A stretch of DNA of 64,000 bases, taken from the IMG/VR virus record IMGVR_UViG_3300046328_000506, positions 1 to 64,000 of that record. One strand, written 5' to 3'. The notes beneath the pieces were generated by a model that saw only the letters and a list, made by a program, of their open reading frames with translations, made no database searches and was not told the origin of the DNA. Source of the DNA: a virus. Positions 1-64,000 of this stretch are shown here, in pieces. Both the position numbers and the translations under genes were made by a program. Each line of letters opens with the position of its first letter. The first letter of the stretch is position 1.

Positions 1-1
1 G

Positions 2-160
2 AAATTTAGAATACTTATTAGTTTTTGTTTTGGTTTATCAATAGGCTGGACAAAAAATGTAGTAGAAAATCATGCAGTAATAGCTGTCAGTGAAACTTAT
101 TCATTGATATTACCTTTTGTAAAGATTGAGTTATTTAAAGTAAATGTAACAGAATTATGA
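2..160 (+). CDS. hypothetical protein, 5'-truncated by window edge
   Basis: Open frame KFRILISFCFGLSIGW...VTEL* ending in TGA at 158-160, ATGA overlap with next gene. Confidence 0.6.
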   Translation, partial: KFRILISFCFGLSIGWTKNVVENHAVIAVSETYSLILPFVKIELFKVNVTEL

Positions 161-426
161 GAACAGATATAGAATGGGTAATTTCAGCACTAGAAGATGA
201 GTTTGATACTGACGAAAATATGTATGTGCTTTATACAAGAACCAGTGATTCTGCCGAAAAACTTGAATTAGTTTTTTACTTTGATGAAGGTACAGTTAAA
301 ATGCTATTATGGAACTCCGTAACAGATAGAGTAGATTATGAGCATAAAAATTTGTTTGAAGTAATAAAAGATAGATTTAAAACAGTAATAAGAAGATTTA
401 ACATAATTAATAACCATATAAAATAA
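157..426 (+). CDS. hypothetical phage protein (89 aa)
   Basis: ORF track; tightly packed co-oriented small genes. Confidence 0.75.
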   Translation: MRTDIEWVISALEDEFDTDENMYVLYTRTSDSAEKLELVFYFDEGTVKMLLWNSVTDRVDYEHKNLFEVIKDRFKTVIRRFNIINNHIK

Positions 427-435
427 GTTAAAAAG

Positions 436-927
436 ATGAAAAAGATAATTTTAGTAATTGCATTATTGATAGTAAGTTTAGTTAGTAATGCACAACAACT
501 TAATCCCCTTACTTTGCTAATGAGTAGGGCTGAGGGTAAAGTACAGTTAAATAAGTTAGCATTAGACCATTGTTTAACTCAGATTGAAGATATGGACAAT
601 GGAGTAAAAATTAATACAAAAGATTTATATTGGCATAAGATAAGTGATAACGGAGATAATATTATTTTTCAAGATAATTATTTATCAATTAAATATGACT
701 TTAATTATGAGGATATTATCTATAAAATAACTTTATCTTTTAAAGAAGTACCAATGGCTATTGAGAAGTTTTCTGAGTTATTGCAAGGATTTAAACTGTA
801 TGATAAAGTACATAGAGTTTATCTTTACAGAGGAGAAACTGAAGAAGATGATATATTTGTTAGGATAGTACAGCCTAATAGAATTTGTATTACAGGATAT
901 TATGAAATAAGTTCACAAGTTAAATAA
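436..927 (+). CDS. secreted/periplasmic hypothetical protein with Sec signal peptide
   Basis: N-terminus MKKIILVIALLIVSLVSNA|QQ: basic n-region, hydrophobic core, SNA cleavage site followed by Gln (Bacteroidota Q-rule). Confidence 0.8.
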   Translation: MKKIILVIALLIVSLVSNAQQLNPLTLLMSRAEGKVQLNKLALDHCLTQIEDMDNGVKINTKDLYWHKISDNGDNIIFQDNYLSIKYDFNYEDIIYKITLSFKEVPMAIEKFSELLQGFKLYDKVHRVYLYRGETEEDDIFVRIVQPNRICITGYYEISSQVK

Positions 928-937
928 AAAACCAGAT

Positions 938-1168
938 ATGACATTTTTGGAAAAAGAGGAAAAAATTAAAGAAATAAGTAGGAAGATACAACAAATTCAG
1001 TTGCAAATTAACACTTTACAAAAAGAGGTTAATGATTACAACCCTACAATTTCTTATGTAAAAACAAACTCTGTAGTAGATGCTGAAAAGCAAATACCAA
1101 AATTACAGAAACAAATTAATGAACTCTTATCTTCCAAAGATGTCATATCTCGTATTAAAGCCTATTAA
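938..1168 (+). CDS. small coiled-coil protein
   Basis: Heptad pattern IKEISRKIQQIQLQINTLQKEV...IPKLQKQINELL. Confidence 0.75.
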   Translation: MTFLEKEEKIKEISRKIQQIQLQINTLQKEVNDYNPTISYVKTNSVVDAEKQIPKLQKQINELLSSKDVISRIKAY

Positions 1169-1206
1169 CAAGTTAAAGCAAGTTAATCAAGTTAAATTTG
1201 AATAGT

Positions 1207-1425
1207 ATGTTAGGAAAATTATTAAGGAGTATTATGAAAAAAGATGACAAGGTAGCAAGTGTAGAAGTGGTTAAAATAGATTGGGTTACTGGTAAAGATA
1301 AAAGTGGCAATCATTATATTAGGAACACAAAAACAAACGAACAAATTTACTGTTTAAGTGGAAATACAGATAGAGAAAATCAACAAGAAGCAGAGAGATT
1401 GGTAAATTATTACAATAAATTATAA
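1207..1425 (+). CDS. hypothetical phage protein
   Basis: ORF track starts at TTG 1198; in-frame ATG at 1207 preferred. Confidence 0.7.
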   Translation: MLGKLLRSIMKKDDKVASVEVVKIDWVTGKDKSGNHYIRNTKTNEQIYCLSGNTDRENQQEAERLVNYYNKL

Positions 1426-1655
1426 TGAATAACATATTAAAAGTAATTAAAGATTTTTGGTCAGTAATGTGGAGAATAGATAAGACAACAGACCAATATA
1501 TAAGTTTTAGTTTGTTTGGTTCTTCTATTGGAGCTTGTCTTGTTTGTATTAATGATTATAATACATTAGGATTAACTGGATGGCTTATTGCAGCAAGTTA
1601 TTGGTTTATAGAAATAGCAAAATTAAATAATAGGGATAACAATTTAATACAATGA
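1425..1655 (+). CDS. small membrane protein (2 TM)
   Basis: Hydrophobic segments ISFSLFGSSIGACLVCI and LGLTGWLIAASYWFI; TAATG coupling. Confidence 0.7.
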   Translation: MNNILKVIKDFWSVMWRIDKTTDQYISFSLFGSSIGACLVCINDYNTLGLTGWLIAASYWFIEIAKLNNRDNNLIQ

Positions 1656-1891
1656 TAATTATGCGTAACGGAATAAAAAGTAATAATGAAGGAGTGTTCA
1701 GATTAACTGTAACAGTTCCTGTAGAAGTAGGTAATGATATAGTAGATAAGACAGTAATTGGTGCAGGTAAATTTATAGATGCGATGGAAACTAAATTAGC
1801 TGTAAAAACAATATATGGAGATTTTGAATTTCCAACAAGCTCTGAAAATGTAACATTTCAAAATCATTTTCCAAAAGTACACACAAACTAA
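1652..1891 (+). CDS. hypothetical phage protein
   Basis: ORF track; ATGA overlap with upstream gene. Confidence 0.7.
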   Translation: MIIMRNGIKSNNEGVFRLTVTVPVEVGNDIVDKTVIGAGKFIDAMETKLAVKTIYGDFEFPTSSENVTFQNHFPKVHTN

Positions 1892-1896
1892 AACTT

Positions 1897-2058
1897 ATGA
1901 ATACACCAGTAAATGCGTTCAACCCAAAAGTAGGGAAGAACCAAATAGGTATAGTAATACAAGAAACAAATACACAAGTATTAGTAAGATTTGCTTGTGG
2001 AGGAGAAACTTGGGTAGATAAGTCTACAGCTACACAACAAAGTAAACAGTATAAATAG
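1897..2058 (+). CDS. small beta-rich protein (53 aa, SH3/Tudor-like pattern)
   Basis: Hand-translated MNTPVNAFNPKVGKNQIGIVIQETNTQVLVRFACGGETWVDKSTATQQSKQYK*; fills gap, below ORF-track cutoff. Confidence 0.65.
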   Translation: MNTPVNAFNPKVGKNQIGIVIQETNTQVLVRFACGGETWVDKSTATQQSKQYK

Positions 2059-2101
2059 TTACACAATTGATTTCTAAGCATCATAAAACTTCACTACGTT
2101 T

Positions 2102-2165
2102 GTTTTAAGCTCATATTTTTTCAAAGGTATAAATGTATGTCTAAGAAAAGATGTGAGCTTAAAAC
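2102..2165 (+). repeat. 64-nt imperfect palindrome (element copy A)
   Basis: GTTTTAAGCTCATATTTTTTC pairs with GAAAAGATGTGAGCTTAAAAC (21 bp with 2 G-T), inner AGGTATA/TATGTCT stem; ends 6 nt before ATG 2172. Confidence 0.8.
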
Positions 2166-2171
2166 TTAAAT

Positions 2172-2528
2172 ATGAAAGAATTAGATATGGGTAGAGTGTA
2201 TAGTTTAATGTCTTATGATTGGGAGAGTAGTCAAGAATGGTTATTTACTCACAAGAAAAATATAAGTAACGAACATTTTAAAGTTGATGTAGATTTTCTT
2301 ATACAAAAATATAAAGACGAATATTTTGAAAGTAAGAAAGGTGGATATGTTACTGGATATGGATTAATTCACTTTATTTCAAGAAAATTACCAGAATTAG
2401 GGTACGACTCAATTAAACCTGTTTGTTACAGTTTTGATGGTGATGATATTCTTAATTTAAAAGATGAGATTGAGCAATTACAAGTAGATTATCAAATAGA
2501 GCGACAGATAAAAAGAACAAAAGAATAG
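2172..2528 (+). CDS. hypothetical phage protein (118 aa)
   Basis: ORF track. Confidence 0.75.
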   Translation: MKELDMGRVYSLMSYDWESSQEWLFTHKKNISNEHFKVDVDFLIQKYKDEYFESKKGGYVTGYGLIHFISRKLPELGYDSIKPVCYSFDGDDILNLKDEIEQLQVDYQIERQIKRTKE

Positions 2529-2531
2529 ATT

Positions 2532-2852
2532 ATGGTAAAAGAACTTATTGAACAGACATTTATAAGAGTTATTGGGACAACTGAAGTAACTTACATTAAG
2601 AAGAATAATTGGATTGAATTTACAGTTGATACAAATGATGTTAGAGATGACCTTGCAATAATTCAGTTTAAAGCAAAAGATTGGGATAGAAGTACAATAA
2701 TTATATTTGAATTGTTTTATAACATTACAAAAGATAGATTTGAATATGATGATAATGGAGATGTAATTGCGTTTAATACTTGGGAAGAGTTTAAACAAGA
2801 CATTTCAGAAATTGAGACTATAAAAAGTTATGTTGATTTAATGTATGATTAA
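2532..2852 (+). CDS. hypothetical phage protein (106 aa)
   Basis: ORF track. Confidence 0.75.
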   Translation: MVKELIEQTFIRVIGTTEVTYIKKNNWIEFTVDTNDVRDDLAIIQFKAKDWDRSTIIIFELFYNITKDRFEYDDNGDVIAFNTWEEFKQDISEIETIKSYVDLMYD

Positions 2853-3264
2853 GCAAAAAAAGAAACTTTGTAAATCTTGTGATACAGAGCAATACATATT
2901 TTCAAAAGGTTTGTGTAAAAGGTGTTCAGTTAAACCATACAAGAAAATAAAACAAGTATCAGATAAACAATTAGTTAAGATTGAGGGAAAAAAAGAAGAT
3001 ACTAAGTTAATGCTACTTGTATTTGATCAATTTTATAAAAAACATCTCATAAAGTCTTGCGAACAATGTGGTAAAAAGATTACAGAACTAAGAACTTACA
3101 ACGTTCACCATTTGTTAGAAAAGAGAAATTACCCAGAGTTTAAATTTGATACAAACAATCTAATGTTGCTTTGTGGTGATTGTCATTCTACTTATGAAAC
3201 TTCATTGAAAGGTGATAAAATAATTGAGAGGTTAAATAACTTAAAAGAAAAATATAATTTATGA
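2845..3264 (+). CDS. HNH endonuclease with Zn-binding Cys pairs
   Basis: CKSC...CKRC; CEQCG...VHHLLEK...NNLMLLCGDCH, typical HNH core. Confidence 0.8.
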   Translation: MIKQKKKLCKSCDTEQYIFSKGLCKRCSVKPYKKIKQVSDKQLVKIEGKKEDTKLMLLVFDQFYKKHLIKSCEQCGKKITELRTYNVHHLLEKRNYPEFKFDTNNLMLLCGDCHSTYETSLKGDKIIERLNNLKEKYNL

Positions 3265-3428
3265 AACTCGAATTTAAGTGGGGGATAATTTATTTTTACT
3301 TTATGTTTATATATTCTGTGTTATTAATGTTTTGTAATAGTAGTATGATATTTTTTATAGAAACAACTATACTTTTAACAATACTTACTTACATGAGTTA
3401 TTATTACGATAAATACGATTTAATATGA
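3261..3428 (+). CDS. small membrane protein (55 aa)
   Basis: Hand-translated MKLEFKWGIIYFYFMFIYSVLLMFCNSSMIFFIETTILLTILTYMSYYYDKYDLI*; ATGA overlaps at both ends. Confidence 0.65.
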   Translation: MKLEFKWGIIYFYFMFIYSVLLMFCNSSMIFFIETTILLTILTYMSYYYDKYDLI

Positions 3429-3736
3429 CATTACAAAAACAATTTAATAAAATAGCAGATAAGTACATAAAGGCATTTTCTAGGAAGCAAGATTTTGTAC
3501 TGGATTTTTGGGTGGCAGATATAATTGGTGATACTGCATTTTTTGGAGATTTATGTTTTACTTATGATAACATTAGGTTAGATGTAGATAATGATATACC
3601 AAAAGGTGAGATAATCAAATGGTATGATTTTGCCTTAGAACAACATTATACCGAGAATAAAGAAGACTTTTCACTACCTACAATAAGTTATAGGAGTTGG
3701 TTAATTAATGAAGGATTATTAAAACGAAATAATTAA
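3425..3736 (+). CDS. hypothetical phage protein (103 aa)
   Basis: ORF track; coupled to neighbours. Confidence 0.75.
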   Translation: MTLQKQFNKIADKYIKAFSRKQDFVLDFWVADIIGDTAFFGDLCFTYDNIRLDVDNDIPKGEIIKWYDFALEQHYTENKEDFSLPTISYRSWLINEGLLKRNN

Positions 3737-4329
3737 TGAAAATAAGATATAAATTTAACAAAAGTTCAGAAGCAAGAGATTGTGTTGTAGAAAGTGTAGA
3801 GTTAGAATTAATTGATACAAAAGAAGTAGAATTGACAGAAGAACAACTATTTGAAATTGATAGTAATTTTGAATGTAAATACGAATACACTTCTAACGAA
3901 ACTGTTTACGATTACGATTATGAAAAAGGAAGTGTAAGAGGAGAATACGATTTTGATTTTACACAATTTGCTGAAAAAAATCAAGAAGATTATGTGAATA
4001 GAACTATTTTAGGACATTGTACATATTATAGAAACGGACATAGTAATTTTGAAGAAAGAGATTTTAGATGTTGGGAAGAAATAACTACAACAGAAACTAA
4101 ACAATTCATATCTCAACAAGAATTAAAAGATTACATTAACACAATACAAGAACCAATGGAGTTTATAGCAGAATTTGATATAGACCAGGTTTTAATGAAA
4201 GAATGGATTGGTGAGTGGGAAACTAAACAAGTTTTAAATCAAATTTTAGGAAGAGATTATACTTATTGGGAAACAGTTTATGTTGGCTCTCCTAAACTTA
4301 ATTCAAATTGGATATTTAAAATTAAATAA
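3736..4329 (+). CDS. acidic hypothetical phage protein (197 aa)
   Basis: ORF track; TAATG coupling. Confidence 0.75.
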   Translation: MKIRYKFNKSSEARDCVVESVELELIDTKEVELTEEQLFEIDSNFECKYEYTSNETVYDYDYEKGSVRGEYDFDFTQFAEKNQEDYVNRTILGHCTYYRNGHSNFEERDFRCWEEITTTETKQFISQQELKDYINTIQEPMEFIAEFDIDQVLMKEWIGEWETKQVLNQILGRDYTYWETVYVGSPKLNSNWIFKIK

Positions 4330-4331
4330 TT

Positions 4332-4448
4332 ATGGAAACAGAATTAGAATATATTACAAGAAGGATGAATGAAGGAGTTAGTAGGAATAAAGCTGAAAGT
4401 GAATATAGGTATTTAGTAGAGCAATATTATAAAAGTTATAAAAAATAA
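4332..4448 (+). CDS. small hypothetical protein (38 aa)
   Basis: Hand-translated METELEYITRRMNEGVSRNKAESEYRYLVEQYYKSYKK*; starts 2 nt after upstream stop. Confidence 0.55.
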   Translation: METELEYITRRMNEGVSRNKAESEYRYLVEQYYKSYKK

Positions 4449-4459
4449 ATTAAACATTA

Positions 4460-4491
4460 TTTGGAATATTGAAATAAAGTTTTTACTTTTG
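4460..4491 (+). promoter_or_regulatory. Bacteroidota primary-sigma promoter (-33/-7)
   Basis: TTTG (4460-4463), 20-nt spacer, TACTTTTG (4484-4491) = TTTG-N19-21-TAnnTTTG consensus. Confidence 0.7.
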
Positions 4492-4496
4492 TAATG

Positions 4497-4585
4497 CTAA
4501 AACTAATTCATAGTAGTTGAAGTAATTTTAAATGGTTATGATAATTGATACTGAAAGGGGAGTTTATGACTCCCTTTTCTTTTTT
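4497..4585 (+). ncRNA. candidate small RNA (about 90 nt)
   Basis: Consensus promoter directly followed by an intrinsic terminator with no ORF of credible length between them. Confidence 0.45.
4553..4585 (+). terminator. intrinsic terminator at the convergence of the + early block and the - virion block
   Basis: GAAAGGGGAGT-TTATG-ACTCCCTTTTC followed by T-tract. Confidence 0.85.
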
Positions 4586-4595
4586 CTGTAATTTA

Positions 4596-7500
4596 TTACT
4601 TTCCTAACGTTGTAAAAAAATCATAAGTCTTCAACACTCCTACTGTTTTAAATAGTTTATTATTAGCATCTTTTAAATCTCCTACTACTATATCTTTTGT
4701 TATATCCATTAGTTTAGAAATGAATGAAATAGATATAAATGGATTTTTAAAAGCATCTATTGTAGTCTTAGCATTATCTATAATAAACATATCTGATATT
4801 AAAGAATCATATACACTTCTTGTCTTTTTACTTTTTTCATCATCATCTTCAAATGCTGCTTGCATTACCATAAACCCTACTGCACTTAAAGTAAATACTA
4901 ACATAGATTTTAAGTTTTCTCTGTCAGATGGTGTCATATCACTTATTTGCTCTGATGTAAGACCAAAGTATTTATTGTAGAATATACTTGCCATTCTTAC
5001 AAATGATTTGTACTGTCCATTTTCATAAGGTGTTATCCTTACAACTTCCCCATTTTTATCTTGTTTATAATATACTTCATTATCATTGTACTCTTCATCC
5101 CTAAATGCTTTCTCTGTCCTTACAAACATATACTTCCTCATCTGGGAAAATGCTTTACCTAAAAATGTAGTAGATGCAGTAGTTGCAGTTAAGTCTGTAT
5201 AACCACCCAACACTGTAGCATTTAATTTCTCATATACTAACCTACTACCAGAATCATAAGCTGATTTCATTTTAGCATTTGGATGTAAAGACTTTTCCTT
5301 TTGCTGATTTAACTTAATCTCATCTACAACCTTATCTCCCCTATTCCTTCTATCAGCTGCTTCATCATACACTAACTTATCTTTATCCCACTTGTAAGCT
5401 CCCCACGTTTTATCTTTCTTAGATTGAGCAAGTAGTATCATTAGTTTAATAAATCTATCAGCACCTAAATCTAATATAAAAGCATTTACACTTCTTAGTA
5501 ATGAAAACTTATGTGCTGAATATTGTAGAGATGTTACCATATCAAACTCATCAGCATTAAATACCCTCAACTCTGTTGCAAGCATTACAGCTTTATCAAA
5601 CTCTTTTGTCATTGATTTAAAAGCCCAATATAAATCTTCTAATGAATACTTATATTCAGGATTATTCTTCATAGCATTTGTAATTAAAGCTGCTACGTTT
5701 GATAAGAATGATTTTAAAGATGTGAAGGGAGCAAGAGCAACTGTACCAAATGTTGTAGCTGTTGTTACTACATCTATAAACTTAGCTAACTTTTGTTCCC
5801 CTGCTGTTTTAGCTGTAATCTTTTGACCAAATAATAAAGACTTTACAATTTTATCTAATACATCTTCTGTATTACTTTTAATAGCATCTTCCCCTAACTG
5901 CTTAATACCTAAGTCTATATCCATTTTATTTATCATTGCGGTTGCAGCTTTCCACATAGGGATAAGTTCTTTCATAAACTCTTGTTTATAATTTTGCAAT
6001 GTAAATATATCTAATGCTTTGACTATATCAGTTTCTACATCTGCTTGTAATGCTTCCCAACCGTCTATCACATAATCACCATTAAAATCCAACCCTACTT
6101 TTTCATTAAATAATTCGTTAGAAGTTTGGTATGAGAAGTAATCTGGTATCTTTGTAAAATCTTCTGGTTTATTTTCATAATATGTATTGAGATTTAAGAA
6201 GTTATCAAGTAGCTTTTTTGATGCAACTCCAGTTAAAGATGTTTCCCCTGTATTAAATAGCTTTGATGATACAGTAGATTTAACTATTGGAATAGCACCT
6301 AACCCAAATGAACTCTTATTGTACCATTCTTCAATAGCTTCTTCCCACTCTATACCAGTCTTATCTTGTGGTTTTGGATTATTTAGTTTATAGTTAGCAA
6401 TTACAGTATCTTTTACGTGTTTTTTGATATACGCAATAGTATCTTTTTCAGCTTTTGTTAAATCTTTATCTGTCTCAGGTTTGAGTTTAAATGTGTTTAC
6501 TTTAACCTTAGTTGTATTACCATTCTTATCTGTATAATTTACTTCTTTATAAACATACAAATTATCAAAGTATTTAGTTGTATCATTTAATACCCTTGAA
6601 GTTAGAACTGCTGTAGGATTACGCACTTCATAATCTTTAATCAATGCTTCAAACACATCAAGCATACCACCCTTTTCATTAACCTTACCATTATAACCTT
6701 TGTAATCCTTTAACCATTTTTCTGTTAGATTAAACCTTCTTGATTCAAATCCTTTTAACCACCATGCAACGTATTTGTTAGATACAGAGAGAAACGAAGT
6801 GTACCACTTTTCAATACTACCTAAGTTTTTGTGAGCATTTAAAGTATGTTCATATCCACTATCTATTGAACGTAACGATTCAGATAAAAGAATAAACTCC
6901 TTACTTTGTTTTTGGTCAGCATCACTTAATTCTCTACTTAGGTATTCTAATCTCCTTTTTATAGTATTCCTTAATTTTTCTATATGAGATATATCTTTTG
7001 GGGAAGTTATATAGTTATCTAATTCTTCCCTTAATCCTGCGGGGTATGTGTAATTCTCAGTATTAAAATCTTCATAAGTATCTTTAAGTAATTGTAAATA
7101 AGACGATTGATAACTTATAGAACTAAATAATTTATCATCTTCCAATGTATCTAACAATATAGATTTTAAATCCTTTGTTTGAGATAGTTGCTCATTTACA
7201 GCATTTATTTTCCTTAAATATTTAAGTGTTTTTAATTCTTTCGCTGTATCAGTTGTAACGGGTGTATTTGCAAATACTTTTTTATCAAACTTACCAACTC
7301 CTACTTTTTGTACTTTACCACCATTCTTTGTAATAAACATAGAGATTAAAGTAGCTTGTAATGAGTTTAAGTCTTGATTAGAGTTTGAAGTATTTACATT
7401 ACTTGCACCAGCCAATGTACTCTTGCCAGCTAAACCGCCAAATATAGTTTCTTCCTTCTCCCCATTCCTCACACCTAAGTTTGTAATGTTTATTACCGTA

Positions 7501-9761
7501 AACTTCTGATTTGAGCCAACATGAACTACAGTATTCTTATTGTCTAATTCTGCTGAATAAAACTCTGGGTTAGTGTTTTTCAAGTCAGAGTAACTTACAA
7601 CTTTATCACCTTCCCTAAAATATTCAAATAACTTATCTACAACAGTATAATAATATTTATCTTCTTTATTTGTAGAGGACAGTATATCAAGTCTTTCTTC
7701 TTTTGATAACTTATAGAAGTTTACAATATTATTCATATCTGTACTCCTATCAGCATCTAATTTATCTCTTAAAGCTACTTCTACGAGTTTTTTCCTATCA
7801 TTTATATCAGTTAAACCCATAAATGATTTTTTAGCTGTGCCAGACTTCTCATCTTCTTTACTTAGATAAAAGAAATCCTTTCCATCATATTTACTTGTAA
7901 TATTACCTACAGTATGTCTTACACTATCTTCATTTACATTTAACCCTTTTCCAGATATAAACTTTAACAAATCATTTACATTACTAATAACCAATGACTT
8001 TTGATACTTAACATCATTGATTAATGAGGCTAACGCCTCAGAAGGCAAAGTAACTGGTGTACTACTATCTAATATTTCGTTGGTAACTTGCTGTATATAC
8101 TTATCTGTATTTTGTAGATTAAGTATAGAAGATAAACCTAATACTTCAGCAATATCTTTTAAGAAGTTATTTATTGTACGTATAATCTTATCTTTTACAG
8201 AAATCTCATAGTCTGTATCTTTTGAGTTTAAAAGTCTATCGGCAAATTGTTCTCCTAATAAATAGACAAATGTTTCCTCTTTAATATCCTCTACAGATTT
8301 TAAATCACTATAAGCAGTTCTAATCTCTTTGTAGTAAGGCAAACCTTCAACTGAATTAATTATATCTAAATACTTATCATAGTTTGTATCTTTTATAATA
8401 GCTAAATAAACATGAGCAAATTCGTGTATTGGGGTTGCTAATGTAAACTTGTTGTTATTTATAAAGACTTCACCTTTATCTACCCACCCAAGTTCTGAAT
8501 TATTACTCTCAACTACATTTACTTTAATATTAGGAAACTTAGATTGTAACTGAGCTAAATGTTCTTCAAATAATTGAGTATATCTATCTAATTTAGTTTC
8601 AGGTAGTTTAGATAAAGATTCATGTTTAGATAATTTTGAGTATTTAATATTTGCTTTGTAAAGTTCTTTTTGCTCACTTTCTAAATTAACTCCTAATTTT
8701 GTATTTTTTAAAATATTTTTTGTTTTATCATCAAACATTAAATGCTCAATAGAAACTTTACCTGTAGTATAAAAATATTCAAATCTATCAATAAGATTTT
8801 TAGATTTTAAACTTGGTTTTTTTACAAAGGCTTTTTTTATAAAATCTAAAAATTTAGCAATAAGTTTTTTTACAGCAGGTTTAAGCTCGTATTCAGTAGT
8901 AGTACCAAGCATTACATCTTGTACTAACATCCTTAAATATTCATTTACTAAACTAAATTTACCACTATCTGTTGAATCATCAATATCTCTGTATATTTTT
9001 TTTATATCATTTTTTTGTTTAGTAGAAAGTTCATTGTAAACATTAAATAAATCTTTATCAATTGATATTTTTTGAAATACATTGTGTATTAATTCTTCTG
9101 TAAATATCAAATCAACACCTTTTATAAAAGCCTCATAGTTGTTAAAACTATTTACAAGTTTACCTAATTTACCAATGTTAATATAAATACCCTTACCATC
9201 ACTATACAACATTTGTGAATTTTCTTCATCTACAATTCTAATTGATTTATTTCCTTGTACAGTTGATTGTAGTCTTCCAGTGAATTTATCGGTTTCATTT
9301 GTGAATCTTGCAGCGATTCTAAGTCCCATCTGCAATAACAATGACCTCTTGACCCCTTCACCAGTTTGTAAAGCTGTAAATAATTCTTCTGTGCTGTTTC
9401 CATAAATTCCTCTGTTACTGGTATCAGGTATATTGTAGTATTCTGAAATTCCTGCAAAGTCGTTAAATTCACTAATGGGAACAAATGTACTCCTGGTATT
9501 TGGTTTGAATAATAAAACATTTCTATTTCCCAAAATCTTTCCAATCGCATCCTGATTACTTCTTCTGTAATCGTTTCTTGTTTCTTCCGAGATTTCATAA
9601 TTAACGTGATATATTTTATCGTTTGTACTTGATGCAGCATTTTCTTTTTCTGCAATATATTTATTTATTAACCCAATATTATCCCTAAGAAAATTATTAT
9701 ATTCTTCGTGAGTATTAAAGTTGTATTCTTTATCTAAATTTAGTGTGTATAAACAAGGCAT
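4596..9761 (-). CDS. large virion ejection/cargo protein with zincin-like metallopeptidase domain (1721 aa)
   Basis: GWVDKGEVFIN...TPIHEFAH (8412-8426) with downstream EE; position directly after the virion RNAP as in crAss-like phages; hydrophobic C-terminal helices. Confidence 0.75.
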   Translation of the reverse strand: MPCLYTLNLDKEYNFNTHEEYNNFLRDNIGLINKYIAEKENAASSTNDKIYHVNYEISEETRNDYRRSNQDAIGKILGNRNVLLFKPNTRSTFVPISEFNDFAGISEYYNIPDTSNRGIYGNSTEELFTALQTGEGVKRSLLLQMGLRIAARFTNETDKFTGRLQSTVQGNKSIRIVDEENSQMLYSDGKGIYINIGKLGKLVNSFNNYEAFIKGVDLIFTEELIHNVFQKISIDKDLFNVYNELSTKQKNDIKKIYRDIDDSTDSGKFSLVNEYLRMLVQDVMLGTTTEYELKPAVKKLIAKFLDFIKKAFVKKPSLKSKNLIDRFEYFYTTGKVSIEHLMFDDKTKNILKNTKLGVNLESEQKELYKANIKYSKLSKHESLSKLPETKLDRYTQLFEEHLAQLQSKFPNIKVNVVESNNSELGWVDKGEVFINNNKFTLATPIHEFAHVYLAIIKDTNYDKYLDIINSVEGLPYYKEIRTAYSDLKSVEDIKEETFVYLLGEQFADRLLNSKDTDYEISVKDKIIRTINNFLKDIAEVLGLSSILNLQNTDKYIQQVTNEILDSSTPVTLPSEALASLINDVKYQKSLVISNVNDLLKFISGKGLNVNEDSVRHTVGNITSKYDGKDFFYLSKEDEKSGTAKKSFMGLTDINDRKKLVEVALRDKLDADRSTDMNNIVNFYKLSKEERLDILSSTNKEDKYYYTVVDKLFEYFREGDKVVSYSDLKNTNPEFYSAELDNKNTVVHVGSNQKFTVINITNLGVRNGEKEETIFGGLAGKSTLAGASNVNTSNSNQDLNSLQATLISMFITKNGGKVQKVGVGKFDKKVFANTPVTTDTAKELKTLKYLRKINAVNEQLSQTKDLKSILLDTLEDDKLFSSISYQSSYLQLLKDTYEDFNTENYTYPAGLREELDNYITSPKDISHIEKLRNTIKRRLEYLSRELSDADQKQSKEFILLSESLRSIDSGYEHTLNAHKNLGSIEKWYTSFLSVSNKYVAWWLKGFESRRFNLTEKWLKDYKGYNGKVNEKGGMLDVFEALIKDYEVRNPTAVLTSRVLNDTTKYFDNLYVYKEVNYTDKNGNTTKVKVNTFKLKPETDKDLTKAEKDTIAYIKKHVKDTVIANYKLNNPKPQDKTGIEWEEAIEEWYNKSSFGLGAIPIVKSTVSSKLFNTGETSLTGVASKKLLDNFLNLNTYYENKPEDFTKIPDYFSYQTSNELFNEKVGLDFNGDYVIDGWEALQADVETDIVKALDIFTLQNYKQEFMKELIPMWKAATAMINKMDIDLGIKQLGEDAIKSNTEDVLDKIVKSLLFGQKITAKTAGEQKLAKFIDVVTTATTFGTVALAPFTSLKSFLSNVAALITNAMKNNPEYKYSLEDLYWAFKSMTKEFDKAVMLATELRVFNADEFDMVTSLQYSAHKFSLLRSVNAFILDLGADRFIKLMILLAQSKKDKTWGAYKWDKDKLVYDEAADRRNRGDKVVDEIKLNQQKEKSLHPNAKMKSAYDSGSRLVYEKLNATVLGGYTDLTATTASTTFLGKAFSQMRKYMFVRTEKAFRDEEYNDNEVYYKQDKNGEVVRITPYENGQYKSFVRMASIFYNKYFGLTSEQISDMTPSDRENLKSMLVFTLSAVGFMVMQAAFEDDDEKSKKTRSVYDSLISDMFIIDNAKTTIDAFKNPFISISFISKLMDITKDIVVGDLKDANNKLFKTVGVLKTYDFFTTLGK

Positions 9762-9822
9762 GTGTTATATTTTTTATGTTATATTAACTTGTTAATGTTT
9801 TTATTAACGATTAAATTTTATT

Positions 9823-12800
9823 TTAGGCTTCACATTTAGTTGTTACAATTCCTAATTCCATTAACTTATCATTCAAGTCTGTATTATCAATCTCATTTGC
9901 TATATCTAATTTAACTCCACCAGTAAACATTAATTCTTTTTTACCAGTCAAGTTATTAGTTGTAGCATACTGATTAATTTCAGCAATTTTATTTTGAACC
10001 CCTTCTAAATCAGCAGTTTCTTCAAACTCTATTGTATTATAGATTGGGTATAAAGACATTGCTATTTTATCTGCATTTGTAGCATAACTATTGATTGATT
10101 TTAAACCTGCTGTAAATACTCTATTGTATGTAGATTTGTCATCACTTAGTTTATAGAGTACACTTACATATCTATTCTTTTCTTCATACTTTTTAACGTA
10201 AGTGTAATTTATAAATTTAGGTAAATCATTCCTAATCTTATCTTTACTATTTGTATAAACACCTTCTAAGAACTTATCAACAGTTAAACTATTCATTATC
10301 TCAGCTTCACTATTAATATATAATTGAGCTCTTATTTTACTGCTTTCTCCAAATTGTACATTATGTCTTGCTGAATAAGTTTTATCTGGATTGAATAGAT
10401 AATACTGTTCTTCAAACAAAGCTAAGTCTGTATCTAATGTACTATCTTTTCCTTTATATTCTTCCAATTGATTTTTTAAGAAATCTGAATAGTTTGTATT
10501 AACATCTACAGACATCACTTCTGCAAAACTACCTTTACCTAAATTGTGAGTTTTACTAATAAGTGTTTGTAAGAATAATGCTTGTTTAAATGCTTGTCCT
10601 AATGCTCCATAGCTACTCAAATTATTATACCTTACATTTATTAGGTTTTTAGTTTCGGGTGTTAAAGCTGTAGCATTAGATAGCTCTAACGTAATCATAT
10701 TATCAAGACTATCTGTTTGTATATTCTCTACTACAAATTTATCATTTTTTAATTTATTATCACCGTTCCGTATTTCTTCTAAGAATTTTGGTAGATATTT
10801 AATAAACTTATACCTATGATTAGTTTTACTTAAATCTAATTTTCTAAGTTCATTTAACCACCTAAAACCTTGTACTTCTGACAGGCTATTTTTATAGCCG
10901 CCTAAGTATTTAGCAATTAAGAATTTATCAAACTCTTTTTCTAATGATTTATAAGCTCCTTCTGATTTAAATTTATTGTACACTGTATCTGCTTTATTCC
11001 TAATCTTATCAAATGTTTCTGATACTTGTGGTAGTTTATGGATAAACATTCCTTTCTTAATCTTATAGTCATAGATAATACCTTTGATAGCTTGTTTTAC
11101 AAAGTTATTGTAAGCTACAAGTTTTCGTGGAGAGAATAGTTTAGCACTATCTTCTTCTATAACTTCTGTAATTGAATCACTATCAGTATTGTTTAGTAAT
11201 TCAGTTTCTAATTGTACTACAGCTTCATCAATATTACCTGTATAACCCAATGTGCTTAATGTGCTTTCAAGTAATCTAATATTATTATACTCATTACCAG
11301 AAGTTCCTTGTAAAGTCCTAAGAATACCATTAGACTTCATTACTTCACTACCTAACTGTTGTAATTGATATAATGAAGCAAATACATATTTTTTAGTATT
11401 TTTCTTTTCTTCATCTGTTAAATCTTCTAACTTAGCAGTTAAACTTACAGGATTGGCATTTGTAGATTTTAAGTAAGATGATATGGTTTCAAACTCACTT
11501 TCACTTTCAAGTTTTTCTTCTTTTGTTCTTCTCCTAATTTCTTTTGCTACAGCTTTCTCAATCTCTTCATCCGTACCTTGTAAAGTATCTCTGAAATTAC
11601 CCATCTTTTCTAATACTCTTTCTCTTATTGCTTTCTCTATTTCAGATTTAGTATAAAGATTAAATCCCCAATTTAATGTTTCAACTGTAGCATTTCCAGC
11701 ATTGTCTGTAGATTCTAATTGAACACTACCATCAGTATCTCTTTTTATTTCTTCCCCATTTTCATCTACTAACTTTTGTATCTTATCTTTTTTAAATAGA
11801 TACAATTTTAGTAGGCTATCTAACGATAGCTTCTTATCAGACTTAGAGAAAATAGAGTTTTTAGCATTTAAAGATTTAATTAATCCTAATGTATAAGGGT
11901 GAACCATTAAATTAGTCATATCTTCTTCATCTATTTGAGCAACGATAGCCCCACCAAATAAATTCCAAGTTTTTTCATTTACGTTTAACCAGCCTAACAA
12001 TGCTTCTTTTGCATTATCTAATGAAGCATTAGAATAGTTTTCTAAGATTTTATTTACTAAGATTAGTTCTTCTCTAAAATATTCTCCATTTTGTAATCTA
12101 TAACCAGCAATAGGTTGGTTAGTATCAACTTTAATTTTATAAGCTGATTTTTCTATTGGTGTTAAAGTTGTATCAGCATCAAATTCTTCTTTTAATTTCT
12201 CTTTTGATATTGGGAATGATGATACAGTAGAAGTATACCCATCTACAACTTCTCCGTTTTCAGTTCTTGCGCCACCAAGAATCGAGTCGTAGACTTTACC
12301 GTTAAAATATATTGGTTGATTAAACTTATCAGCATTTACTACACCACTATCTTTTAATGTTTTAGCTATACGATACATATTGTAATACACCTCTGATAGC
12401 TTTACAAATATACCAACACCAGCTTTACCATCATTGTTATTTTTCTGCACAATCATTTTAGATACAGGTGAGTTAAATCCCATCTTATAACTATCTGATT
12501 GTCTTTGCTCTAATGCTTGTTTTCTTTCTTTTAATTTTTCAAAGTTAATTGGAGAGAATAAAGTTCTAATATTAAAAGGGTCTAATAAAGCTCTTTTCTT
12601 AGCATTAAACATTGTTCTTCTAATAGCTCTCTCAGGGGTATCTTTTCTATTAGTGTCATAAAACTCTAATGTAACCATGTCTCCGTCATTATCTGAACCT
12701 GCAATTAATGTTAATTCAGAAGGTACTAAAACAGTATTATCTTGACTATCATAGAACTCCACAATTTTAGTCATTTGAACTGAGTTATAACCTGTTACAG

Positions 12801-15800
12801 GAATACGTGTTAATTTAGGTTGAGTAGCTAATTTCCATAATTCAAATTCTTCAACTGCTTTATCCATAATAATATCTGAACTAATAGGTTTTCCTTTAAA
12901 TATTTTCTGGTATTTTGCAGTAAACCAATCAATATTGTTTACTTCTCCGAACGTAGTTTTCTCTGGTATCTCAAATTGTGATAATGCTTTTCTTGAAACC
13001 ATGATTTCCATCGGTTCAACTTTATACAAGTCCTTGGTATCATCTACAATTTGTTTAGACACAGCACTTAGTTCGTAATTCTTTAAGTGTTTGATAAATT
13101 CTTTTACTTGCTTATCATCAAGTAATTTACCTGTTGCTATTTCTGTAATCCTTGTAAATGCTAATTCATCTACTTCTATATTTACACCTTCTTTAAATTC
13201 TAATTGGTATCTATCATTTAGTTTAGCAAATTTCCGTCTAACCAATTCCTTCTTAGACATTCTTTCAGTCTTACCATTTACTTCAACATTATACATATTT
13301 ACAAGACCTGTACTATTAGATACAGTTCCCCTAAATCCTTTAAATCTTTGTTTTACTGTAAATGATTTAATAGCACTTGCAATAGCTCCATACATACTAT
13401 TTCTAAGTAGTGGGTGTGAAGAATCAATATTATTTGTAGCAAATAATAAAGTGTTAGAAATATTACCCATATTCCTAAGTATATCTGCTAATTTATCTTT
13501 AAACCATTTCTCTTTTGTAGATTTAATTGCGGCAGCTTTCTCAGTTTCATTCTCAGGTAATATAAATGAACCAGATTTCTTATCTAATGTAATCAATCCT
13601 TGTTCTGCCAAATTACCAATAGTATCGTATATCTCTTTTGTAGTTTGATAGTTTTTACCTAACAATGAGAATATGTAATTTTCTTGGGTAATCATTGCTA
13701 TATCAGATTCAACAGGACTTTGGTATAAACTAATTACAAATCCTCCCATTCTATTATCTATCTTATCTCTATTCCAATCTTCATCAAATTGATTGTTTAC
13801 TTTGTTAGGAGATATTTTAGATGATTTAGGTGTAATGAGTAATCCTGTATGTAAATCTTCATAAGTCTTAGCCGGTTCTGTTATAGTAACACCATCAAAT
13901 TCAATCACTTGCTCTGGGATAGCCTCGTTATTTTTATTTTGTAAACCAGTATCAGGATTGATAGCATTAAACCAATCTGTCAATTTGTCCCAATCTCTAT
14001 CTAATTCATTCCATTTTTGAAACAAGGGACTATTTGTTCCTCCTAATGTCTTCTCTACATAGTTATAAACATATTCATTGCCCAATTCTAATAACTCATT
14101 TGTTAATTTAGAATAAGAGTTCTTTATAAGTTTAGGACTGAACAAACCTCCTGCAATATTTTTTCTTTGTGATTTATCTTGGAATTTATTACCATAAGAG
14201 TTTTGCTCTAAGTTATCATGTAAAGGTGTCATAAAACCTAAACCATCTATCAACTCTATATCAATATCTAATTTAGCATCAACATCTTCATTAACCAAAG
14301 CATTTACTATTACAGCAGTTTGTAATGGTGCAGTAGATTTCTTTAATGTTGTAGGAGTTACTACTTTTTGTTTTGTCTCAGCATCTTTTGTTTCTGTAAA
14401 TCCTTTGTATCTTTCAGCATTATCATATATATCTTTCTTTAAAAATGGTTCTTCAATAGTTGCTATATTACTAAACCTACTTAAACCATTTGGATTATTT
14501 AAGTCTGGTGTTTTATAGTTTGTAGATAAGAAGATAGCACGTTTGATTTCGTCAACTAAATCTTTGTAGTTAAACCTATGCCCATGATATGCCTCATCTA
14601 TAAAGTAACCATTTACTACAGAACTTGTTAAAAAGTCTAATAGTATTGGGTTAATTACTTCTGTTGCAACTTGTGTTTCTACACCATTAACTATAAGTGG
14701 TTTTAATATATTTCTTTTTAAGTTATACCCAACAACTTCAGTAGGGTTCTTTTTACTAAACGCTGCTAAATCTGTAAACTCTGCATTTGTATAGAGTTTC
14801 TTTTCAACTAACTTTTCAATCAAGTCTGCTCCAATAAAATTATACCCAGATTTTACAATCTCTCTTGCATCTTTAAGAATTGTATCTTTTAATTCGTTTA
14901 TTTTATTTGCAGTAATCTCAGCCTTATTCTTACCGTTAAATATACTCTTTATGTTTTTGTGTAAAGAATAATCTTTGGCAATATCAAATCCTATTTTAAT
15001 ATCACTTTTTTGTAGTAAACTCTTATTGTCTTTTGCAAGTTTAGATAGAAGTGTTTCAAATGTACTTAGTTGTTTTTCAGTTAAGACTGACATATTTTTC
15101 AATCTTAACTTTTGTACTTCTTTATATAACTTACTATCTATTTGATTTTTAACTAACAACTTAGCAAAGTTCTCAACTCTTGGTAAAAACTGATTGTAGA
15201 AATAGTTTAAATCTGAATCTACCATTTTCCCTACTTTTTCAGTTAGTAAATCATCATTTGTAAATTTAACTAATAGTTTATCTCCTTTTATTTTCTTTAC
15301 AAATTGTGTAGCTTTATCTGATTTTGGTACAGTTTGAGCATAGTATGAAGTTCCTTTTGAAGCAATTAAAGGTTTTACAAATAACTCTTCCATGTAAATC
15401 TTAGCTTGCTCAAATACAGAAGCATCTACTATTTGCATTTTCTCCCCTGTTTCAGGATTTGTAATAACGTTTAATTCTTTAATAGAATCTTCATCAAAAT
15501 CTATCTCTCCTGTTAATAAAGGATTTTTATAAAAACTATTTGATATAACTTTCGCATTAGTTTCTTCTGCTGTTAAGTCTAAGACTTCCCCAGAGAAGAA
15601 CTTATTTTTAATCTTAAATAATAATGATTGTGCTTTATGTTGTGTATTATTATCTAAGTTTAAGTGCTTAGTATCACCATCAGCAGTCTTAGTAAACTCT
15701 TTCTCCATTTTAGGAATAACTTGCTCGTAGAGCGATGCAAGTCGTTCTACATCTTGGTATTCCATTACAGGAGAACGTCTATTGCTTTTCTCGTTTACTG

Positions 15801-18800
15801 TATCATCACCAAAGCTAAGGTTTTCTTTTAATTGCAATAGACTTGGGTTGTTGATTAAATTAATAACAGTATCATTTGTGTCATATAGTGAAGTAGCTTC
15901 TGTACTATATTCTCCGATTAAATCAGCAATAAATTGTGTATAGCTAAAGCCTAATACTTTCCCAATTGTTGCATTGTAATTATTATCTTTTTTAAGTAGA
16001 GCTTCTTTGACTAAATCTAATGGTAATGATACTCCTAACTTATCTAACATATCAGACAGATAATTTGGCAACTTATCATTAGTTAGCATTTCAGGTATTA
16101 ACGTACCTTTGATTGTATAAGAAGTTTTATTCTCTTGTACCTCAGCATTATTCTGTGTAGCTTTATCTATAATCTCTAACTTTACAACTGGAGTATTGTT
16201 ATAAGTTAGGTAATAAGCATCTTTTTTACCAGTGATATTACTTTCGGTAGGTCTATTTATTATCTTAATACCAGTCTTTTGAAACTCAGCTATTGTAGAT
16301 TTCTTAGGAGTTAAACCATTCTCGTTAGTATAAAGATGATTTATAAGTTTTCCTTTTGTTATAGCTTTTAAGTCGGCAAATAATGTTGTTGCTTTCCCTT
16401 CTTCTATAACTCCTTCTTTAATATCTAAGTTTAAGGCTAATCTTTTTACAGTAGAACCATAAAATGAATATAATTCAGATAAAACATTTGATAGTTTTTC
16501 TTTGTATGAGTCATTAATTACTTCATTAACACCTTGTTCACCCAAAGAATTTTCAGCAACTACACTATAAAAACTGTTATTTGTATTTCCAATAGTTTCT
16601 CCTAAGAAAGTTTTTGGTGCAAAGAACTTGACAAACAAACTAAATGCTGCACTACCACGCTTAAATGCTGTATTATTTACAACTTCTTCAAATGATTTTA
16701 GTATCTCATCATAAGTTGGGTCTATATTTTTACTTGAGTTTTTAGCTTTTTTAAATACTTCATTTAATACAGATTTGCCTTGCATCAAATCTACATATCC
16801 ATTAGTTTTCTTCCACGTTTCTTTTACAGTTTTCCCTTCTTGTACAGTTTCTTTAATATACAAAGGAGTATTTACTAAGTGTTGTATCAATATATCAGAT
16901 TCTGTAGCTTCTTTATTCCTATCTAATAAGTGAAACTCTTTACCTTTTACTTCAACATCACCTTCTTTTGTCAATTCATTATCACTATACAATCCTTCAT
17001 TTGTAACTGTTGGGTAGTTGTAAAGTACAATAGTGTCAAATGGTATAATATCTTCTAATACACCATCTTCCAATTCTACTTTTACAGGAGTAAATAACAA
17101 GTGTAATCTTGCATCAGCTTTCTCATAATCATCATTAATATTTAATTTAGATAAAGCTAACTGTGTATCTTCTTCTAATTCTTCTTCTGTAGGAGCTTCG
17201 CTGAATGTATCTATATGAAGTTGTTTAGCTTCAGCTTTAACTCTATCAACTACTTCTTTGTATTCCTCCAATCTCTCCCCTTTTAGTTTATCAATAGCCT
17301 CTGATAAATCTAATTGAAAATCATCATTAATACCATATTGGAAATCATACAACTTCCTCCTTTGCATCAAGTTAGCTATCTCTAAGTTAATCTCATTGCT
17401 TGTACCATCACCGCTAAATACTTTGTATAGAGATTGATATGCTTTGATTCTTTTCCCTTTATTATTCAATGCTGTATCAATAACTACATCATCACTATAT
17501 TCTTTAACATCAAAGTCTCTGTATATACCAGACTCCAATGTATTAAACAACTCATTGACGTAGTTAGAATCGTTTATAAGACGCTTTCTTATGTTAAGGT
17601 ATATTTCCCTCATCCCAACGTAAAGTCTTCTTATAGCTAACGGTAGACCCCTTAAAATTGAAGTATTAGTTTCTTGGTATGTTGGGTAAGTCTTACCGTA
17701 CCACTGTGCTAATTTTTCTTCAACTTCACGTTCAGTTTGAGTGAACATATTAAACTTAGTCCTTCCTTCATTTATTACATTTTTCCTAAACTGTGGAGAT
17801 ACAGCTTTAAGTACATAGTGAACAGCTTCGTGTGATACAGTTTCACTATCTACTAATCCGTTAAACTCATTTAAAGCAATTACATTTTTATAAACATAAC
17901 CTAATACTTTATCTGGGTCTGAATGGAAATCGTACTCAGCTTGCGTAATTATTCCAGCTTCTAAATCTTTTTGTAACTGTTCATTATTGAAGTTTATTTG
18001 CAACGTAGTTGCCCCAAAAAGATTACGCAACCTATTTGTAGCGTCTAATTTATTTGTAACAAAATTAGGATTACCTGTATTTAGATTTAAAGTTGGTTCT
18101 GTATATTTTTCAGGATTAAGAAGTTTATCAATTTGCTTTATCCTTGTATTTAAGTCTGCAAGTTCTTTATCATTTTGTACAGCTTTCTTTATTTCATCTT
18201 TACTTTTACCTACATTTTCAGTAGTTATTGCGTTAATCCTTGTTTTCTTAACTACACTAATTGTATTTAACTCTTCTTGTAGTTCTTGTGTAGATTGTGT
18301 AGGTTCTACTTCAACTTTTGTAGGAGTATTAACTACAGGTTTCGTCTGTGCTTTTACAGGCTCTTTCTTAAGAGCTGCTGGTTTCTTCTTATTTTCTTCT
18401 GGTATTAAACTATCTATATCTACTAAAAATGTAGGATATGGTTTACTAAGTGATTTAGTTCTATATACTCTATCTAATACTGTAGACATCTGAGTTTTCC
18501 CATCTTTATCTTTATCATTTTGGAATGGTACTAATACAAATGGTTTTTCATGCGTTTCTAATGTACCTAACTTTACAGAACCAAAAACCTTACCTCTTGT
18601 TTGTTGGTCTATTTTATAGTTTGTAGTGTTTGTGTCATCATTAGCCCACATTTTTTTAGCTTGCTCATCTCCTAATATTGTACTTAGGTAATGAATTAAA
18701 TCATATCTGTACTTAGGATTAAAGTCTCTTTTAAAACCTTTTTCTCCATCAGGATTAACTTCACCATAATAACCAATTTGCTTACCTTCATTATCTCTTT

Positions 18801-21800
18801 TGTTTCTTCTTAATGCAAAATCATTAAATATTGCAGTTAAGTGTAAAGCATCTTTTTCAGATAATGTAGCTTTTACAGCAGGAGTTAATACATATAGTTC
18901 TTGTGCGTAAAGAAGCTTGCCTGAATTTTTAAATTTTTCAGGATTATCAGTAATAAACTTTTCAACATTGATAGCTCCATTTGCAGGTATTCTTATCTTA
19001 ACTTTGTTAGTAGTTTCACTATCGGCAAATGATAAAATGTATCCCCCAATATCAAATATAGCTTTCTCCCCACCTAAGTTATTATTTGTGAATAAGTTAA
19101 ATAGTTTGTTTACTAAACCAAATAAATTATTCTTACCCTCAGATTTAACTTTCTCATTATCTAATTTTGATAATTCAGTTTGTAATGCTTGGTAGTATGA
19201 GAAGAATGATTTATCAATTAAACTATCTTTAATATGACCATTTTCAGTTACATTTACTTCTGGTTTATAATCAAATATGTTCTCTTGATAATCTTCTTCG
19301 CCAGTTTTACTTTTTTGTCTTGTTAAGAAATACTCAAATATTTCTTCATCTGTTGTTTGCTTACCTTTAAATTCTGTAAGAGTAGTATCTTCTAACTTAT
19401 CTCCAGAATGTTGCTTTACAAGTAAGTTAGATACAATCTTATAATCATCAAATGATAGATTAGTTTTACCAAGAATAACCATAGAGATATTCTTAGTATT
19501 CATCATATTATTTAACTCTTGTTGTATCATCTCGTCAGTAGCACCTTTCATGTTTACTACAGTCTTGATATAGCCATCTAATTCATTACCATCTATACCA
19601 TGACCAATAAACATTACAGTATTACCAGCTATACCTTTTCCACTACCTGTACCACTACCATAGTTATAATCAGAGTTAGGAATACGTAAAGTATCTACTT
19701 GTGATGCTCTTACTTGATATAGTCTACTATATCCATAATTTCTTTCCTCTAAATATTTCTTATAATCACCAAGAGTTTTATCCCCAACACCTTCTCCTTC
19801 GGAACTATATGAAGGATTTTTAAAGTCTTTGATTTTTAAAGTACCAAATGTTAATCCATCAGTTTGTTTAGCTGTTTGTAATGCTTTACTAAACTGTTTG
19901 AATAAATCATCTTTATATTTTTCATCTTTAAATATTCTATCTTTTGATGAAGTATTAAAAATTTCTCCTTCGGCAGCACCTTTATTCTTCCTTACTACAC
20001 CTAATTCAATTGCAGGTTTATTTGGTTCCATATATTCAATTACATACACATTTTTTGCAAACTCGCTATCTTTACTTGTTTCATTATTGTAAATGATTAC
20101 GTGCTCGTGTGCTTTCTTGTAAGTTAATCTAAATGTACCATTACCATTATATTGAATATCACGTAAAGACACTCCTTTAAAATGTATAGGTGTTAAATCA
20201 AATGATTTTTTATCACGTAAAAATAACTTATTAATGTATTGGTTCTTAGTCTTTATTGCTTCAAGTTCAGCTTGTTCTTGTGATAGATTTAGTGCTTTAG
20301 CTATATCTGTTACATACTCTTTTGATAATGCATGAGAATGAAGTATTAAAGAGTTATTATCTAAAAACTTACTTACAATAGCATTAGCGTTAGCAAGTGA
20401 TATTTTCTTTAAGTATTCTCTATATAAAGCTCTAAACTCAGCTATTACTCTTTTCAAATAATCAATTCTACTTTCGTCTTTTCTAATTGGTAAAAGATTA
20501 ATAGATACTTTTTCAGGAATTTCGTCTCCATTTTCTTCCATAGTAAATTCACCAGACAATACTGATTTCCCATTAGAAACAGCATTGTTTAGCATATCCA
20601 TTATATTTATACTCCCTTTATTTATCTCTGTAAAAGAGTTATCAACCGCTTTTAACAGTTCTTGTTTTTTAGCAGTTAAATTATCTATTTCTTGTTGTAA
20701 CTTTTCTTTTTCTTTCTTTAATATATCAACATCAGCAGTTTTAGTCGTAGCTAATGTAGATAATTTCTTTTGTACTTCATCAAGTTCTACAATTTTTTCA
20801 GCAGTAACTATGTCTTCATCAGCTATAATTTCCTTAGCTTCTTGTTGTAATGCTTTTGAACTATCTATAAACTTTTGACTTTCTTCATCAATTTTATTTA
20901 TTTCCTCAGCTTCTTTTTGTTGTACTGCTTTATCGTTAGTAACTTTTGCTTGTGATTGAACTACTGAATATAAGTTTTGATTTACTGTTGGTTTAGCATC
21001 AACAATTAATCTTTGCATCATTTCAACTACTTGCTCAGGTGTGTATTCTGTACCTGTCTTGTGGTCAATGAATTGTAAAGTGTCTTTATTGAAGTTTACA
21101 ACTAATTCTACAGTATTATCTTTACCATGATTTATAGTTAAGTTAGTAAATGAACCTACTGTATCACTTGGTGTATAATTCTCAACTAATGTATCTACTG
21201 TTAAAGATTGAACACCATTATAATCAACACTAATTTTATCTTTTACTACAACACCATTTTGCTTTACATTTTTTATTGTAGCTTCTATTTTAGAAACTTC
21301 ACCTTCGTTACCTTTTTCTTTATTTAAATTTGTTTTTACGGCATTTAAAGCTTCAATAGTTTCTTCTGCTGTATTTAATCCTGTTTCAGTTACTTGTTCT
21401 GCAACATTTATATTTTCTTCTATTGGTGTTTTTGGTTCGGCAGTAGTTTCTGTTTCTATTGTAGGGTCTACTTCTTCTGCTACTTCATCTGGTTGTGCTT
21501 CATTATTTATTTCAGTATCTAAACCATAGTTACCAGCAATAGATGATACAATATCTTTAATAAACTCATTTCTTTCACCCCTTAACTTTCTAAGTTGTTC
21601 TTGTCTTTCTTTATTTGGCTCTGTTTCTTCATCAGCATATTTAAACAGTTCTTTCTTTGATAGCCTTCTATTAGATTCTTCTCCACCATTTGTCACTAAC
21701 GATACATAATCAATAGCTCTTGTTGTAGCTACTCTTACTGCTCTTAAATATACAGTTGTATCTGGGAATGTTGCACCCTCTGTAATATTAGCATAAATGA

Positions 21801-24800
21801 ATTTTCTTTGACTACCTTGTGAATCATCTACAGTTCTTACTAAAGTAGACAACATAGCGTTGTCTATATCTTGCTCAGGATGTTTACTTCTTATTTGTTT
21901 TACAATAGCATCTACTTGGTCTTTTGTAGAAACTATATACATTAAATCATTTACAGAAGTTAAACCAGATTTATCATTTACAGCTTGCTCTAAGTGTGTA
22001 AAGAATTGTTTTTCTTGTGTAGATTGATTTTGATATTCTATACCAGCATTATCAGATAAATTTGTTGGGTCAGAATAATACTCTATACCATTTGTTTTAG
22101 TAGGAAGTTTATTAGATTTATTCTTAGTACCTAATTTAATACCCCCAACTAATGCTTGTTGTAATAAGTTAAATGTTAAGTAAGAAGTTCTGTATGTTTG
22201 CTCTAACTCATCAGTATAAATCTTTTTAACTTCTACGTTTTGTATAAAAGGGTGAAAAGATATTTTTCTATCTCCACTATTATTTTTACCAATTAACTGT
22301 GTACTATCCCCAAGTAGTAATAGTTTTAGTTTTGGAGTTCTATCTTTGTTGTATTTAATTAGGGCTTTGTTTAAAGCATTTGCTTCATCTGAATTAGCAA
22401 TAGTTCCTTCGTCAATTAATAATAACTCTGAATCAATTGTCTTAGTATCAAGTAGATTTATTATTTCAGCAATAGTATTTTCTTTAAATGGAATACTATT
22501 TTTAGTTAAAGTATTTGCTAAGTTATTACGTTGGGTAATATTTGGGGCAGAGATTGTTGTATTAGCAATATTAGTTAAAGCTAATATTTTAGTAATCATT
22601 TGAGTTTTACCACTACCTGCCATACCTGAAACATTCAATATAAATGAGTTCCAAGTCTTTTCAAATAATGCTTTTTCCGTAGCTTTTTCTAAACTATTTT
22701 TAACTTTACCAAAATTATTTCTATTAGAGTTAATGTAGCCATATACTTGCTTTAATACATTTTCCTGTTCTAATGATGGTAAGAAGTTATCTTTTGTATC
22801 AGTTAAATATTTTTTATTGTACGCTTTGTAAAACTCATTAGTTGGGTAACTAAAGATAGTTTCTAATGTACCAAAGTTTGGTAATAGTGTAGAACTAGAT
22901 TGAGTTTTCACAGAATCAATAAAACTTTCCCACAAAGATTTTTTACTATTATCTTCTTTGTATTGCTCTAATATCTCAACATATAAGTTTTGTACTTCTT
23001 TATCTGTAAAGCTATCGTACAAAAAGTTCTCTAAATCTACGTAAAGTAATGTTGCATTTTTAACTCCTACTTTACCCGATTGTGTTGCTAAGGTTATTGC
23101 TACTTCAATAGCAACAACTCTTTTACTAACTTCTTCAAATAGATTTATAGTCTTTGCATCATCAGCAAATACTCTTCTATCTGTCGTAAGATTAGTTTTA
23201 GCATTAGCAACTGATTTTTTAAGTACATTTACAATACTATTAGAAATGTGATTTACTTTCTTCTTAATAGTTTGTAATCTAATATCATCGTCTTCTTTAA
23301 ATCTATCTTTACCTAAATCTTGTTTGATAGATTTAATTGTACTAATTTTAGTTTGTAAATCATCTAACTTCTTAGTTACAGCTTCAAACGCTTTTTCAGA
23401 AAGTTCTTTTAACTCATTCTTACTTTCAATATTAGCCTCTTTAAGTAACTCATTATTCAAAGTATAGTTTAGATTTAACATAAACCTATTTTGAATAATA
23501 GCATCTTCCCAAGATTTTATTCTATCATTTGCAAGTTGTTCTATTGCAGGGTCTTTTGCTTGTGCCTGTTTAAAGTACAAATCAACTGTATTAGATAAAC
23601 CTGTCGCAGATAAATCGCTTTCACCATTAAATTGAACTGAGCCCATCAATTCCTCTTCAACATCATCTATTTCAGTTTTAGTATCTTCATCATTAGGTTC
23701 TACTTTCTCAACTGATTTGATTAGTTTATTTAATCCCGCAAGTCTATCATATTCTTCTTGCAACTCTTGTGGTAAATCAATTCCTTCTAAATTATCTACA
23801 TCAATATCCTCATAATCAGGATTTAATGTAACAAGATTATTGTAAAGACTATCACTTAATTCTGTTTTTGCAGTATTTAATTCATCTAAAAAGTTTTTCT
23901 TACTTGCAGATTTAGGGGAATTTACTAACATAGATTTTAGCAAATCTTCCCCCTCCAATAAAACTTCATCAAGAGTTCTATCGGCAATCTTAAAGTCTTT
24001 TAATTTCGTGTTTAATTGCCCTACAATCTCTCCTTTTTGTAAGGTAGTAGTTTTGTATTCGCCAATGGTTTTCTTACGCTTAGAATTGAATTGTGTGAGT
24101 TTCTTGGTATCTACTTTCTCCCAATCATTCTCTCTTAATAGCAAGTTATTTTTAATCCACTCTTGCTCTTGTATATCATTTGTTAAGCCAACTATTGCTT
24201 CCCAACCATCTGTACCTTTATAGTTTTCGTATAGTCTCTTTTTATCTAACTTTGATAAGACAGCACCTTGTTGTACTTGGTGTTTTAATAGATTACCATT
24301 ATAAATATCTTTTACTTTGTTTTTTAAAGCACTTTGTTTTAATAATAAATTACTAATTTCAGATAATTTTGCAAGAGTTGGTTGGTTTATAGCATACTCA
24401 CCATCTACTTGCTTTTTAGTATCAATAATTGATTTATCTAATTGCTGTATTCTATTTTCAATCTCCACTACTCTTTCGTAAGAACTCTCTGGATTGATTG
24501 TATCTAATTCATTTTCTAAATCTTGCTTTTCTTTTTGTAATCTATACAGTTTACCATAACCACTTTTTAATACAGTAGCTTCTAAGTTATTAGATTTTAA
24601 TATTTCATCATCTACTTGTTTATCAAACATTAATTGCTTGTCATTTGTAGATAATGTAGCTTGGTCTTTACCTGCAATTCTTGCTTCAATTTCTTTATTT
24701 CTATCTTCATAAGACTTATTAAACAAATCTAAATCTGTTTGGCTAAATAAGTCTTTATTAGTATCTTGTGATTGTATATTCTTTATTTGTTCCTCAGTTC

Positions 24801-26997
24801 TCTTTAGTTCCCCAAAGTTATACAACGCAGCACCTTGTGGGTTTGAAGAGTTACCCAATTCATTGAGGTAATTCTTTGCTTGGTCTGAGGTTAATTGATT
24901 TTTAGATAAAGCATCTTTAATACCTGATTTTTCATACAAATCATAATATGCTTCAATTTTATCTTTTGAAGTTTTATAGTTTGCATAATTTTCAGTATCT
25001 TCTTTATCTTCTTGTGTAGCTAATGACTGGTCTTTTGTATATCTGGTATTGCCTAATACACCTTTGTTTTTTAAATCTTCACCAGTCTTAATTAAATCAT
25101 CTTTTCCGTTAGGATTTTGTAAGATATAATCAATAATAGCATTATCTTGATTTTGAATAGCTTTATCTCTATTCCTAATTTTATAGTTTCTATACCCAGT
25201 TGTAGAAGCTGTACCAATAGCTGAAATGCCAAATGTATCTGCTGCATTATCAAATATTTCCTTCCAAGATTTCTTAGCAAAAGCATTACTACCATCAGCC
25301 ATTGACTTAATAAATCTTTCTTCTCTCTCATTACTTGTTACAAATCCATCAAATACTTCATTGTATTTCTTATAGATTTTATTATCAAAGAAATAATCTC
25401 GGTATGTTGCTTGTAATCCTTCTTGAATCAATTCTTCTGTAGTTTCTTCAACTGCTTCATCAATACCTTGTTGTGCAGTCTTAGCCATCCAAGCTGATTC
25501 AGGTATTGCGTTCCACTTTTTGTGAGCATATTTTACTACATCTCCAATTTTACCTAATGAAAATTTAGCGGATTTAGTTGCAGCATCACCAATTACTTTT
25601 GCGCTTTCTTGTTCAGTTAATTCTCTACCCAATTGTTTTGCGTACAAATCTTTGGCTTTTAGAGAATCTTCTACAACTTTCTTAAATACTTTTTCTTGCA
25701 TCCATTTTGGAGAAATAGATTTTGTTATTCTATTCATCCAATCACCACTCATTAACTTACTTAAACCTGTCGCTACTACACCCATAGCTGCACCAGCCAC
25801 AGCACTTTCTCTTTCTGTAAATCCTGATTGTAATGCAGTTTCATACATCCCTTCTGCTGTAGTTACTCCTGCATATCCTAATCCTAACATTGGATTTACA
25901 GCAGTCAAAGCTACTTGTGGTATAAACGAAGCCATAAATCCACTATAAGCAGATGTGAAGTTTGCAAATGAATCAAATGCTCCCCCTTGTTGGTCTAAGT
26001 TTTTATTAGACTGAATGTTATATCCAAAATCTGTAAATGCTTTACCTAACTTAGATTGTGATGTATTTTTGTTATCCCAAGCAGCACCTAACCAGCTATC
26101 TCCTGTAAAAAATGAATTATCAATTACGTATCCTGTAGCTTTACTCAACCCACTTATTGCATCACTTGCTATATCAACAGGCACATCAAACATTCCACCT
26201 GCAACAGAATCAAAGTGAGATACACCCCAAGCTGATTTTTTATTTACAACTTTTCGTGAATCTTCCCCTTTATCTAAAGGTACAAGAATTGGCTGTCCTG
26301 TATTTTTATCAAATCTATAAGTTCTTGCTGTATCCCAACCTAAATCATCTGGATGAAAGTCTTCTAATACGGGAGTACCATCTTCGTTATATTTTAAATC
26401 TCCCGTTTTTTCATCATATACCCCACGTTTTCTTTGTTTTGTAGCGTTCTTTTTAGCTACTTCATAATAATCTTCTACCTTAGCATATAAACCAGAATTA
26501 GTATCTTGTTTAAATTCAGATTCTATTACTGTATTATATGGTGTACTTCCATCTTCTACTGCACCAGCATTTCTCCATTCTAAACCTGTACCTTTTACAG
26601 ATTCAGGTCTCATATCTATATTACCAACATTTACATCAAATCCATTTTTCCTATTGATATAAGAATCTGGAATAACAAGTGAATTGTTATTAGCAGAAAA
26701 TTCCGATTGACTATATTTCCTATAACCATTATTAGCTTTTTGCCATAAATCTGTAATAGACTTTTCATTATATGGCATACCTAATTCTTCAGCACGTTTC
26801 TTACTTCCTTTCTTAACTTGTTCTAAGGTAGGTAGGAATAATTCTGTTGAAGGATTTTGGTTTAAGTGCTGGTATAAATCAGCATTAGCTCTATCTATAC
26901 TTTTTACTCCATCACTATTTGCAAAGTAACTGAAGTAATCATACTTGTTTTCTGGTTGAAATAATTTATCGTCTACTGGTTTTTTTTCTATTGGCAT
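9823..26997 (-). CDS. giant virion RNA polymerase polyprotein (5724 aa): SF1 helicase-like + zincin + two-barrel RNAP
   Basis: TRIP...GSDNDGD catalytic-type loop (12679-12699), IDG, DNAK motifs; HEAVH (17818-17832); GMAGSGKT/LLIDE/LGDSTQ/TVDDSQG/VATTRA helicase motifs (21715-22626). Confidence 0.85.
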   Translation of the reverse strand: MPIEKKPVDDKLFQPENKYDYFSYFANSDGVKSIDRANADLYQHLNQNPSTELFLPTLEQVKKGSKKRAEELGMPYNEKSITDLWQKANNGYRKYSQSEFSANNNSLVIPDSYINRKNGFDVNVGNIDMRPESVKGTGLEWRNAGAVEDGSTPYNTVIESEFKQDTNSGLYAKVEDYYEVAKKNATKQRKRGVYDEKTGDLKYNEDGTPVLEDFHPDDLGWDTARTYRFDKNTGQPILVPLDKGEDSRKVVNKKSAWGVSHFDSVAGGMFDVPVDIASDAISGLSKATGYVIDNSFFTGDSWLGAAWDNKNTSQSKLGKAFTDFGYNIQSNKNLDQQGGAFDSFANFTSAYSGFMASFIPQVALTAVNPMLGLGYAGVTTAEGMYETALQSGFTERESAVAGAAMGVVATGLSKLMSGDWMNRITKSISPKWMQEKVFKKVVEDSLKAKDLYAKQLGRELTEQESAKVIGDAATKSAKFSLGKIGDVVKYAHKKWNAIPESAWMAKTAQQGIDEAVEETTEELIQEGLQATYRDYFFDNKIYKKYNEVFDGFVTSNEREERFIKSMADGSNAFAKKSWKEIFDNAADTFGISAIGTASTTGYRNYKIRNRDKAIQNQDNAIIDYILQNPNGKDDLIKTGEDLKNKGVLGNTRYTKDQSLATQEDKEDTENYANYKTSKDKIEAYYDLYEKSGIKDALSKNQLTSDQAKNYLNELGNSSNPQGAALYNFGELKRTEEQIKNIQSQDTNKDLFSQTDLDLFNKSYEDRNKEIEARIAGKDQATLSTNDKQLMFDKQVDDEILKSNNLEATVLKSGYGKLYRLQKEKQDLENELDTINPESSYERVVEIENRIQQLDKSIIDTKKQVDGEYAINQPTLAKLSEISNLLLKQSALKNKVKDIYNGNLLKHQVQQGAVLSKLDKKRLYENYKGTDGWEAIVGLTNDIQEQEWIKNNLLLRENDWEKVDTKKLTQFNSKRKKTIGEYKTTTLQKGEIVGQLNTKLKDFKIADRTLDEVLLEGEDLLKSMLVNSPKSASKKNFLDELNTAKTELSDSLYNNLVTLNPDYEDIDVDNLEGIDLPQELQEEYDRLAGLNKLIKSVEKVEPNDEDTKTEIDDVEEELMGSVQFNGESDLSATGLSNTVDLYFKQAQAKDPAIEQLANDRIKSWEDAIIQNRFMLNLNYTLNNELLKEANIESKNELKELSEKAFEAVTKKLDDLQTKISTIKSIKQDLGKDRFKEDDDIRLQTIKKKVNHISNSIVNVLKKSVANAKTNLTTDRRVFADDAKTINLFEEVSKRVVAIEVAITLATQSGKVGVKNATLLYVDLENFLYDSFTDKEVQNLYVEILEQYKEDNSKKSLWESFIDSVKTQSSSTLLPNFGTLETIFSYPTNEFYKAYNKKYLTDTKDNFLPSLEQENVLKQVYGYINSNRNNFGKVKNSLEKATEKALFEKTWNSFILNVSGMAGSGKTQMITKILALTNIANTTISAPNITQRNNLANTLTKNSIPFKENTIAEIINLLDTKTIDSELLLIDEGTIANSDEANALNKALIKYNKDRTPKLKLLLLGDSTQLIGKNNSGDRKISFHPFIQNVEVKKIYTDELEQTYRTSYLTFNLLQQALVGGIKLGTKNKSNKLPTKTNGIEYYSDPTNLSDNAGIEYQNQSTQEKQFFTHLEQAVNDKSGLTSVNDLMYIVSTKDQVDAIVKQIRSKHPEQDIDNAMLSTLVRTVDDSQGSQRKFIYANITEGATFPDTTVYLRAVRVATTRAIDYVSLVTNGGEESNRRLSKKELFKYADEETEPNKERQEQLRKLRGERNEFIKDIVSSIAGNYGLDTEINNEAQPDEVAEEVDPTIETETTAEPKTPIEENINVAEQVTETGLNTAEETIEALNAVKTNLNKEKGNEGEVSKIEATIKNVKQNGVVVKDKISVDYNGVQSLTVDTLVENYTPSDTVGSFTNLTINHGKDNTVELVVNFNKDTLQFIDHKTGTEYTPEQVVEMMQRLIVDAKPTVNQNLYSVVQSQAKVTNDKAVQQKEAEEINKIDEESQKFIDSSKALQQEAKEIIADEDIVTAEKIVELDEVQKKLSTLATTKTADVDILKKEKEKLQQEIDNLTAKKQELLKAVDNSFTEINKGSINIMDMLNNAVSNGKSVLSGEFTMEENGDEIPEKVSINLLPIRKDESRIDYLKRVIAEFRALYREYLKKISLANANAIVSKFLDNNSLILHSHALSKEYVTDIAKALNLSQEQAELEAIKTKNQYINKLFLRDKKSFDLTPIHFKGVSLRDIQYNGNGTFRLTYKKAHEHVIIYNNETSKDSEFAKNVYVIEYMEPNKPAIELGVVRKNKGAAEGEIFNTSSKDRIFKDEKYKDDLFKQFSKALQTAKQTDGLTFGTLKIKDFKNPSYSSEGEGVGDKTLGDYKKYLEERNYGYSRLYQVRASQVDTLRIPNSDYNYGSGTGSGKGIAGNTVMFIGHGIDGNELDGYIKTVVNMKGATDEMIQQELNNMMNTKNISMVILGKTNLSFDDYKIVSNLLVKQHSGDKLEDTTLTEFKGKQTTDEEIFEYFLTRQKSKTGEEDYQENIFDYKPEVNVTENGHIKDSLIDKSFFSYYQALQTELSKLDNEKVKSEGKNNLFGLVNKLFNLFTNNNLGGEKAIFDIGGYILSFADSETTNKVKIRIPANGAINVEKFITDNPEKFKNSGKLLYAQELYVLTPAVKATLSEKDALHLTAIFNDFALRRNKRDNEGKQIGYYGEVNPDGEKGFKRDFNPKYRYDLIHYLSTILGDEQAKKMWANDDTNTTNYKIDQQTRGKVFGSVKLGTLETHEKPFVLVPFQNDKDKDGKTQMSTVLDRVYRTKSLSKPYPTFLVDIDSLIPEENKKKPAALKKEPVKAQTKPVVNTPTKVEVEPTQSTQELQEELNTISVVKKTRINAITTENVGKSKDEIKKAVQNDKELADLNTRIKQIDKLLNPEKYTEPTLNLNTGNPNFVTNKLDATNRLRNLFGATTLQINFNNEQLQKDLEAGIITQAEYDFHSDPDKVLGYVYKNVIALNEFNGLVDSETVSHEAVHYVLKAVSPQFRKNVINEGRTKFNMFTQTEREVEEKLAQWYGKTYPTYQETNTSILRGLPLAIRRLYVGMREIYLNIRKRLINDSNYVNELFNTLESGIYRDFDVKEYSDDVVIDTALNNKGKRIKAYQSLYKVFSGDGTSNEINLEIANLMQRRKLYDFQYGINDDFQLDLSEAIDKLKGERLEEYKEVVDRVKAEAKQLHIDTFSEAPTEEELEEDTQLALSKLNINDDYEKADARLHLLFTPVKVELEDGVLEDIIPFDTIVLYNYPTVTNEGLYSDNELTKEGDVEVKGKEFHLLDRNKEATESDILIQHLVNTPLYIKETVQEGKTVKETWKKTNGYVDLMQGKSVLNEVFKKAKNSSKNIDPTYDEILKSFEEVVNNTAFKRGSAAFSLFVKFFAPKTFLGETIGNTNNSFYSVVAENSLGEQGVNEVINDSYKEKLSNVLSELYSFYGSTVKRLALNLDIKEGVIEEGKATTLFADLKAITKGKLINHLYTNENGLTPKKSTIAEFQKTGIKIINRPTESNITGKKDAYYLTYNNTPVVKLEIIDKATQNNAEVQENKTSYTIKGTLIPEMLTNDKLPNYLSDMLDKLGVSLPLDLVKEALLKKDNNYNATIGKVLGFSYTQFIADLIGEYSTEATSLYDTNDTVINLINNPSLLQLKENLSFGDDTVNEKSNRRSPVMEYQDVERLASLYEQVIPKMEKEFTKTADGDTKHLNLDNNTQHKAQSLLFKIKNKFFSGEVLDLTAEETNAKVISNSFYKNPLLTGEIDFDEDSIKELNVITNPETGEKMQIVDASVFEQAKIYMEELFVKPLIASKGTSYYAQTVPKSDKATQFVKKIKGDKLLVKFTNDDLLTEKVGKMVDSDLNYFYNQFLPRVENFAKLLVKNQIDSKLYKEVQKLRLKNMSVLTEKQLSTFETLLSKLAKDNKSLLQKSDIKIGFDIAKDYSLHKNIKSIFNGKNKAEITANKINELKDTILKDAREIVKSGYNFIGADLIEKLVEKKLYTNAEFTDLAAFSKKNPTEVVGYNLKRNILKPLIVNGVETQVATEVINPILLDFLTSSVVNGYFIDEAYHGHRFNYKDLVDEIKRAIFLSTNYKTPDLNNPNGLSRFSNIATIEEPFLKKDIYDNAERYKGFTETKDAETKQKVVTPTTLKKSTAPLQTAVIVNALVNEDVDAKLDIDIELIDGLGFMTPLHDNLEQNSYGNKFQDKSQRKNIAGGLFSPKLIKNSYSKLTNELLELGNEYVYNYVEKTLGGTNSPLFQKWNELDRDWDKLTDWFNAINPDTGLQNKNNEAIPEQVIEFDGVTITEPAKTYEDLHTGLLITPKSSKISPNKVNNQFDEDWNRDKIDNRMGGFVISLYQSPVESDIAMITQENYIFSLLGKNYQTTKEIYDTIGNLAEQGLITLDKKSGSFILPENETEKAAAIKSTKEKWFKDKLADILRNMGNISNTLLFATNNIDSSHPLLRNSMYGAIASAIKSFTVKQRFKGFRGTVSNSTGLVNMYNVEVNGKTERMSKKELVRRKFAKLNDRYQLEFKEGVNIEVDELAFTRITEIATGKLLDDKQVKEFIKHLKNYELSAVSKQIVDDTKDLYKVEPMEIMVSRKALSQFEIPEKTTFGEVNNIDWFTAKYQKIFKGKPISSDIIMDKAVEEFELWKLATQPKLTRIPVTGYNSVQMTKIVEFYDSQDNTVLVPSELTLIAGSDNDGDMVTLEFYDTNRKDTPERAIRRTMFNAKKRALLDPFNIRTLFSPINFEKLKERKQALEQRQSDSYKMGFNSPVSKMIVQKNNNDGKAGVGIFVKLSEVYYNMYRIAKTLKDSGVVNADKFNQPIYFNGKVYDSILGGARTENGEVVDGYTSTVSSFPISKEKLKEEFDADTTLTPIEKSAYKIKVDTNQPIAGYRLQNGEYFREELILVNKILENYSNASLDNAKEALLGWLNVNEKTWNLFGGAIVAQIDEEDMTNLMVHPYTLGLIKSLNAKNSIFSKSDKKLSLDSLLKLYLFKKDKIQKLVDENGEEIKRDTDGSVQLESTDNAGNATVETLNWGFNLYTKSEIEKAIRERVLEKMGNFRDTLQGTDEEIEKAVAKEIRRRTKEEKLESESEFETISSYLKSTNANPVSLTAKLEDLTDEEKKNTKKYVFASLYQLQQLGSEVMKSNGILRTLQGTSGNEYNNIRLLESTLSTLGYTGNIDEAVVQLETELLNNTDSDSITEVIEEDSAKLFSPRKLVAYNNFVKQAIKGIIYDYKIKKGMFIHKLPQVSETFDKIRNKADTVYNKFKSEGAYKSLEKEFDKFLIAKYLGGYKNSLSEVQGFRWLNELRKLDLSKTNHRYKFIKYLPKFLEEIRNGDNKLKNDKFVVENIQTDSLDNMITLELSNATALTPETKNLINVRYNNLSSYGALGQAFKQALFLQTLISKTHNLGKGSFAEVMSVDVNTNYSDFLKNQLEEYKGKDSTLDTDLALFEEQYYLFNPDKTYSARHNVQFGESSKIRAQLYINSEAEIMNSLTVDKFLEGVYTNSKDKIRNDLPKFINYTYVKKYEEKNRYVSVLYKLSDDKSTYNRVFTAGLKSINSYATNADKIAMSLYPIYNTIEFEETADLEGVQNKIAEINQYATTNNLTGKKELMFTGGVKLDIANEIDNTDLNDKLMELGIVTTKCEA

Positions 26998-27016
26998 TTG
27001 ATTTATGTTTTATAAA

Positions 27017-28963
27017 TTAGTCGTATTTTAAAAATGATTGCCCCTTTCCAGACATATCATATTGTTGTGCTTTTTGTAAATTCTTTTTAATCTCTTGTAA
27101 TTCAGTATTATATGTTTGGCGTATTGTTGGGTCTGAAAATGATGGATTATTAATCTCTACTAATACAGGCATAGTTACTGCCCTATCTTTACCTAATGGG
27201 GTAGCTCCAATTAACTCTTCTAATTTATCATCATAAGTTTCATCTCTTTTTAAACCAAAAGCATTTTCTGTTTCTTTATTAATGGTTGTTCCTCCAAATA
27301 ATCCAAAAGCACCGCCTGTACTTACCCCATCTTCTTTTCTATTTGTCTCGCTATTCTTAACTTGTAACAAAGGATTTTTAGCAAACACAGTTTCATCTCC
27401 AACTACCTTAACATCAGCATACACTTTATATTGAATAGTTTGTGGTAAAATTTGTGCTGCTCTTGCGTATTGTGCTCTATTTTCAGCAGGAATATTTTTA
27501 TTCATTGCCATCTTTTTGTAGTTTTCTACTTCAGATAACATTCTTTGATACTCTTCTGGATTTACAGGTATTCTTTTAAGATTGTTTCCTTGTGATACAA
27601 TCCTCATTTTTTCCATATTTAACAATCTGCCTTGCCCATCCTTACCGTTTAATTCTCTACCATTTGCAGCCCTAATAGATACGTTTTGTAAGTCAGATAA
27701 TTTTCTAAATTCAGATTTACCATCAAGTCCTTTCATACGAATAGCATCTTCCATTATCTTATCAAAATCACTACCCATAGGAATACCTGTTTCTAATGCT
27801 CCTATTTTAGCACCCGTATCTTTATCAAACATTGTTGGTACACCTTTCCAATCTAATGCTGCATCGCCAGTAGCTACTAAGTGCATGAAATCTTTTTTCT
27901 TTTCCTCCTCTTCATCCCCAGCACCTCTTGCTTTTGATAATGAAGCATCATAATCTATTGTAGATTTACTACCACTAAATGTAGCATTTTTAGCAGCAGC
28001 AGTTTTAGCTATCATTTGATGTATTCTATCTTGTGCTGCATTATGTAATTCTTCACCTTCTAAATTAGTAGTAGCTAATAATTCTGTATATGCTTGACTT
28101 TGTAGTTGTGCTTTTGCATCATTACCCAATCTAAGATAAACAGACTCCATAGCAGATTTAACTTGACCTAAGTTTGATACATTTTTATTACCAGCACCAT
28201 ATTTCATTAGTTCAGCCTGTCCTTGTGGGGAAGTAAACTCTTTATAAACTTGATTATCAGATTCACTTCCTGTTTCTCCTAACTGTTTAAATGCTGAATC
28301 TACATCTTGTATTACAAGCTCTCTGCCCTTACCAAATTGTAGCCACGTACTTGCTTCCCTATTATTTACATATTGTCCTTCACTATCTCTCCTTGCATAT
28401 AAATCAGAGTAGGACATTGTTTTGTACTTATTTTTATTAGCTGCCAATGTACTTGGAGATACAAACTCATCTTTACCTGTTTCTAAATTTGTAGCTAAAA
28501 ACCCACCTTTATCTGGTATAAATACATACTCATTTAGATTCTTTTTACTTTCAGCAGTCTTTAAACTTTCTTTGGTATATTCATAATCACGTTTACCTTC
28601 ATTTACTTTTTGCATATTTATTTGAGTTTCTGCAAGTAAATGTGAAGGTACGGGTGCATAAGGATTTTTAGAAATATAATCAGCTATTTTAGATTGAGCA
28701 TTTTGTATTCTTTCATATTCAGAATTAACATAGTTACTATGCCCTTCTAATTTAGAAAGAGATTCTTTATCAATAGCAGGAGCAGCAGTCTGAGCAGGTT
28801 GTTGTGCAAACTGATACCACTCGTTTTGAATTAACGGCTGTTGAATATAGTCAGGTGATTGTGTTGGAATATAAACCGTTTCACCCTTTAAATAGCCGCC
28901 TCCTTGCAATTTTGCAACTGCATTATTGGTTGGTAATAATTTAACTTTTTTTAAGGGTTTCAT
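27017..28963 (-). CDS. putative virion cargo/ejection protein (648 aa)
   Basis: Precedes RNAP; Cys-free; N-terminal KLQGGG motif. Confidence 0.7.
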   Translation of the reverse strand: MKPLKKVKLLPTNNAVAKLQGGGYLKGETVYIPTQSPDYIQQPLIQNEWYQFAQQPAQTAAPAIDKESLSKLEGHSNYVNSEYERIQNAQSKIADYISKNPYAPVPSHLLAETQINMQKVNEGKRDYEYTKESLKTAESKKNLNEYVFIPDKGGFLATNLETGKDEFVSPSTLAANKNKYKTMSYSDLYARRDSEGQYVNNREASTWLQFGKGRELVIQDVDSAFKQLGETGSESDNQVYKEFTSPQGQAELMKYGAGNKNVSNLGQVKSAMESVYLRLGNDAKAQLQSQAYTELLATTNLEGEELHNAAQDRIHQMIAKTAAAKNATFSGSKSTIDYDASLSKARGAGDEEEEKKKDFMHLVATGDAALDWKGVPTMFDKDTGAKIGALETGIPMGSDFDKIMEDAIRMKGLDGKSEFRKLSDLQNVSIRAANGRELNGKDGQGRLLNMEKMRIVSQGNNLKRIPVNPEEYQRMLSEVENYKKMAMNKNIPAENRAQYARAAQILPQTIQYKVYADVKVVGDETVFAKNPLLQVKNSETNRKEDGVSTGGAFGLFGGTTINKETENAFGLKRDETYDDKLEELIGATPLGKDRAVTMPVLVEINNPSFSDPTIRQTYNTELQEIKKNLQKAQQYDMSGKGQSFLKYD

Positions 28964-30504
28964 TTTTTCGGTTTTATTTGATTTAACATTTTCACGTACA
29001 TATTATTCTTATCACCTTTAATTTTTGCAAATAGTTTAGAATACTCTAAGTTCTGTTTGCGTAAATCTTTGATTTCAGCCTTTGATTCCTTGATTTCTTC
29101 TTTGTATCTGATTAATTCTTTTTTGTCTTGCAAAGATACAGTTTTTCCTCCAGATTTATATACCTGTTTATTTTTCTTACCAAACAGTTTTTGAAGTCCT
29201 CTTGATACATTATCTCCACCAGAGTTCAATCCACTTTGTTGTCTTGCTTTTACTCCTGCGTTATATTCTTTTGGTAATTGTTTCATCTGAGCATTTAATC
29301 CACCTTTACCATCAGCACCAGATAATTCTTCATTATATTTTTTTAGTGCTGTAGTTTTAGTTTCAAGTTCTATTTTTCTTTTATCGTAATCTTTCTTTTC
29401 TTCTGGGGTTAATTTATCTAAACCTTTACCTTCATAATGTTTAATGTAAGCATTATCTACATTTAATTCTTTTTCTGCTGTATCTCTCTTACTTGTAACA
29501 TCTGCAATACTACTCCTTACATCATTTGTTTTATCACCATACTCATTCTGTGCTGATTGCTCATCAAATTGATTTGCTAATGCTTGTTTCTGGTCTCTCT
29601 CCATTCTATTACCAAGCATTGTACTTTGCACTTCATCTGCTATATTTAACAAGTGTTGTCTACCAGCTACTTTCTTTTGCAAATCAGCTTGTGCATTTTG
29701 AGCCCTCATAGCATTATTAAACTCAGTTTCCATTCTTCTATTTTCATTTTCTTCACCTTTCACACGATTTCTTTCAGCACTTGCGTTTTGGCTTCTTTGT
29801 GCTAAATCTTGCATTTCAATATTAGATTTATTTGCGTTAGCTTGTAATCCTGTAATAGCATTTAGTGTAGCATCAGTGGTTTGATTTTGATTAACTGCTG
29901 AACGTAAATTTGCAGCATTAGCTTGTTGTTTAGCTACTTCTACTGTATAATTACCAGCACTTGCAGGATTGATTAGATTCTGGTGTAGTTTTTGATAAGC
30001 GTCTTCCCCTGTAATAGGTTTATTAAAAATAGCTTTACCTAATCCTAATAACTTATCGGCAGTTAATCCACTACCTCTTACTCTATTATCTGGTGTAGTA
30101 GCTGTTAAACTTTCATTACCACCTACTCTTAATGCTCCTACTTTTTCAGTCCCATCTGCATTTGATACCGCACCAGTTTCTACAACTTCTTCGTCTGAAC
30201 CTTCTTTAAAAGCTCTTGTATCTATTGCACCATCTTCCTCATTTAATACAACTCCTTTTGAATTAACATATTCCCCATTTTCATTTTGAGATACAGCAAC
30301 TCTATCTACTATATCTTCTCCTTGTGTTTGAGTTGATATAGTAGATGGAATTTTCTTAATAAGGGGATTGATTGGGGATGTAGCTAATGCTGGAATAGCT
30401 GATGATTTAGGAAATAATGTACCAAACTTAGATACATTTCTTTCAGCTAATGGTGTGCCAGGAAGTTTACCTGCTTGTTGAAACGTTAAGACTTTTTTTT
30501 TAAA
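28960..30504 (-). CDS. start-less open frame, probable C-terminal extension of the 30486-32552 gene by -1 slippage (fusion about 1197 aa)
   Basis: Frame of the 284-aa ORF stays open for 230 more codons upstream (to 30504) with no ATG/GTG/TTG; begins FKKKVLTFQQAGKLP. Confidence 0.65.
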   Translation of the reverse strand, partial: FKKKVLTFQQAGKLPGTPLAERNVSKFGTLFPKSSAIPALATSPINPLIKKIPSTISTQTQGEDIVDRVAVSQNENGEYVNSKGVVLNEEDGAIDTRAFKEGSDEEVVETGAVSNADGTEKVGALRVGGNESLTATTPDNRVRGSGLTADKLLGLGKAIFNKPITGEDAYQKLHQNLINPASAGNYTVEVAKQQANAANLRSAVNQNQTTDATLNAITGLQANANKSNIEMQDLAQRSQNASAERNRVKGEENENRRMETEFNNAMRAQNAQADLQKKVAGRQHLLNIADEVQSTMLGNRMERDQKQALANQFDEQSAQNEYGDKTNDVRSSIADVTSKRDTAEKELNVDNAYIKHYEGKGLDKLTPEEKKDYDKRKIELETKTTALKKYNEELSGADGKGGLNAQMKQLPKEYNAGVKARQQSGLNSGGDNVSRGLQKLFGKKNKQVYKSGGKTVSLQDKKELIRYKEEIKESKAEIKDLRKQNLEYSKLFAKIKGDKNNMYVKMLNQIKPKK

Positions 30505-32552
30505 TTATTATCAGAGGATTTTAGATTACCCCCGAACTTCAATGATTGTTTCATATCGTTTTGTGTGTTTGAATTACTCATGTTTAACAATGAATCATTT
30601 AGTTTTTCATCTGAGCCATAGTTTCTTTGAGATAGTTTTCTTTTTTGAGCTATTAAAGTTTCAGCATATCTTCTAAGTTCTTTATCTCTTAAATCAGTAT
30701 TATTGGCTACGTTAGAATAAGATTTAGTACCACTAACACCTTGTTTAATTTGTCTACTTTTATCTAACTCTTTCATAATACCATCTAACTCACTATCAAT
30801 TCTTGCTATTTCTTTCTTTAAGTTATTACCCATGCCATCAGAAATACCAACATTACCAGCTCTATTTTTAAATTGGCTTGAATATTGGTTTTGACTTTGC
30901 ATGTTTATACCGCCTTGCTGAAATAATCTACCACCATTTTCTTTTACAGGTAAATACTTTCCTGCTGTGTTTGCTATCTGTTGAGTGCCTTGACCAAGTA
31001 ATTTTGAAGTATTGCCAGCAATAGATTTAGCTCCTTCACCAATCATGCCAACATCTTTATAACTCATGCTGTAAACTTTCTTAATTACATCTTTTCCTAC
31101 TTGAGGAAACATTTTATAAACCTTTTCTAAATTACCACCCGTAGTTTGCAATGCTTCTGATATTTTCACAAGTTTATCTGCTCCTGCTGTTATTGCTGTA
31201 CTTCCTATTTTACCTACAGTGTTTGCTGTGTTAGCTATTGTGCTTAATCCACCAGAAGTTGCTCCTGTACCAAGTTGTAATGTTTTTTGTACTATTGGGG
31301 CTGCTTTTGAAACTACCTCAGATGCCTTACCTGCGACTTGAGCACCTTTAACAAGTGTAGTACCTAAACCAGAAGTAGCTACTCCAGCAGCAAAGTCTTT
31401 TCTTGCACCACTTAAAGTTTTAACTAACTCATTTATATCGCTATCAGACATAGACATAAATTTACTTACACCTTTATTGTAATTAGAACTTCCTGGCATT
31501 TTACTTACGTGAGCTCTTGTGAGAAGTTCTGCGTATAATTTCTTTTTTTCCGGTGTTAGTGTTTGAGATTGTGATTGAGAACTATCACCTCCAACAAGCA
31601 CTGTACTTTTTGTAGATAGTGGGTTAAACGGCTCGCTACCGCCAAGACCTTCTCTAAAAGCGTCTTCTTTTGGATTTCTATTTTCAGTAGAGCCAATGTA
31701 TTTAGCATTAGCATCAATCATTCCTCTATTAAATAATTCACTTTTGATTTTTGTGTCAAGTTCTTTTTGATTAGCTTTTGCTCCACCACCTTTATTCCAT
31801 AAATCACGATAAGCATCTTGTAATTCTGGATAGTTTCTCCAAGAATTAAACATATCACTTCTTTGTTTTCCAGCTAATTTACTTTCTTCACTTTCTTTTT
31901 TACCTGTTCCACCACCATTTGTCTTAGTTCCAGTTTTAACATCAGTAGGTTTTACTTTTTCTTTTGGTAAAGCATCTTCTACATCTCTTTCGTCAGCTTC
32001 AGTAGGGGCATACTCAACTGGTTTTTGTGTAGTAGATTCTGTTTGTTTTTTACCTACATAATCTTTTGTAGTATTAAAATACTTTAGTATAGCATTTGCT
32101 TCATTAAGCCTTTTGCTTTCATTTTTTGTAGGTACTTCATCATCACTTTTACCTTTAAATATTTTTTGTAATAATTCACCAGCACCAGTTCTTGACCGTT
32201 TTACTTCACCTGTTTCAGAATCTATTGGTTGAATTTCTTTTGTTTTTGTGTCAAACCTATACTGTGTAGGATTTTTTTCTAAATGCCGCACAGCAGCTTT
32301 TAATGATTTTATTTCACTTTTTCCTAATTTCCTACCACCAATTTTACCAGAGTTGATAGCTGCGTTCATCATACTCATATTTGAACGAATACCTTCATCA
32401 GCAGATTCTTTTAATCTTTCTTCTGATAATTGTGTAGTGGTATTATACAGTTTCTTATACCCAAGCATTTCCCCTTTGTCTTGCTTTTCTTTCTTTTCCG
32501 ATTTTCCACCTTCTTGAAATTTACGTACAGTAGATATTAATTCTAATTTCAT
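30486..32552 (-). CDS. putative virion cargo protein (688 aa, 0-frame product)
   Basis: KFQEGG, LFQQGG, LKFGG motifs; Gly/Ala/Thr-rich amphipathic region; Cys-free. Confidence 0.75.
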   Translation of the reverse strand: MKLELISTVRKFQEGGKSEKKEKQDKGEMLGYKKLYNTTTQLSEERLKESADEGIRSNMSMMNAAINSGKIGGRKLGKSEIKSLKAAVRHLEKNPTQYRFDTKTKEIQPIDSETGEVKRSRTGAGELLQKIFKGKSDDEVPTKNESKRLNEANAILKYFNTTKDYVGKKQTESTTQKPVEYAPTEADERDVEDALPKEKVKPTDVKTGTKTNGGGTGKKESEESKLAGKQRSDMFNSWRNYPELQDAYRDLWNKGGGAKANQKELDTKIKSELFNRGMIDANAKYIGSTENRNPKEDAFREGLGGSEPFNPLSTKSTVLVGGDSSQSQSQTLTPEKKKLYAELLTRAHVSKMPGSSNYNKGVSKFMSMSDSDINELVKTLSGARKDFAAGVATSGLGTTLVKGAQVAGKASEVVSKAAPIVQKTLQLGTGATSGGLSTIANTANTVGKIGSTAITAGADKLVKISEALQTTGGNLEKVYKMFPQVGKDVIKKVYSMSYKDVGMIGEGAKSIAGNTSKLLGQGTQQIANTAGKYLPVKENGGRLFQQGGINMQSQNQYSSQFKNRAGNVGISDGMGNNLKKEIARIDSELDGIMKELDKSRQIKQGVSGTKSYSNVANNTDLRDKELRRYAETLIAQKRKLSQRNYGSDEKLNDSLLNMSNSNTQNDMKQSLKFGGNLKSSDNNLKKKS
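30492..30504 (-). promoter_or_regulatory. slippery site T TTA AAA AAA AAG (A9 tract)
   Basis: Contains the dnaX-type heptamer A AAA AAG one sense codon (TCT) before the 0-frame TAA; -1 frame is open downstream. Confidence 0.6.
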
Positions 32553-32580
32553 TTCTTTCTAATTTATATTGTTTACAAAT

Positions 32581-32859
32581 TTAAACATTTGTATTGGAAG
32601 ATTGTATAAGTATATCTTCTTCTAATTTAGTATAGCTAATTCCCAATGCCCTTAAATGCTCTGGAAATTCACTCAGGAACAACATCTCTATCTGAGATGT
32701 ATTATCTCTGTCATCATCCGTAAGTATGTCTAATAGCCTCTTAATGATAAATAGCACTATGTCTATAATAGGCTTTGCTGCACTTGTGTTTGACAAGGAT
32801 TTAGCTAACAAATCTATAAGAGTATTAAGTCCAAGTTTAATAAAATATTTGAATAACAT
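32581..32859 (-). CDS. small amphipathic protein, possible lysis accessory/holin
   Basis: Directly downstream of amidase; amphipathic helices PIIDIVLFIIKRLLDIL; function inferred only from context. Confidence 0.5.
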   Translation of the reverse strand: MLFKYFIKLGLNTLIDLLAKSLSNTSAAKPIIDIVLFIIKRLLDILTDDDRDNTSQIEMLFLSEFPEHLRALGISYTKLEEDILIQSSNTNV

Positions 32860-32860
32860 A

Positions 32861-33352
32861 TTAATATTTGTTATGTTTTAAAATTGTAAAATTATCTTTA
32901 TCATAAATATTTTTTTTAGGGACACCAAGTTCTTGTAAGTATTTTGGAACTGAAAAACAAGGGCATGCTTTTGCTGCAATTTGGTTATGACCTAAGATAA
33001 TAATCTCTGGATATTCTTTCAAATACCATTCAATTATTTCTTTCATTTTTTCTTTTTGTATGTCTGTACGATTATCAATAGGTTGTCCTTTTGCAGTTAT
33101 TCCGCCAATATACGATATGTTTATTGAATTACTATTTGATATATCAATGGTTTCATTTTTATATGCTTGAACTCCATTTGAAGGTTTGGTATTATCTATG
33201 TAACGTTTTACAACTCCATCTGGTTGTATAGTAACATGATAACCCTCTCTTTTCCACTTTAAAGAATTAAGGAAGAAGTGTTGTAGTTTCTGCCAATTCC
33301 AAGTTTGAGGACTGGCTGTTGTGTGTATTACTAAATATTTTATTGTTCTCAT
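32861..33352 (-). CDS. N-acetylmuramoyl-L-alanine amidase endolysin (T7-lysozyme/Amidase_2 type)
   Basis: LVIHTTA, GYH, SINISYIGG, ILGHNQ, KACPCF Zn-ligand motifs. Confidence 0.9.
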   Translation of the reverse strand: MRTIKYLVIHTTASPQTWNWQKLQHFFLNSLKWKREGYHVTIQPDGVVKRYIDNTKPSNGVQAYKNETIDISNSNSINISYIGGITAKGQPIDNRTDIQKEKMKEIIEWYLKEYPEIIILGHNQIAAKACPCFSVPKYLQELGVPKKNIYDKDNFTILKHNKY

Positions 33353-33367
33353 GTGTGTTGTTTTGTC

Positions 33368-33733
33368 TTAACGTGTTAGTTTTACAAATATACCACCAAA
33401 TAATCTAACTGCTCTATAGTAGATTTTAGCGTACTTAAAGTTGTTTTCTTGCATCATTTTTAAAAACAAATCATCTATTTCTTTTCTTGTAAAAGGCATA
33501 CCATTTTCTAAGAATTGGTATAAAGCATCATGTACTAAAGAAGGATAATAAGTTTCTTTAAAATCTGGTGATAACGTAGTCCCATCCCAAGCATATCCAG
33601 CTTTTACAACCACATCTCCCCTTTTATCAATAATTACCCAAATCTTACCAAGTAAATCTCTACCTGTAAAAGATTTATTCTTTATCTCAGTAGAGTATGT
33701 AAAGTCTTTCTCTAATGTAAATTTATATTTCAT
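33368..33733 (-). CDS. DUF1353-like protein
   Basis: GYAWDG...SLVHDALY...RKEIDDLF...YRAVRLFG signature. Confidence 0.8.
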   Translation of the reverse strand: MKYKFTLEKDFTYSTEIKNKSFTGRDLLGKIWVIIDKRGDVVVKAGYAWDGTTLSPDFKETYYPSLVHDALYQFLENGMPFTRKEIDDLFLKMMQENNFKYAKIYYRAVRLFGGIFVKLTR

Positions 33734-33960
33734 AAGTAGTTATATAAGATTTTAGTGAGCATTTCGTTTATTGGTAAGTTTTTGTAAGTATCAAAATCCT
33801 TTCCAATTAAAAATATAGGAATACCTGATACTGTAGTGGAATTACCCTTGTATGTTACAATAATATCATAGACTATATTAATGTATGTTTCTGTTAAATC
33901 ATAATTAATAATATCTACATTTCTTTCTATTCCATGATTAGATGGTATTTTTATTATCAT
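33730..33960 (-). CDS. hypothetical protein (76 aa)
   Basis: ORF track; ATGA overlap with DUF1353 gene. Confidence 0.6.
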   Translation of the reverse strand: MIIKIPSNHGIERNVDIINYDLTETYINIVYDIIVTYKGNSTTVSGIPIFLIGKDFDTYKNLPINEMLTKILYNYL

Positions 33961-33966
33961 GTTAGT

Positions 33967-34003
33967 AAAAATGGTTCTAACCTTTTTAAAATTAGAACCA
34001 TTT
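33967..34003 (-). terminator. hairpin/weak terminator between tail-fibre and lysis genes
   Basis: AAATGGTTCTAA / TTAGAACCATTT perfect 12-bp inverted repeat, extended by G-U pairs on the - strand, short T-tract. Confidence 0.55.
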
Positions 34004-34017
34004 AGTTTTTTAAGTTA

Positions 34018-34437
34018 TTATAAATTAGTCCAATTTGCCCAAGATTTAAACTCATCTACTTTATTATCTGAAACTAACTGAAGATAGCTTTCTAAAGCTA
34101 TATCTTGTAAATCAGTAGTAGTAGAAGTTTGTAATGTTAATACTGCGTTTTCAATAGTCCAAGTCATTGTAATTTCATAAGTAAAAGCACCAGTGTTAAC
34201 TAAAGAATATGTACCATTACTGCTTGTATCTTGAATACTAAATTCAGGTAACTGTTTGTATGCACTTTCAGCATTTTGTACTACATTCTGACAAATATTT
34301 ATAAATTCTTCAGAAGCTTCCGTATAAGGGACTGTAATTGTATTTACAAGCGTTTGACTTACGTTAATATTTGCTTCAATTCCAATTGTATAAGGAATAA
34401 TTGGCGTTCCTGTAGAAATAATTTGATAACTGTTCAT
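34018..34437 (-). CDS. tail-fibre-associated hypothetical protein (two similar halves)
   Basis: ORF track; follows fibre gene; YQIISTGT/YSLVNTGA internal similarity. Confidence 0.65.
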   Translation of the reverse strand: MNSYQIISTGTPIIPYTIGIEANINVSQTLVNTITVPYTEASEEFINICQNVVQNAESAYKQLPEFSIQDTSSNGTYSLVNTGAFTYEITMTWTIENAVLTLQTSTTTDLQDIALESYLQLVSDNKVDEFKSWANWTNL

Positions 34438-34456
34438 TTGTTTTTTATTTTAATTG

Positions 34457-36226
34457 TTAAAAATATGTTGTTGAAACTACTACTTCATTGGCGACTCCTG
34501 TTGCTGTATTGTCATTATTTACTATACCCGATGTAATGGCTAAACTAAAACCTGTCGGAAGTCTTATTCCAAATGCACCACAATCTATAGAAACACTCTG
34601 CCCTGCTGGAATAAAATAATTCAATGTAGCATTTGTAGTTCCCATTACAACTGAAGCACTCAAAGAGTTAAATATTTTCAACCATCTTCCTGTCGCAGAT
34701 ATATTACTACAATGTATATTATTCAATACTGTAGCACCTGATTTAATTTGAATTAAACTATTTGTAGCATTAGACACTATATTAGTATGTGTAGAAGCCC
34801 CTTGTGCTGTGCTACCTACATTTGTTACTACACTGTTTGCACCTAAATTGGCAGTTACTGTACCTGAAACAGCTTGGGTATTTACATAAGTAGGAATTGT
34901 AGATTGTAAACCGTTTACTAATAAAGTAGTTGTTCCTCCTGTAGTTGCTGTAGTAAGCCTTAAAATAAAATATCTCGCTATTACATTTGTTATTCTTAAA
35001 GCCGTAGTATTAAAAGTACCAGAAATACCTCCACCAATAGGGTCAAATAACTGCCCATTTTGTCTTACGGCTAAAGTAGGGTCATTACTCCACTGCCCTG
35101 TAATTACACCTGTCGTACCTATTGAAGTACATTGTATAGATAAACTTCTAAGTTGTGAGCAATCTATTACTAATAAATCTGTGTTGATAGGTATCACTCC
35201 TACTTGTGAAAAAGAAAATGGTGTTAATGGTACTTGTGTTGCTTGAATATTTTCGCTAGCACTCATTACACCTATCTCTAACTTATTGTGATTTTTACAA
35301 GTAATATAATCAAGAATAATGTTGGTATTAGTTGCAGGAGGAGTTGCTCCATTTAATACTGCAACACCAGCACCCATTGTATCATATTGACTTGGAATAA
35401 CCCTTGTATGTCTTGCTACTCTTATTTCGTTAATATAAAAAACTACTTCTTCAGTAAGTAATTCGACACGATATTCTAAACTTGTTGCTGTAGTTAAACC
35501 GTTTGGAATTGTTACAACTGTCTCTTGAATTTCATTACCTGTCGGAGCTATTGTTGGATTTCTTGCAGTTTGACATTTTATTGTAGTATTTGTCGTACCA
35601 TCTGCTTGAAATCTTGCAAACCATTTAGTAGGAGAACCCTCATCATTTAAACCAATATTAATTGTCTGATTTATAATTCTTTGAGATATACTTAAACCTG
35701 CTCTATATACTAATGGAGCTACATCAACAAATCTACCTAATACTGTTACAGCACTTGCTGTAGTTCCTGCGGCTATCGTAGCTGCTCCAGAAGCCACTGA
35801 TGTTGTTGCTCCTGTTCCAGTAAAACTTCTTACTATTTGTCTACTTGCTACACCTGTTGTAGTTGCCCCTGTATAAGGTGTTTCAAGAATTATTTGTGTA
35901 GGAGTAATTGTATCTATTTGAACAAGTGTGCTCTCAGCATGACCGTCAATATTTACATAATCACCTGCTTTTACATCATAAGTATTAAATGCTGTTCCCG
36001 TAACTATATCACTTCCATTTGTAAAAGTACAAGTGCCAATACTAACTCTTAAAGAAGTATTTGCAAAGTTTACTCTAAAAGTACCTTCATCTGTTAAAGC
36101 AGCACCTCTCATCATAAGATTACCATCTGCATCAAAAGAGGCTTCTACTACATCTGGCGCAATAGGAGCTACTGGAGGATAATAATCTTTTTGTATTCCG
36201 TTTAATCTAAAATTTTCTGCGTACAT
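34457..36226 (-). CDS. tail fibre/spike-like protein (589 aa)
   Basis: Thr/Gly/Ala-rich beta composition; GTCTFTNGSDIVTG fibre-type motif; lectin-like middle region. Confidence 0.7.
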   Translation of the reverse strand: MYAENFRLNGIQKDYYPPVAPIAPDVVEASFDADGNLMMRGAALTDEGTFRVNFANTSLRVSIGTCTFTNGSDIVTGTAFNTYDVKAGDYVNIDGHAESTLVQIDTITPTQIILETPYTGATTTGVASRQIVRSFTGTGATTSVASGAATIAAGTTASAVTVLGRFVDVAPLVYRAGLSISQRIINQTINIGLNDEGSPTKWFARFQADGTTNTTIKCQTARNPTIAPTGNEIQETVVTIPNGLTTATSLEYRVELLTEEVVFYINEIRVARHTRVIPSQYDTMGAGVAVLNGATPPATNTNIILDYITCKNHNKLEIGVMSASENIQATQVPLTPFSFSQVGVIPINTDLLVIDCSQLRSLSIQCTSIGTTGVITGQWSNDPTLAVRQNGQLFDPIGGGISGTFNTTALRITNVIARYFILRLTTATTGGTTTLLVNGLQSTIPTYVNTQAVSGTVTANLGANSVVTNVGSTAQGASTHTNIVSNATNSLIQIKSGATVLNNIHCSNISATGRWLKIFNSLSASVVMGTTNATLNYFIPAGQSVSIDCGAFGIRLPTGFSLAITSGIVNNDNTATGVANEVVVSTTYF

Positions 36227-36229
36227 ATA

Positions 36230-36658
36230 TTAGCTTAATATAAAGTTAGTATCGTTTGAAATTATTGTAATAAAAGTATTTTGATGTCTAATTATTAAAT
36301 TTACATCATTATTAATCGTTTGTCCTCCTGTTGTGATAACAGTAATAATATTACCTGTAGAATCTGTTTTTACTATTGATACTTCTTTACCAGCATTACT
36401 AATAGCAGTTGGTAAAGTAAGAGTAACATCACCTGAAGTACAATTTACTTGATAAATAGTATTATAAACTAAACTTGTATTTGTACTTATAGAAGATATA
36501 GTCGGAGGTGTAGGTGCTGAAGGAGTAGACGGATTATCTATCCAAGTACCAGCACTTCTCAGTTCTAATTTACCAGTATCTAAATTAAAAATTACATCTC
36601 CATTAGACCAACTTCTTGCTGCAATTTCAGCATTTGTATATCCTATATTTGCTTGCAT
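36230..36658 (-). CDS. tail fibre subunit-like protein (142 aa)
   Basis: GDVIFNLDTGKLE..W and VTLTLPTA...G...I.KTD fibre motifs. Confidence 0.7.
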   Translation of the reverse strand: MQANIGYTNAEIAARSWSNGDVIFNLDTGKLELRSAGTWIDNPSTPSAPTPPTISSISTNTSLVYNTIYQVNCTSGDVTLTLPTAISNAGKEVSIVKTDSTGNIITVITTGGQTINNDVNLIIRHQNTFITIISNDTNFILS

Positions 36659-37068
36659 TATTTTACATATTTATTGAAATATCCAAGAGAATCACCTCTT
36701 GCTATTGCATTATTAATTAAATCATCAACTATTGTAGGTTGTGTAAGTAAAAATTGAAAGAAATCAAACTCACCTATTGGTTCACCTTTTGTATCTGTGT
36801 GTAACAAAGTTGGAGGTAAAGTAGAATTATCATATTCTAAATACTCACCAGTTAAACTATAAACTTGTTCGTTATTACTTGCAATTAATTCACCTGTTGT
36901 AGTTAGGTTTTCTATTACTTCCCCAAGATTATTCTCGTGGTATATTTTGACAAAGAATAATACTGAGTTAGCATCTTCTGAATCAAATAAAAATTTCTTC
37001 TTTTCAGCATAGTAAAATCTTTTTACTCCTGCTATTTTTGGATAATCTGATATGTATATTTTTGTCAT
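36658..37068 (-). CDS. hypothetical protein in fibre module (136 aa)
   Basis: ORF track; TAATG coupling. Confidence 0.7.
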   Translation of the reverse strand: MTKIYISDYPKIAGVKRFYYAEKKKFLFDSEDANSVLFFVKIYHENNLGEVIENLTTTGELIASNNEQVYSLTGEYLEYDNSTLPPTLLHTDTKGEPIGEFDFFQFLLTQPTIVDDLINNAIARGDSLGYFNKYVK

Positions 37069-37078
37069 ATTTTGTATT

Positions 37079-37849
37079 TTAGTATGTTATTGTTGAACCA
37101 AGAGAATTAACCCAAGCACCACCACCTAAGTTAGACGTAGCACCAAAGCTATTAAGTGTTGTGTGCAGTTGGTTTGGGCTATTATCTGTGGCTTGCGTGC
37201 CTGACTTTTGATTAAAATTATAATTTACTACAATGTTACTTTCTAACCCACTTATGTTATTCCCAAAAGATGTATATAGTTGATTTATTTGTCCTACAGT
37301 TATGTTATTATTAAATATTTTAAAATCATACAAAATCATATTTTGAAAATTTGTATTTGCTGGCTGTAAGACTGGTGGGTTAATATCTGCATTAACACCT
37401 CCTATTGTCAAATAAGTATTTGATACATTTATGTTAGTAATCAATGCATTTGTACCTGTATTTACTAAAACACCATCAACATATAATAGCAAAGAAGTAC
37501 CATTTCTTACCATTGTTACTTGGTATGTTCTATTTAATGAAATAGTTGGACTGGTAATTACTACTGAGTTACCTGCTGAATTTCTAATAGTTGCATAAAA
37601 AACACCTGTGCTTAATACATATATACTATAATTAGGAACTCCATTATAAACACTAAAAACTATTCCGTCAACAGGATTTAATGAAATTACATTTACAATA
37701 GTAGAAATAGAGAAATTACCTGTTCCAAAGTTAAAAATACTTGCAGGAGAAGGTGTAAAGGTACTTTGATTTGTACCATTAAACTTTAAACCATTTCCAA
37801 TCTGATTGACTGTGATTAAGTCTGTATTTCCTTTTGTTAAAGTTTTCAA
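37079..37849 (-). CDS. LamG/concanavalin-A-like domain virion protein
   Basis: GLKFNG, NFSIST, YQVTMVRNGTSLLLYVDG, IYD-type strand; TTG start overlapping upstream TGA. Confidence 0.75.
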   Translation of the reverse strand: MKTLTKGNTDLITVNQIGNGLKFNGTNQSTFTPSPASIFNFGTGNFSISTIVNVISLNPVDGIVFSVYNGVPNYSIYVLSTGVFYATIRNSAGNSVVITSPTISLNRTYQVTMVRNGTSLLLYVDGVLVNTGTNALITNINVSNTYLTIGGVNADINPPVLQPANTNFQNMILYDFKIFNNNITVGQINQLYTSFGNNISGLESNIVVNYNFNQKSGTQATDNSPNQLHTTLNSFGATSNLGGGAWVNSLGSTITY

Positions 37850-38601
37850 TATGTTATGCTACCTCCTAAGCTATTTACCCATGAATTATTTACTCCTAAA
37901 CTTGTATTTGCAAAATTAGTAAGAGTTCCATTTAAGTTATTTGTAGATTTATCTATTAATGTATTCCCTTGTTTTTGATTAAAGTCGTAATTAGCAACTA
38001 TGTTAGAAGTAAGTCCTGTTAAATTTGTTCCAAAACTTTCGTATAATTGAGTAGCCTCCCCTGTAGAAAGAGCTTTATTAACTATCTTTAAATCGTATAT
38101 TATGTGATTAGCATAATAAGCGTAGTTTGGTAAATATACAACACTACCTAATTGCCAGTTTGTATATGCTTGTGTATTATCTGCCAATGTAAATCCCCCT
38201 GAATATAAAGGTATTGCCTCTGTTACTTGTCCATTGACATTAAAATATCCTGTTCCATCACCTCTTGCTATAAAAGAAACATTGTAAAGTACATTTATAG
38301 AAAGATTAACATTAATATATAAGTCTAATAATCGAGAATTTCCAGAAAACAACTGAACATCAATAAAAGAAGCAGCATATACTATTCTATAACTTCTTAA
38401 AGTAATTGAACTCGTATCTTGTGCTGAAAGAATATAATTGTTATTTACGCTAAACGCTTTTGGTGTAAATGAAAAATAGAAAGAAATTGGTGAAATTGGA
38501 GTAGTTGGTACACTATTTAACCCACTTCCTAAATTAACAAAATCATTTACTCCATCATATAACAAACCATTTCCTATCAAATTTGCTGTTCCTACATTCA
38601 T
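37846..38601 (-). CDS. LamG/concanavalin-A-like domain virion protein (paralog of 37079-37849)
   Basis: GLLYDGVNDFVNLG, IYDLKIVNKALS, ANYDFNQKQG. Confidence 0.75.
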   Translation of the reverse strand: MNVGTANLIGNGLLYDGVNDFVNLGSGLNSVPTTPISPISFYFSFTPKAFSVNNNYILSAQDTSSITLRSYRIVYAASFIDVQLFSGNSRLLDLYINVNLSINVLYNVSFIARGDGTGYFNVNGQVTEAIPLYSGGFTLADNTQAYTNWQLGSVVYLPNYAYYANHIIYDLKIVNKALSTGEATQLYESFGTNLTGLTSNIVANYDFNQKQGNTLIDKSTNNLNGTLTNFANTSLGVNNSWVNSLGGSITY

Positions 38602-39935
38602 TACGCTAATTTAGTTAAGTTAAAGTTTGTAGAAGTTATCGTGTTATTCGCGTTTGCAGTTCCCCAAATTACTGTTACACTTAGAAGTTGAGATATTGTA
38701 GTATCAACAGTATTTGTAGCTGTATTAAGCAAACATATTTTTTCTTCTGTGGTATTATCTCTGAAATACTTAAATAAACCTTGTGAGAATATTGTACCAC
38801 TTACACCAGTTGTTCTATTAGTCAATTCAAAATCTAATTCAAATCTTCTTGTGCCAGTAATACTTAATAAAGTTGTTGCTGTTGTATCTAAAATAGTTAC
38901 AGCATTTAATTTTACTTGTATTCTAATAGTAGGTGGGATAGCGTCATCACCGATAAAACCTTGCACTCTACCTTTCAAAGTTTTACCAACCACAAAGAAA
39001 CTTGCAGGTAAAGAAAGAGTACCTTGCCCAGTCCCTAATAAAGTTGTTTCTGCTACAGTATTAGCTACTGTTTGACTTGCAGTTTGAGTAAATATTGTGG
39101 CGTTTAACCACTCGTTTATTCCACCTATGTCATATCTATAAGATTGTTGTGCTGAATCCCAAATATCTAATCCTGTTATTTCTTGTGGAGGTGCTGCTAT
39201 ACCTGATAAATTGCCTAAAAATCTATTATTCTGAATGTTTTGAATTTCAGTAAGTAAGATTTGAGCAAAAGGAAGGCTACGCCAAGTAGTACCATCGTAC
39301 CACTCTAATCTACCTGTTGTTGTATTTGAATACAATTGACCAATTAAAGGCGAAGGGATGGCAACACTTCTATTAGCTGTAGTTCCACTAAATCTTTCAA
39401 CAAAAGTGTTAAAAGCTATATTAGTAATATTACCAGAACTTCTACCAACTAAACTATTTGTTGTAACAGCAAAATCTTGTTCATTAGCTAATGCTGCTGT
39501 AGGATTAGATTTGATTGTATTTGCAGCACCTTGAGCTAATTGTGTGTTAGTAATTGAGTTATTTATTACTATTGCAGTAATTGAAGGAGTTCCATCATTA
39601 TACGTAAAATCAATTGTAGAACTATCTACTAAAATCGTACCTACAGCGTCTTGCGCTTGCTCATCTGTATAAAGTGCACCACCAACTTCCATATCCCACA
39701 ATACCCATGTAGCTGATAAATAAAGAATACCATCACCAGGCTGAACAGTAGTTCCTCCAACTGTACCACTATTAGTTCCGATTAACCATAAATCACCTTC
39801 AGTAGGAGTAGACGGATAACTTGGATTTGTATTGGCATTAGTAATAATACCTTTAACATTTATTACATTACCACTTACTACACCAGTTTCATAATAGTCT
39901 AACTCGTTTGTAAATGGATTAAATTTCCATGCCAT
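38601..39935 (-). CDS. tail fibre protein (444 aa)
   Basis: GDLWLI...GDGILY, DSSTIDFTYND, GQLYSNTTTGRLEWYDGTTW fibre repeats. Confidence 0.75.
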   Translation of the reverse strand: MAWKFNPFTNELDYYETGVVSGNVINVKGIITNANTNPSYPSTPTEGDLWLIGTNSGTVGGTTVQPGDGILYLSATWVLWDMEVGGALYTDEQAQDAVGTILVDSSTIDFTYNDGTPSITAIVINNSITNTQLAQGAANTIKSNPTAALANEQDFAVTTNSLVGRSSGNITNIAFNTFVERFSGTTANRSVAIPSPLIGQLYSNTTTGRLEWYDGTTWRSLPFAQILLTEIQNIQNNRFLGNLSGIAAPPQEITGLDIWDSAQQSYRYDIGGINEWLNATIFTQTASQTVANTVAETTLLGTGQGTLSLPASFFVVGKTLKGRVQGFIGDDAIPPTIRIQVKLNAVTILDTTATTLLSITGTRRFELDFELTNRTTGVSGTIFSQGLFKYFRDNTTEEKICLLNTATNTVDTTISQLLSVTVIWGTANANNTITSTNFNLTKLA

Positions 39936-39953
39936 ATTTTTATATTTTTATAA

Positions 39954-40787
39954 TTATATTACTGTCCAAGAAGCAAATCCCCCCATATTTTCAAATCTGA
40001 AATTACTTCTGCATCCGTAAGGACTATTATCTTGTGTAGTTCCAAATATATACTCTTTACTTACTACATCAAAAACAACAGTGCTTGTAAAAACAGTTAC
40101 GTTATTTCTTTTAAATTCTAATCTACCATTAGGTAATACTAACATCTCATAATCAGCAGATGTCGCTGTATTTGCAGCAAAAACAAATGTTGTTGAACTT
40201 GGATTATATTCATACCACAGAGGAGTATGTCCTCCTGGAGTGTGCATTTGCATTACTACTGTAGGGTTTGTATAACTTGGAGTTATATAATTTCCAGCAT
40301 TAGCTTCAACATTACCTCGTTCTTGTAAGAAATATTGTAAAGAACCTAACCATCCTGAAGGAGTGTTATCTTCCATAGTCCATTTCATAGAAGAACCTAC
40401 TTGTACTTTTCTTGCTGATACAGTATTTAAGTAAGGGTTAGGAGTACAATTATTGATATTATTTGTGTAACATATCCAACCATCTCCACCAGAACCATAT
40501 TCAAATTGTATCATTTCAGTAGGAGAGCATATTACAGAATCTACAAATTCAACAAAACTAATACTATCACTACAAGCTGTCCCAAAAGCAGTATAGTTAG
40601 CAGTTACATTAAATGTAAAATTACCACTGACACCAATATCTCCAGCACTTGTTAAAGTTAGATTAGGAGCAGAATATGAAGCAGTTAAAGGGTAACTTAC
40701 GTTACTTTGGACTGCTGTAGCTGTAAATGATAATCCTGTAACCGAAGCTAAATTAGATACAGTTTTTACTAAATTTATCGTTGGCAT
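39954..40787 (-). CDS. beta-rich virion surface protein (277 aa)
   Basis: Ig/beta-sandwich-like composition within fibre module. Confidence 0.65.
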   Translation of the reverse strand: MPTINLVKTVSNLASVTGLSFTATAVQSNVSYPLTASYSAPNLTLTSAGDIGVSGNFTFNVTANYTAFGTACSDSISFVEFVDSVICSPTEMIQFEYGSGGDGWICYTNNINNCTPNPYLNTVSARKVQVGSSMKWTMEDNTPSGWLGSLQYFLQERGNVEANAGNYITPSYTNPTVVMQMHTPGGHTPLWYEYNPSSTTFVFAANTATSADYEMLVLPNGRLEFKRNNVTVFTSTVVFDVVSKEYIFGTTQDNSPYGCRSNFRFENMGGFASWTVI

Positions 40788-40788
40788 A

Positions 40789-41577
40789 TTAACTGTAGAT
40801 TAAAGCTGCTCTATTATCCCAAATATTTGTATGAGTTTGTGTTCCACCTGCCCAAGTAATTGTTAAACTACCTGTTGCTACAACTTCAACCATTCTCATT
40901 ATTTTCCATGTAGCAGCATTTGTTAAAGTTCCAGGTAAAGCCCATCCTACATAAGTTGTAGTTGAACCTGCTCCTGGAGTATTTGCTAATACATCTGTTC
41001 TTAAGACTGGTACTCCTCCTGTATTAACATGTATTCTACCGTATAAATCAGCAGAAGTTTGTATGTAGTCGCCAGTATTAGAAGTTGTAGATGAAAGTAC
41101 ATCTTGTCTTACTCCTAATATACTTACTCCACCATCACCACTTGCAGCTGGAGTATCCTCATACTTTACTAAATCATTTAATTTAGCTATAGTAGAAGTC
41201 TTAAAATCATTTACCTCAGCTATTAAATCAAGAATACTGTTTTGTATATCTGTAGTAACTACTAATAATGCTTGTAGCTCTGTAATAGCTGTTTGTAGCT
41301 CTGTTACAATAAGATTTGAGTTAGTTACCAATAAAGTAGTATCTGCTTCTATTGCTGTAACTAATGTTATAACGTTATTTAAAGAAGTTTCTATAGCTGC
41401 TGTATTAGCATCAATAGCCTGTACTGCCAATAATATCTCTGCTGTATCACTTTTTATATTTGTAAGTCTTGTTGTAATACCTACAAGATATGATTCAAGT
41501 AAATCTGGGTCTATAATCCTTGCCCAAATAGCTTGTAGTAACTCTATAATTCTCCCTGTTTCTATCGTTGTTTGCAT
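40789..41577 (-). CDS. coiled-coil fibre/needle-like protein (262 aa)
   Basis: Long heptad region (IETSLNNVITLVTAIEADT...LQTAITELQ), C-terminal YVGWA...WKI...W..RA domain. Confidence 0.7.
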   Translation of the reverse strand: MQTTIETGRIIELLQAIWARIIDPDLLESYLVGITTRLTNIKSDTAEILLAVQAIDANTAAIETSLNNVITLVTAIEADTTLLVTNSNLIVTELQTAITELQALLVVTTDIQNSILDLIAEVNDFKTSTIAKLNDLVKYEDTPAASGDGGVSILGVRQDVLSSTTSNTGDYIQTSADLYGRIHVNTGGVPVLRTDVLANTPGAGSTTTYVGWALPGTLTNAATWKIMRMVEVVATGSLTITWAGGTQTHTNIWDNRAALIYS

Positions 41578-41918
41578 ATAATTCTAATCTTTCTATGGTA
41601 CTTATATTGTTTTACAATGACTGTAGTTATTGTTCCAAATGTTGTAAGACATTGTTCACTAATATCGGAAGATTATCTCAATAGTTTATAGTATAGAACT
41701 TTGATACATAAATACTACAGAATATTAATATCATTATTTTTTATCATATAAAATACAACAGATTGCATCTGAGCTACAGTATATTGTATGTGCACATTCA
41801 AAAACTTATAAATATTGTCTTTCTATAGAGGAACAATTGTATACAACAACTCAGGTTTCACTACGGTGTAAGTGCTAAATACCCTATAACGCATTGATAC
41901 AGATACTCTTATACCACT

Positions 41919-41980
41919 ATTTTACTGGTTTTAGAGTTAGCTATCATTAATATATGGCTAAATCGTAAAGTGTTAAAAAT
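41919..41980 (+). repeat. about 62-nt imperfect palindrome (element copy D)
   Basis: GTTTTAGAGTTAGCTAT...ATGGCTAAATCGTAAAGT stem with G-T pairs; core TTAATATATGGCTAAA resembles copies A/B. Confidence 0.5.
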
Positions 41981-42060
41981 GCCCTTTATCAAATTGAGTA
42001 TTAGATAGTTACAACAAATATTCACTTTCACGCCTGTGAAAATAAAACAGTTACCATAAA

Positions 42061-42092
42061 TTTGCATGTATGTGAAAATATTCGTATATTTG
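42061..42092 (+). promoter_or_regulatory. Bacteroidota primary-sigma promoter for RepL-like gene
   Basis: TTTG (42061-42064), 20-nt spacer, TATATTTG (42085-42092). Confidence 0.75.
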
Positions 42093-42117
42093 TAAACGAT
42101 TATAAACAATTTACATT

Positions 42118-42645
42118 ATGGAAAAAATAAAACTACAAAAAAAGCCCAAAAAAGCGTTTGACAAAAAGAAAACTCCTTTTGAAAAACCTAAGTTTGAAGA
42201 ATCTGATTTAGGTACAAATATATTTATAAGCTACCTACAAATCCCTGTATCACATTTTCCAGCAAAAAATGAGTACGTTAAAGATGATGAAGGAATACTT
42301 GTCAATAAAGAAGTTGATGTTGAATATACACCCTATACAAAAGTCTATCAAAAATCAAATCTAAGATTAATAATAGCGGGTTTAACTGATAAATCTAAAA
42401 GTTTGTATTTGTGGATTACGTATGAACTGGATTCTAATAAAGATTATTTGTGGATTAATGTGCCAAGATATATGGAAGAAAACAAGCTATCTTCTCTAAC
42501 TACATACTACAATGCTATAAAAGAATTACAGCGTTGGAATATAATGGTAAACACTACAGTAAAAGGTGTATATTGGATTAATCCTGAATATTTCTTTCGT
42601 GGTAATAGAATTGAAAAATATCCAAACAACTTAGTAAAAAGATAA
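42118..42645 (+). CDS. RepL-like winged-helix replication/DNA-binding protein
   Basis: LTDKSKSLYLWI...SLTTYYNAIKEL...KGVYWINPEYFFRG matches the RepL-type C-terminal signature. Confidence 0.75.
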   Translation: MEKIKLQKKPKKAFDKKKTPFEKPKFEESDLGTNIFISYLQIPVSHFPAKNEYVKDDEGILVNKEVDVEYTPYTKVYQKSNLRLIIAGLTDKSKSLYLWITYELDSNKDYLWINVPRYMEENKLSSLTTYYNAIKELQRWNIMVNTTVKGVYWINPEYFFRGNRIEKYPNNLVKR

Positions 42646-42663
42646 TAAATTAAAAAAATAATT

Positions 42664-43512
42664 ATGGAAAACAAAAATTTATTTAAAGTAAATTTAGCGA
42701 TTGCTTTTAGGTGGGCATTGAAGTATGATAAAAGATTATTTATGAATTTATTAGACATGTTTAAAGAATTTAATTTTAATGAACATGGTTTATTAGATAA
42801 TTATATAATTGATGAAAGTGTTAATATTATAGAAGTATTAACTACTGCAATTAATGAATGTGGAGATTATGAGAGTATATTATCTTTTACTTGGCTGTTT
42901 GACAGGAGAGTTGAATATTATGATTATACAAACTATAAGTACACATTAGCAGAAGAGCACCCTTATAAAGAATTAATTCCTATCATAAAAGAAAAAAGAA
43001 ATTGGCTTGAAAAGAATGGAATAAGTAATTGGAGAAAATCTTTAAACCATGAAAAACACCAACACTTTAGATTTTGGATAAATAAAATATTAACTGCAAA
43101 TACAGATAAAGATAATAACTTATATAATAAAATATTACACTTATCATTGTTGCCAAATAACGATACAAGAGTATTTAGTCATTTATATTTATGTGATAAT
43201 CACAATAATAAGACAGATAGCTTTAATCAAATTTTAAAATATATTTTAGATAACAATATTATTCCAGATATACACAAGAAACAAGTAGAATTTATTGACC
43301 CAATAAATCCAGATAGACATAATCCAAGAATGGTTAAAACCTCTGGTGCTATTTTTGGTTTTTCTTATTTGGTATCTTTAACAGGTAATGAGCTAAAAGA
43401 TATTTATAAAACAAAAATAAAAAAACATCATTTAGGCTATTTGGAAAAACAAAGCTGGGCTTATGTAAATGCTGGGGATGATAATAGTTTGTATTATATT
43501 TATATAAAATAG
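42664..43512 (+). CDS. hypothetical protein (282 aa)
   Basis: ORF track; no recognisable motif. Confidence 0.7.
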   Translation: MENKNLFKVNLAIAFRWALKYDKRLFMNLLDMFKEFNFNEHGLLDNYIIDESVNIIEVLTTAINECGDYESILSFTWLFDRRVEYYDYTNYKYTLAEEHPYKELIPIIKEKRNWLEKNGISNWRKSLNHEKHQHFRFWINKILTANTDKDNNLYNKILHLSLLPNNDTRVFSHLYLCDNHNNKTDSFNQILKYILDNNIIPDIHKKQVEFIDPINPDRHNPRMVKTSGAIFGFSYLVSLTGNELKDIYKTKIKKHHLGYLEKQSWAYVNAGDDNSLYYIYIK

Positions 43513-43567
43513 TTGGAACTAATAGATAAAACGAATAGTTATAGTAGTATAAACAACATTTAAAAAT

Positions 43568-43984
43568 ATGAAGAAAATAATTTTAATAGTAGGATTAGTA
43601 TTAGTGAGTTTAGTGGGATATAGTCAGGCAGATTGGGTAGCAGCAGATAGTTTATCAGAAGTGGTTGTGAACGGAAATGAATACGAAGAAGTGAAATCTC
43701 AATTAACTACTATTTATAAAGGAAAGATTTTTAAACCTACTACAGATTTAACAAATACACCAAAAGATGTTAGAGATTGGTTTCTTAGCGGTGAGGAATT
43801 AAAAAGAAAAGATACATGGATTTTTATGATACCATTTAATAAAAAACATATAGCATTAAATGATATAACAAATAGGTATAAATATTCTACAATAAAAGAT
43901 GTTGGTGATAAAAAATACTTTACTTTTTTTATTGAAAAGACAGAAGATGGAAGATATAAATACACAACTTTGTTTTTTAATTAA
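43568..43984 (+). CDS. secreted/periplasmic hypothetical protein with Sec signal peptide
   Basis: MKKIILIVGLVLVSLVGYS|Q signal peptide. Confidence 0.8.
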   Translation: MKKIILIVGLVLVSLVGYSQADWVAADSLSEVVVNGNEYEEVKSQLTTIYKGKIFKPTTDLTNTPKDVRDWFLSGEELKRKDTWIFMIPFNKKHIALNDITNRYKYSTIKDVGDKKYFTFFIEKTEDGRYKYTTLFFN

Positions 43985-43989
43985 AATGT

Positions 43990-44024
43990 AAAAAGGAGAG
44001 ATTAAGTCAATCTCTCCTTTTTTT
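43990..44024. terminator. bidirectional intrinsic terminator between convergent genes
   Basis: AAAAAGGAGAGATT-AAGTC-AATCTCTCCTTTTTTT. Confidence 0.85.
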
Positions 44025-44031
44025 ATGCTCT

Positions 44032-45084
44032 TTACAAATCTTTTATTTTTTCAAACATTTCTTTTGACAACGGATATGTTCCTGTATGACTTTGCATATT
44101 AGCTAATGCACGTTTAAATCTACCAGAAGGGTCTGCCGCAGCAATTTCATTTATTTGACTTGCATGAGATGTGGTATCCCAATTTTTTATTACTTCTGAT
44201 TTACTATTATCACGCAAATTTATACGAGATACAGTAACTCTACCTAAATTTTGTCCAGCGTTATTTGTTACAGATAAAGTCATTTCGTATTTATAATCAT
44301 TTGGATTTCCACCACCACCATCACCTCCAGTTTTTATCGGAGTAGGAGTATTAAAATCCATTTTAGATGCTGCTAAATACTCTAAATTTTCATCTAACCC
44401 AAGCTGCTTATTTATACCTCTTTTATAAGTAGTTGCATTAGATTTCAATGCTTGATTTCTATTGTAAGCATCTGATAACAGTTGAGCTTGCTCTTTTGTA
44501 ATTTGATTTGATTGAAACATTTGAGCAATTCTTTCATCATCAGGATTACCAAATTTAGCAGCTAAATCTCCTTGTGATGCTCTCATCTTATCTTGGTACG
44601 CTACATTACCTGAATTTTTACCATAAGCAGTATTGCTTGTATCAGTATATTTCTCAGTATATAAAGTACGTTTAGCACCGTCTTCTGGCTTAATATCTCT
44701 TGGTTTTGTTGTAGCACTATACCCAGAAGCCATAGTTTTATTTACAGTATTTACTATAGGCTTTTTACCCATTCTACCTGCATTTTGAAACTTAGGAATA
44801 CCACCACCCATTTTAAATTTAGGGATTATAATTCCCCCAAACTTTTGAGAAGGTATCATTTCAACAGACTCTTGCTCACCTTGTGGAGATGTAACACCTA
44901 ACATTTCTGCAACCATACCTATAATCTCATTACCCAATTCTTCATTAGGTTCTTGCATATAGGCTTGTATCATTGCAACTAATTGTGTTTCAGGATTTTC
45001 TTGTTCTTCCTGTGGCATTTGTTCTTGGGGAGCTTCCATCATTTCTCCCCCTTCTTGATAAATTCTTAGATAATTTTTTTTCAT
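44032..45084 (-). CDS. putative internal virion protein with GG motifs (350 aa)
   Basis: IYQEGG, QKFGG, KFKMGG, KFQNAG; acidic Met/Gln-rich first module. Confidence 0.75.
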   Translation of the reverse strand: MKKNYLRIYQEGGEMMEAPQEQMPQEEQENPETQLVAMIQAYMQEPNEELGNEIIGMVAEMLGVTSPQGEQESVEMIPSQKFGGIIIPKFKMGGGIPKFQNAGRMGKKPIVNTVNKTMASGYSATTKPRDIKPEDGAKRTLYTEKYTDTSNTAYGKNSGNVAYQDKMRASQGDLAAKFGNPDDERIAQMFQSNQITKEQAQLLSDAYNRNQALKSNATTYKRGINKQLGLDENLEYLAASKMDFNTPTPIKTGGDGGGGNPNDYKYEMTLSVTNNAGQNLGRVTVSRINLRDNSKSEVIKNWDTTSHASQINEIAAADPSGRFKRALANMQSHTGTYPLSKEMFEKIKDL

Positions 45085-45096
45085 ATAAGTTTTATA

Positions 45097-45489
45097 TTAT
45101 TTTGATTTTTTCTCTTTGTTTAAATACCCATTCTTCATAACCTCTTGATATGCTTTATTTGCAAGAGTTGCTTTCCCACCCTTTTCCATTTTTTTACTTT
45201 TCATAAACTTTGGTTTAGGTTTAGACATACTACCACCACGTTTAAATTGTGGTAAACCACTTTCATTTTGCATAGGTTCTTCTTGCGGTAACATCATTTC
45301 AGCAAGCATCCCAATTAGTTGTTGTTGTGCTTCAAAAGAAGGTTGTATTAGATATTCCTCAACCATAGCTTTTATATCTGCACCTTCTGCTTGTGTTTCC
45401 TCTTGTGGCATTTCCTCCATTTGAGGTGAAGGCATACTATCTACACCCTCTTGAAATTTTCTTAGTTTTAATTTATTATTATTACTCAT
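45097..45489 (-). CDS. putative internal virion protein with GG motifs (130 aa)
   Basis: ATG at 45489 (MSNNNKLKLRKFQEG); track TTG start lies inside the -7 box; QFKRGG, KMEKGG. Confidence 0.75.
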   Translation of the reverse strand: MSNNNKLKLRKFQEGVDSMPSPQMEEMPQEETQAEGADIKAMVEEYLIQPSFEAQQQLIGMLAEMMLPQEEPMQNESGLPQFKRGGSMSKPKPKFMKSKKMEKGGKATLANKAYQEVMKNGYLNKEKKSK

Positions 45490-45507
45490 GTTAAATGTTT
45501 TTGTTTG

Positions 45508-45515
45508 CAAAGTTA
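45508..45515 (-). promoter_or_regulatory. possible -7 promoter box TAACTTTG
   Basis: TAnnTTTG 18 nt upstream of ATG 45489; no correctly spaced -33 box. Confidence 0.4.
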
Positions 45516-45633
45516 GTTATTAAAATAGACAAATGTTATTGACTGTGTATTGTTCATGTAATTTAGCGTAAATTTATTTATGTATTTAGCTAATGTAGTT
45601 TTGTAGGTATCTAATGCTATAAAATCAGAAAGA

Positions 45634-47013
45634 TTATTCTTCAACATATTGTGGGTTTTGTTTATTGTGAATATCTATTATTTTGATTAATTCTTTTCCA
45701 ATTTTTTCTAAGTCTTTTGGTGTTTTAGCTAATAGTGTTTTATCAATTAATTTCTTAGTATGTTTTCTTGAAAATATCCTTTCTCCACCTTGCAATTCTG
45801 TTTGCACTTCTCCATTTTCATCTAATAGATACATGCCACCTTTTTTTAGTTTAGATAAGATATTGCCTCCTAATTCATGTTTATTCCATTTAGAAGCGTT
45901 TTGTGCAAATACAGCTCTTTTTTTCGTAAGGGGATTTTTAGAATGTGTAAGTTCTTCTGTACTTTTACCTGTACGTTTTTTAGTTTCAGTAAATTTACCT
46001 TTGTTTTTCGGGTCTATATTTATCCCACCTTTTTCTAATTTAATACTTTTAAGGAATGTATTTTTATTATAATCTATATTTTGTTTTTCAAAATCATTAA
46101 TTACATCTTTTGATATAGATAATCTATTACTTTTATCTTTAACTTTTCGTAGTAAATCAGCTATACCATCAATCATATCTTTTGATTTAATAGGAAGTGC
46201 TGTATATAAATTCTCCCCTAATTGAGCTAAACCTTTTGTATTACTTATTTTCCTTAAATAACCTTGAACTGATTTGTTTTTATTTTCAACTAATTTACCA
46301 CTACTCGTAGAGTACCCATCTAATGTGTGGTCTCTTACAGTATTAGTTTTAGATAATACAAATTCCATTGTTGTATCACCTTGATTTAATTTGTTATTTA
46401 TAACCCCACCATCTTCAAATTTACAGCCATCTTCACATTTCCATTTTTTTCTTGCTAATCTTAATCTTGAATTAGGGTTCTTTGCTGCTTTTGGAAACAT
46501 TTTCATTTGTCCTGCACTTCTGGCACAATAAGATTTCTTTCTACTTCCCCCTTCTGGTTGTGGTGGTTTTAAATTACTTCCAGGATTTTCTCTGTTATAA
46601 GAATCTCTGCCTTTCTGATTCAGCCCACCCGTCTTCGATTGTCCTTCAGTCCTTGTCCAAGCCCCTCCTTGTTTGTATTTTATAATATCGCCAGTTTTAA
46701 TCTTAGCATAGATTGGTAATTCTAATACAGCATCAGTATTGTATGTTGTTAGCTTCTCACTATTTGGGTCATTGCGTTTAACTACATTAGTAACTACACC
46801 TTTTTTTATAAAAGCTAATTTTAATGGAAATCCTACTCCAGCCATTGTAATTGATTTCTCTTTACCCTGCTCTGGAAATTTTAATAGCATATTTGAAGGT
46901 TCAGATTTACCTCTCTGCCCTTGTTTTAATTCTTCGTTAGTTTCTGCTAATTCTACATTTAAAGGTGCATTATTAACAGTAATTGTTTTATTTTTGAATC
47001 TTAGTTTTTCCAT
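45634..47013 (-). CDS. modular protein: DUF192-like domain + small basic phage domains separated by GG motifs (459 aa)
   Basis: LNVELAET...G...MLLKF...M...FPL.LAF...VLELP (DUF192-like); AWTRTEGQ...GGLN.KGR...SYCARS...WKC (DUF6321-like). Confidence 0.75.
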   Translation of the reverse strand: MEKLRFKNKTITVNNAPLNVELAETNEELKQGQRGKSEPSNMLLKFPEQGKEKSITMAGVGFPLKLAFIKKGVVTNVVKRNDPNSEKLTTYNTDAVLELPIYAKIKTGDIIKYKQGGAWTRTEGQSKTGGLNQKGRDSYNRENPGSNLKPPQPEGGSRKKSYCARSAGQMKMFPKAAKNPNSRLRLARKKWKCEDGCKFEDGGVINNKLNQGDTTMEFVLSKTNTVRDHTLDGYSTSSGKLVENKNKSVQGYLRKISNTKGLAQLGENLYTALPIKSKDMIDGIADLLRKVKDKSNRLSISKDVINDFEKQNIDYNKNTFLKSIKLEKGGINIDPKNKGKFTETKKRTGKSTEELTHSKNPLTKKRAVFAQNASKWNKHELGGNILSKLKKGGMYLLDENGEVQTELQGGERIFSRKHTKKLIDKTLLAKTPKDLEKIGKELIKIIDIHNKQNPQYVEE

Positions 47014-48442
47014 TTCTAATGCTTTTAAATTCTTTTGTATTATTATGTGTGTTAGCCATAAGCTGCTGCTTAAAAAAGTTTCCTATATCTTGAAGCGAAG
47101 CTGAACCGTTTTTATGTTTTTGTACTAATCTATCTAATTGTGTAGAATTATCTTTTGTTAATATTAATTCATTTGATTCTATTTCAGCAGTTTTCTCACA
47201 ATTACCATCTGTACTACAATAGACCACAGGAATACCTTTACCTCCAAACCCTAATTCTTGTGGGATATTATTTCTATTTTTATGTAGTACACCTTTTGGG
47301 ATTATGTTGATGCCACCTGTTTGAAACTTAAAAGGACTCACTCCTACTTTATCTATTATAGGTTCTCTACTTGCTATTTTAGATTTAGCACGAGGAACAC
47401 TCATATCAATTTTTGGTTCTCTTTCTGGTTTAACTGCATATTTATCAGCTAATCTTTCTGTGAGAGGCTTGCCCTCTCTAATTCTTGGTACATTGCTATC
47501 CATTTTTTCATCAATCATATAAGGTTGATTTGGGTACTTATAATCTTGATAACCAACAGGTTCACTTACTCTATCTGTATTAGTTGAAGTTTGGTTTCTT
47601 TCTTCTTGTGTGAGTAGTGGTTTATATTGGTGTGTATTATCTATTCTTTGTAATTCTCTATTTAATTCATTAAACTTTATTGCATATTCATCAGCAGTTA
47701 ATTCTCCTGCACTATCATACAATTCTTTAAGTTTATTTTTTAAGAATGTTGTAGGATTATTTTCTCCCCCTTGCTGGAATTTTAATTTACGGAATTTTAA
47801 TTCCCCCCCTGTGTTATAATCATTAAAACTTTTACCCACAGCTGTATTTGCTGTACCTAATTGTCCAAACTTTTTAAGTCCTTGCTTTACAACATTTGAA
47901 GCAAACTTTCCTGCTCCTGGAATTGGGATTAAACTTGCCCCCAATCCAGCACCATAACTTGCAGCATCTGTATAATTTCCTTTTGCTACATTTTCTAATA
48001 AGCCATAAGCATTAGCTACGGTTGATGTTCCTGGTAATGTTTCTAAACCAGCTCGTACAACATTTTTAGCTATTTGTCTATTTTCAGTTCTATCAATATT
48101 TTCTTCCCTTTGATTTAAACTTTGTTGTGCATTTCTTTCTTCAATAGATGGGAAATTCAACTTCTCTTTTAGAGTTGGGGCTAATGGTTTAAATTGTTTC
48201 TGTTGTACCCCAGTAGAATCTCTTTGTACGCTTTCATATTTGCTTTGTAAGGCATTATCTTTTCCCAGACGTATATTTGTACCACCTGACTGTAATAATG
48301 GTTTATAAGGCAATTGTGAGCCTGATTTGTAAAAAGGAAATTTTATTTTCAAATTTATAGGGTAGGGTGTAGACTGAAAATCATCGTGTTTTTTAACACC
48401 ACGCTTTTTCATCTTATTAAATTTTATTTTATCAGTTTCCAT
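46988..48442 (-). CDS. modular putative cargo protein with GG motifs (484 aa)
   Basis: LLQSGG, KFQQGG, KFQTGG; C-terminal NIIPKGVLH...KGIPVV...AEIE domain. Confidence 0.75.
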   Translation of the reverse strand: METDKIKFNKMKKRGVKKHDDFQSTPYPINLKIKFPFYKSGSQLPYKPLLQSGGTNIRLGKDNALQSKYESVQRDSTGVQQKQFKPLAPTLKEKLNFPSIEERNAQQSLNQREENIDRTENRQIAKNVVRAGLETLPGTSTVANAYGLLENVAKGNYTDAASYGAGLGASLIPIPGAGKFASNVVKQGLKKFGQLGTANTAVGKSFNDYNTGGELKFRKLKFQQGGENNPTTFLKNKLKELYDSAGELTADEYAIKFNELNRELQRIDNTHQYKPLLTQEERNQTSTNTDRVSEPVGYQDYKYPNQPYMIDEKMDSNVPRIREGKPLTERLADKYAVKPEREPKIDMSVPRAKSKIASREPIIDKVGVSPFKFQTGGINIIPKGVLHKNRNNIPQELGFGGKGIPVVYCSTDGNCEKTAEIESNELILTKDNSTQLDRLVQKHKNGSASLQDIGNFFKQQLMANTHNNTKEFKSIRNGKTKIQK

Positions 48443-49230
48443 TACGAAAATATGTTATTGTTATCTTTGTAGATTGCCATTATTTCAGATAGTTTTTCTT
48501 TTATATATTTTACTGTAGTATGTTCTTCTATTGTTTTAGTGCAATCTTTATCTATTGCTACAAGCAAACTTCCAAGTAGTGCAAAGTTCTTACCATCTCT
48601 TTCTATATTAATTACATTATTTGGTAGATTATCGTTATCTATATGCTCTATTAAAATAGGATAAGATATAAGTATTTCTAATTCATGTTGTTCTAATATT
48701 CCAGCAACTAACAATGGTAGGTTCTTTGATGTTTTATTATAAAATAAACACTCTAGCTTTTCGTATTTAGCAAGTTCCTCATAATGAGAAGATAAAGGCA
48801 TTGCTTGATAGTTGTATATTGTAGAATGTTTTATACTAATAGCTTCTTGAAATCTAAAAGAAAAATTTTTAAAACCTTTTGCTACTCCATTGTGATATAT
48901 TGCAATGCTAACGGTTTGAGCATCTAAGTTTTCTCTAAGTTCTTTTAGTATATGATTTATCTTAATTCCATCAAGTAATACATTCCTATTTAGTTTGTAT
49001 TCTAACATTTTATCTTTTAACACCTCTTCTCTCTGTGCTTGTTTTCTAAGTTCTATTACAGCTAATTCAGTTTCAACAGTTTCTATTTGCTGGTCTTGTG
49101 CTTGTTTAAATTTTAACTTAGTAGCGTAATAATCATATAACAATTTAGCACCCTCACGTAAAAGATAAATAAGTCCCCCAAAAACTGTTATTAATAAAAT
49201 GTTGTATTGTTCTATAACTGTCTGTAACAT
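48442..49230 (-). CDS. membrane-anchored protein with C-terminal GAF-like domain, putative holin
   Basis: Single N-terminal TM (ILLITVFGGLIYLL), coiled coil, then LRENLDAQTVSIAIYHNG...LGSLLV alpha/beta domain. Confidence 0.55.
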   Translation of the reverse strand: MLQTVIEQYNILLITVFGGLIYLLREGAKLLYDYYATKLKFKQAQDQQIETVETELAVIELRKQAQREEVLKDKMLEYKLNRNVLLDGIKINHILKELRENLDAQTVSIAIYHNGVAKGFKNFSFRFQEAISIKHSTIYNYQAMPLSSHYEELAKYEKLECLFYNKTSKNLPLLVAGILEQHELEILISYPILIEHIDNDNLPNNVINIERDGKNFALLGSLLVAIDKDCTKTIEEHTTVKYIKEKLSEIMAIYKDNNNIFS

Positions 49231-49234
49231 GATT

Positions 49235-51748
49235 TTATCTTTTAAATTTTAGTGGAACTCCTCCCTGTTTCATTGTTGGAATACTACCCTGTTTATTTTG
49301 TTGTAAATATTGATTATATGCTTGCTGTAACTGTTGTTGCATAGTAGTATCAGTAGCTTGTATTTGTGTAATTTTACCTTCTTGTATCATTTGATTAACA
49401 AACTCTTGATAACTTAATTGCTTATTTGGAACTTGTTGCACGTTAGCTTGCTGACCTCCAATTAAATTAGGTAACATTCCTGTAATTGCACCTGTTATAT
49501 TACCTGCTCCTGTGGGACTTGTACCACTTCCAAACATACTTCCGACACCCTGCATTACAGCAGCATTACTTAATAATGAAGTCAATCCTCCTAATTGATG
49601 TTTGTTTTTATTCTTTAAGTATACATTGCTCCAAAGACCTCTTTTAGTTTCTTTCCCATTTTTTGTAATATATGTGTTCTTATCTTTTAAATAACCACCT
49701 TTTTTATAACCTGTAACACTTATCATTGGTTTAAATTTTGTATCAGGTTTCCTTGTGTTTGTAGTACCACGTATTACTTTTTTAGTTCTACCTGTATCAT
49801 CACTTAGTTCATCAACAATGTTATAACCTGTATTTGCTTTTTTATTTATATTAAAGTTTTCATACAAAGTTCTTTTTTGTGTGGGCTCAAAAGGTTTATA
49901 ATCACTAAATGTATAGTGCGAAATACCAGATATAGATGTTGGGTGTCCTATTGTTTCAGCACCAAGTCTGTCAAAACTAATGCCGTTATCATTAGCCATA
50001 TTTGCTTGTTGTTCTCCTAATTTATTAGCTTCTTTAATTTTCCCAGCTTTAAATAGTTTTGATGCTTGATAACCAAGTTCTTTTATTTTTTCTAATATAT
50101 CTGGATTTGTACCACCAGTTTGCAATCTCTTAGCTCTTATAGTAAATGGTTTCAACATTGTAGGTTTCTCAGCAATTCTTTCTTTTGTTTTTGGGTCATA
50201 GTAAATCCTATCGTATAATTGCATTGGAGTACCTAATCCCACATCTGATTTTTTATTTTTTTCAAAAACATTTGGTGCTAAATCCCACTTATCATAAAAG
50301 CTAACGTAATCACCCTTTTCATCTTTGCCAACATTTGCTGTGTAATTTCCCATAACAGAAGCATCTATATCTTGTAAATTCTTTTTCCCAAAAGGGAGAA
50401 GTGGTAAATTATTTTTTAATGCTTTAATGCGTTCTCTTTCTTCTGGCAGTTGTGCTTCATCACTTAATGATACTGCCATTTCATCATCAATACTTAATCC
50501 TTTTGTATCTGTATGAGCTTTTCTATAAGTTTCAAAAAGTTTAGTTTTTATGTCATCATCTTTAAAAGTATAGTATGTATCATTCTTATTATCTCCTTTT
50601 GACGGACTTGTTTTAGATTTAACTATAGTGCCGTTGTCTTGATAACTTTCGTCTCCACCTAAATACATTTTAAAAGCATCCATTCTTCTTTTATCTCCAG
50701 CATCAGGTTCACCCATATTGCGATTGTTTTCCGTAACTTTTTTAAAAATAGAATTTGCTTTATCTAAAAAATTTGAATTATTTTCTACTTTTACATCTTC
50801 ACCATAACCAAATGGATGAATGTTTTCACTTACCCATTTACTTACGCCAGACAGTTCTTTTTTTTGTATAGGTACATTAGCTGATGGATTTTGTTTTTTC
50901 CATTTTTCCGCCATTACTTTTTCAGTATTATTTTTAGGATTTTTTACAAATGCAGGAACATTACCCCCCTGCTGAAACTTCTCTATAACTATTATTTGTT
51001 TTTCAGCATTAGGTATTTGTGTAATAAAATCTCTTAATGACTTACCTGAGCTTTTAGCTGATTGTTTTATCTTTTCTTTTGTTGAGTTATCATACTTCTT
51101 ACCTTTACCAACACCACTCATTTCATGTATTCCATCTATAATCTGTTGCGGTAAGTCAAATAGTATATCTGTATCTATTCCATCAGTGTCTTTATTACAA
51201 CTACAATCAGTTACTCCTCCTTTTTGGAATTTAAGTTTCCCACCTTTACGAAATGACCTCATACCAAACGCAGGACTATTAAAACTATTTTGTTGTTGCA
51301 TAAGTCCTTGATTAATACCGCTTTGATTAGCCTTATTTATTTGAGCTTCTTTTTGCTTTTGTAATTGCTTTTTAATTTCTTCTAATTTTTCATCATTAGA
51401 ATTGTCTTTAACTCCAAATATTTTTCCAAGTGGTGTAGCTGCAATAGCTCCTGTTACATTTCCTTTTGATAAGTTAGATAACATATTTACACTCGAACCA
51501 ATTGGGTCTAATGTGCTTTTTAGTACACCACCAGCAATAGAACTATTATCTTGGCAAACTTCTTTCCCTGTAACTGGGTCTATTTCACAATCTTCTTTCC
51601 CAAACTTCTTAGATAAAGCTGCTGCTGTGTTCATTACTTGCCCTGCACCAGGAACAAAAGCATCTGCCACACCAGATACAGTTTGTCTTGCCATATCTGC
51701 TGTAGCATTTGGCACTTTTGCACCACTATAAAATTTTAACTTTTTCAT
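49235..51748 (-). CDS. modular cargo protein with 8 GG-type motifs (837 aa)
   Basis: Follows muzzle gene; Gly-rich amphipathic N- and C-terminal segments; KFQKGG, KFQQGG, RLQTGG, GYKKGG, KHQLGG, TMKQGG. Confidence 0.75.
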   Translation of the reverse strand: MKKLKFYSGAKVPNATADMARQTVSGVADAFVPGAGQVMNTAAALSKKFGKEDCEIDPVTGKEVCQDNSSIAGGVLKSTLDPIGSSVNMLSNLSKGNVTGAIAATPLGKIFGVKDNSNDEKLEEIKKQLQKQKEAQINKANQSGINQGLMQQQNSFNSPAFGMRSFRKGGKLKFQKGGVTDCSCNKDTDGIDTDILFDLPQQIIDGIHEMSGVGKGKKYDNSTKEKIKQSAKSSGKSLRDFITQIPNAEKQIIVIEKFQQGGNVPAFVKNPKNNTEKVMAEKWKKQNPSANVPIQKKELSGVSKWVSENIHPFGYGEDVKVENNSNFLDKANSIFKKVTENNRNMGEPDAGDKRRMDAFKMYLGGDESYQDNGTIVKSKTSPSKGDNKNDTYYTFKDDDIKTKLFETYRKAHTDTKGLSIDDEMAVSLSDEAQLPEERERIKALKNNLPLLPFGKKNLQDIDASVMGNYTANVGKDEKGDYVSFYDKWDLAPNVFEKNKKSDVGLGTPMQLYDRIYYDPKTKERIAEKPTMLKPFTIRAKRLQTGGTNPDILEKIKELGYQASKLFKAGKIKEANKLGEQQANMANDNGISFDRLGAETIGHPTSISGISHYTFSDYKPFEPTQKRTLYENFNINKKANTGYNIVDELSDDTGRTKKVIRGTTNTRKPDTKFKPMISVTGYKKGGYLKDKNTYITKNGKETKRGLWSNVYLKNKNKHQLGGLTSLLSNAAVMQGVGSMFGSGTSPTGAGNITGAITGMLPNLIGGQQANVQQVPNKQLSYQEFVNQMIQEGKITQIQATDTTMQQQLQQAYNQYLQQNKQGSIPTMKQGGVPLKFKR

Positions 51749-51767
51749 TCTATATTTGTATAATTTC

Positions 51768-54700
51768 CTATGAAAAACTTTGTAATATCGTTGTAATTAT
51801 TCTTTGTACTTGTGTATATTTATCACCAGGATATGTAATTCTAAATTTACAATACTTATCCCTTACCCTTTTATTCTTAAAAAAGGATTGTTTGTGAATA
51901 TCGTCATTTTCTTTTTGTATTGTAATATAGTAGTGATTTTCCTTGTAATATGTGTTTGATTTATAGATACTAAAATAATCTGTATTATCCCTTAAATTAA
52001 TTAACATTTCATAGGTATCATTATCTGTAGTCATCTCTATTTTTGTAGGGGGAGACTCGTTAGATACAATCATTAAGTTATTAAATACTTGGTGTATGGT
52101 TGTATCTTTTGTTACTACAAATTCAAATACAAAGTTATCTTGCTCATTATAATAATTGCAATAAGGTACATTAGGACTTTCATGTTTCCAAATTGTATTT
52201 CTTATTGTATCTTGTTTATAAGGGAAACTAAATAGCTTATCATATAAAGTAAACATCATGTGTGGTGAGTATGGTAAGAATGTTTGCCATTTATCACTCA
52301 TCTCAAAATACACTAATGTTTTAAAGCTATCATCATCAAAACATTCTACTGGTGTTTTTATAATCTTTGTAGAGCCTTCTCTTCCTCCTGTAATTGTAAT
52401 TACGTTATTATTGTATTCTACTACAGGACATTCAAAGGGTATTATCTCAGTTAAATCTATTGTGCCACAAGTATTATTTGGTTTTTCAGATAAGAAAGAA
52501 AATATTACATCATTCTTCTTTACATCATAATATGTTCTAATATCATGTTTAAACCATGTAGACACTTGTCCTTGAAATCTATCGTTAATGCTGCGTAAAA
52601 ATGATTGAACATTAAAGTCTGATATTAACTTTAAACTATCTCCTGTAAATTGCCATATTTTTCCTTTATCTATATCTACACCGTACACAGTATTATCTGT
52701 ATTTAATATAGACCATTGCCACTTACTACCGTATAATTCTGAGATAGTTCTTGTTTCCCCTACTGGCGGTAATACTCCTGCCGATTCTATAAATACACTA
52801 CCTACAGCATCACTAAATGATTGTCTTCTTTGATTTACAGGTATTGAATGTAATCCGTTTTCAAATACACATATTAATTGACCATTTAAGTTTTTAATAG
52901 CTACAATAGCCCCTAAATGTTTCTGATAATCTTGTCTTGCTATTGGGGCAAACTTCCTATAACCATCTACAAATGAGTTAGATGTATATAGCTCTGAATA
53001 TATAATCCTTGTATCAAATCTATCCTCAATAAACGGGTTATCGCTTTTTAATGCTATATAGTTTTTACCAGAACTTGAATCTGAATATCCTTTATTACTT
53101 ACTGTAGTTTCTGGTAATTTAGACTTTTTCCAAACATTACCTGCATTTTCTCCACCATAATTCCCTTTTGTATAATAAGGTAAGAAGCTACGTTTTTCAG
53201 ATTCATCTACACTATATAAATTATCAGTTCTTAATCCTGGATTAAAGTTAGATTCTGTTAATAGTTGTAACGACAAACCTAAATTAGATTCTTGTGAAGA
53301 TTTCTCTAATACTTCTGTTAAATCTATGTTATTCCAATAAAGTTTTCTAAACGAAGTCCCAATATAATTATCGCCATTAAATCCTTCTAATCTGCCGTCT
53401 GGTCTTAATAATCTTTCATTTTCTAATGATGTAAACTGACTTGCATTTGAATTTACTTCTAACGCTTTTGCATTATCCCAGTACATCTCTTTCGTAATTG
53501 GGAAGAATGTTTCATATTCTGGTTTATATAAATCAAATAATTGTGGTGTAGGATAATATCCATTAGGATTATTTGTACCATCTTGATATAGATTTACTAA
53601 ATAAGCTAATGGTTTAGAAACTGTTTTCCCTACTATTGGGTAAACATAATCCTCTTCATATATAGGATTTCTAACTTTACCATTATATACTACAAATGAA
53701 GATGTTTTGGCTATTGGTTCTTGGTATGTTGTATGTTGGAATAAATTTGTTTGATTTTCCACGCTAATACCGATATAACTATCAAAAGATAATCTAAAAT
53801 TAGCGTTACCATTTGTAGGTTCATTTACTCTATACTCATTATCATCTAATCGTAAAAATGTATCTCTTAAATTTGGTGCAGATACTAAATACATTTTACT
53901 ACTAAATCTTCCTGCGTTATATGTATATTGATTATTTATTTGAAAATAATTCTTAGCAGTAAGTAGTTGATTATAAGGTGTATGTAGGATAGGTTTGTAT
54001 AATGAGAAACCTCCTGATGTAGTTATTAAATCTGTACTCCCATTACCATTAGTGGCATCAAAGAATTTAGATTGCGAAGCTATTGCGTATTGCATTGATA
54101 TTGCTGATAATAACTTCATTTTAACATCACTATTTGCTTCTAATGAGGATACTAACTTTTCACTATTTAATAGTAAATCTGGTGATATTAAAGCAAAGTT
54201 TTTATTTACAACATCTGTTCTTAAATAAGCTGAGTTTGGAGCACTCATTGGGTAAACAAACTTATATAAAAACTCTTGAAAGTAATCTTTGCCATCTGGA
54301 GGTAAATCATCATCATCATGTGTAGCTAAATGACTTTCTAATAACCAATCTACTGATGGGATTAATTTGTAATTTGTATCATTAAACTCATAGTCCATAA
54401 TAAAGTTTACATTGTCGTTTGGGGCATCTAAGAATGGTATTGGAAGAGTATCAATAATATATCCTTGTGTTATAATGTTAGATTTCTTTTTGCATCTAAC
54501 TATCATAAAACCTAATGTATCATCTAATATAGCTTGTGGAGGAGTTGGTATCTCAAATGTTGGATATAGCATATTAGCATAATACAACTCGTCAGACAAA
54601 GGTACTGTATCTCTTGTTGGAAATCTGAATATACCATTGATGTTTTCCCCTGTTGTTTCATCAAAAGGGTCATCTGTATTTAATGTAGTATTACTATATG

Positions 54701-56174
54701 TGTTTGTTACAGTTGAATCAATACCACGTAAAGGGAACACTGTACTGTAACTCCCATCTTTCATTTTAAACACTATACCAAATACATAACTTTCAGCACC
54801 CCAATAACCTAATTGGTAATAAATATTTTTTGGAGAGTAATAACCTGCACCATACGAACCGTTAGGATTTTTATAATCAATAGGAAGTGTTACTTGAAAT
54901 GTGCCACCAGAATAATCATTGTCGTATCCTGGAACTACTAACTTTTTAGTATCATAATATGTTTTTATTGTAGAAGCATACTCAAAAAACTCTTTGTAAT
55001 CGTAGAATTTATTTTTAATATTAGCAGCAAACAGTCTTCCTGCTACTTGTGTCATTGTTCTGAATGTATCTATTGAAGCATTGTTTACAGATAGAGTTGT
55101 AATATCTAATACTTGTGTTCTCTCTGTACCTGTATGCTCAAATCTTAAAGTATTCCCATCTGATATAAAGTATTTATTCTCTAATACAAAAGCGTTGTTA
55201 ATAGATTCTAAATCCCCAGCTTTATAAACATAAGATACTTTTACATAAGAATAGCTTTCATCTAAGTTACCTAAGATTAATACATTAGATTTATTTGTAG
55301 ATTCATTTGGTTGCCCTCCACGTATATTAGTCATAGCATTACCAAAATACACGCTACAATCAAAACTCTCACCAATTATATCTGTGCAATTCCCATCTTG
55401 GGTACACAATTGAAAGTAGTATTTATAATTACCAGCAGGTAAAGAACCTGTGCCTTGACTATCTAAATCAATATTTAATATCTTTTTGGTAGTTAGGATT
55501 AGATTTAATGTATTATCCCAATTTAATCTATTGTATAAATTAGAATCGTCATTGCCAATTCTATCCCTTATGACATATTTATTAGCTGGTAATACTGAAA
55601 ATCTACTATTTAAAGTTCTTGGTTTATTAAAGTTATCTGTAAAGATAATGTTTACTGAGTTATCATATACAGGTTGTATCTCTACTTCTAACGGTTTATC
55701 TATCTGAAAATTAAAGTAGATAGAATTAAAATCATTTATGTAATCTGTTTTAGGTACTCCATTAGGGTCAATATTATCCCCTAAATAATTCTTTAGTGGT
55801 TTATAGTTATATTCTAAATAGCCGTATTTATCACCATCTACCCAAGTTTCACCATCAATATTTGTAAAGCTATCATAATTAGGGGAAGGAAAACTCCCAA
55901 CTTCACCTCTCCCTGTAAATCTAAAATTAACGTATTCAGCACTTAGTATATAACAAATACCATTATAAGTCTTATTTCCAACAGGTACATAGTTTGGTTT
56001 TAATAATGTAGTATATTCATTACCCAATGGTGTTTGAATTATTAATTCATTACCATTGTGAGTTACAAAGTATAAATTTTCAGCGTAAGTTACAACATTA
56101 TCAGGTGTTTGATAGACTGGAAAATCCATCTTCATTCCTTCATTAAACGTGTTTTGTATTGGAATTTTTGGCAT
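51768..56174 (-). CDS. tail stabilisation/muzzle protein (crAss-like Tstab, 1468 aa)
   Basis: NTFNEGMKMD...NELIIQ..GN start, GEVGSFPSP, YGSKWQWS, RVRDKYCKFRITY end; size and synteny. Confidence 0.8.
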   Translation of the reverse strand: MPKIPIQNTFNEGMKMDFPVYQTPDNVVTYAENLYFVTHNGNELIIQTPLGNEYTTLLKPNYVPVGNKTYNGICYILSAEYVNFRFTGRGEVGSFPSPNYDSFTNIDGETWVDGDKYGYLEYNYKPLKNYLGDNIDPNGVPKTDYINDFNSIYFNFQIDKPLEVEIQPVYDNSVNIIFTDNFNKPRTLNSRFSVLPANKYVIRDRIGNDDSNLYNRLNWDNTLNLILTTKKILNIDLDSQGTGSLPAGNYKYYFQLCTQDGNCTDIIGESFDCSVYFGNAMTNIRGGQPNESTNKSNVLILGNLDESYSYVKVSYVYKAGDLESINNAFVLENKYFISDGNTLRFEHTGTERTQVLDITTLSVNNASIDTFRTMTQVAGRLFAANIKNKFYDYKEFFEYASTIKTYYDTKKLVVPGYDNDYSGGTFQVTLPIDYKNPNGSYGAGYYSPKNIYYQLGYWGAESYVFGIVFKMKDGSYSTVFPLRGIDSTVTNTYSNTTLNTDDPFDETTGENINGIFRFPTRDTVPLSDELYYANMLYPTFEIPTPPQAILDDTLGFMIVRCKKKSNIITQGYIIDTLPIPFLDAPNDNVNFIMDYEFNDTNYKLIPSVDWLLESHLATHDDDDLPPDGKDYFQEFLYKFVYPMSAPNSAYLRTDVVNKNFALISPDLLLNSEKLVSSLEANSDVKMKLLSAISMQYAIASQSKFFDATNGNGSTDLITTSGGFSLYKPILHTPYNQLLTAKNYFQINNQYTYNAGRFSSKMYLVSAPNLRDTFLRLDDNEYRVNEPTNGNANFRLSFDSYIGISVENQTNLFQHTTYQEPIAKTSSFVVYNGKVRNPIYEEDYVYPIVGKTVSKPLAYLVNLYQDGTNNPNGYYPTPQLFDLYKPEYETFFPITKEMYWDNAKALEVNSNASQFTSLENERLLRPDGRLEGFNGDNYIGTSFRKLYWNNIDLTEVLEKSSQESNLGLSLQLLTESNFNPGLRTDNLYSVDESEKRSFLPYYTKGNYGGENAGNVWKKSKLPETTVSNKGYSDSSSGKNYIALKSDNPFIEDRFDTRIIYSELYTSNSFVDGYRKFAPIARQDYQKHLGAIVAIKNLNGQLICVFENGLHSIPVNQRRQSFSDAVGSVFIESAGVLPPVGETRTISELYGSKWQWSILNTDNTVYGVDIDKGKIWQFTGDSLKLISDFNVQSFLRSINDRFQGQVSTWFKHDIRTYYDVKKNDVIFSFLSEKPNNTCGTIDLTEIIPFECPVVEYNNNVITITGGREGSTKIIKTPVECFDDDSFKTLVYFEMSDKWQTFLPYSPHMMFTLYDKLFSFPYKQDTIRNTIWKHESPNVPYCNYYNEQDNFVFEFVVTKDTTIHQVFNNLMIVSNESPPTKIEMTTDNDTYEMLINLRDNTDYFSIYKSNTYYKENHYYITIQKENDDIHKQSFFKNKRVRDKYCKFRITYPGDKYTQVQRIITTILQSFS

Positions 56175-57276
56175 ATTGTTTTTTTCTATCTAATGTTCTT
56201 TTTTTAATATTATTATATGCAGTTTTACCTAACCATCTGTATATTCTAAATGAAAAATCACTTGTTTTAAAGAATAATGGTCTCATTTTTACTACACTAC
56301 TACACAATTTAGATAAAGCTACCATAAAAAATCTAACTAATTTCTCATAGTTTAACAAATGATACTTTTTAAGTGCATGTACTTTTTGAGCATAGTATTC
56401 TATATGCTTCTCAAAAGGTGCTATCTCATTTGTAAATAGTTTATCGTTATTTTCTATAATACTTATTTGTGTTTGTTGTTCAATTATTCTTTTATTAGCA
56501 GATGTTTTCTTAGAATACTCTAAATTAAACTTTCTCCTAACTCTAACTTTTTTAGGTCTTTTTAATTCTTTACTGTATAATGTCCAATCATTTACTATTT
56601 CTTTGTAAGGTAAAAAATTAAATTGACCAGTATTCATTTTATCAACTAATTTTTTATACATATTCCTTGATACATCCACTCTATACCTATGTGTAATTGG
56701 GAATAAATATTTATCAACTCTCTTAGCTATGTGCATTTGAAATGTATAATACTTAAATTTAGTCTTAAATAAATCTACATCTTTATACACACGTTTAGCT
56801 TGTCTTTTTCTTTGTAGCTCTATGTCAGGTATTGCTCTTACACACAATTCTGCTTTAAATTTTGTAGGCAAGATAAATTTTCCCCCATTTTCAATTAAAT
56901 CTTCAAACACTACTTCAAAAAAATCACATAATAAAGATTTACCAACAGCTTTTGGAGAGTTTGCCCTAAATATAGTTCTAAATCTTTTAGTCTTTCTACC
57001 ATTAATAATTTCAGGTCTTTCAATTATTAATAGTTTTTTATAGTTAGTTGGGAATATAGATTCATTCCTTGTTAAATCAGAATAATCATATATCATATTA
57101 TTCCTTAATAACTCTGCTTTTACATTTGGAGTAAGCCTTTCAACTGATTTATGTAAAACACTTTTCCGAATAAGTGCTTCAATAGCTGCATTTGAAAACT
57201 TATTTAAACTTTTATAAAATTCCCTTCTTGCATTTAAGTCATTTATCTGTTTATCTGTTAATCCTTTTCTGTCCAC
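56143..57276 (-). CDS. basic IHF/HU-like DNA-binding protein (377 aa)
   Basis: Very Lys/Arg-rich; DFFEVVFEDLIENGGKFILP resembles the HU/IHF helix-beta junction; crAss-like phages encode IHF-like genes near the tail genes. Confidence 0.5.
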   Translation of the reverse strand: MDRKGLTDKQINDLNARREFYKSLNKFSNAAIEALIRKSVLHKSVERLTPNVKAELLRNNMIYDYSDLTRNESIFPTNYKKLLIIERPEIINGRKTKRFRTIFRANSPKAVGKSLLCDFFEVVFEDLIENGGKFILPTKFKAELCVRAIPDIELQRKRQAKRVYKDVDLFKTKFKYYTFQMHIAKRVDKYLFPITHRYRVDVSRNMYKKLVDKMNTGQFNFLPYKEIVNDWTLYSKELKRPKKVRVRRKFNLEYSKKTSANKRIIEQQTQISIIENNDKLFTNEIAPFEKHIEYYAQKVHALKKYHLLNYEKLVRFFMVALSKLCSSVVKMRPLFFKTSDFSFRIYRWLGKTAYNNIKKRTLDRKKQYAKNSNTKHV

Positions 57277-57410
57277 TATAACATTCCTTTTATTGTTGAT
57301 TTATCTTTTGCATCTTTATATAAAGTACAAAGTAATATTTTGTATTCTACACCACTTAAAGGTTTTGACTTCTTTATACTTTCAATAATCTTTAACAATT
57401 CTTTATTCAT
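57276..57410 (-). CDS. small hypothetical protein (44 aa)
   Basis: Hand-translated MNKELLKIIESIKKSKPLSGVEYKILLCTLYKDAKDKSTIKGML*; TAATG and TAGTG couplings at both ends. Confidence 0.6.
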   Translation of the reverse strand: MNKELLKIIESIKKSKPLSGVEYKILLCTLYKDAKDKSTIKGML

Positions 57411-58180
57411 TACTGATTAAATTTATAATCTTGATTGTAAAACTTTCTATTGAAAGAACTTAGTCTATTCAATATACTATCTATTGCATTTTGTGAGAAA
57501 TGTTCTGGTATTCTTGCTTGAACACATTCTTGTAACCAATTTTGTTTTGCTAATTGTACAGTCTGTCCTAACGGTAAACCCATAAATGCTTGCTTTTGCT
57601 TATCTAAATAATTACAGTAGTAAGCTATCGCTACAGCTTCTTTTTCTGTAACTTTCATAAAACCTTCTTCATCTGCTAAATATCCTCTATAAATAACATT
57701 TAACATTCTGTGTTCTGTATAATTCTTAACAGTTCCGGGTGTTAATTGATTAGCATATTGGTAATCTAATACTATTTTGTTATCTACAAATGTATAGTTA
57801 GTAAACTTACCAAAAGGAAATAAGTTAGATTTGTCTAATCTTCCCAATATATAATAGCCACGAATAGCATAGAAATAAGGAAAGTATGCTTGTAATTGTG
57901 GATTTAAGAATATCTCTGAGGTTAAATAACTATTGTATGTAATATCGTCAAATGTTACAGCTTCAATAGCACCTACATTACAAGGCAACTCTACCACACC
58001 GTCTACAATAGCCCCCCTATGTAAGAATATATCATAGTGAACATTCCCTATTTTTTTTAATGCTATTGCTGCATTTTCTATAATATCATCTTCTTGCATA
58101 TCAATACCAAACAACCTTGTTAAGATTGGTTTAACTGATAATACTGAAACATAATTGTATGTACTATTATTCTCTATCAT
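57410..58180 (-). CDS. tail tubular/ring protein (crAss-like Ttub)
   Basis: VELPCN..IEAVT, IYRG...DEEG..., AIAYYC, W...C.QAR motifs; synteny upstream of muzzle. Confidence 0.7.
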   Translation of the reverse strand: MIENNSTYNYVSVLSVKPILTRLFGIDMQEDDIIENAAIALKKIGNVHYDIFLHRGAIVDGVVELPCNVGAIEAVTFDDITYNSYLTSEIFLNPQLQAYFPYFYAIRGYYILGRLDKSNLFPFGKFTNYTFVDNKIVLDYQYANQLTPGTVKNYTEHRMLNVIYRGYLADEEGFMKVTEKEAVAIAYYCNYLDKQKQAFMGLPLGQTVQLAKQNWLQECVQARIPEHFSQNAIDSILNRLSSFNRKFYNQDYKFNQ

Positions 58181-58184
58181 TTGC

Positions 58185-58249
58185 GGTTTAAGCCCTTGTT
58201 TTTTTAGACTTATGTTTATATGTTTTTAAAAAAATAGTTGCTTAGAATC
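58185..58249 (+). repeat. 65-nt imperfect palindrome (element copy B)
   Basis: TTTAAGC..TTGTTTTTTTA...TAAAAAAATAG..GCTTAGA; core is the reverse complement of the copy A core. Confidence 0.7.
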
Positions 58250-58269
58250 AATTTGTGAAAGAATTAAGG

Positions 58270-59034
58270 CTACCCTGTTACTAAGTTACCTTGTATATTA
58301 CCTTGTAGAACTTGCGGTACATTTGCTTTCCTATAATACCCTAAAAATTCTTGTGTAATACTTGTAATAATTTTATCTACAATAAACTCTGGTGCTGGGT
58401 ATGTATCATCATCACATATCTTAGAGCAATTAAAGAAATTCACATCTAACGGATTTTCAAAGATTGCTTCTATTGTTAAATACTTTATATTTTCTGTTGG
58501 TGGATTAAATAAAAACACATCGTAGAATATACCCGAACTTTCAAACTCTGTATTAATATATTCTGTTGGTTCAAATAATGTTGTAGCTAATATAGAAGTA
58601 TCTACCCAAGCATAAGGTCTGTGTGATGTTTTAAGGCTATATTGATGATATGCAAAAGTTGTATCATAGAATACTTTAAATGGTTTCATTCTATTTGGCG
58701 TACCCAAGTATAATACTGGGTCGGCAATAGCATTAGATAATCTTGGTATTCTAAAATGTTTAGCTGTTTCAAATCCCTTTACATGACAACATCTTTCTAT
58801 ATTTTGACAATCAAGCTCTATACAAGTTATTGATTGTTTTAATTTATTTAAAAAATCTAATTCAGATTTAGAAATAGAAATCTCTTTAAGTATAGTAGCT
58901 CTCCTTGTATTTATCATATACTTGATTTGCTCCATACTATATCCAAAATTGACATTACCAATAGCTCCTGTAATATTTTTTTGAATTGCGGATGCTATTT
59001 TCTTTAATGACCAAACTGTATTTAATGACTCCAT
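58270..59034 (-). CDS. tail ring protein (254 aa)
   Basis: QSITCIELDC, IP, YLG, KYLTIEAIFENP, YPAP...I.KI motifs of crAss-like ring proteins. Confidence 0.65.
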   Translation of the reverse strand: MESLNTVWSLKKIASAIQKNITGAIGNVNFGYSMEQIKYMINTRRATILKEISISKSELDFLNKLKQSITCIELDCQNIERCCHVKGFETAKHFRIPRLSNAIADPVLYLGTPNRMKPFKVFYDTTFAYHQYSLKTSHRPYAWVDTSILATTLFEPTEYINTEFESSGIFYDVFLFNPPTENIKYLTIEAIFENPLDVNFFNCSKICDDDTYPAPEFIVDKIITSITQEFLGYYRKANVPQVLQGNIQGNLVTG

Positions 59035-59067
59035 TTATCCTAATTTAATTTGTTCGTAAATATAAAC

Positions 59068-59100
59068 AAAAAAAGAGGAAGCCAAAGACTTCCCCCTTTT
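59068..59100 (-). terminator. intrinsic terminator
   Basis: - strand AAAAGGGGGAAGTC-TTT-GGCTTCCTCTTTTTTT. Confidence 0.8.
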
Positions 59101-59132
59101 GTAAACTTAATTTCAATCTTAAATAAAAAATG

Positions 59133-60209
59133 TTATGCGTTTGTTTTGAACTGTGCAAGGGTACAACCATTTGTGTAAGTACCACCAACAACTGCGTTCC
59201 AAACTTCAGTTCCTGTACCTCTGTCAAAATAATCAGCTAATGAATCAATTTGAGTTTCTAATGCTGGTATGCTTTGATTAACCCAAATTACAAGTGTTTC
59301 TTCATCTGATGTTGAATTTGGGAAATAATTATGGAAATCTTTTCTATCCATAGTCATTGTAACCGCAAATTCTGTATAAAGATTACCTGCAATTGGAATT
59401 TGTGCTTGCTCACCTTTGTTTTGTGAAGCCCAACCACTTGCCCAATCTAAACCGAGCAAAGTACGTTTTGCAAATAGTTCGTCAAAAGTACCAAGACCAG
59501 GAGATTGTGCTTGTGTTGTTGTTGGATTAAACACTGTTACATAAGCAGATGATTGATTATCAACACCAGTAACACTAAATTTTTCAAAGTATTGGTATGG
59601 CGTAAGTGTTTCAAAGTTTACATCTGAAATAGAAGTATAAGAACGAACAGGCTGAGTTAAAGCTGATGCCAAAATTGCAGAGAATGTAGTGCCATCATTA
59701 TACGTACCAGATACAGTAGCACCAGATACAGGGGCAACCGTAAAGTTAGGGTTTTTTACACCACGAGCTCTGTAAGTATAAGTGATTGTGTTTACCATCT
59801 TAGCCAAGAATGTAGCCGCAGTTTCGCCAGTTGTGATATTAATCTCAAAAGGTCTCTGTCTGAAATTAGTCATTCTCTTAGTTTGGTACTGTGCTTCCCA
59901 ATGTGTATCAACAACATTAAAAGTTAAATAAACTTTTGTGTTTGCTGGAATTGTACCTGTTACAGTAATTTCAGCAGCAGTTGCAGCAGTTACATTTACT
60001 ACGTGTGTTGTGCCAACTTTACCACGAGAACCACTTACTCTTGTTACTTTGTTAAAAGGAATACCTGTTGAAGTGTATCCTAATAACCCACCTATAAACA
60101 AATTATCACCAAGCAATGCTGTCGAAGCTGCTTGTGATGCTCCTAATGTATAATCAATAGGAAAATTTGTTAGGTCATTAATTAGAAGTGTTTTTGTTAC
60201 GTTAAACAT
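59133..60209 (-). CDS. auxiliary capsid/structural protein (358 aa)
   Basis: MFNVTKTLLIN start, PGLGT, G.LYTEF motifs; own terminator; synteny with capsid module. Confidence 0.6.
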   Translation of the reverse strand: MFNVTKTLLINDLTNFPIDYTLGASQAASTALLGDNLFIGGLLGYTSTGIPFNKVTRVSGSRGKVGTTHVVNVTAATAAEITVTGTIPANTKVYLTFNVVDTHWEAQYQTKRMTNFRQRPFEINITTGETAATFLAKMVNTITYTYRARGVKNPNFTVAPVSGATVSGTYNDGTTFSAILASALTQPVRSYTSISDVNFETLTPYQYFEKFSVTGVDNQSSAYVTVFNPTTTQAQSPGLGTFDELFAKRTLLGLDWASGWASQNKGEQAQIPIAGNLYTEFAVTMTMDRKDFHNYFPNSTSDEETLVIWVNQSIPALETQIDSLADYFDRGTGTEVWNAVVGGTYTNGCTLAQFKTNA

Positions 60210-60286
60210 ATTGTTTTTTTGTTGTTTTGTGTGTGAGACAAGTCTTTTGGTTATTTACTTATCTAAATTGTTTATAAAGATAGGAG

Positions 60287-61054
60287 TTATTGTTGAACTT
60301 GTATTGATTGGTTAATCGGTATATTACTTTGTAACCTTTCATTAACTTGTTGCTCAAATGATAATGCTACATATTTCTTAACTATCTCATTACATACATA
60401 ATTTGGAAATTCAAATACTGTACTTTCATCAATAGCTGTGGTTCTAAATAAATCTAATTGCTGATAAGTTAAAGTATATTTATTTGGCTCTTTTAAATAC
60501 CTCATACCAAGCTCATCTATTGTAGTATTTGTACCTAAATTCCCAACAATAATTTCTACCCAACCTTTTGTTGAGGAAGTTTCTACACTCTCATCATCTG
60601 AATAAATATGGTAATAAAGGCGTTCTTCTTTCCAACTAGGCTTATCAAATTCATTCATCTCAACAAATGGATACATATCATCATTTGCTTTCTTTACAGA
60701 TATAGGGTTAGATACAGTAAATTGTCCTGGTACTATTTTACCACAATCTAATTTAGGAAAACGGACTTTAACATATACATTTGTTAAATGCCAATAATTT
60801 AATGGTAATAATACTCTATATGAATTAGTGTAACTACCCACAGTTAAGTCTGCACTTCTTTTAACAACTTGCCGCTTAATTGCTTGCAAGTAATCAGTTG
60901 TTTGCTGTGTAGTCTCAAATGTATTGTACGCAATGTTAGCACATTCCTGTATAGATTTGTTTAAATAATAGTTGAACTCAAATAAAGATTGAGTTGGAGC
61001 TTCCTCTTTATTGAGTTCAACAAGTACATTTCCATAAAATTCAAGTATAGTCAT
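60287..61054 (-). CDS. tail ring protein (crAss gene-74-like, 255 aa)
   Basis: ELNKEEAP...EFNYYLNK, FETTQQ..D.L, LP..Y.H, YLKEP, EFP.Y...EIV motifs. Confidence 0.7.
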   Translation of the reverse strand: MTILEFYGNVLVELNKEEAPTQSLFEFNYYLNKSIQECANIAYNTFETTQQTTDYLQAIKRQVVKRSADLTVGSYTNSYRVLLPLNYWHLTNVYVKVRFPKLDCGKIVPGQFTVSNPISVKKANDDMYPFVEMNEFDKPSWKEERLYYHIYSDDESVETSSTKGWVEIIVGNLGTNTTIDELGMRYLKEPNKYTLTYQQLDLFRTTAIDESTVFEFPNYVCNEIVKKYVALSFEQQVNERLQSNIPINQSIQVQQ

Positions 61055-61941
61055 TATTTACGTTTTGCAGGTGCTTTTGGAGAAGCTGTGTTAAAATCAC
61101 TTTCTCCTGATAAATATGTTGCTTGAAAACTATTAATATCGTCTTGTTTGTAATACTCTGAATTTACACTCATTGTAATAAGTCTTGTTATATCAACATT
61201 CTTATCACGCTTCATAAATTCTAAAATACCATCATCAGTTGCCCCTAATAATGTTTCACCATATTTCCATATACCATCTTCCATACGAATTGTGCCTTTT
61301 TGTTTTGCTTTTTGCAATAACACTTTCATTTGTAAATCTGGGTCAGCAAATACTGATAAAATTATATCTGGATTTTTTGCAGCAGTTTCGTACATAAGTT
61401 GTTTGATTTGGTCAGGTAAAAACCCACCCATATCTTCTGATGTAACGAGTTGTGCTTTGTATCTTAACTCTGTATCTGATTCATTTTTAATCATGTACTG
61501 AGCATTGATTACTTTTTCTTGTCTTGCAACAAGTCTCTTTTCTTCACGACCTTCTATGTGAATAACAAATTGACCACTATCTCTACCCATACCCTTAGCT
61601 TCTTGTAAAGACATAGCTACTTTTGGGTGATGCTTAATCCAAGCCCAACGATTTCTCTCCATTGGTTTAGCTAAGTTTAATACAGCACCATCTCTCAATT
61701 CAAATTCTGACTCTGGTGTTTGTACACCACTTGCTCCCACTTGCTTAATTCTTTCTTCCCAATCATTACCAATACCTAAATATTCGTTTTGGTATCTTGA
61801 ATAAACTGGTTTAATAATACACTTTCTCTCTTTGTATTTCAAAGACCTAAACTCTACCATTTGAGATGGGTTATTCTCAATATCATAGATAACTTTTTCT
61901 CTTGCTGTCATAGCAGCATACTCTAATTCTGAATTACTCAT
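61054..61941 (-). CDS. conserved protein downstream of MCP (crAss gene-75-like, 295 aa)
   Basis: ATG at 61941 (track TTG start lies inside a hairpin); LNL..P....W.WI, G.W.YG...LG motifs. Confidence 0.7.
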   Translation of the reverse strand: MSNSELEYAAMTAREKVIYDIENNPSQMVEFRSLKYKERKCIIKPVYSRYQNEYLGIGNDWEERIKQVGASGVQTPESEFELRDGAVLNLAKPMERNRWAWIKHHPKVAMSLQEAKGMGRDSGQFVIHIEGREEKRLVARQEKVINAQYMIKNESDTELRYKAQLVTSEDMGGFLPDQIKQLMYETAAKNPDIILSVFADPDLQMKVLLQKAKQKGTIRMEDGIWKYGETLLGATDDGILEFMKRDKNVDITRLITMSVNSEYYKQDDINSFQATYLSGESDFNTASPKAPAKRK

Positions 61942-61975
61942 TTGTCTTTTATTGTTTGTTTGTGTTAAATAAATT

Positions 61976-62023
61976 ATATAAGATTGTACCAAGTGAACTA
62001 TTCTACTCAGTACAATCTTATAT
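61976..62023 (-). terminator. long stem-loop directly after MCP (partial terminator or mRNA stabiliser)
   Basis: ATATAAGATTGTAC / GTACAATCTTATAT 14-bp perfect arm extended by G-U pairs on the - strand; no clear U-tract. Confidence 0.6.
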
Positions 62024-62035
62024 TTATGTGTTAGT

Positions 62036-63484
62036 TTAGCCTATTACAGCCTCTTGCAAAATTGCTGCTTTGTATGGGTTACGTACAATAGCACCTGTAT
62101 ATGTCATCATTTCCAACTGGCTACCTGCAATTGGCGTAGAGATTTGACCTGATGTTTTACCATCTAATCCACCCATACCAATTAATTCACCTGTAAGAAT
62201 ATCAATACCATGATACTTCAATGCCATAATGTTTGGTTCGCCATCTTTCTCGTCAATACCAGTATCAATACAGAAACCGAAACCAGTATCAGGATAATGC
62301 TCTGACAAAACTCTATCTGGCGCAAATGTAATCAAGTTACCACTAAATTCATACGTGTTGAATGTAGTTCCTACTTGCATGCCATCGGGAGATTCAGTTT
62401 CAACGGATTTAACGTTTACTTTCTTTCCAGCAGCCTTAGAGTAATACCAAGCACCAGCGATTGCAGATGTCTTCAATTCACCAATCATAGTTTCGTTGAA
62501 GTGTTCCCATAATGTTTTGTTACAAACAAATGTGAAGTGATTACCTGTAATCTTAGGTGTTTTGTTCGTGATTGATTTGAACATATTATTCAATTGTCTA
62601 ACCGACAAAGAACCTTGTGCATAATCAAATGTATCTGCAAACTTATTGATTTGTGTATAAACACCATCACCTGCGATGATAGGGTTGTTGTTACCGTAAT
62701 CAAATAGTGTTGATTGCAATTGGTCATTTACTGTGCTCTCACCAAAAATCATTACGTTGTTTACAGCATACAACAATTGTTGCATCATGTCTTCACGAAT
62801 TGGCTCCATTTTTACAAGCACTTGCTCATTGTTAAGTGTTGTTGCGTAATACTTTTCTTTCAAAGCATACTCACTTGAGAATGATGCAGATGTTCTTAGT
62901 GTTGTAACATAGTTTACGTGCTCTTCTACGTTAAAGTAAAATCTTGAAGAACCACTTTCAGACAATTCTGGGAAGATAGAATACATATAACGAGTTCTTC
63001 TACCAGTAGTCATAAACAAAGTGTCAATAAACCTTGCAGAATCACCACCTACTAAAGATACTGTGTACTCATACTCATTGTCGTTGATACGTACAGGTGC
63101 TTTGTTTACATACAACAACTGACCATTCTCCAACTTGAAAACGTCATTTTTATTGTAGTATTTCTTTTTAAGATAAACTGTTACCAATTTACCATTATCA
63201 CCTGTTGCTGTACAAGTCCTTGTAAAAGGGATTTCTACAATCTGGTTGTTTTTGATTCTCCAGCGTACTTGCTTAGATGATACAGACAATGTGCTTGAAG
63301 AGTCTTTCGATACTCCAAAGATGTTGCCTAATGCTTGTGTGATGTAAGGAAGGGTGTATTGTGGATATAGCTGCGTAACTTTTTCAAGCCTGTGAATATC
63401 TTGCCCCCACCATTTGTTCCACTCCAGGACTGTTCGCCTGTCAGAACCTAAGTTGTTTACCTCCGATGTACTAAGTAATCTCAT
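62036..63484 (-). CDS. major capsid protein (crAss-like)
   Basis: 482 aa; FPELSESG, N.....R, IIAGDGVY.QI, GMGGLDGKTSG.ISTP, G..V.NPY motifs; synteny. Confidence 0.85.
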   Translation of the reverse strand: MRLLSTSEVNNLGSDRRTVLEWNKWWGQDIHRLEKVTQLYPQYTLPYITQALGNIFGVSKDSSSTLSVSSKQVRWRIKNNQIVEIPFTRTCTATGDNGKLVTVYLKKKYYNKNDVFKLENGQLLYVNKAPVRINDNEYEYTVSLVGGDSARFIDTLFMTTGRRTRYMYSIFPELSESGSSRFYFNVEEHVNYVTTLRTSASFSSEYALKEKYYATTLNNEQVLVKMEPIREDMMQQLLYAVNNVMIFGESTVNDQLQSTLFDYGNNNPIIAGDGVYTQINKFADTFDYAQGSLSVRQLNNMFKSITNKTPKITGNHFTFVCNKTLWEHFNETMIGELKTSAIAGAWYYSKAAGKKVNVKSVETESPDGMQVGTTFNTYEFSGNLITFAPDRVLSEHYPDTGFGFCIDTGIDEKDGEPNIMALKYHGIDILTGELIGMGGLDGKTSGQISTPIAGSQLEMMTYTGAIVRNPYKAAILQEAVIG

Positions 63485-63513
63485 TATTTGTTAGAATTGT
63501 GTTTAAATTAACG

Positions 63514-63999
63514 TTATCCCCATATACTTGATATATGGTCTGTTTTTTGTTTATTGGTACTATTATTATTTTTAACTACTGTTTCGTGTTTTTTTGTTGT
63601 TGGGAAACCTTGAAGTATTTCTTGTTTGGCTTGTGATTTTTGTTTCCCCATTTCATTTTTTAGTTCTTTGATTTGGTTTTCATAATAATTCACAACTTCA
63701 GGTAACATTCTCCTTGACCACTCTGCTTCATAAGCTACTTGCGGATTTCTCCAATACTCCTCTATTAAAATTGGCAAACCCTCACTTGATTCTGGATGTG
63801 GCTCAACCATTAATCCTAATATCTCATTCTTTGCGTCATCATCTACTTCAAATCCTGCAATACTTTGTATATCAGATACAGCATTTACAATTTGTATTCT
63901 TGCTTGCTCAATTTCTTGATTTATCTGTTGTTGCTGTATTGCGTTTTGCTCTGATAGATATTGAGTTTGTTCTTTTTGTAATTTACCTCTTAGATTATT
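63514..63999 (-). CDS. scaffold-like protein upstream of MCP (crAss gene-77-like), 5'-truncated
   Basis: Frame of the 98-aa track ORF is open to the window edge; Gln/Glu-rich helical sequence. Confidence 0.65.
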   Translation of the reverse strand, partial: NNLRGKLQKEQTQYLSEQNAIQQQQINQEIEQARIQIVNAVSDIQSIAGFEVDDDAKNEILGLMVEPHPESSEGLPILIEEYWRNPQVAYEAEWSRRMLPEVVNYYENQIKELKNEMGKQKSQAKQEILQGFPTTKKHETVVKNNNSTNKQKTDHISSIWG

Positions 64000-64000
64000 T

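Follow-up and report, generated by a model that had tools for sequence, protein, structure and literature searches.

Short peptides ending in Gly-Gly recur in eight neighbouring ORFs of a crAss-like, gut-type phage, and the question is whether they are cutting sites, loading signals or joints between domains. The window analysed here is a stretch of 64,000 nucleotides from a record of 130 kb that is 76% complete, and its capsid, ring and muzzle genes identify the phage as a crassvirus. A preliminary description of the locus had noticed about 30 copies and had proposed that they process and package polyproteins. We found that the motif serves across Crassvirales as a conserved signal of leaders and junctions. 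Judged by its position and by analogy, it probably loads proteins into the particle, and it may also be a cutting site. A literature search returned no description of the motif.

Organization of the cargo block

The eight ORFs lie between the muzzle gene and the giant virion-polymerase ORFs (Table 1). The preliminary description took them for putative cargo ORFs, and synteny to gp44-gp50 of ΦcrAss001 and modules common to gp45 support that they are the cargo (ejection) set of a crassvirus. The ORFs are mosaics of small modules, mostly basic and of the 'internal protein' type, which are shuffled among relatives and in other phages stand alone as genes or are differently ordered. Six of the eight have a pI of 9.0-9.8, and the set is rich in Lys and Gly.

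Table 1. Features of the cargo block and its neighbours; motif copies are those given in the preliminary description, and aa positions mark where a copy ends unless stated otherwise.
Feature	Coordinates	Strand	Motif copies	Remarks
Muzzle protein gene, 1468 aa	51768..56174	-	0 (strict)	Pfam crAss_MUZ, E = 1.7e-57; start marker of the cargo block
837-aa cargo ORF	49235..51748	-	8	occupies the ΦcrAss001 C1 position
262-aa ORF within the cluster	48442..49230	-	motif-free	N-terminal hydrophobic segment
484-aa cargo ORF	46988..48442	-	5	
459-aa cargo ORF	45634..47013	-	5	Pfam DUF192 (3.3e-7), DUF6321 (3e-16)
130-aa cargo ORF	45097..45489	-	3	leader MSNNNKLKLRKFQEGV; further copies at aa 86, 105
350-aa cargo ORF	44032..45084	-	4	leader MKKNYLRIYQEGG; three tandem copies at aa 84, 94, 103
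688-aa cargo ORF	30486..32552	-	4	leader MKLELISTVRKFQEGG; further copies at aa 541, 548, 675
514-aa open frame	28960..30504	-	2	continues the 688-aa ORF; TFQQAG, VYKSGG
648-aa ORF	27017..28963	-	1	leader MKPLKKVKLLPTNNAVAKLQGG(G) is the sole copy; immediately precedes the giant polymerase ORF
5724-aa giant ORF, fused virion RNA-polymerase-type	9823..26997	-	motif-free	DFDED at aa 3833
1721-aa ORF	4596..9761	-	motif-free	HExxH at aa 446, second candidate zincin

None of the first 230 codons of the 514-aa frame is a start codon. The frame is in -1 register to the 688-aa ORF, whose end it overlaps at nine consecutive A. The overlap is a candidate for either a -1 slippage fusion or a homopolymer error, and no significant RNA structure was found downstream of the site. 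The 262-aa ORF is probably not a tagged cargo protein; an ESM Atlas lead connects it with viral GAF-like clusters.

Enrichment of the motif

All 32 hexapeptides in the preliminary description were present in the ORFs named there, and about one third of them (e.g., DYNTGG, VKENGG, SQKFGG, FYKSGS and the G[AV] or AG forms) satisfy no more than a loose pattern, which is not uncommon elsewhere. The consensus is a basic residue, an aromatic or hydrophobic residue, Q/K/E, any residue and Gly-Gly, frequently with [IL]P two residues upstream, and conservation is higher upstream of the Gly-Gly than downstream. Enrichment over background, a check proposed beforehand, was measured by comparing the eight cargo ORFs (3,880 aa, the 28960 ORF being taken in its 284-aa ATG form) with the remaining ORFs of the 130-kb record that are 60 aa or longer (148 ORFs, 34,894 aa). 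The strict form, [KRQ][FLYHMIW][QKE]xGG, occurs 16 times in the cargo ORFs and twice elsewhere (Fisher 1e-14), once in the portal (KIEPGG) and once in a 178-aa ORF (KYKNGG). The counts are 24 and 7 for the core form, [FLYHMIW][QKE]xGG, and 31 and 29 for a loose form that also allows G[AVS] or AG. The strict scan found no copy in the 5724-aa and 1721-aa giant ORFs or in the muzzle; the 5724-aa ORF contains 13 plain GG.

Chance, biased composition or a signal at the nucleotide level, such as an internal Shine-Dalgarno-like GGAGG or a recombination hotspot, might be suspected, since the cargo ORFs are rich in Lys and Gly and plain GG is itself 4.5-fold enriched in them (54 against 107 elsewhere). 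However, 2,000 composition-keeping shuffles of each cargo protein gave only 0.35 ± 0.59 strict copies (maximum 4) and 1.5 ± 1.2 core copies (maximum 6). The Gly-Gly of the 24 core copies is written with 12 different codon pairs, with GGAGGN in only 7 of the 24, so selection works at the level of the protein rather than on a nucleotide word such as GGAGG. The motif is also kept in homologues at 24-45% identity. Together these results refute such an origin, to which we give practically no credence.

The motif closes conserved N-terminal leaders

As described earlier, copies follow short N-terminal leaders, which end at aa 10-23 in five ORFs (for example MKKLKFYSGA in the 837-aa ORF), and precede short C-terminal tails, with 7-25 aa beyond the last copy in three ORFs. 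The leader of the 648-aa ORF is kept over long distances: a leader with Φ-x-x-GG lies inside the first 19 aa in 11 of the family's 12 full-length representatives (24-65% identity), although the length of the leader varies, and in the twelfth the motif is at aa 123-128, adjoining the start of homology. No significant match was found between the 648-aa ORF and ΦcrAss001 gp46. In P0013, a homologue of the 688-aa ORF with 38% identity, all three core copies are kept. The 130-aa ORF is paralogous to the N-terminal region of the 350-aa ORF, and its 98-aa counterpart in locus L035 starts with MKVKFLQEGG.

Leaders of the same kind were found in cargo-cluster ORFs of many loci; altogether 35 of 1,393 distinct ORFs across 80 loci have one. 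All nine ORFs with at least three copies in these loci are C1-like ORFs bearing module A, against a background of 0.24 copies per 1,000 aa. An extended form, [IL]P-x-Φ-K-x-GG, is conserved in dozens of small crass proteins (e.g., YPIPSYKDGG). Since the leader is kept in distant 648-aa homologues, in many crassvirus cargo genes and in ΦcrAss001 gp45, the motif is a real conserved leader and junction signal.

Module seams coincide with the motif

The motif had also been placed at the boundaries between unrelated modules, and homology blocks confirmed this: of 25 block boundaries, eight are no more than 6 aa away from a core copy, compared with 2.7 ± 1.5 expected (P = 0.003, 5,000 randomisations). 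In the 837-aa ORF, which has no match in Pfam or PHROG, the later copies end at aa 170, 178, 262, 546, 685, 721 and 830, and they bound the blocks shared with P0002, P0003 and P0004 (1-171, 179-264, 255-542, 681-751 and 715-837); P0002 terminates at the position of RLQTGG. In the 484-aa ORF the copies end at aa 42, 54, 213, 226 and 377. Its last module (aa 378-484), whose fold is tentative (low-confidence AF2 model, mean pLDDT of 50), is similar to the H..GG…E.E..E domain seen in C1-like proteins, and a stand-alone 105-aa ORF in L018 begins with the very residue that follows KFQTGG.

The 459-aa ORF consists, in order, of DUF192 (aa 19-100), KYKQGG (aa 112-117), DUF6321 (aa 125-191), KFEDGG (aa 198-203), an unknown module, KLEKGG, module A, KHELGG, KLKKGG and a C-terminal module, so that KYKQGG parts DUF6321 from DUF192 and, with KFEDGG, flanks it. 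In L035 the three middle modules are absent and DUF192 is joined straight to the C-terminal module. Module order and host protein differ between the cargo ORFs and P0002, P0003, P0004, L018 and L035. Module A is a small basic protein, annotated as 'transcriptional regulator' in other crassviruses. Its genes in L030, L032, L033, L052 and L057 begin at the residue after the GG position, and some stand-alone genes have no leader or a leader without GG (EGKSS, AKSG), which indicates that the tag is not obligatory for module A.

Candidate proteases

No member of C5 (adenain), C48 (Ulp1), C39, JAB, S78, S77 or ClpP was found in the 130-kb, 76% complete record. Zincins had been suggested as the protease; HExxH motifs do exist in the giant ORFs, but these regions match no Pfam or peptidase family. 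One candidate is at aa 3056 of the 5724-aa ORF, which also carries an AAA_30/SF1 helicase at about aa 1450-1570. The 1721-aa ORF, without a Pfam match, shows a weak local resemblance around its HExxH to the 'peptidase' of cr55_1 (E = 1.5). The tagged ORFs themselves have no peptidase domain, and the motif is missing from the giant fused polymerase ORF, whose product alone is expected from the literature to be cut.

Comparison with known systems

Adenovirus adenain and ASFV pS273R, both of clan CE, cut virion proteins or polyproteins at Gly-Gly, and the adenain consensus has a hydrophobic residue at P4. Double-glycine leader peptides, with hydrophobic positions -4/-7/-12, are cut by the C39 peptidase domains of bacteriocin exporters. 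The leaders described here resemble the latter in being short, N-terminal and closed by GG, and the hosts, probably Bacteroidota, have such systems. In contrast to adenain sites and double-glycine leaders, the hydrophobic residue is at P5 (register -5), with a basic residue at P6. These two clan CE enzymes belong to eukaryotic viruses, the C39 leaders serve export, and neither C5 and C48 nor C39 was found in the record. We know of no internal copies of C39 double-glycine leaders.

The comparison with a capsid-targeting tag proved apt. The DUF6321 module, whose homologues are annotated as structural proteins, carries in the T4-like cyanophage P-SSM7 the leader MKTYSQFIEE, identical at eight of ten positions to the capsid targeting sequence (CTS) of T4, MKTYQEFIAE (PMC8442874). 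Both the T4 CTS and our motif are short N-terminal leaders, with an aromatic residue and Q/E, on unrelated, basic proteins that in T4 are packaged and injected (PMC9026906; PMC8442874), and targeting and clipping are separable functions of the one T4 leader (PMC9026906). Unlike in T4, where the S77 protease gp21 cuts internal proteins after Glu ([LI]-x-E), the present leader ends in GG, copies also occur inside chains, the role of the motif is putative and S77 was not found in the record.

Polyvalent proteins are likewise phage-packaged, injected chains of unrelated small domains, for which processing by zincin-like domains has been predicted, and as in N4 an HExxH domain adjoins the virion polymerase (Iyer et al. 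2017, PMC5512222). Searching the paper for 'glycine' and 'crAss' gave no hit, and passages from its abstract and its section on peptidases contain no junction or cleavage motif. In contrast to polyvalent proteins, the HExxH regions here match no Pfam family and lie outside the tagged ORFs.

A close counterpart is C1 (gp45) of ΦcrAss001, encoded at the corresponding place in the genome, between the muzzle gene and the giants associated with the polymerase (Bayfield et al. 2023, PMC10172136). It shares module A with the 459-aa ORF (alignment A1) and a similar H..GG…E.E domain, and has its own basic leader (…NIFDTGG) and about nine further Φ-x-x-GG copies. The present phage differs in spreading this material over eight ORFs, with DUF192, DUF6321 and a GLWxN module in addition, and its motif is sharper (K-Φ-Q/K/E-x-GG), whereas that of ΦcrAss001 is a looser Φ-x-x-GG lacking the basic residue.

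Possible roles of the motif

If a virion maturation protease cut after GG at every copy, about 30 small proteins and peptides would be freed and the leaders removed, in the capsid or after injection. The leaders, seams, tandem sites and natural termini fit such processing, as does the layout of the motif, with GG at P2-P1 and specificity weighted upstream as in classic protease sites. Zincin-like metallopeptidases have been proposed to process injected multidomain phage proteins (PMC5512222), and giant crass polyproteins to be cut (bioRxiv 10.1101/2020.03.07.982082). Cutting would also explain, without threading, why residues 214-245 of gp45 lie in the tail and residues 425-552 some 420 Å away in the capsid (PMC10172136), and the gp45 copies at aa 263, 332 and 373 fall between these segments. 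However, the cryo-EM model of gp45 is continuous through residues 425-552, uncut across AFGG/W, TQGG/D and NEGG/S, two of which align with KHELGG and KLKKGG of the 459-aa ORF. The same work regards gp45 as a single unbroken chain; searching it for proteolysis, cleavage and protease gave no hit, and the passages from its sections 7, 10 and 11 do not mention the motif (PMC10172136). Gels of ΦcrAss001 virions have bands at 85 and 100 kDa, near the 91 kDa of gp45, which either band may represent (PMC6235969). Cutting at all of the approximately 29 Φ-x-x-GG in the 1,160 aa of the C1-like protein of L040 would leave shreds of 10-40 aa. With these results, the protease families missing from the record, the HExxH ORFs that match no peptidase family and the copy-free polymerase fusion, we consider full processing rather unlikely, and less likely than a loading tag clipped at some copies.

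Two readings dispense with cleavage. The motif may be a joint or a fusion scar, a GG hinge with a small hydrophobic anchor between bead-like modules that unfold and thread through the tail, its internal copies being left over from the N termini of genes that used to be separate and being read by no factor. The same modules are known split and fused, the motif region is predicted to be disordered (pLDDT 25-28, weak model), and in the solved ΦcrAss001 domain the chain is unbroken at the copies (PMC10172136). Cargo proteins are thought to be partly unfolded during tail passage (PMC10172136). A hinge leaves unexplained, though, why K-Φ-Q-x-GG stands at the extreme N-terminus in 11 of 12 distant homologues behind leaders of variable length, why the [IL]P-x-Φ-K-x-GG extension is conserved and why tandem copies are spaced 7-10 aa apart, and we regard this origin as improbable. 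Still less probable is that basic-aromatic-GG repeats act as cohesive stickers which condense the cargo, with itself or with DNA, into the cargo zone. The 10-29 copies per chain in C1-like proteins, the basic chains and the separate, DNA-excluding cargo zone of ΦcrAss001 capsids (PMC10172136) are consistent with this, but the conserved state of the 648-aa family is a single N-terminal copy, which a signal would explain better than multivalent cohesion would, and stickers would not need to sit at seams.

A probable cargo-loading tag

We therefore favour, by a modest preference, a cargo-loading tag that is perhaps clipped at some copies. Of the preliminary interpretation, the cargo set, the conserved leader and seam signal and the comparison with a targeting tag are retained, whereas a known family of GG-cutting protease was not found in the record. 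Against the tag stand the module A genes that do without it, the looser motif of ΦcrAss001, the protease families missing from the record and the motif-free giant ORFs. The AFGG, TQGG and NEGG copies of ΦcrAss001 may belong to the structure of the portal-bound domain instead of being signals. Clipping after GG would be limited to leaders and some seams and would be carried out by a putative protease, the only candidates seen being the HExxH domains in the giant proteins packaged alongside. In stand-alone cargo genes the motif closes a short N-terminal leader and, upon fusion of modules, is retained at every seam. It would be a linear element that a putative partner recognizes chiefly by the N-terminal side. 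Such a tag would deliver each tagged protein or module to the cargo zone of the procapsid, much as the 10-residue CTS does in T4.

Enrichment and composition of the double-glycine motif

Crassvirus cargo proteins carry a genuine leader and junction signal, the conserved K-aromatic-x-x-G-G motif; a literature search found no description of it. The preliminary description had counted about 30 copies in eight putative cargo ORFs (837, 484, 459, 130, 350, 688, 514 and 648 aa, the 514-aa one being an open frame). All 32 of its hexapeptides were found in place, although the loose forms that it had also counted (G[AVS] and AG) occurred 31 vs 29 times in the cargo and other ORFs. Since these forms are not rare elsewhere, roughly one in three of the 32 copies counts as weak. 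We give counts for a strict pattern, [KRQ][FLYHMIW][QKE]xGG, and for a core pattern, which is the same without the basic residue. Enrichment over the ORFs of the record, proposed earlier as a check, was evident: there were 16 strict copies among the 3,880 aa of the eight ORFs vs 2 among the 34,894 aa of the other 148, and 24 vs 7 core copies, while 2,000 shuffles of each cargo protein gave 0.35 strict and 1.5 core copies as the expectation. The Gly-Gly of the 24 core copies was encoded by 12 different codon pairs, which rules out a nucleotide-level signal (GGAGG). Upstream of the glycines, K was conserved at -6, F/L/Y/H/M at -5 and Q/K/E at -4, often with [IL]P at -8/-7, and the positions downstream were far less conserved.

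Genome setting of the cargo ORFs

The record contains 130,171 bases, of which the window covers the first 64 kb, and its completeness is estimated at 76%. The portal gene lies just beyond the window, and the other features are collected in the table. The 837-aa ORF begins 19 nt past the muzzle gene, so that the cargo cluster starts in the position of C1 (the ΦcrAss001 cargo protein gp45), directly downstream of the muzzle gene and upstream of the polymerase-associated giant ORFs. The largest giant, of 5724 aa, has a P-loop resembling that of SF1 helicases (about aa 1450-1570) and a DFDED at aa 3833 that fits DFDxD, reported as the signature of crAss-like virion RNA polymerases (bioRxiv 10.1101/2020.03.07.982082). 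At least three virion proteins are apparently fused in its single frame, which carries zero copies of the motif. In ΦcrAss001, the reported order is muzzle gp44, cargo gp45 and gp46, and then the polymerase-associated giants (PMC10172136). Muzzle, cargo-position and polymerase-type giant ORFs are all present here, and therefore the gene order is that of ΦcrAss001, interrupted by a fibre and lysis block and by three plus-strand genes. Given where the Amidase_2 lysin and the DUF1353 protein are placed, the lysis genes lie within a split cargo block. All eight motif-bearing ORFs occupy cargo positions of this order, in agreement with their designation as putative cargo.

Features of the record and of two comparison loci (G000:C1, the full 130-kb record)
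Feature	Coordinates	Strand	Remarks
Giant ORFs	4596-26997		
5724-aa ORF	9823-26997	-	
514-aa open frame	28960-30504		-1 frame from the end of the 688-aa ORF
End of 688-aa ORF	30486-30504	-	tta aaa aaa aag tct taa
Amidase_2 lysin	32861-33352	-	between fibre genes and 688-aa cargo ORF
DUF1353 protein	33368-33733	-	between fibre genes and 688-aa cargo ORF
Fibre and lysis block	33-41.5 kb		
Three ORFs breaking the minus-strand late region	42118-43984	+	first RepL-like, E = 5.5e-7
262-aa ORF	48442-49230	-	mid cargo cluster
Muzzle gene	51768-56174		crAss_MUZ, E = 1.7e-57
Ring protein 2	58270-59034		Pfam
Crassvirus major capsid protein	62036-63484		Pfam
129-aa ORF, outside the window	G000:C1:67472-67861		no Pfam match
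402-aa cysteine-rich ORF, outside the window	G000:C1:68701-69909		adjoins portal gene; no Pfam match
Zincin 'peptidase' and small gene of cr55_1 (L002, MT774376.1)	5983-7406		HELGH and variants; likewise loci L041-L090
T4-GC119 protein of P-SSM7 (L006, GU071103.1)	1404-1922		order: MKTYSQFIEE leader, 'GLWDNIHAKRKRG' basic module, DUF6321

Two other ORFs of the record were noted. The 262-aa ORF has an N-terminal hydrophobic segment and lacks the motif; in the ESM Atlas it falls close to viral clusters that bear, in part, a GAF-domain label, and we take this as a lead only. In the 129-aa ORF, about eight 'x-x-(I/V)-D-F-T-T' repeats make up nearly the whole sequence.

Close to its stop codon, the 688-aa ORF has nine consecutive A, and from there the -1 frame is open for 514 aa, the first 230 of them without a start codon. 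Slippage by -1 on this run, programmed or transcriptional, is a candidate source of a fusion of about 1,200 aa, the other candidate being a homopolymer assembly error. No significant RNA structure was found downstream of the slip site (z = -0.8). A database homologue of the 688-aa ORF (P0013) likewise ends in a lysine run.

Motif copies at leaders, module boundaries and natural termini

The reported position of copies after short basic N-terminal leaders held for five ORFs, with leaders of 10-23 residues ending in the motif. Copies also bracket Pfam domains in the 459-aa ORF, in the order DUF192 (aa 19-100), KYKQGG (112-117), DUF6321 (125-191) and KFEDGG (198-203). When the cargo ORFs were compared by BLASTP with 1,433 proteins of relatives, 25 homology-block boundaries were obtained, and 8 of them lay within 6 residues of a core copy, vs 2.7 ± 1.5 at random positions (P = 0.003), bearing out the earlier placement of copies at boundaries between unrelated modules.

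The predicted natural termini of related proteins coincide with the motif. The first residue of a 105-aa ORF in one relative (L018) is the one following KFQTGG in the 484-aa ORF, and a database homologue (P0002) terminates at the position of RLQTGG here. In five loci (L030, L032, L033, L052 and L057), genes for module A, a small basic protein, begin with the residue immediately downstream of the GG position; other stand-alone module A genes have a leader ending YPIPSYK[DY]GG, and embedded module A copies are followed by KH-x-x-GG.

Mobility of the cargo modules

The arrangement of homologous blocks indicates that the cargo modules are mobile. Only three database relatives of the 837-aa ORF were found besides itself, and in these its blocks recur in different orders and within different proteins. 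The block 'YLKDKNTY…GLWxNVYL' has different neighbours in one database homologue (P0003) and lies inside a LysM protein in another (P0004), and module A ('I.I.PKNKGKF…KRA.FAQNA.KW') occurs both in the 459-aa ORF and in the C1-like P0003 (1415 aa). Each time, the two blocks have Φ-K/Q-x-GG flanks, where Φ is a hydrophobic or aromatic residue. In another relative (L035), the DUF192 module is fused straight to the C-terminal module of the 459-aa ORF, with the three intervening modules missing, and several cargo modules are separate small genes in this locus and in L018.

Module A of the 459-aa ORF aligned with gp45 aa 365-440 at 42% identity and with the C1-like ORFs of many loci at E-values of 1e-16 to 1e-23; no similarity of the cargo ORFs to gp45 was found over the full length. 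A phmmer search of the 484-aa ORF against the PDB did not recover 7qog_M and gave chance matches only, and the AF2 model of its C-terminal, putative portal-binding module, based on a 7-row alignment, was weak (mean pLDDT 50). The 648-aa ORF was not called C2 (ΦcrAss001 gp46), because neither BLASTP nor hhalign gave a significant match. A single-protein scan of viral contigs found close relatives neither of the muzzle protein nor of the 837-aa ORF. In PHROGs, 8 of the 10 proteins scanned in or beside the cargo cluster had no family; the other two were the 459-aa ORF, with DUF6321-based matches to families of unknown function, and the muzzle protein, with a match to a 'virion structural protein' family. 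The 459-aa ORF combines several unrelated domains in one polypeptide (DUF192, DUF6321, module A and more), as polyvalent proteins do, and we infer that its product would be packaged.

Conservation of the signal in Crassvirales

The ΦcrAss001 protein gp45 starts with a basic leader that closes with IFDTGG at aa 21 and contains roughly nine more Φ-x-x-GG copies, among them ones ending at aa 210, 264, 333, 374 and 563. A set of 80 loci, fetched with module A, was used for comparison. Nine ORFs of these loci had at least three basic-form copies, all of them C1-like and containing module A, against a background of 0.24 per 1,000 aa; their GG contexts have F/Y/H at -5 and K at -6. An N-terminal leader ending Φ-x-x-GG was found in 35 of the 1,393 distinct ORFs, which included C1-like ORFs, stand-alone module A genes and following cargo-cluster ORFs, and also unrelated ORFs.

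When the 648-aa ORF was searched exhaustively with HMMER, 13 representatives were obtained, 12 of them full-length, with 24-65% identity to the query. In eleven of the full-length homologues, a leader that varies in length closes with K/x-Φ-Q/x-x-GG in the first 19 residues, and the twelfth has KFQAGG at aa 123-128, beside the start of homology. This conservation of the leader is the strongest single result for a general signal. In a homologue of the 688-aa ORF with 38% identity, all three core copies were kept. Judged from these predicted proteins, the leader and junction signal is general in Crassvirales.

Comparison with T4-type capsid targeting

The 459-aa ORF matched 565 phage records, mostly via DUF6321, a domain widespread in T4-like cyanophages, where the protein is annotated as structural protein, T4-GC119. 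A literature search on 'DUF6321' found no paper. The T4-GC119 protein of P-SSM7 begins with MKTYSQFIEE, and the capsid targeting sequence of T4 is reported as MKTYQEFIAE (PMC8442874); this sequence is described as loading internal proteins and being removed by gp21 (PMC9026906, section 2.6). The same module would thus be delivered in P-SSM7 under that lineage's own targeting leader, which supports the crassvirus leader as a possible functional counterpart. The cargo ORFs contain the small modules of this protein as well, suggesting that unrelated phage lineages draw on a common pool of internal-protein modules. Because the larger cyanophage homologues S-E7 and RB11-B are without a T4-type leader, the parallel is used as an illustration only. 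The T4 leader is cut after Glu ([LI]-x-E), whereas crassvirus leaders end in GG.

Search for a protease

Pfam families C48, C5, C39, Prok-JAB, S78, S77 and ClpP were all negative against the whole 130-kb record. Clan CE (PF00770 and PF02902) gave no match at E <= 1 in this 76% complete record, and the C39 peptidase domain (PF03412) and the S77 prohead protease (gp21, PF03420) had no match in it either. Among 43 record-encoded proteins or pieces, Pfam recognized no peptidase family except the Amidase_2 lysin. Clan CE (adenain-type) sites follow (M/I/L)-x-G-G, with the hydrophobic residue at P4, whereas in all 16 strict copies the crassvirus motif has it at P5, with a basic residue at P6. For the zincins named earlier as candidates, HExxH was found at aa 446 of the 1721-aa ORF and at aa 3056 of the 5724-aa ORF only, with no Pfam family match at E <= 0.01 for either region.

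In many human-gut crassviruses, those like cr55_1, a zincin 'peptidase' gene stands directly upstream of stand-alone module A, both between the portal and scaffold-like genes. Head proteases are classically encoded at this site. The small gene (63-85 aa, annotated 'transcriptional regulator') is module A with its YPIPSYK[DY]GG leader, and the peptidase itself bears IP-x-Y-[EQ]-[DE]-G-[GK] at aa 35-44. Of 57 loci with stand-alone module A, 22 had an HExxH ORF no more than 3.5 kb away from it. No counterpart of this peptidase was found in the 130-kb record; the 402-aa ORF beside the portal gene was considered and rejected, as it showed no similarity.

Cleavage or targeting

We consider it most likely, with moderate confidence, that the motif is a targeting tag clipped at only some of its copies. 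Cleavage at the motif would agree with the layout of the GG, the upstream-weighted conservation, the leaders, the tandem copies and the natural termini at P1'. Zincin-like peptidases have been proposed to process injected multidomain 'polyvalent' phage proteins (PMC5512222), and cutting of giant crass polyproteins has already been proposed (bioRxiv 10.1101/2020.03.07.982082). Residues 214-245 of gp45 are reported in the tail, some 420 Å away from residues 425-552 on the portal (PMC10172136, section 11), which also favours cutting. However, the gp45 model is described as continuous over 425-552, spanning AFGG/W, TQGG/D and NEGG/S (PMC10172136), the first two of which align with KHELGG and KLKKGG here. 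In addition, none of seven protease families, among them Ulp1, adenain, C39 and the common prohead proteases, was found in the record, which leaves the two HExxH motifs as sole candidates; the giant fusion ORF is without any copy; and in one relative (L040), Φ-x-x-GG occurs about 29 times over 1,160 aa, which is hard to square with all being cut. Cutting at every copy appears unlikely, and we regard it as quite improbable that the copies are passive hinges or fusion scars.

It is possible, though doubtful, that a Crassvirales-wide double-glycine signal, made up of a basic leader and aromatic-x-x-GG, serves both targeting and processing, with cargo protein 1 a polyprotein cut at its seams into small injected proteins. 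In that case, the gp45 pieces bound to the tail and to the portal would be separate polypeptides and not one chain threaded through the portal, and the conserved zincin beside the portal or polymerase would be a head maturation enzyme of metalloprotease type, the first in a tailed phage.

Implications for crassvirus biology

Crassviruses are reported as the most abundant human-gut viruses (PMC10172136), and the motif bears on the question of how several megadaltons of crassvirus protein are loaded and ejected. ΦcrAss001 suits a direct test, since it is cultured, its gp45 contains the motif and virion LC-MS/MS data exist already. If the tag acts like the targeting sequence of T4, foreign proteins could be loaded into crassvirus particles. 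A targeting tag would offer a testable alternative to a single gp45 chain spanning the portal, and, shared among cargo proteins, it would help to predict which uncharacterised genes are packaged and injected, possibly including anti-defence effectors.
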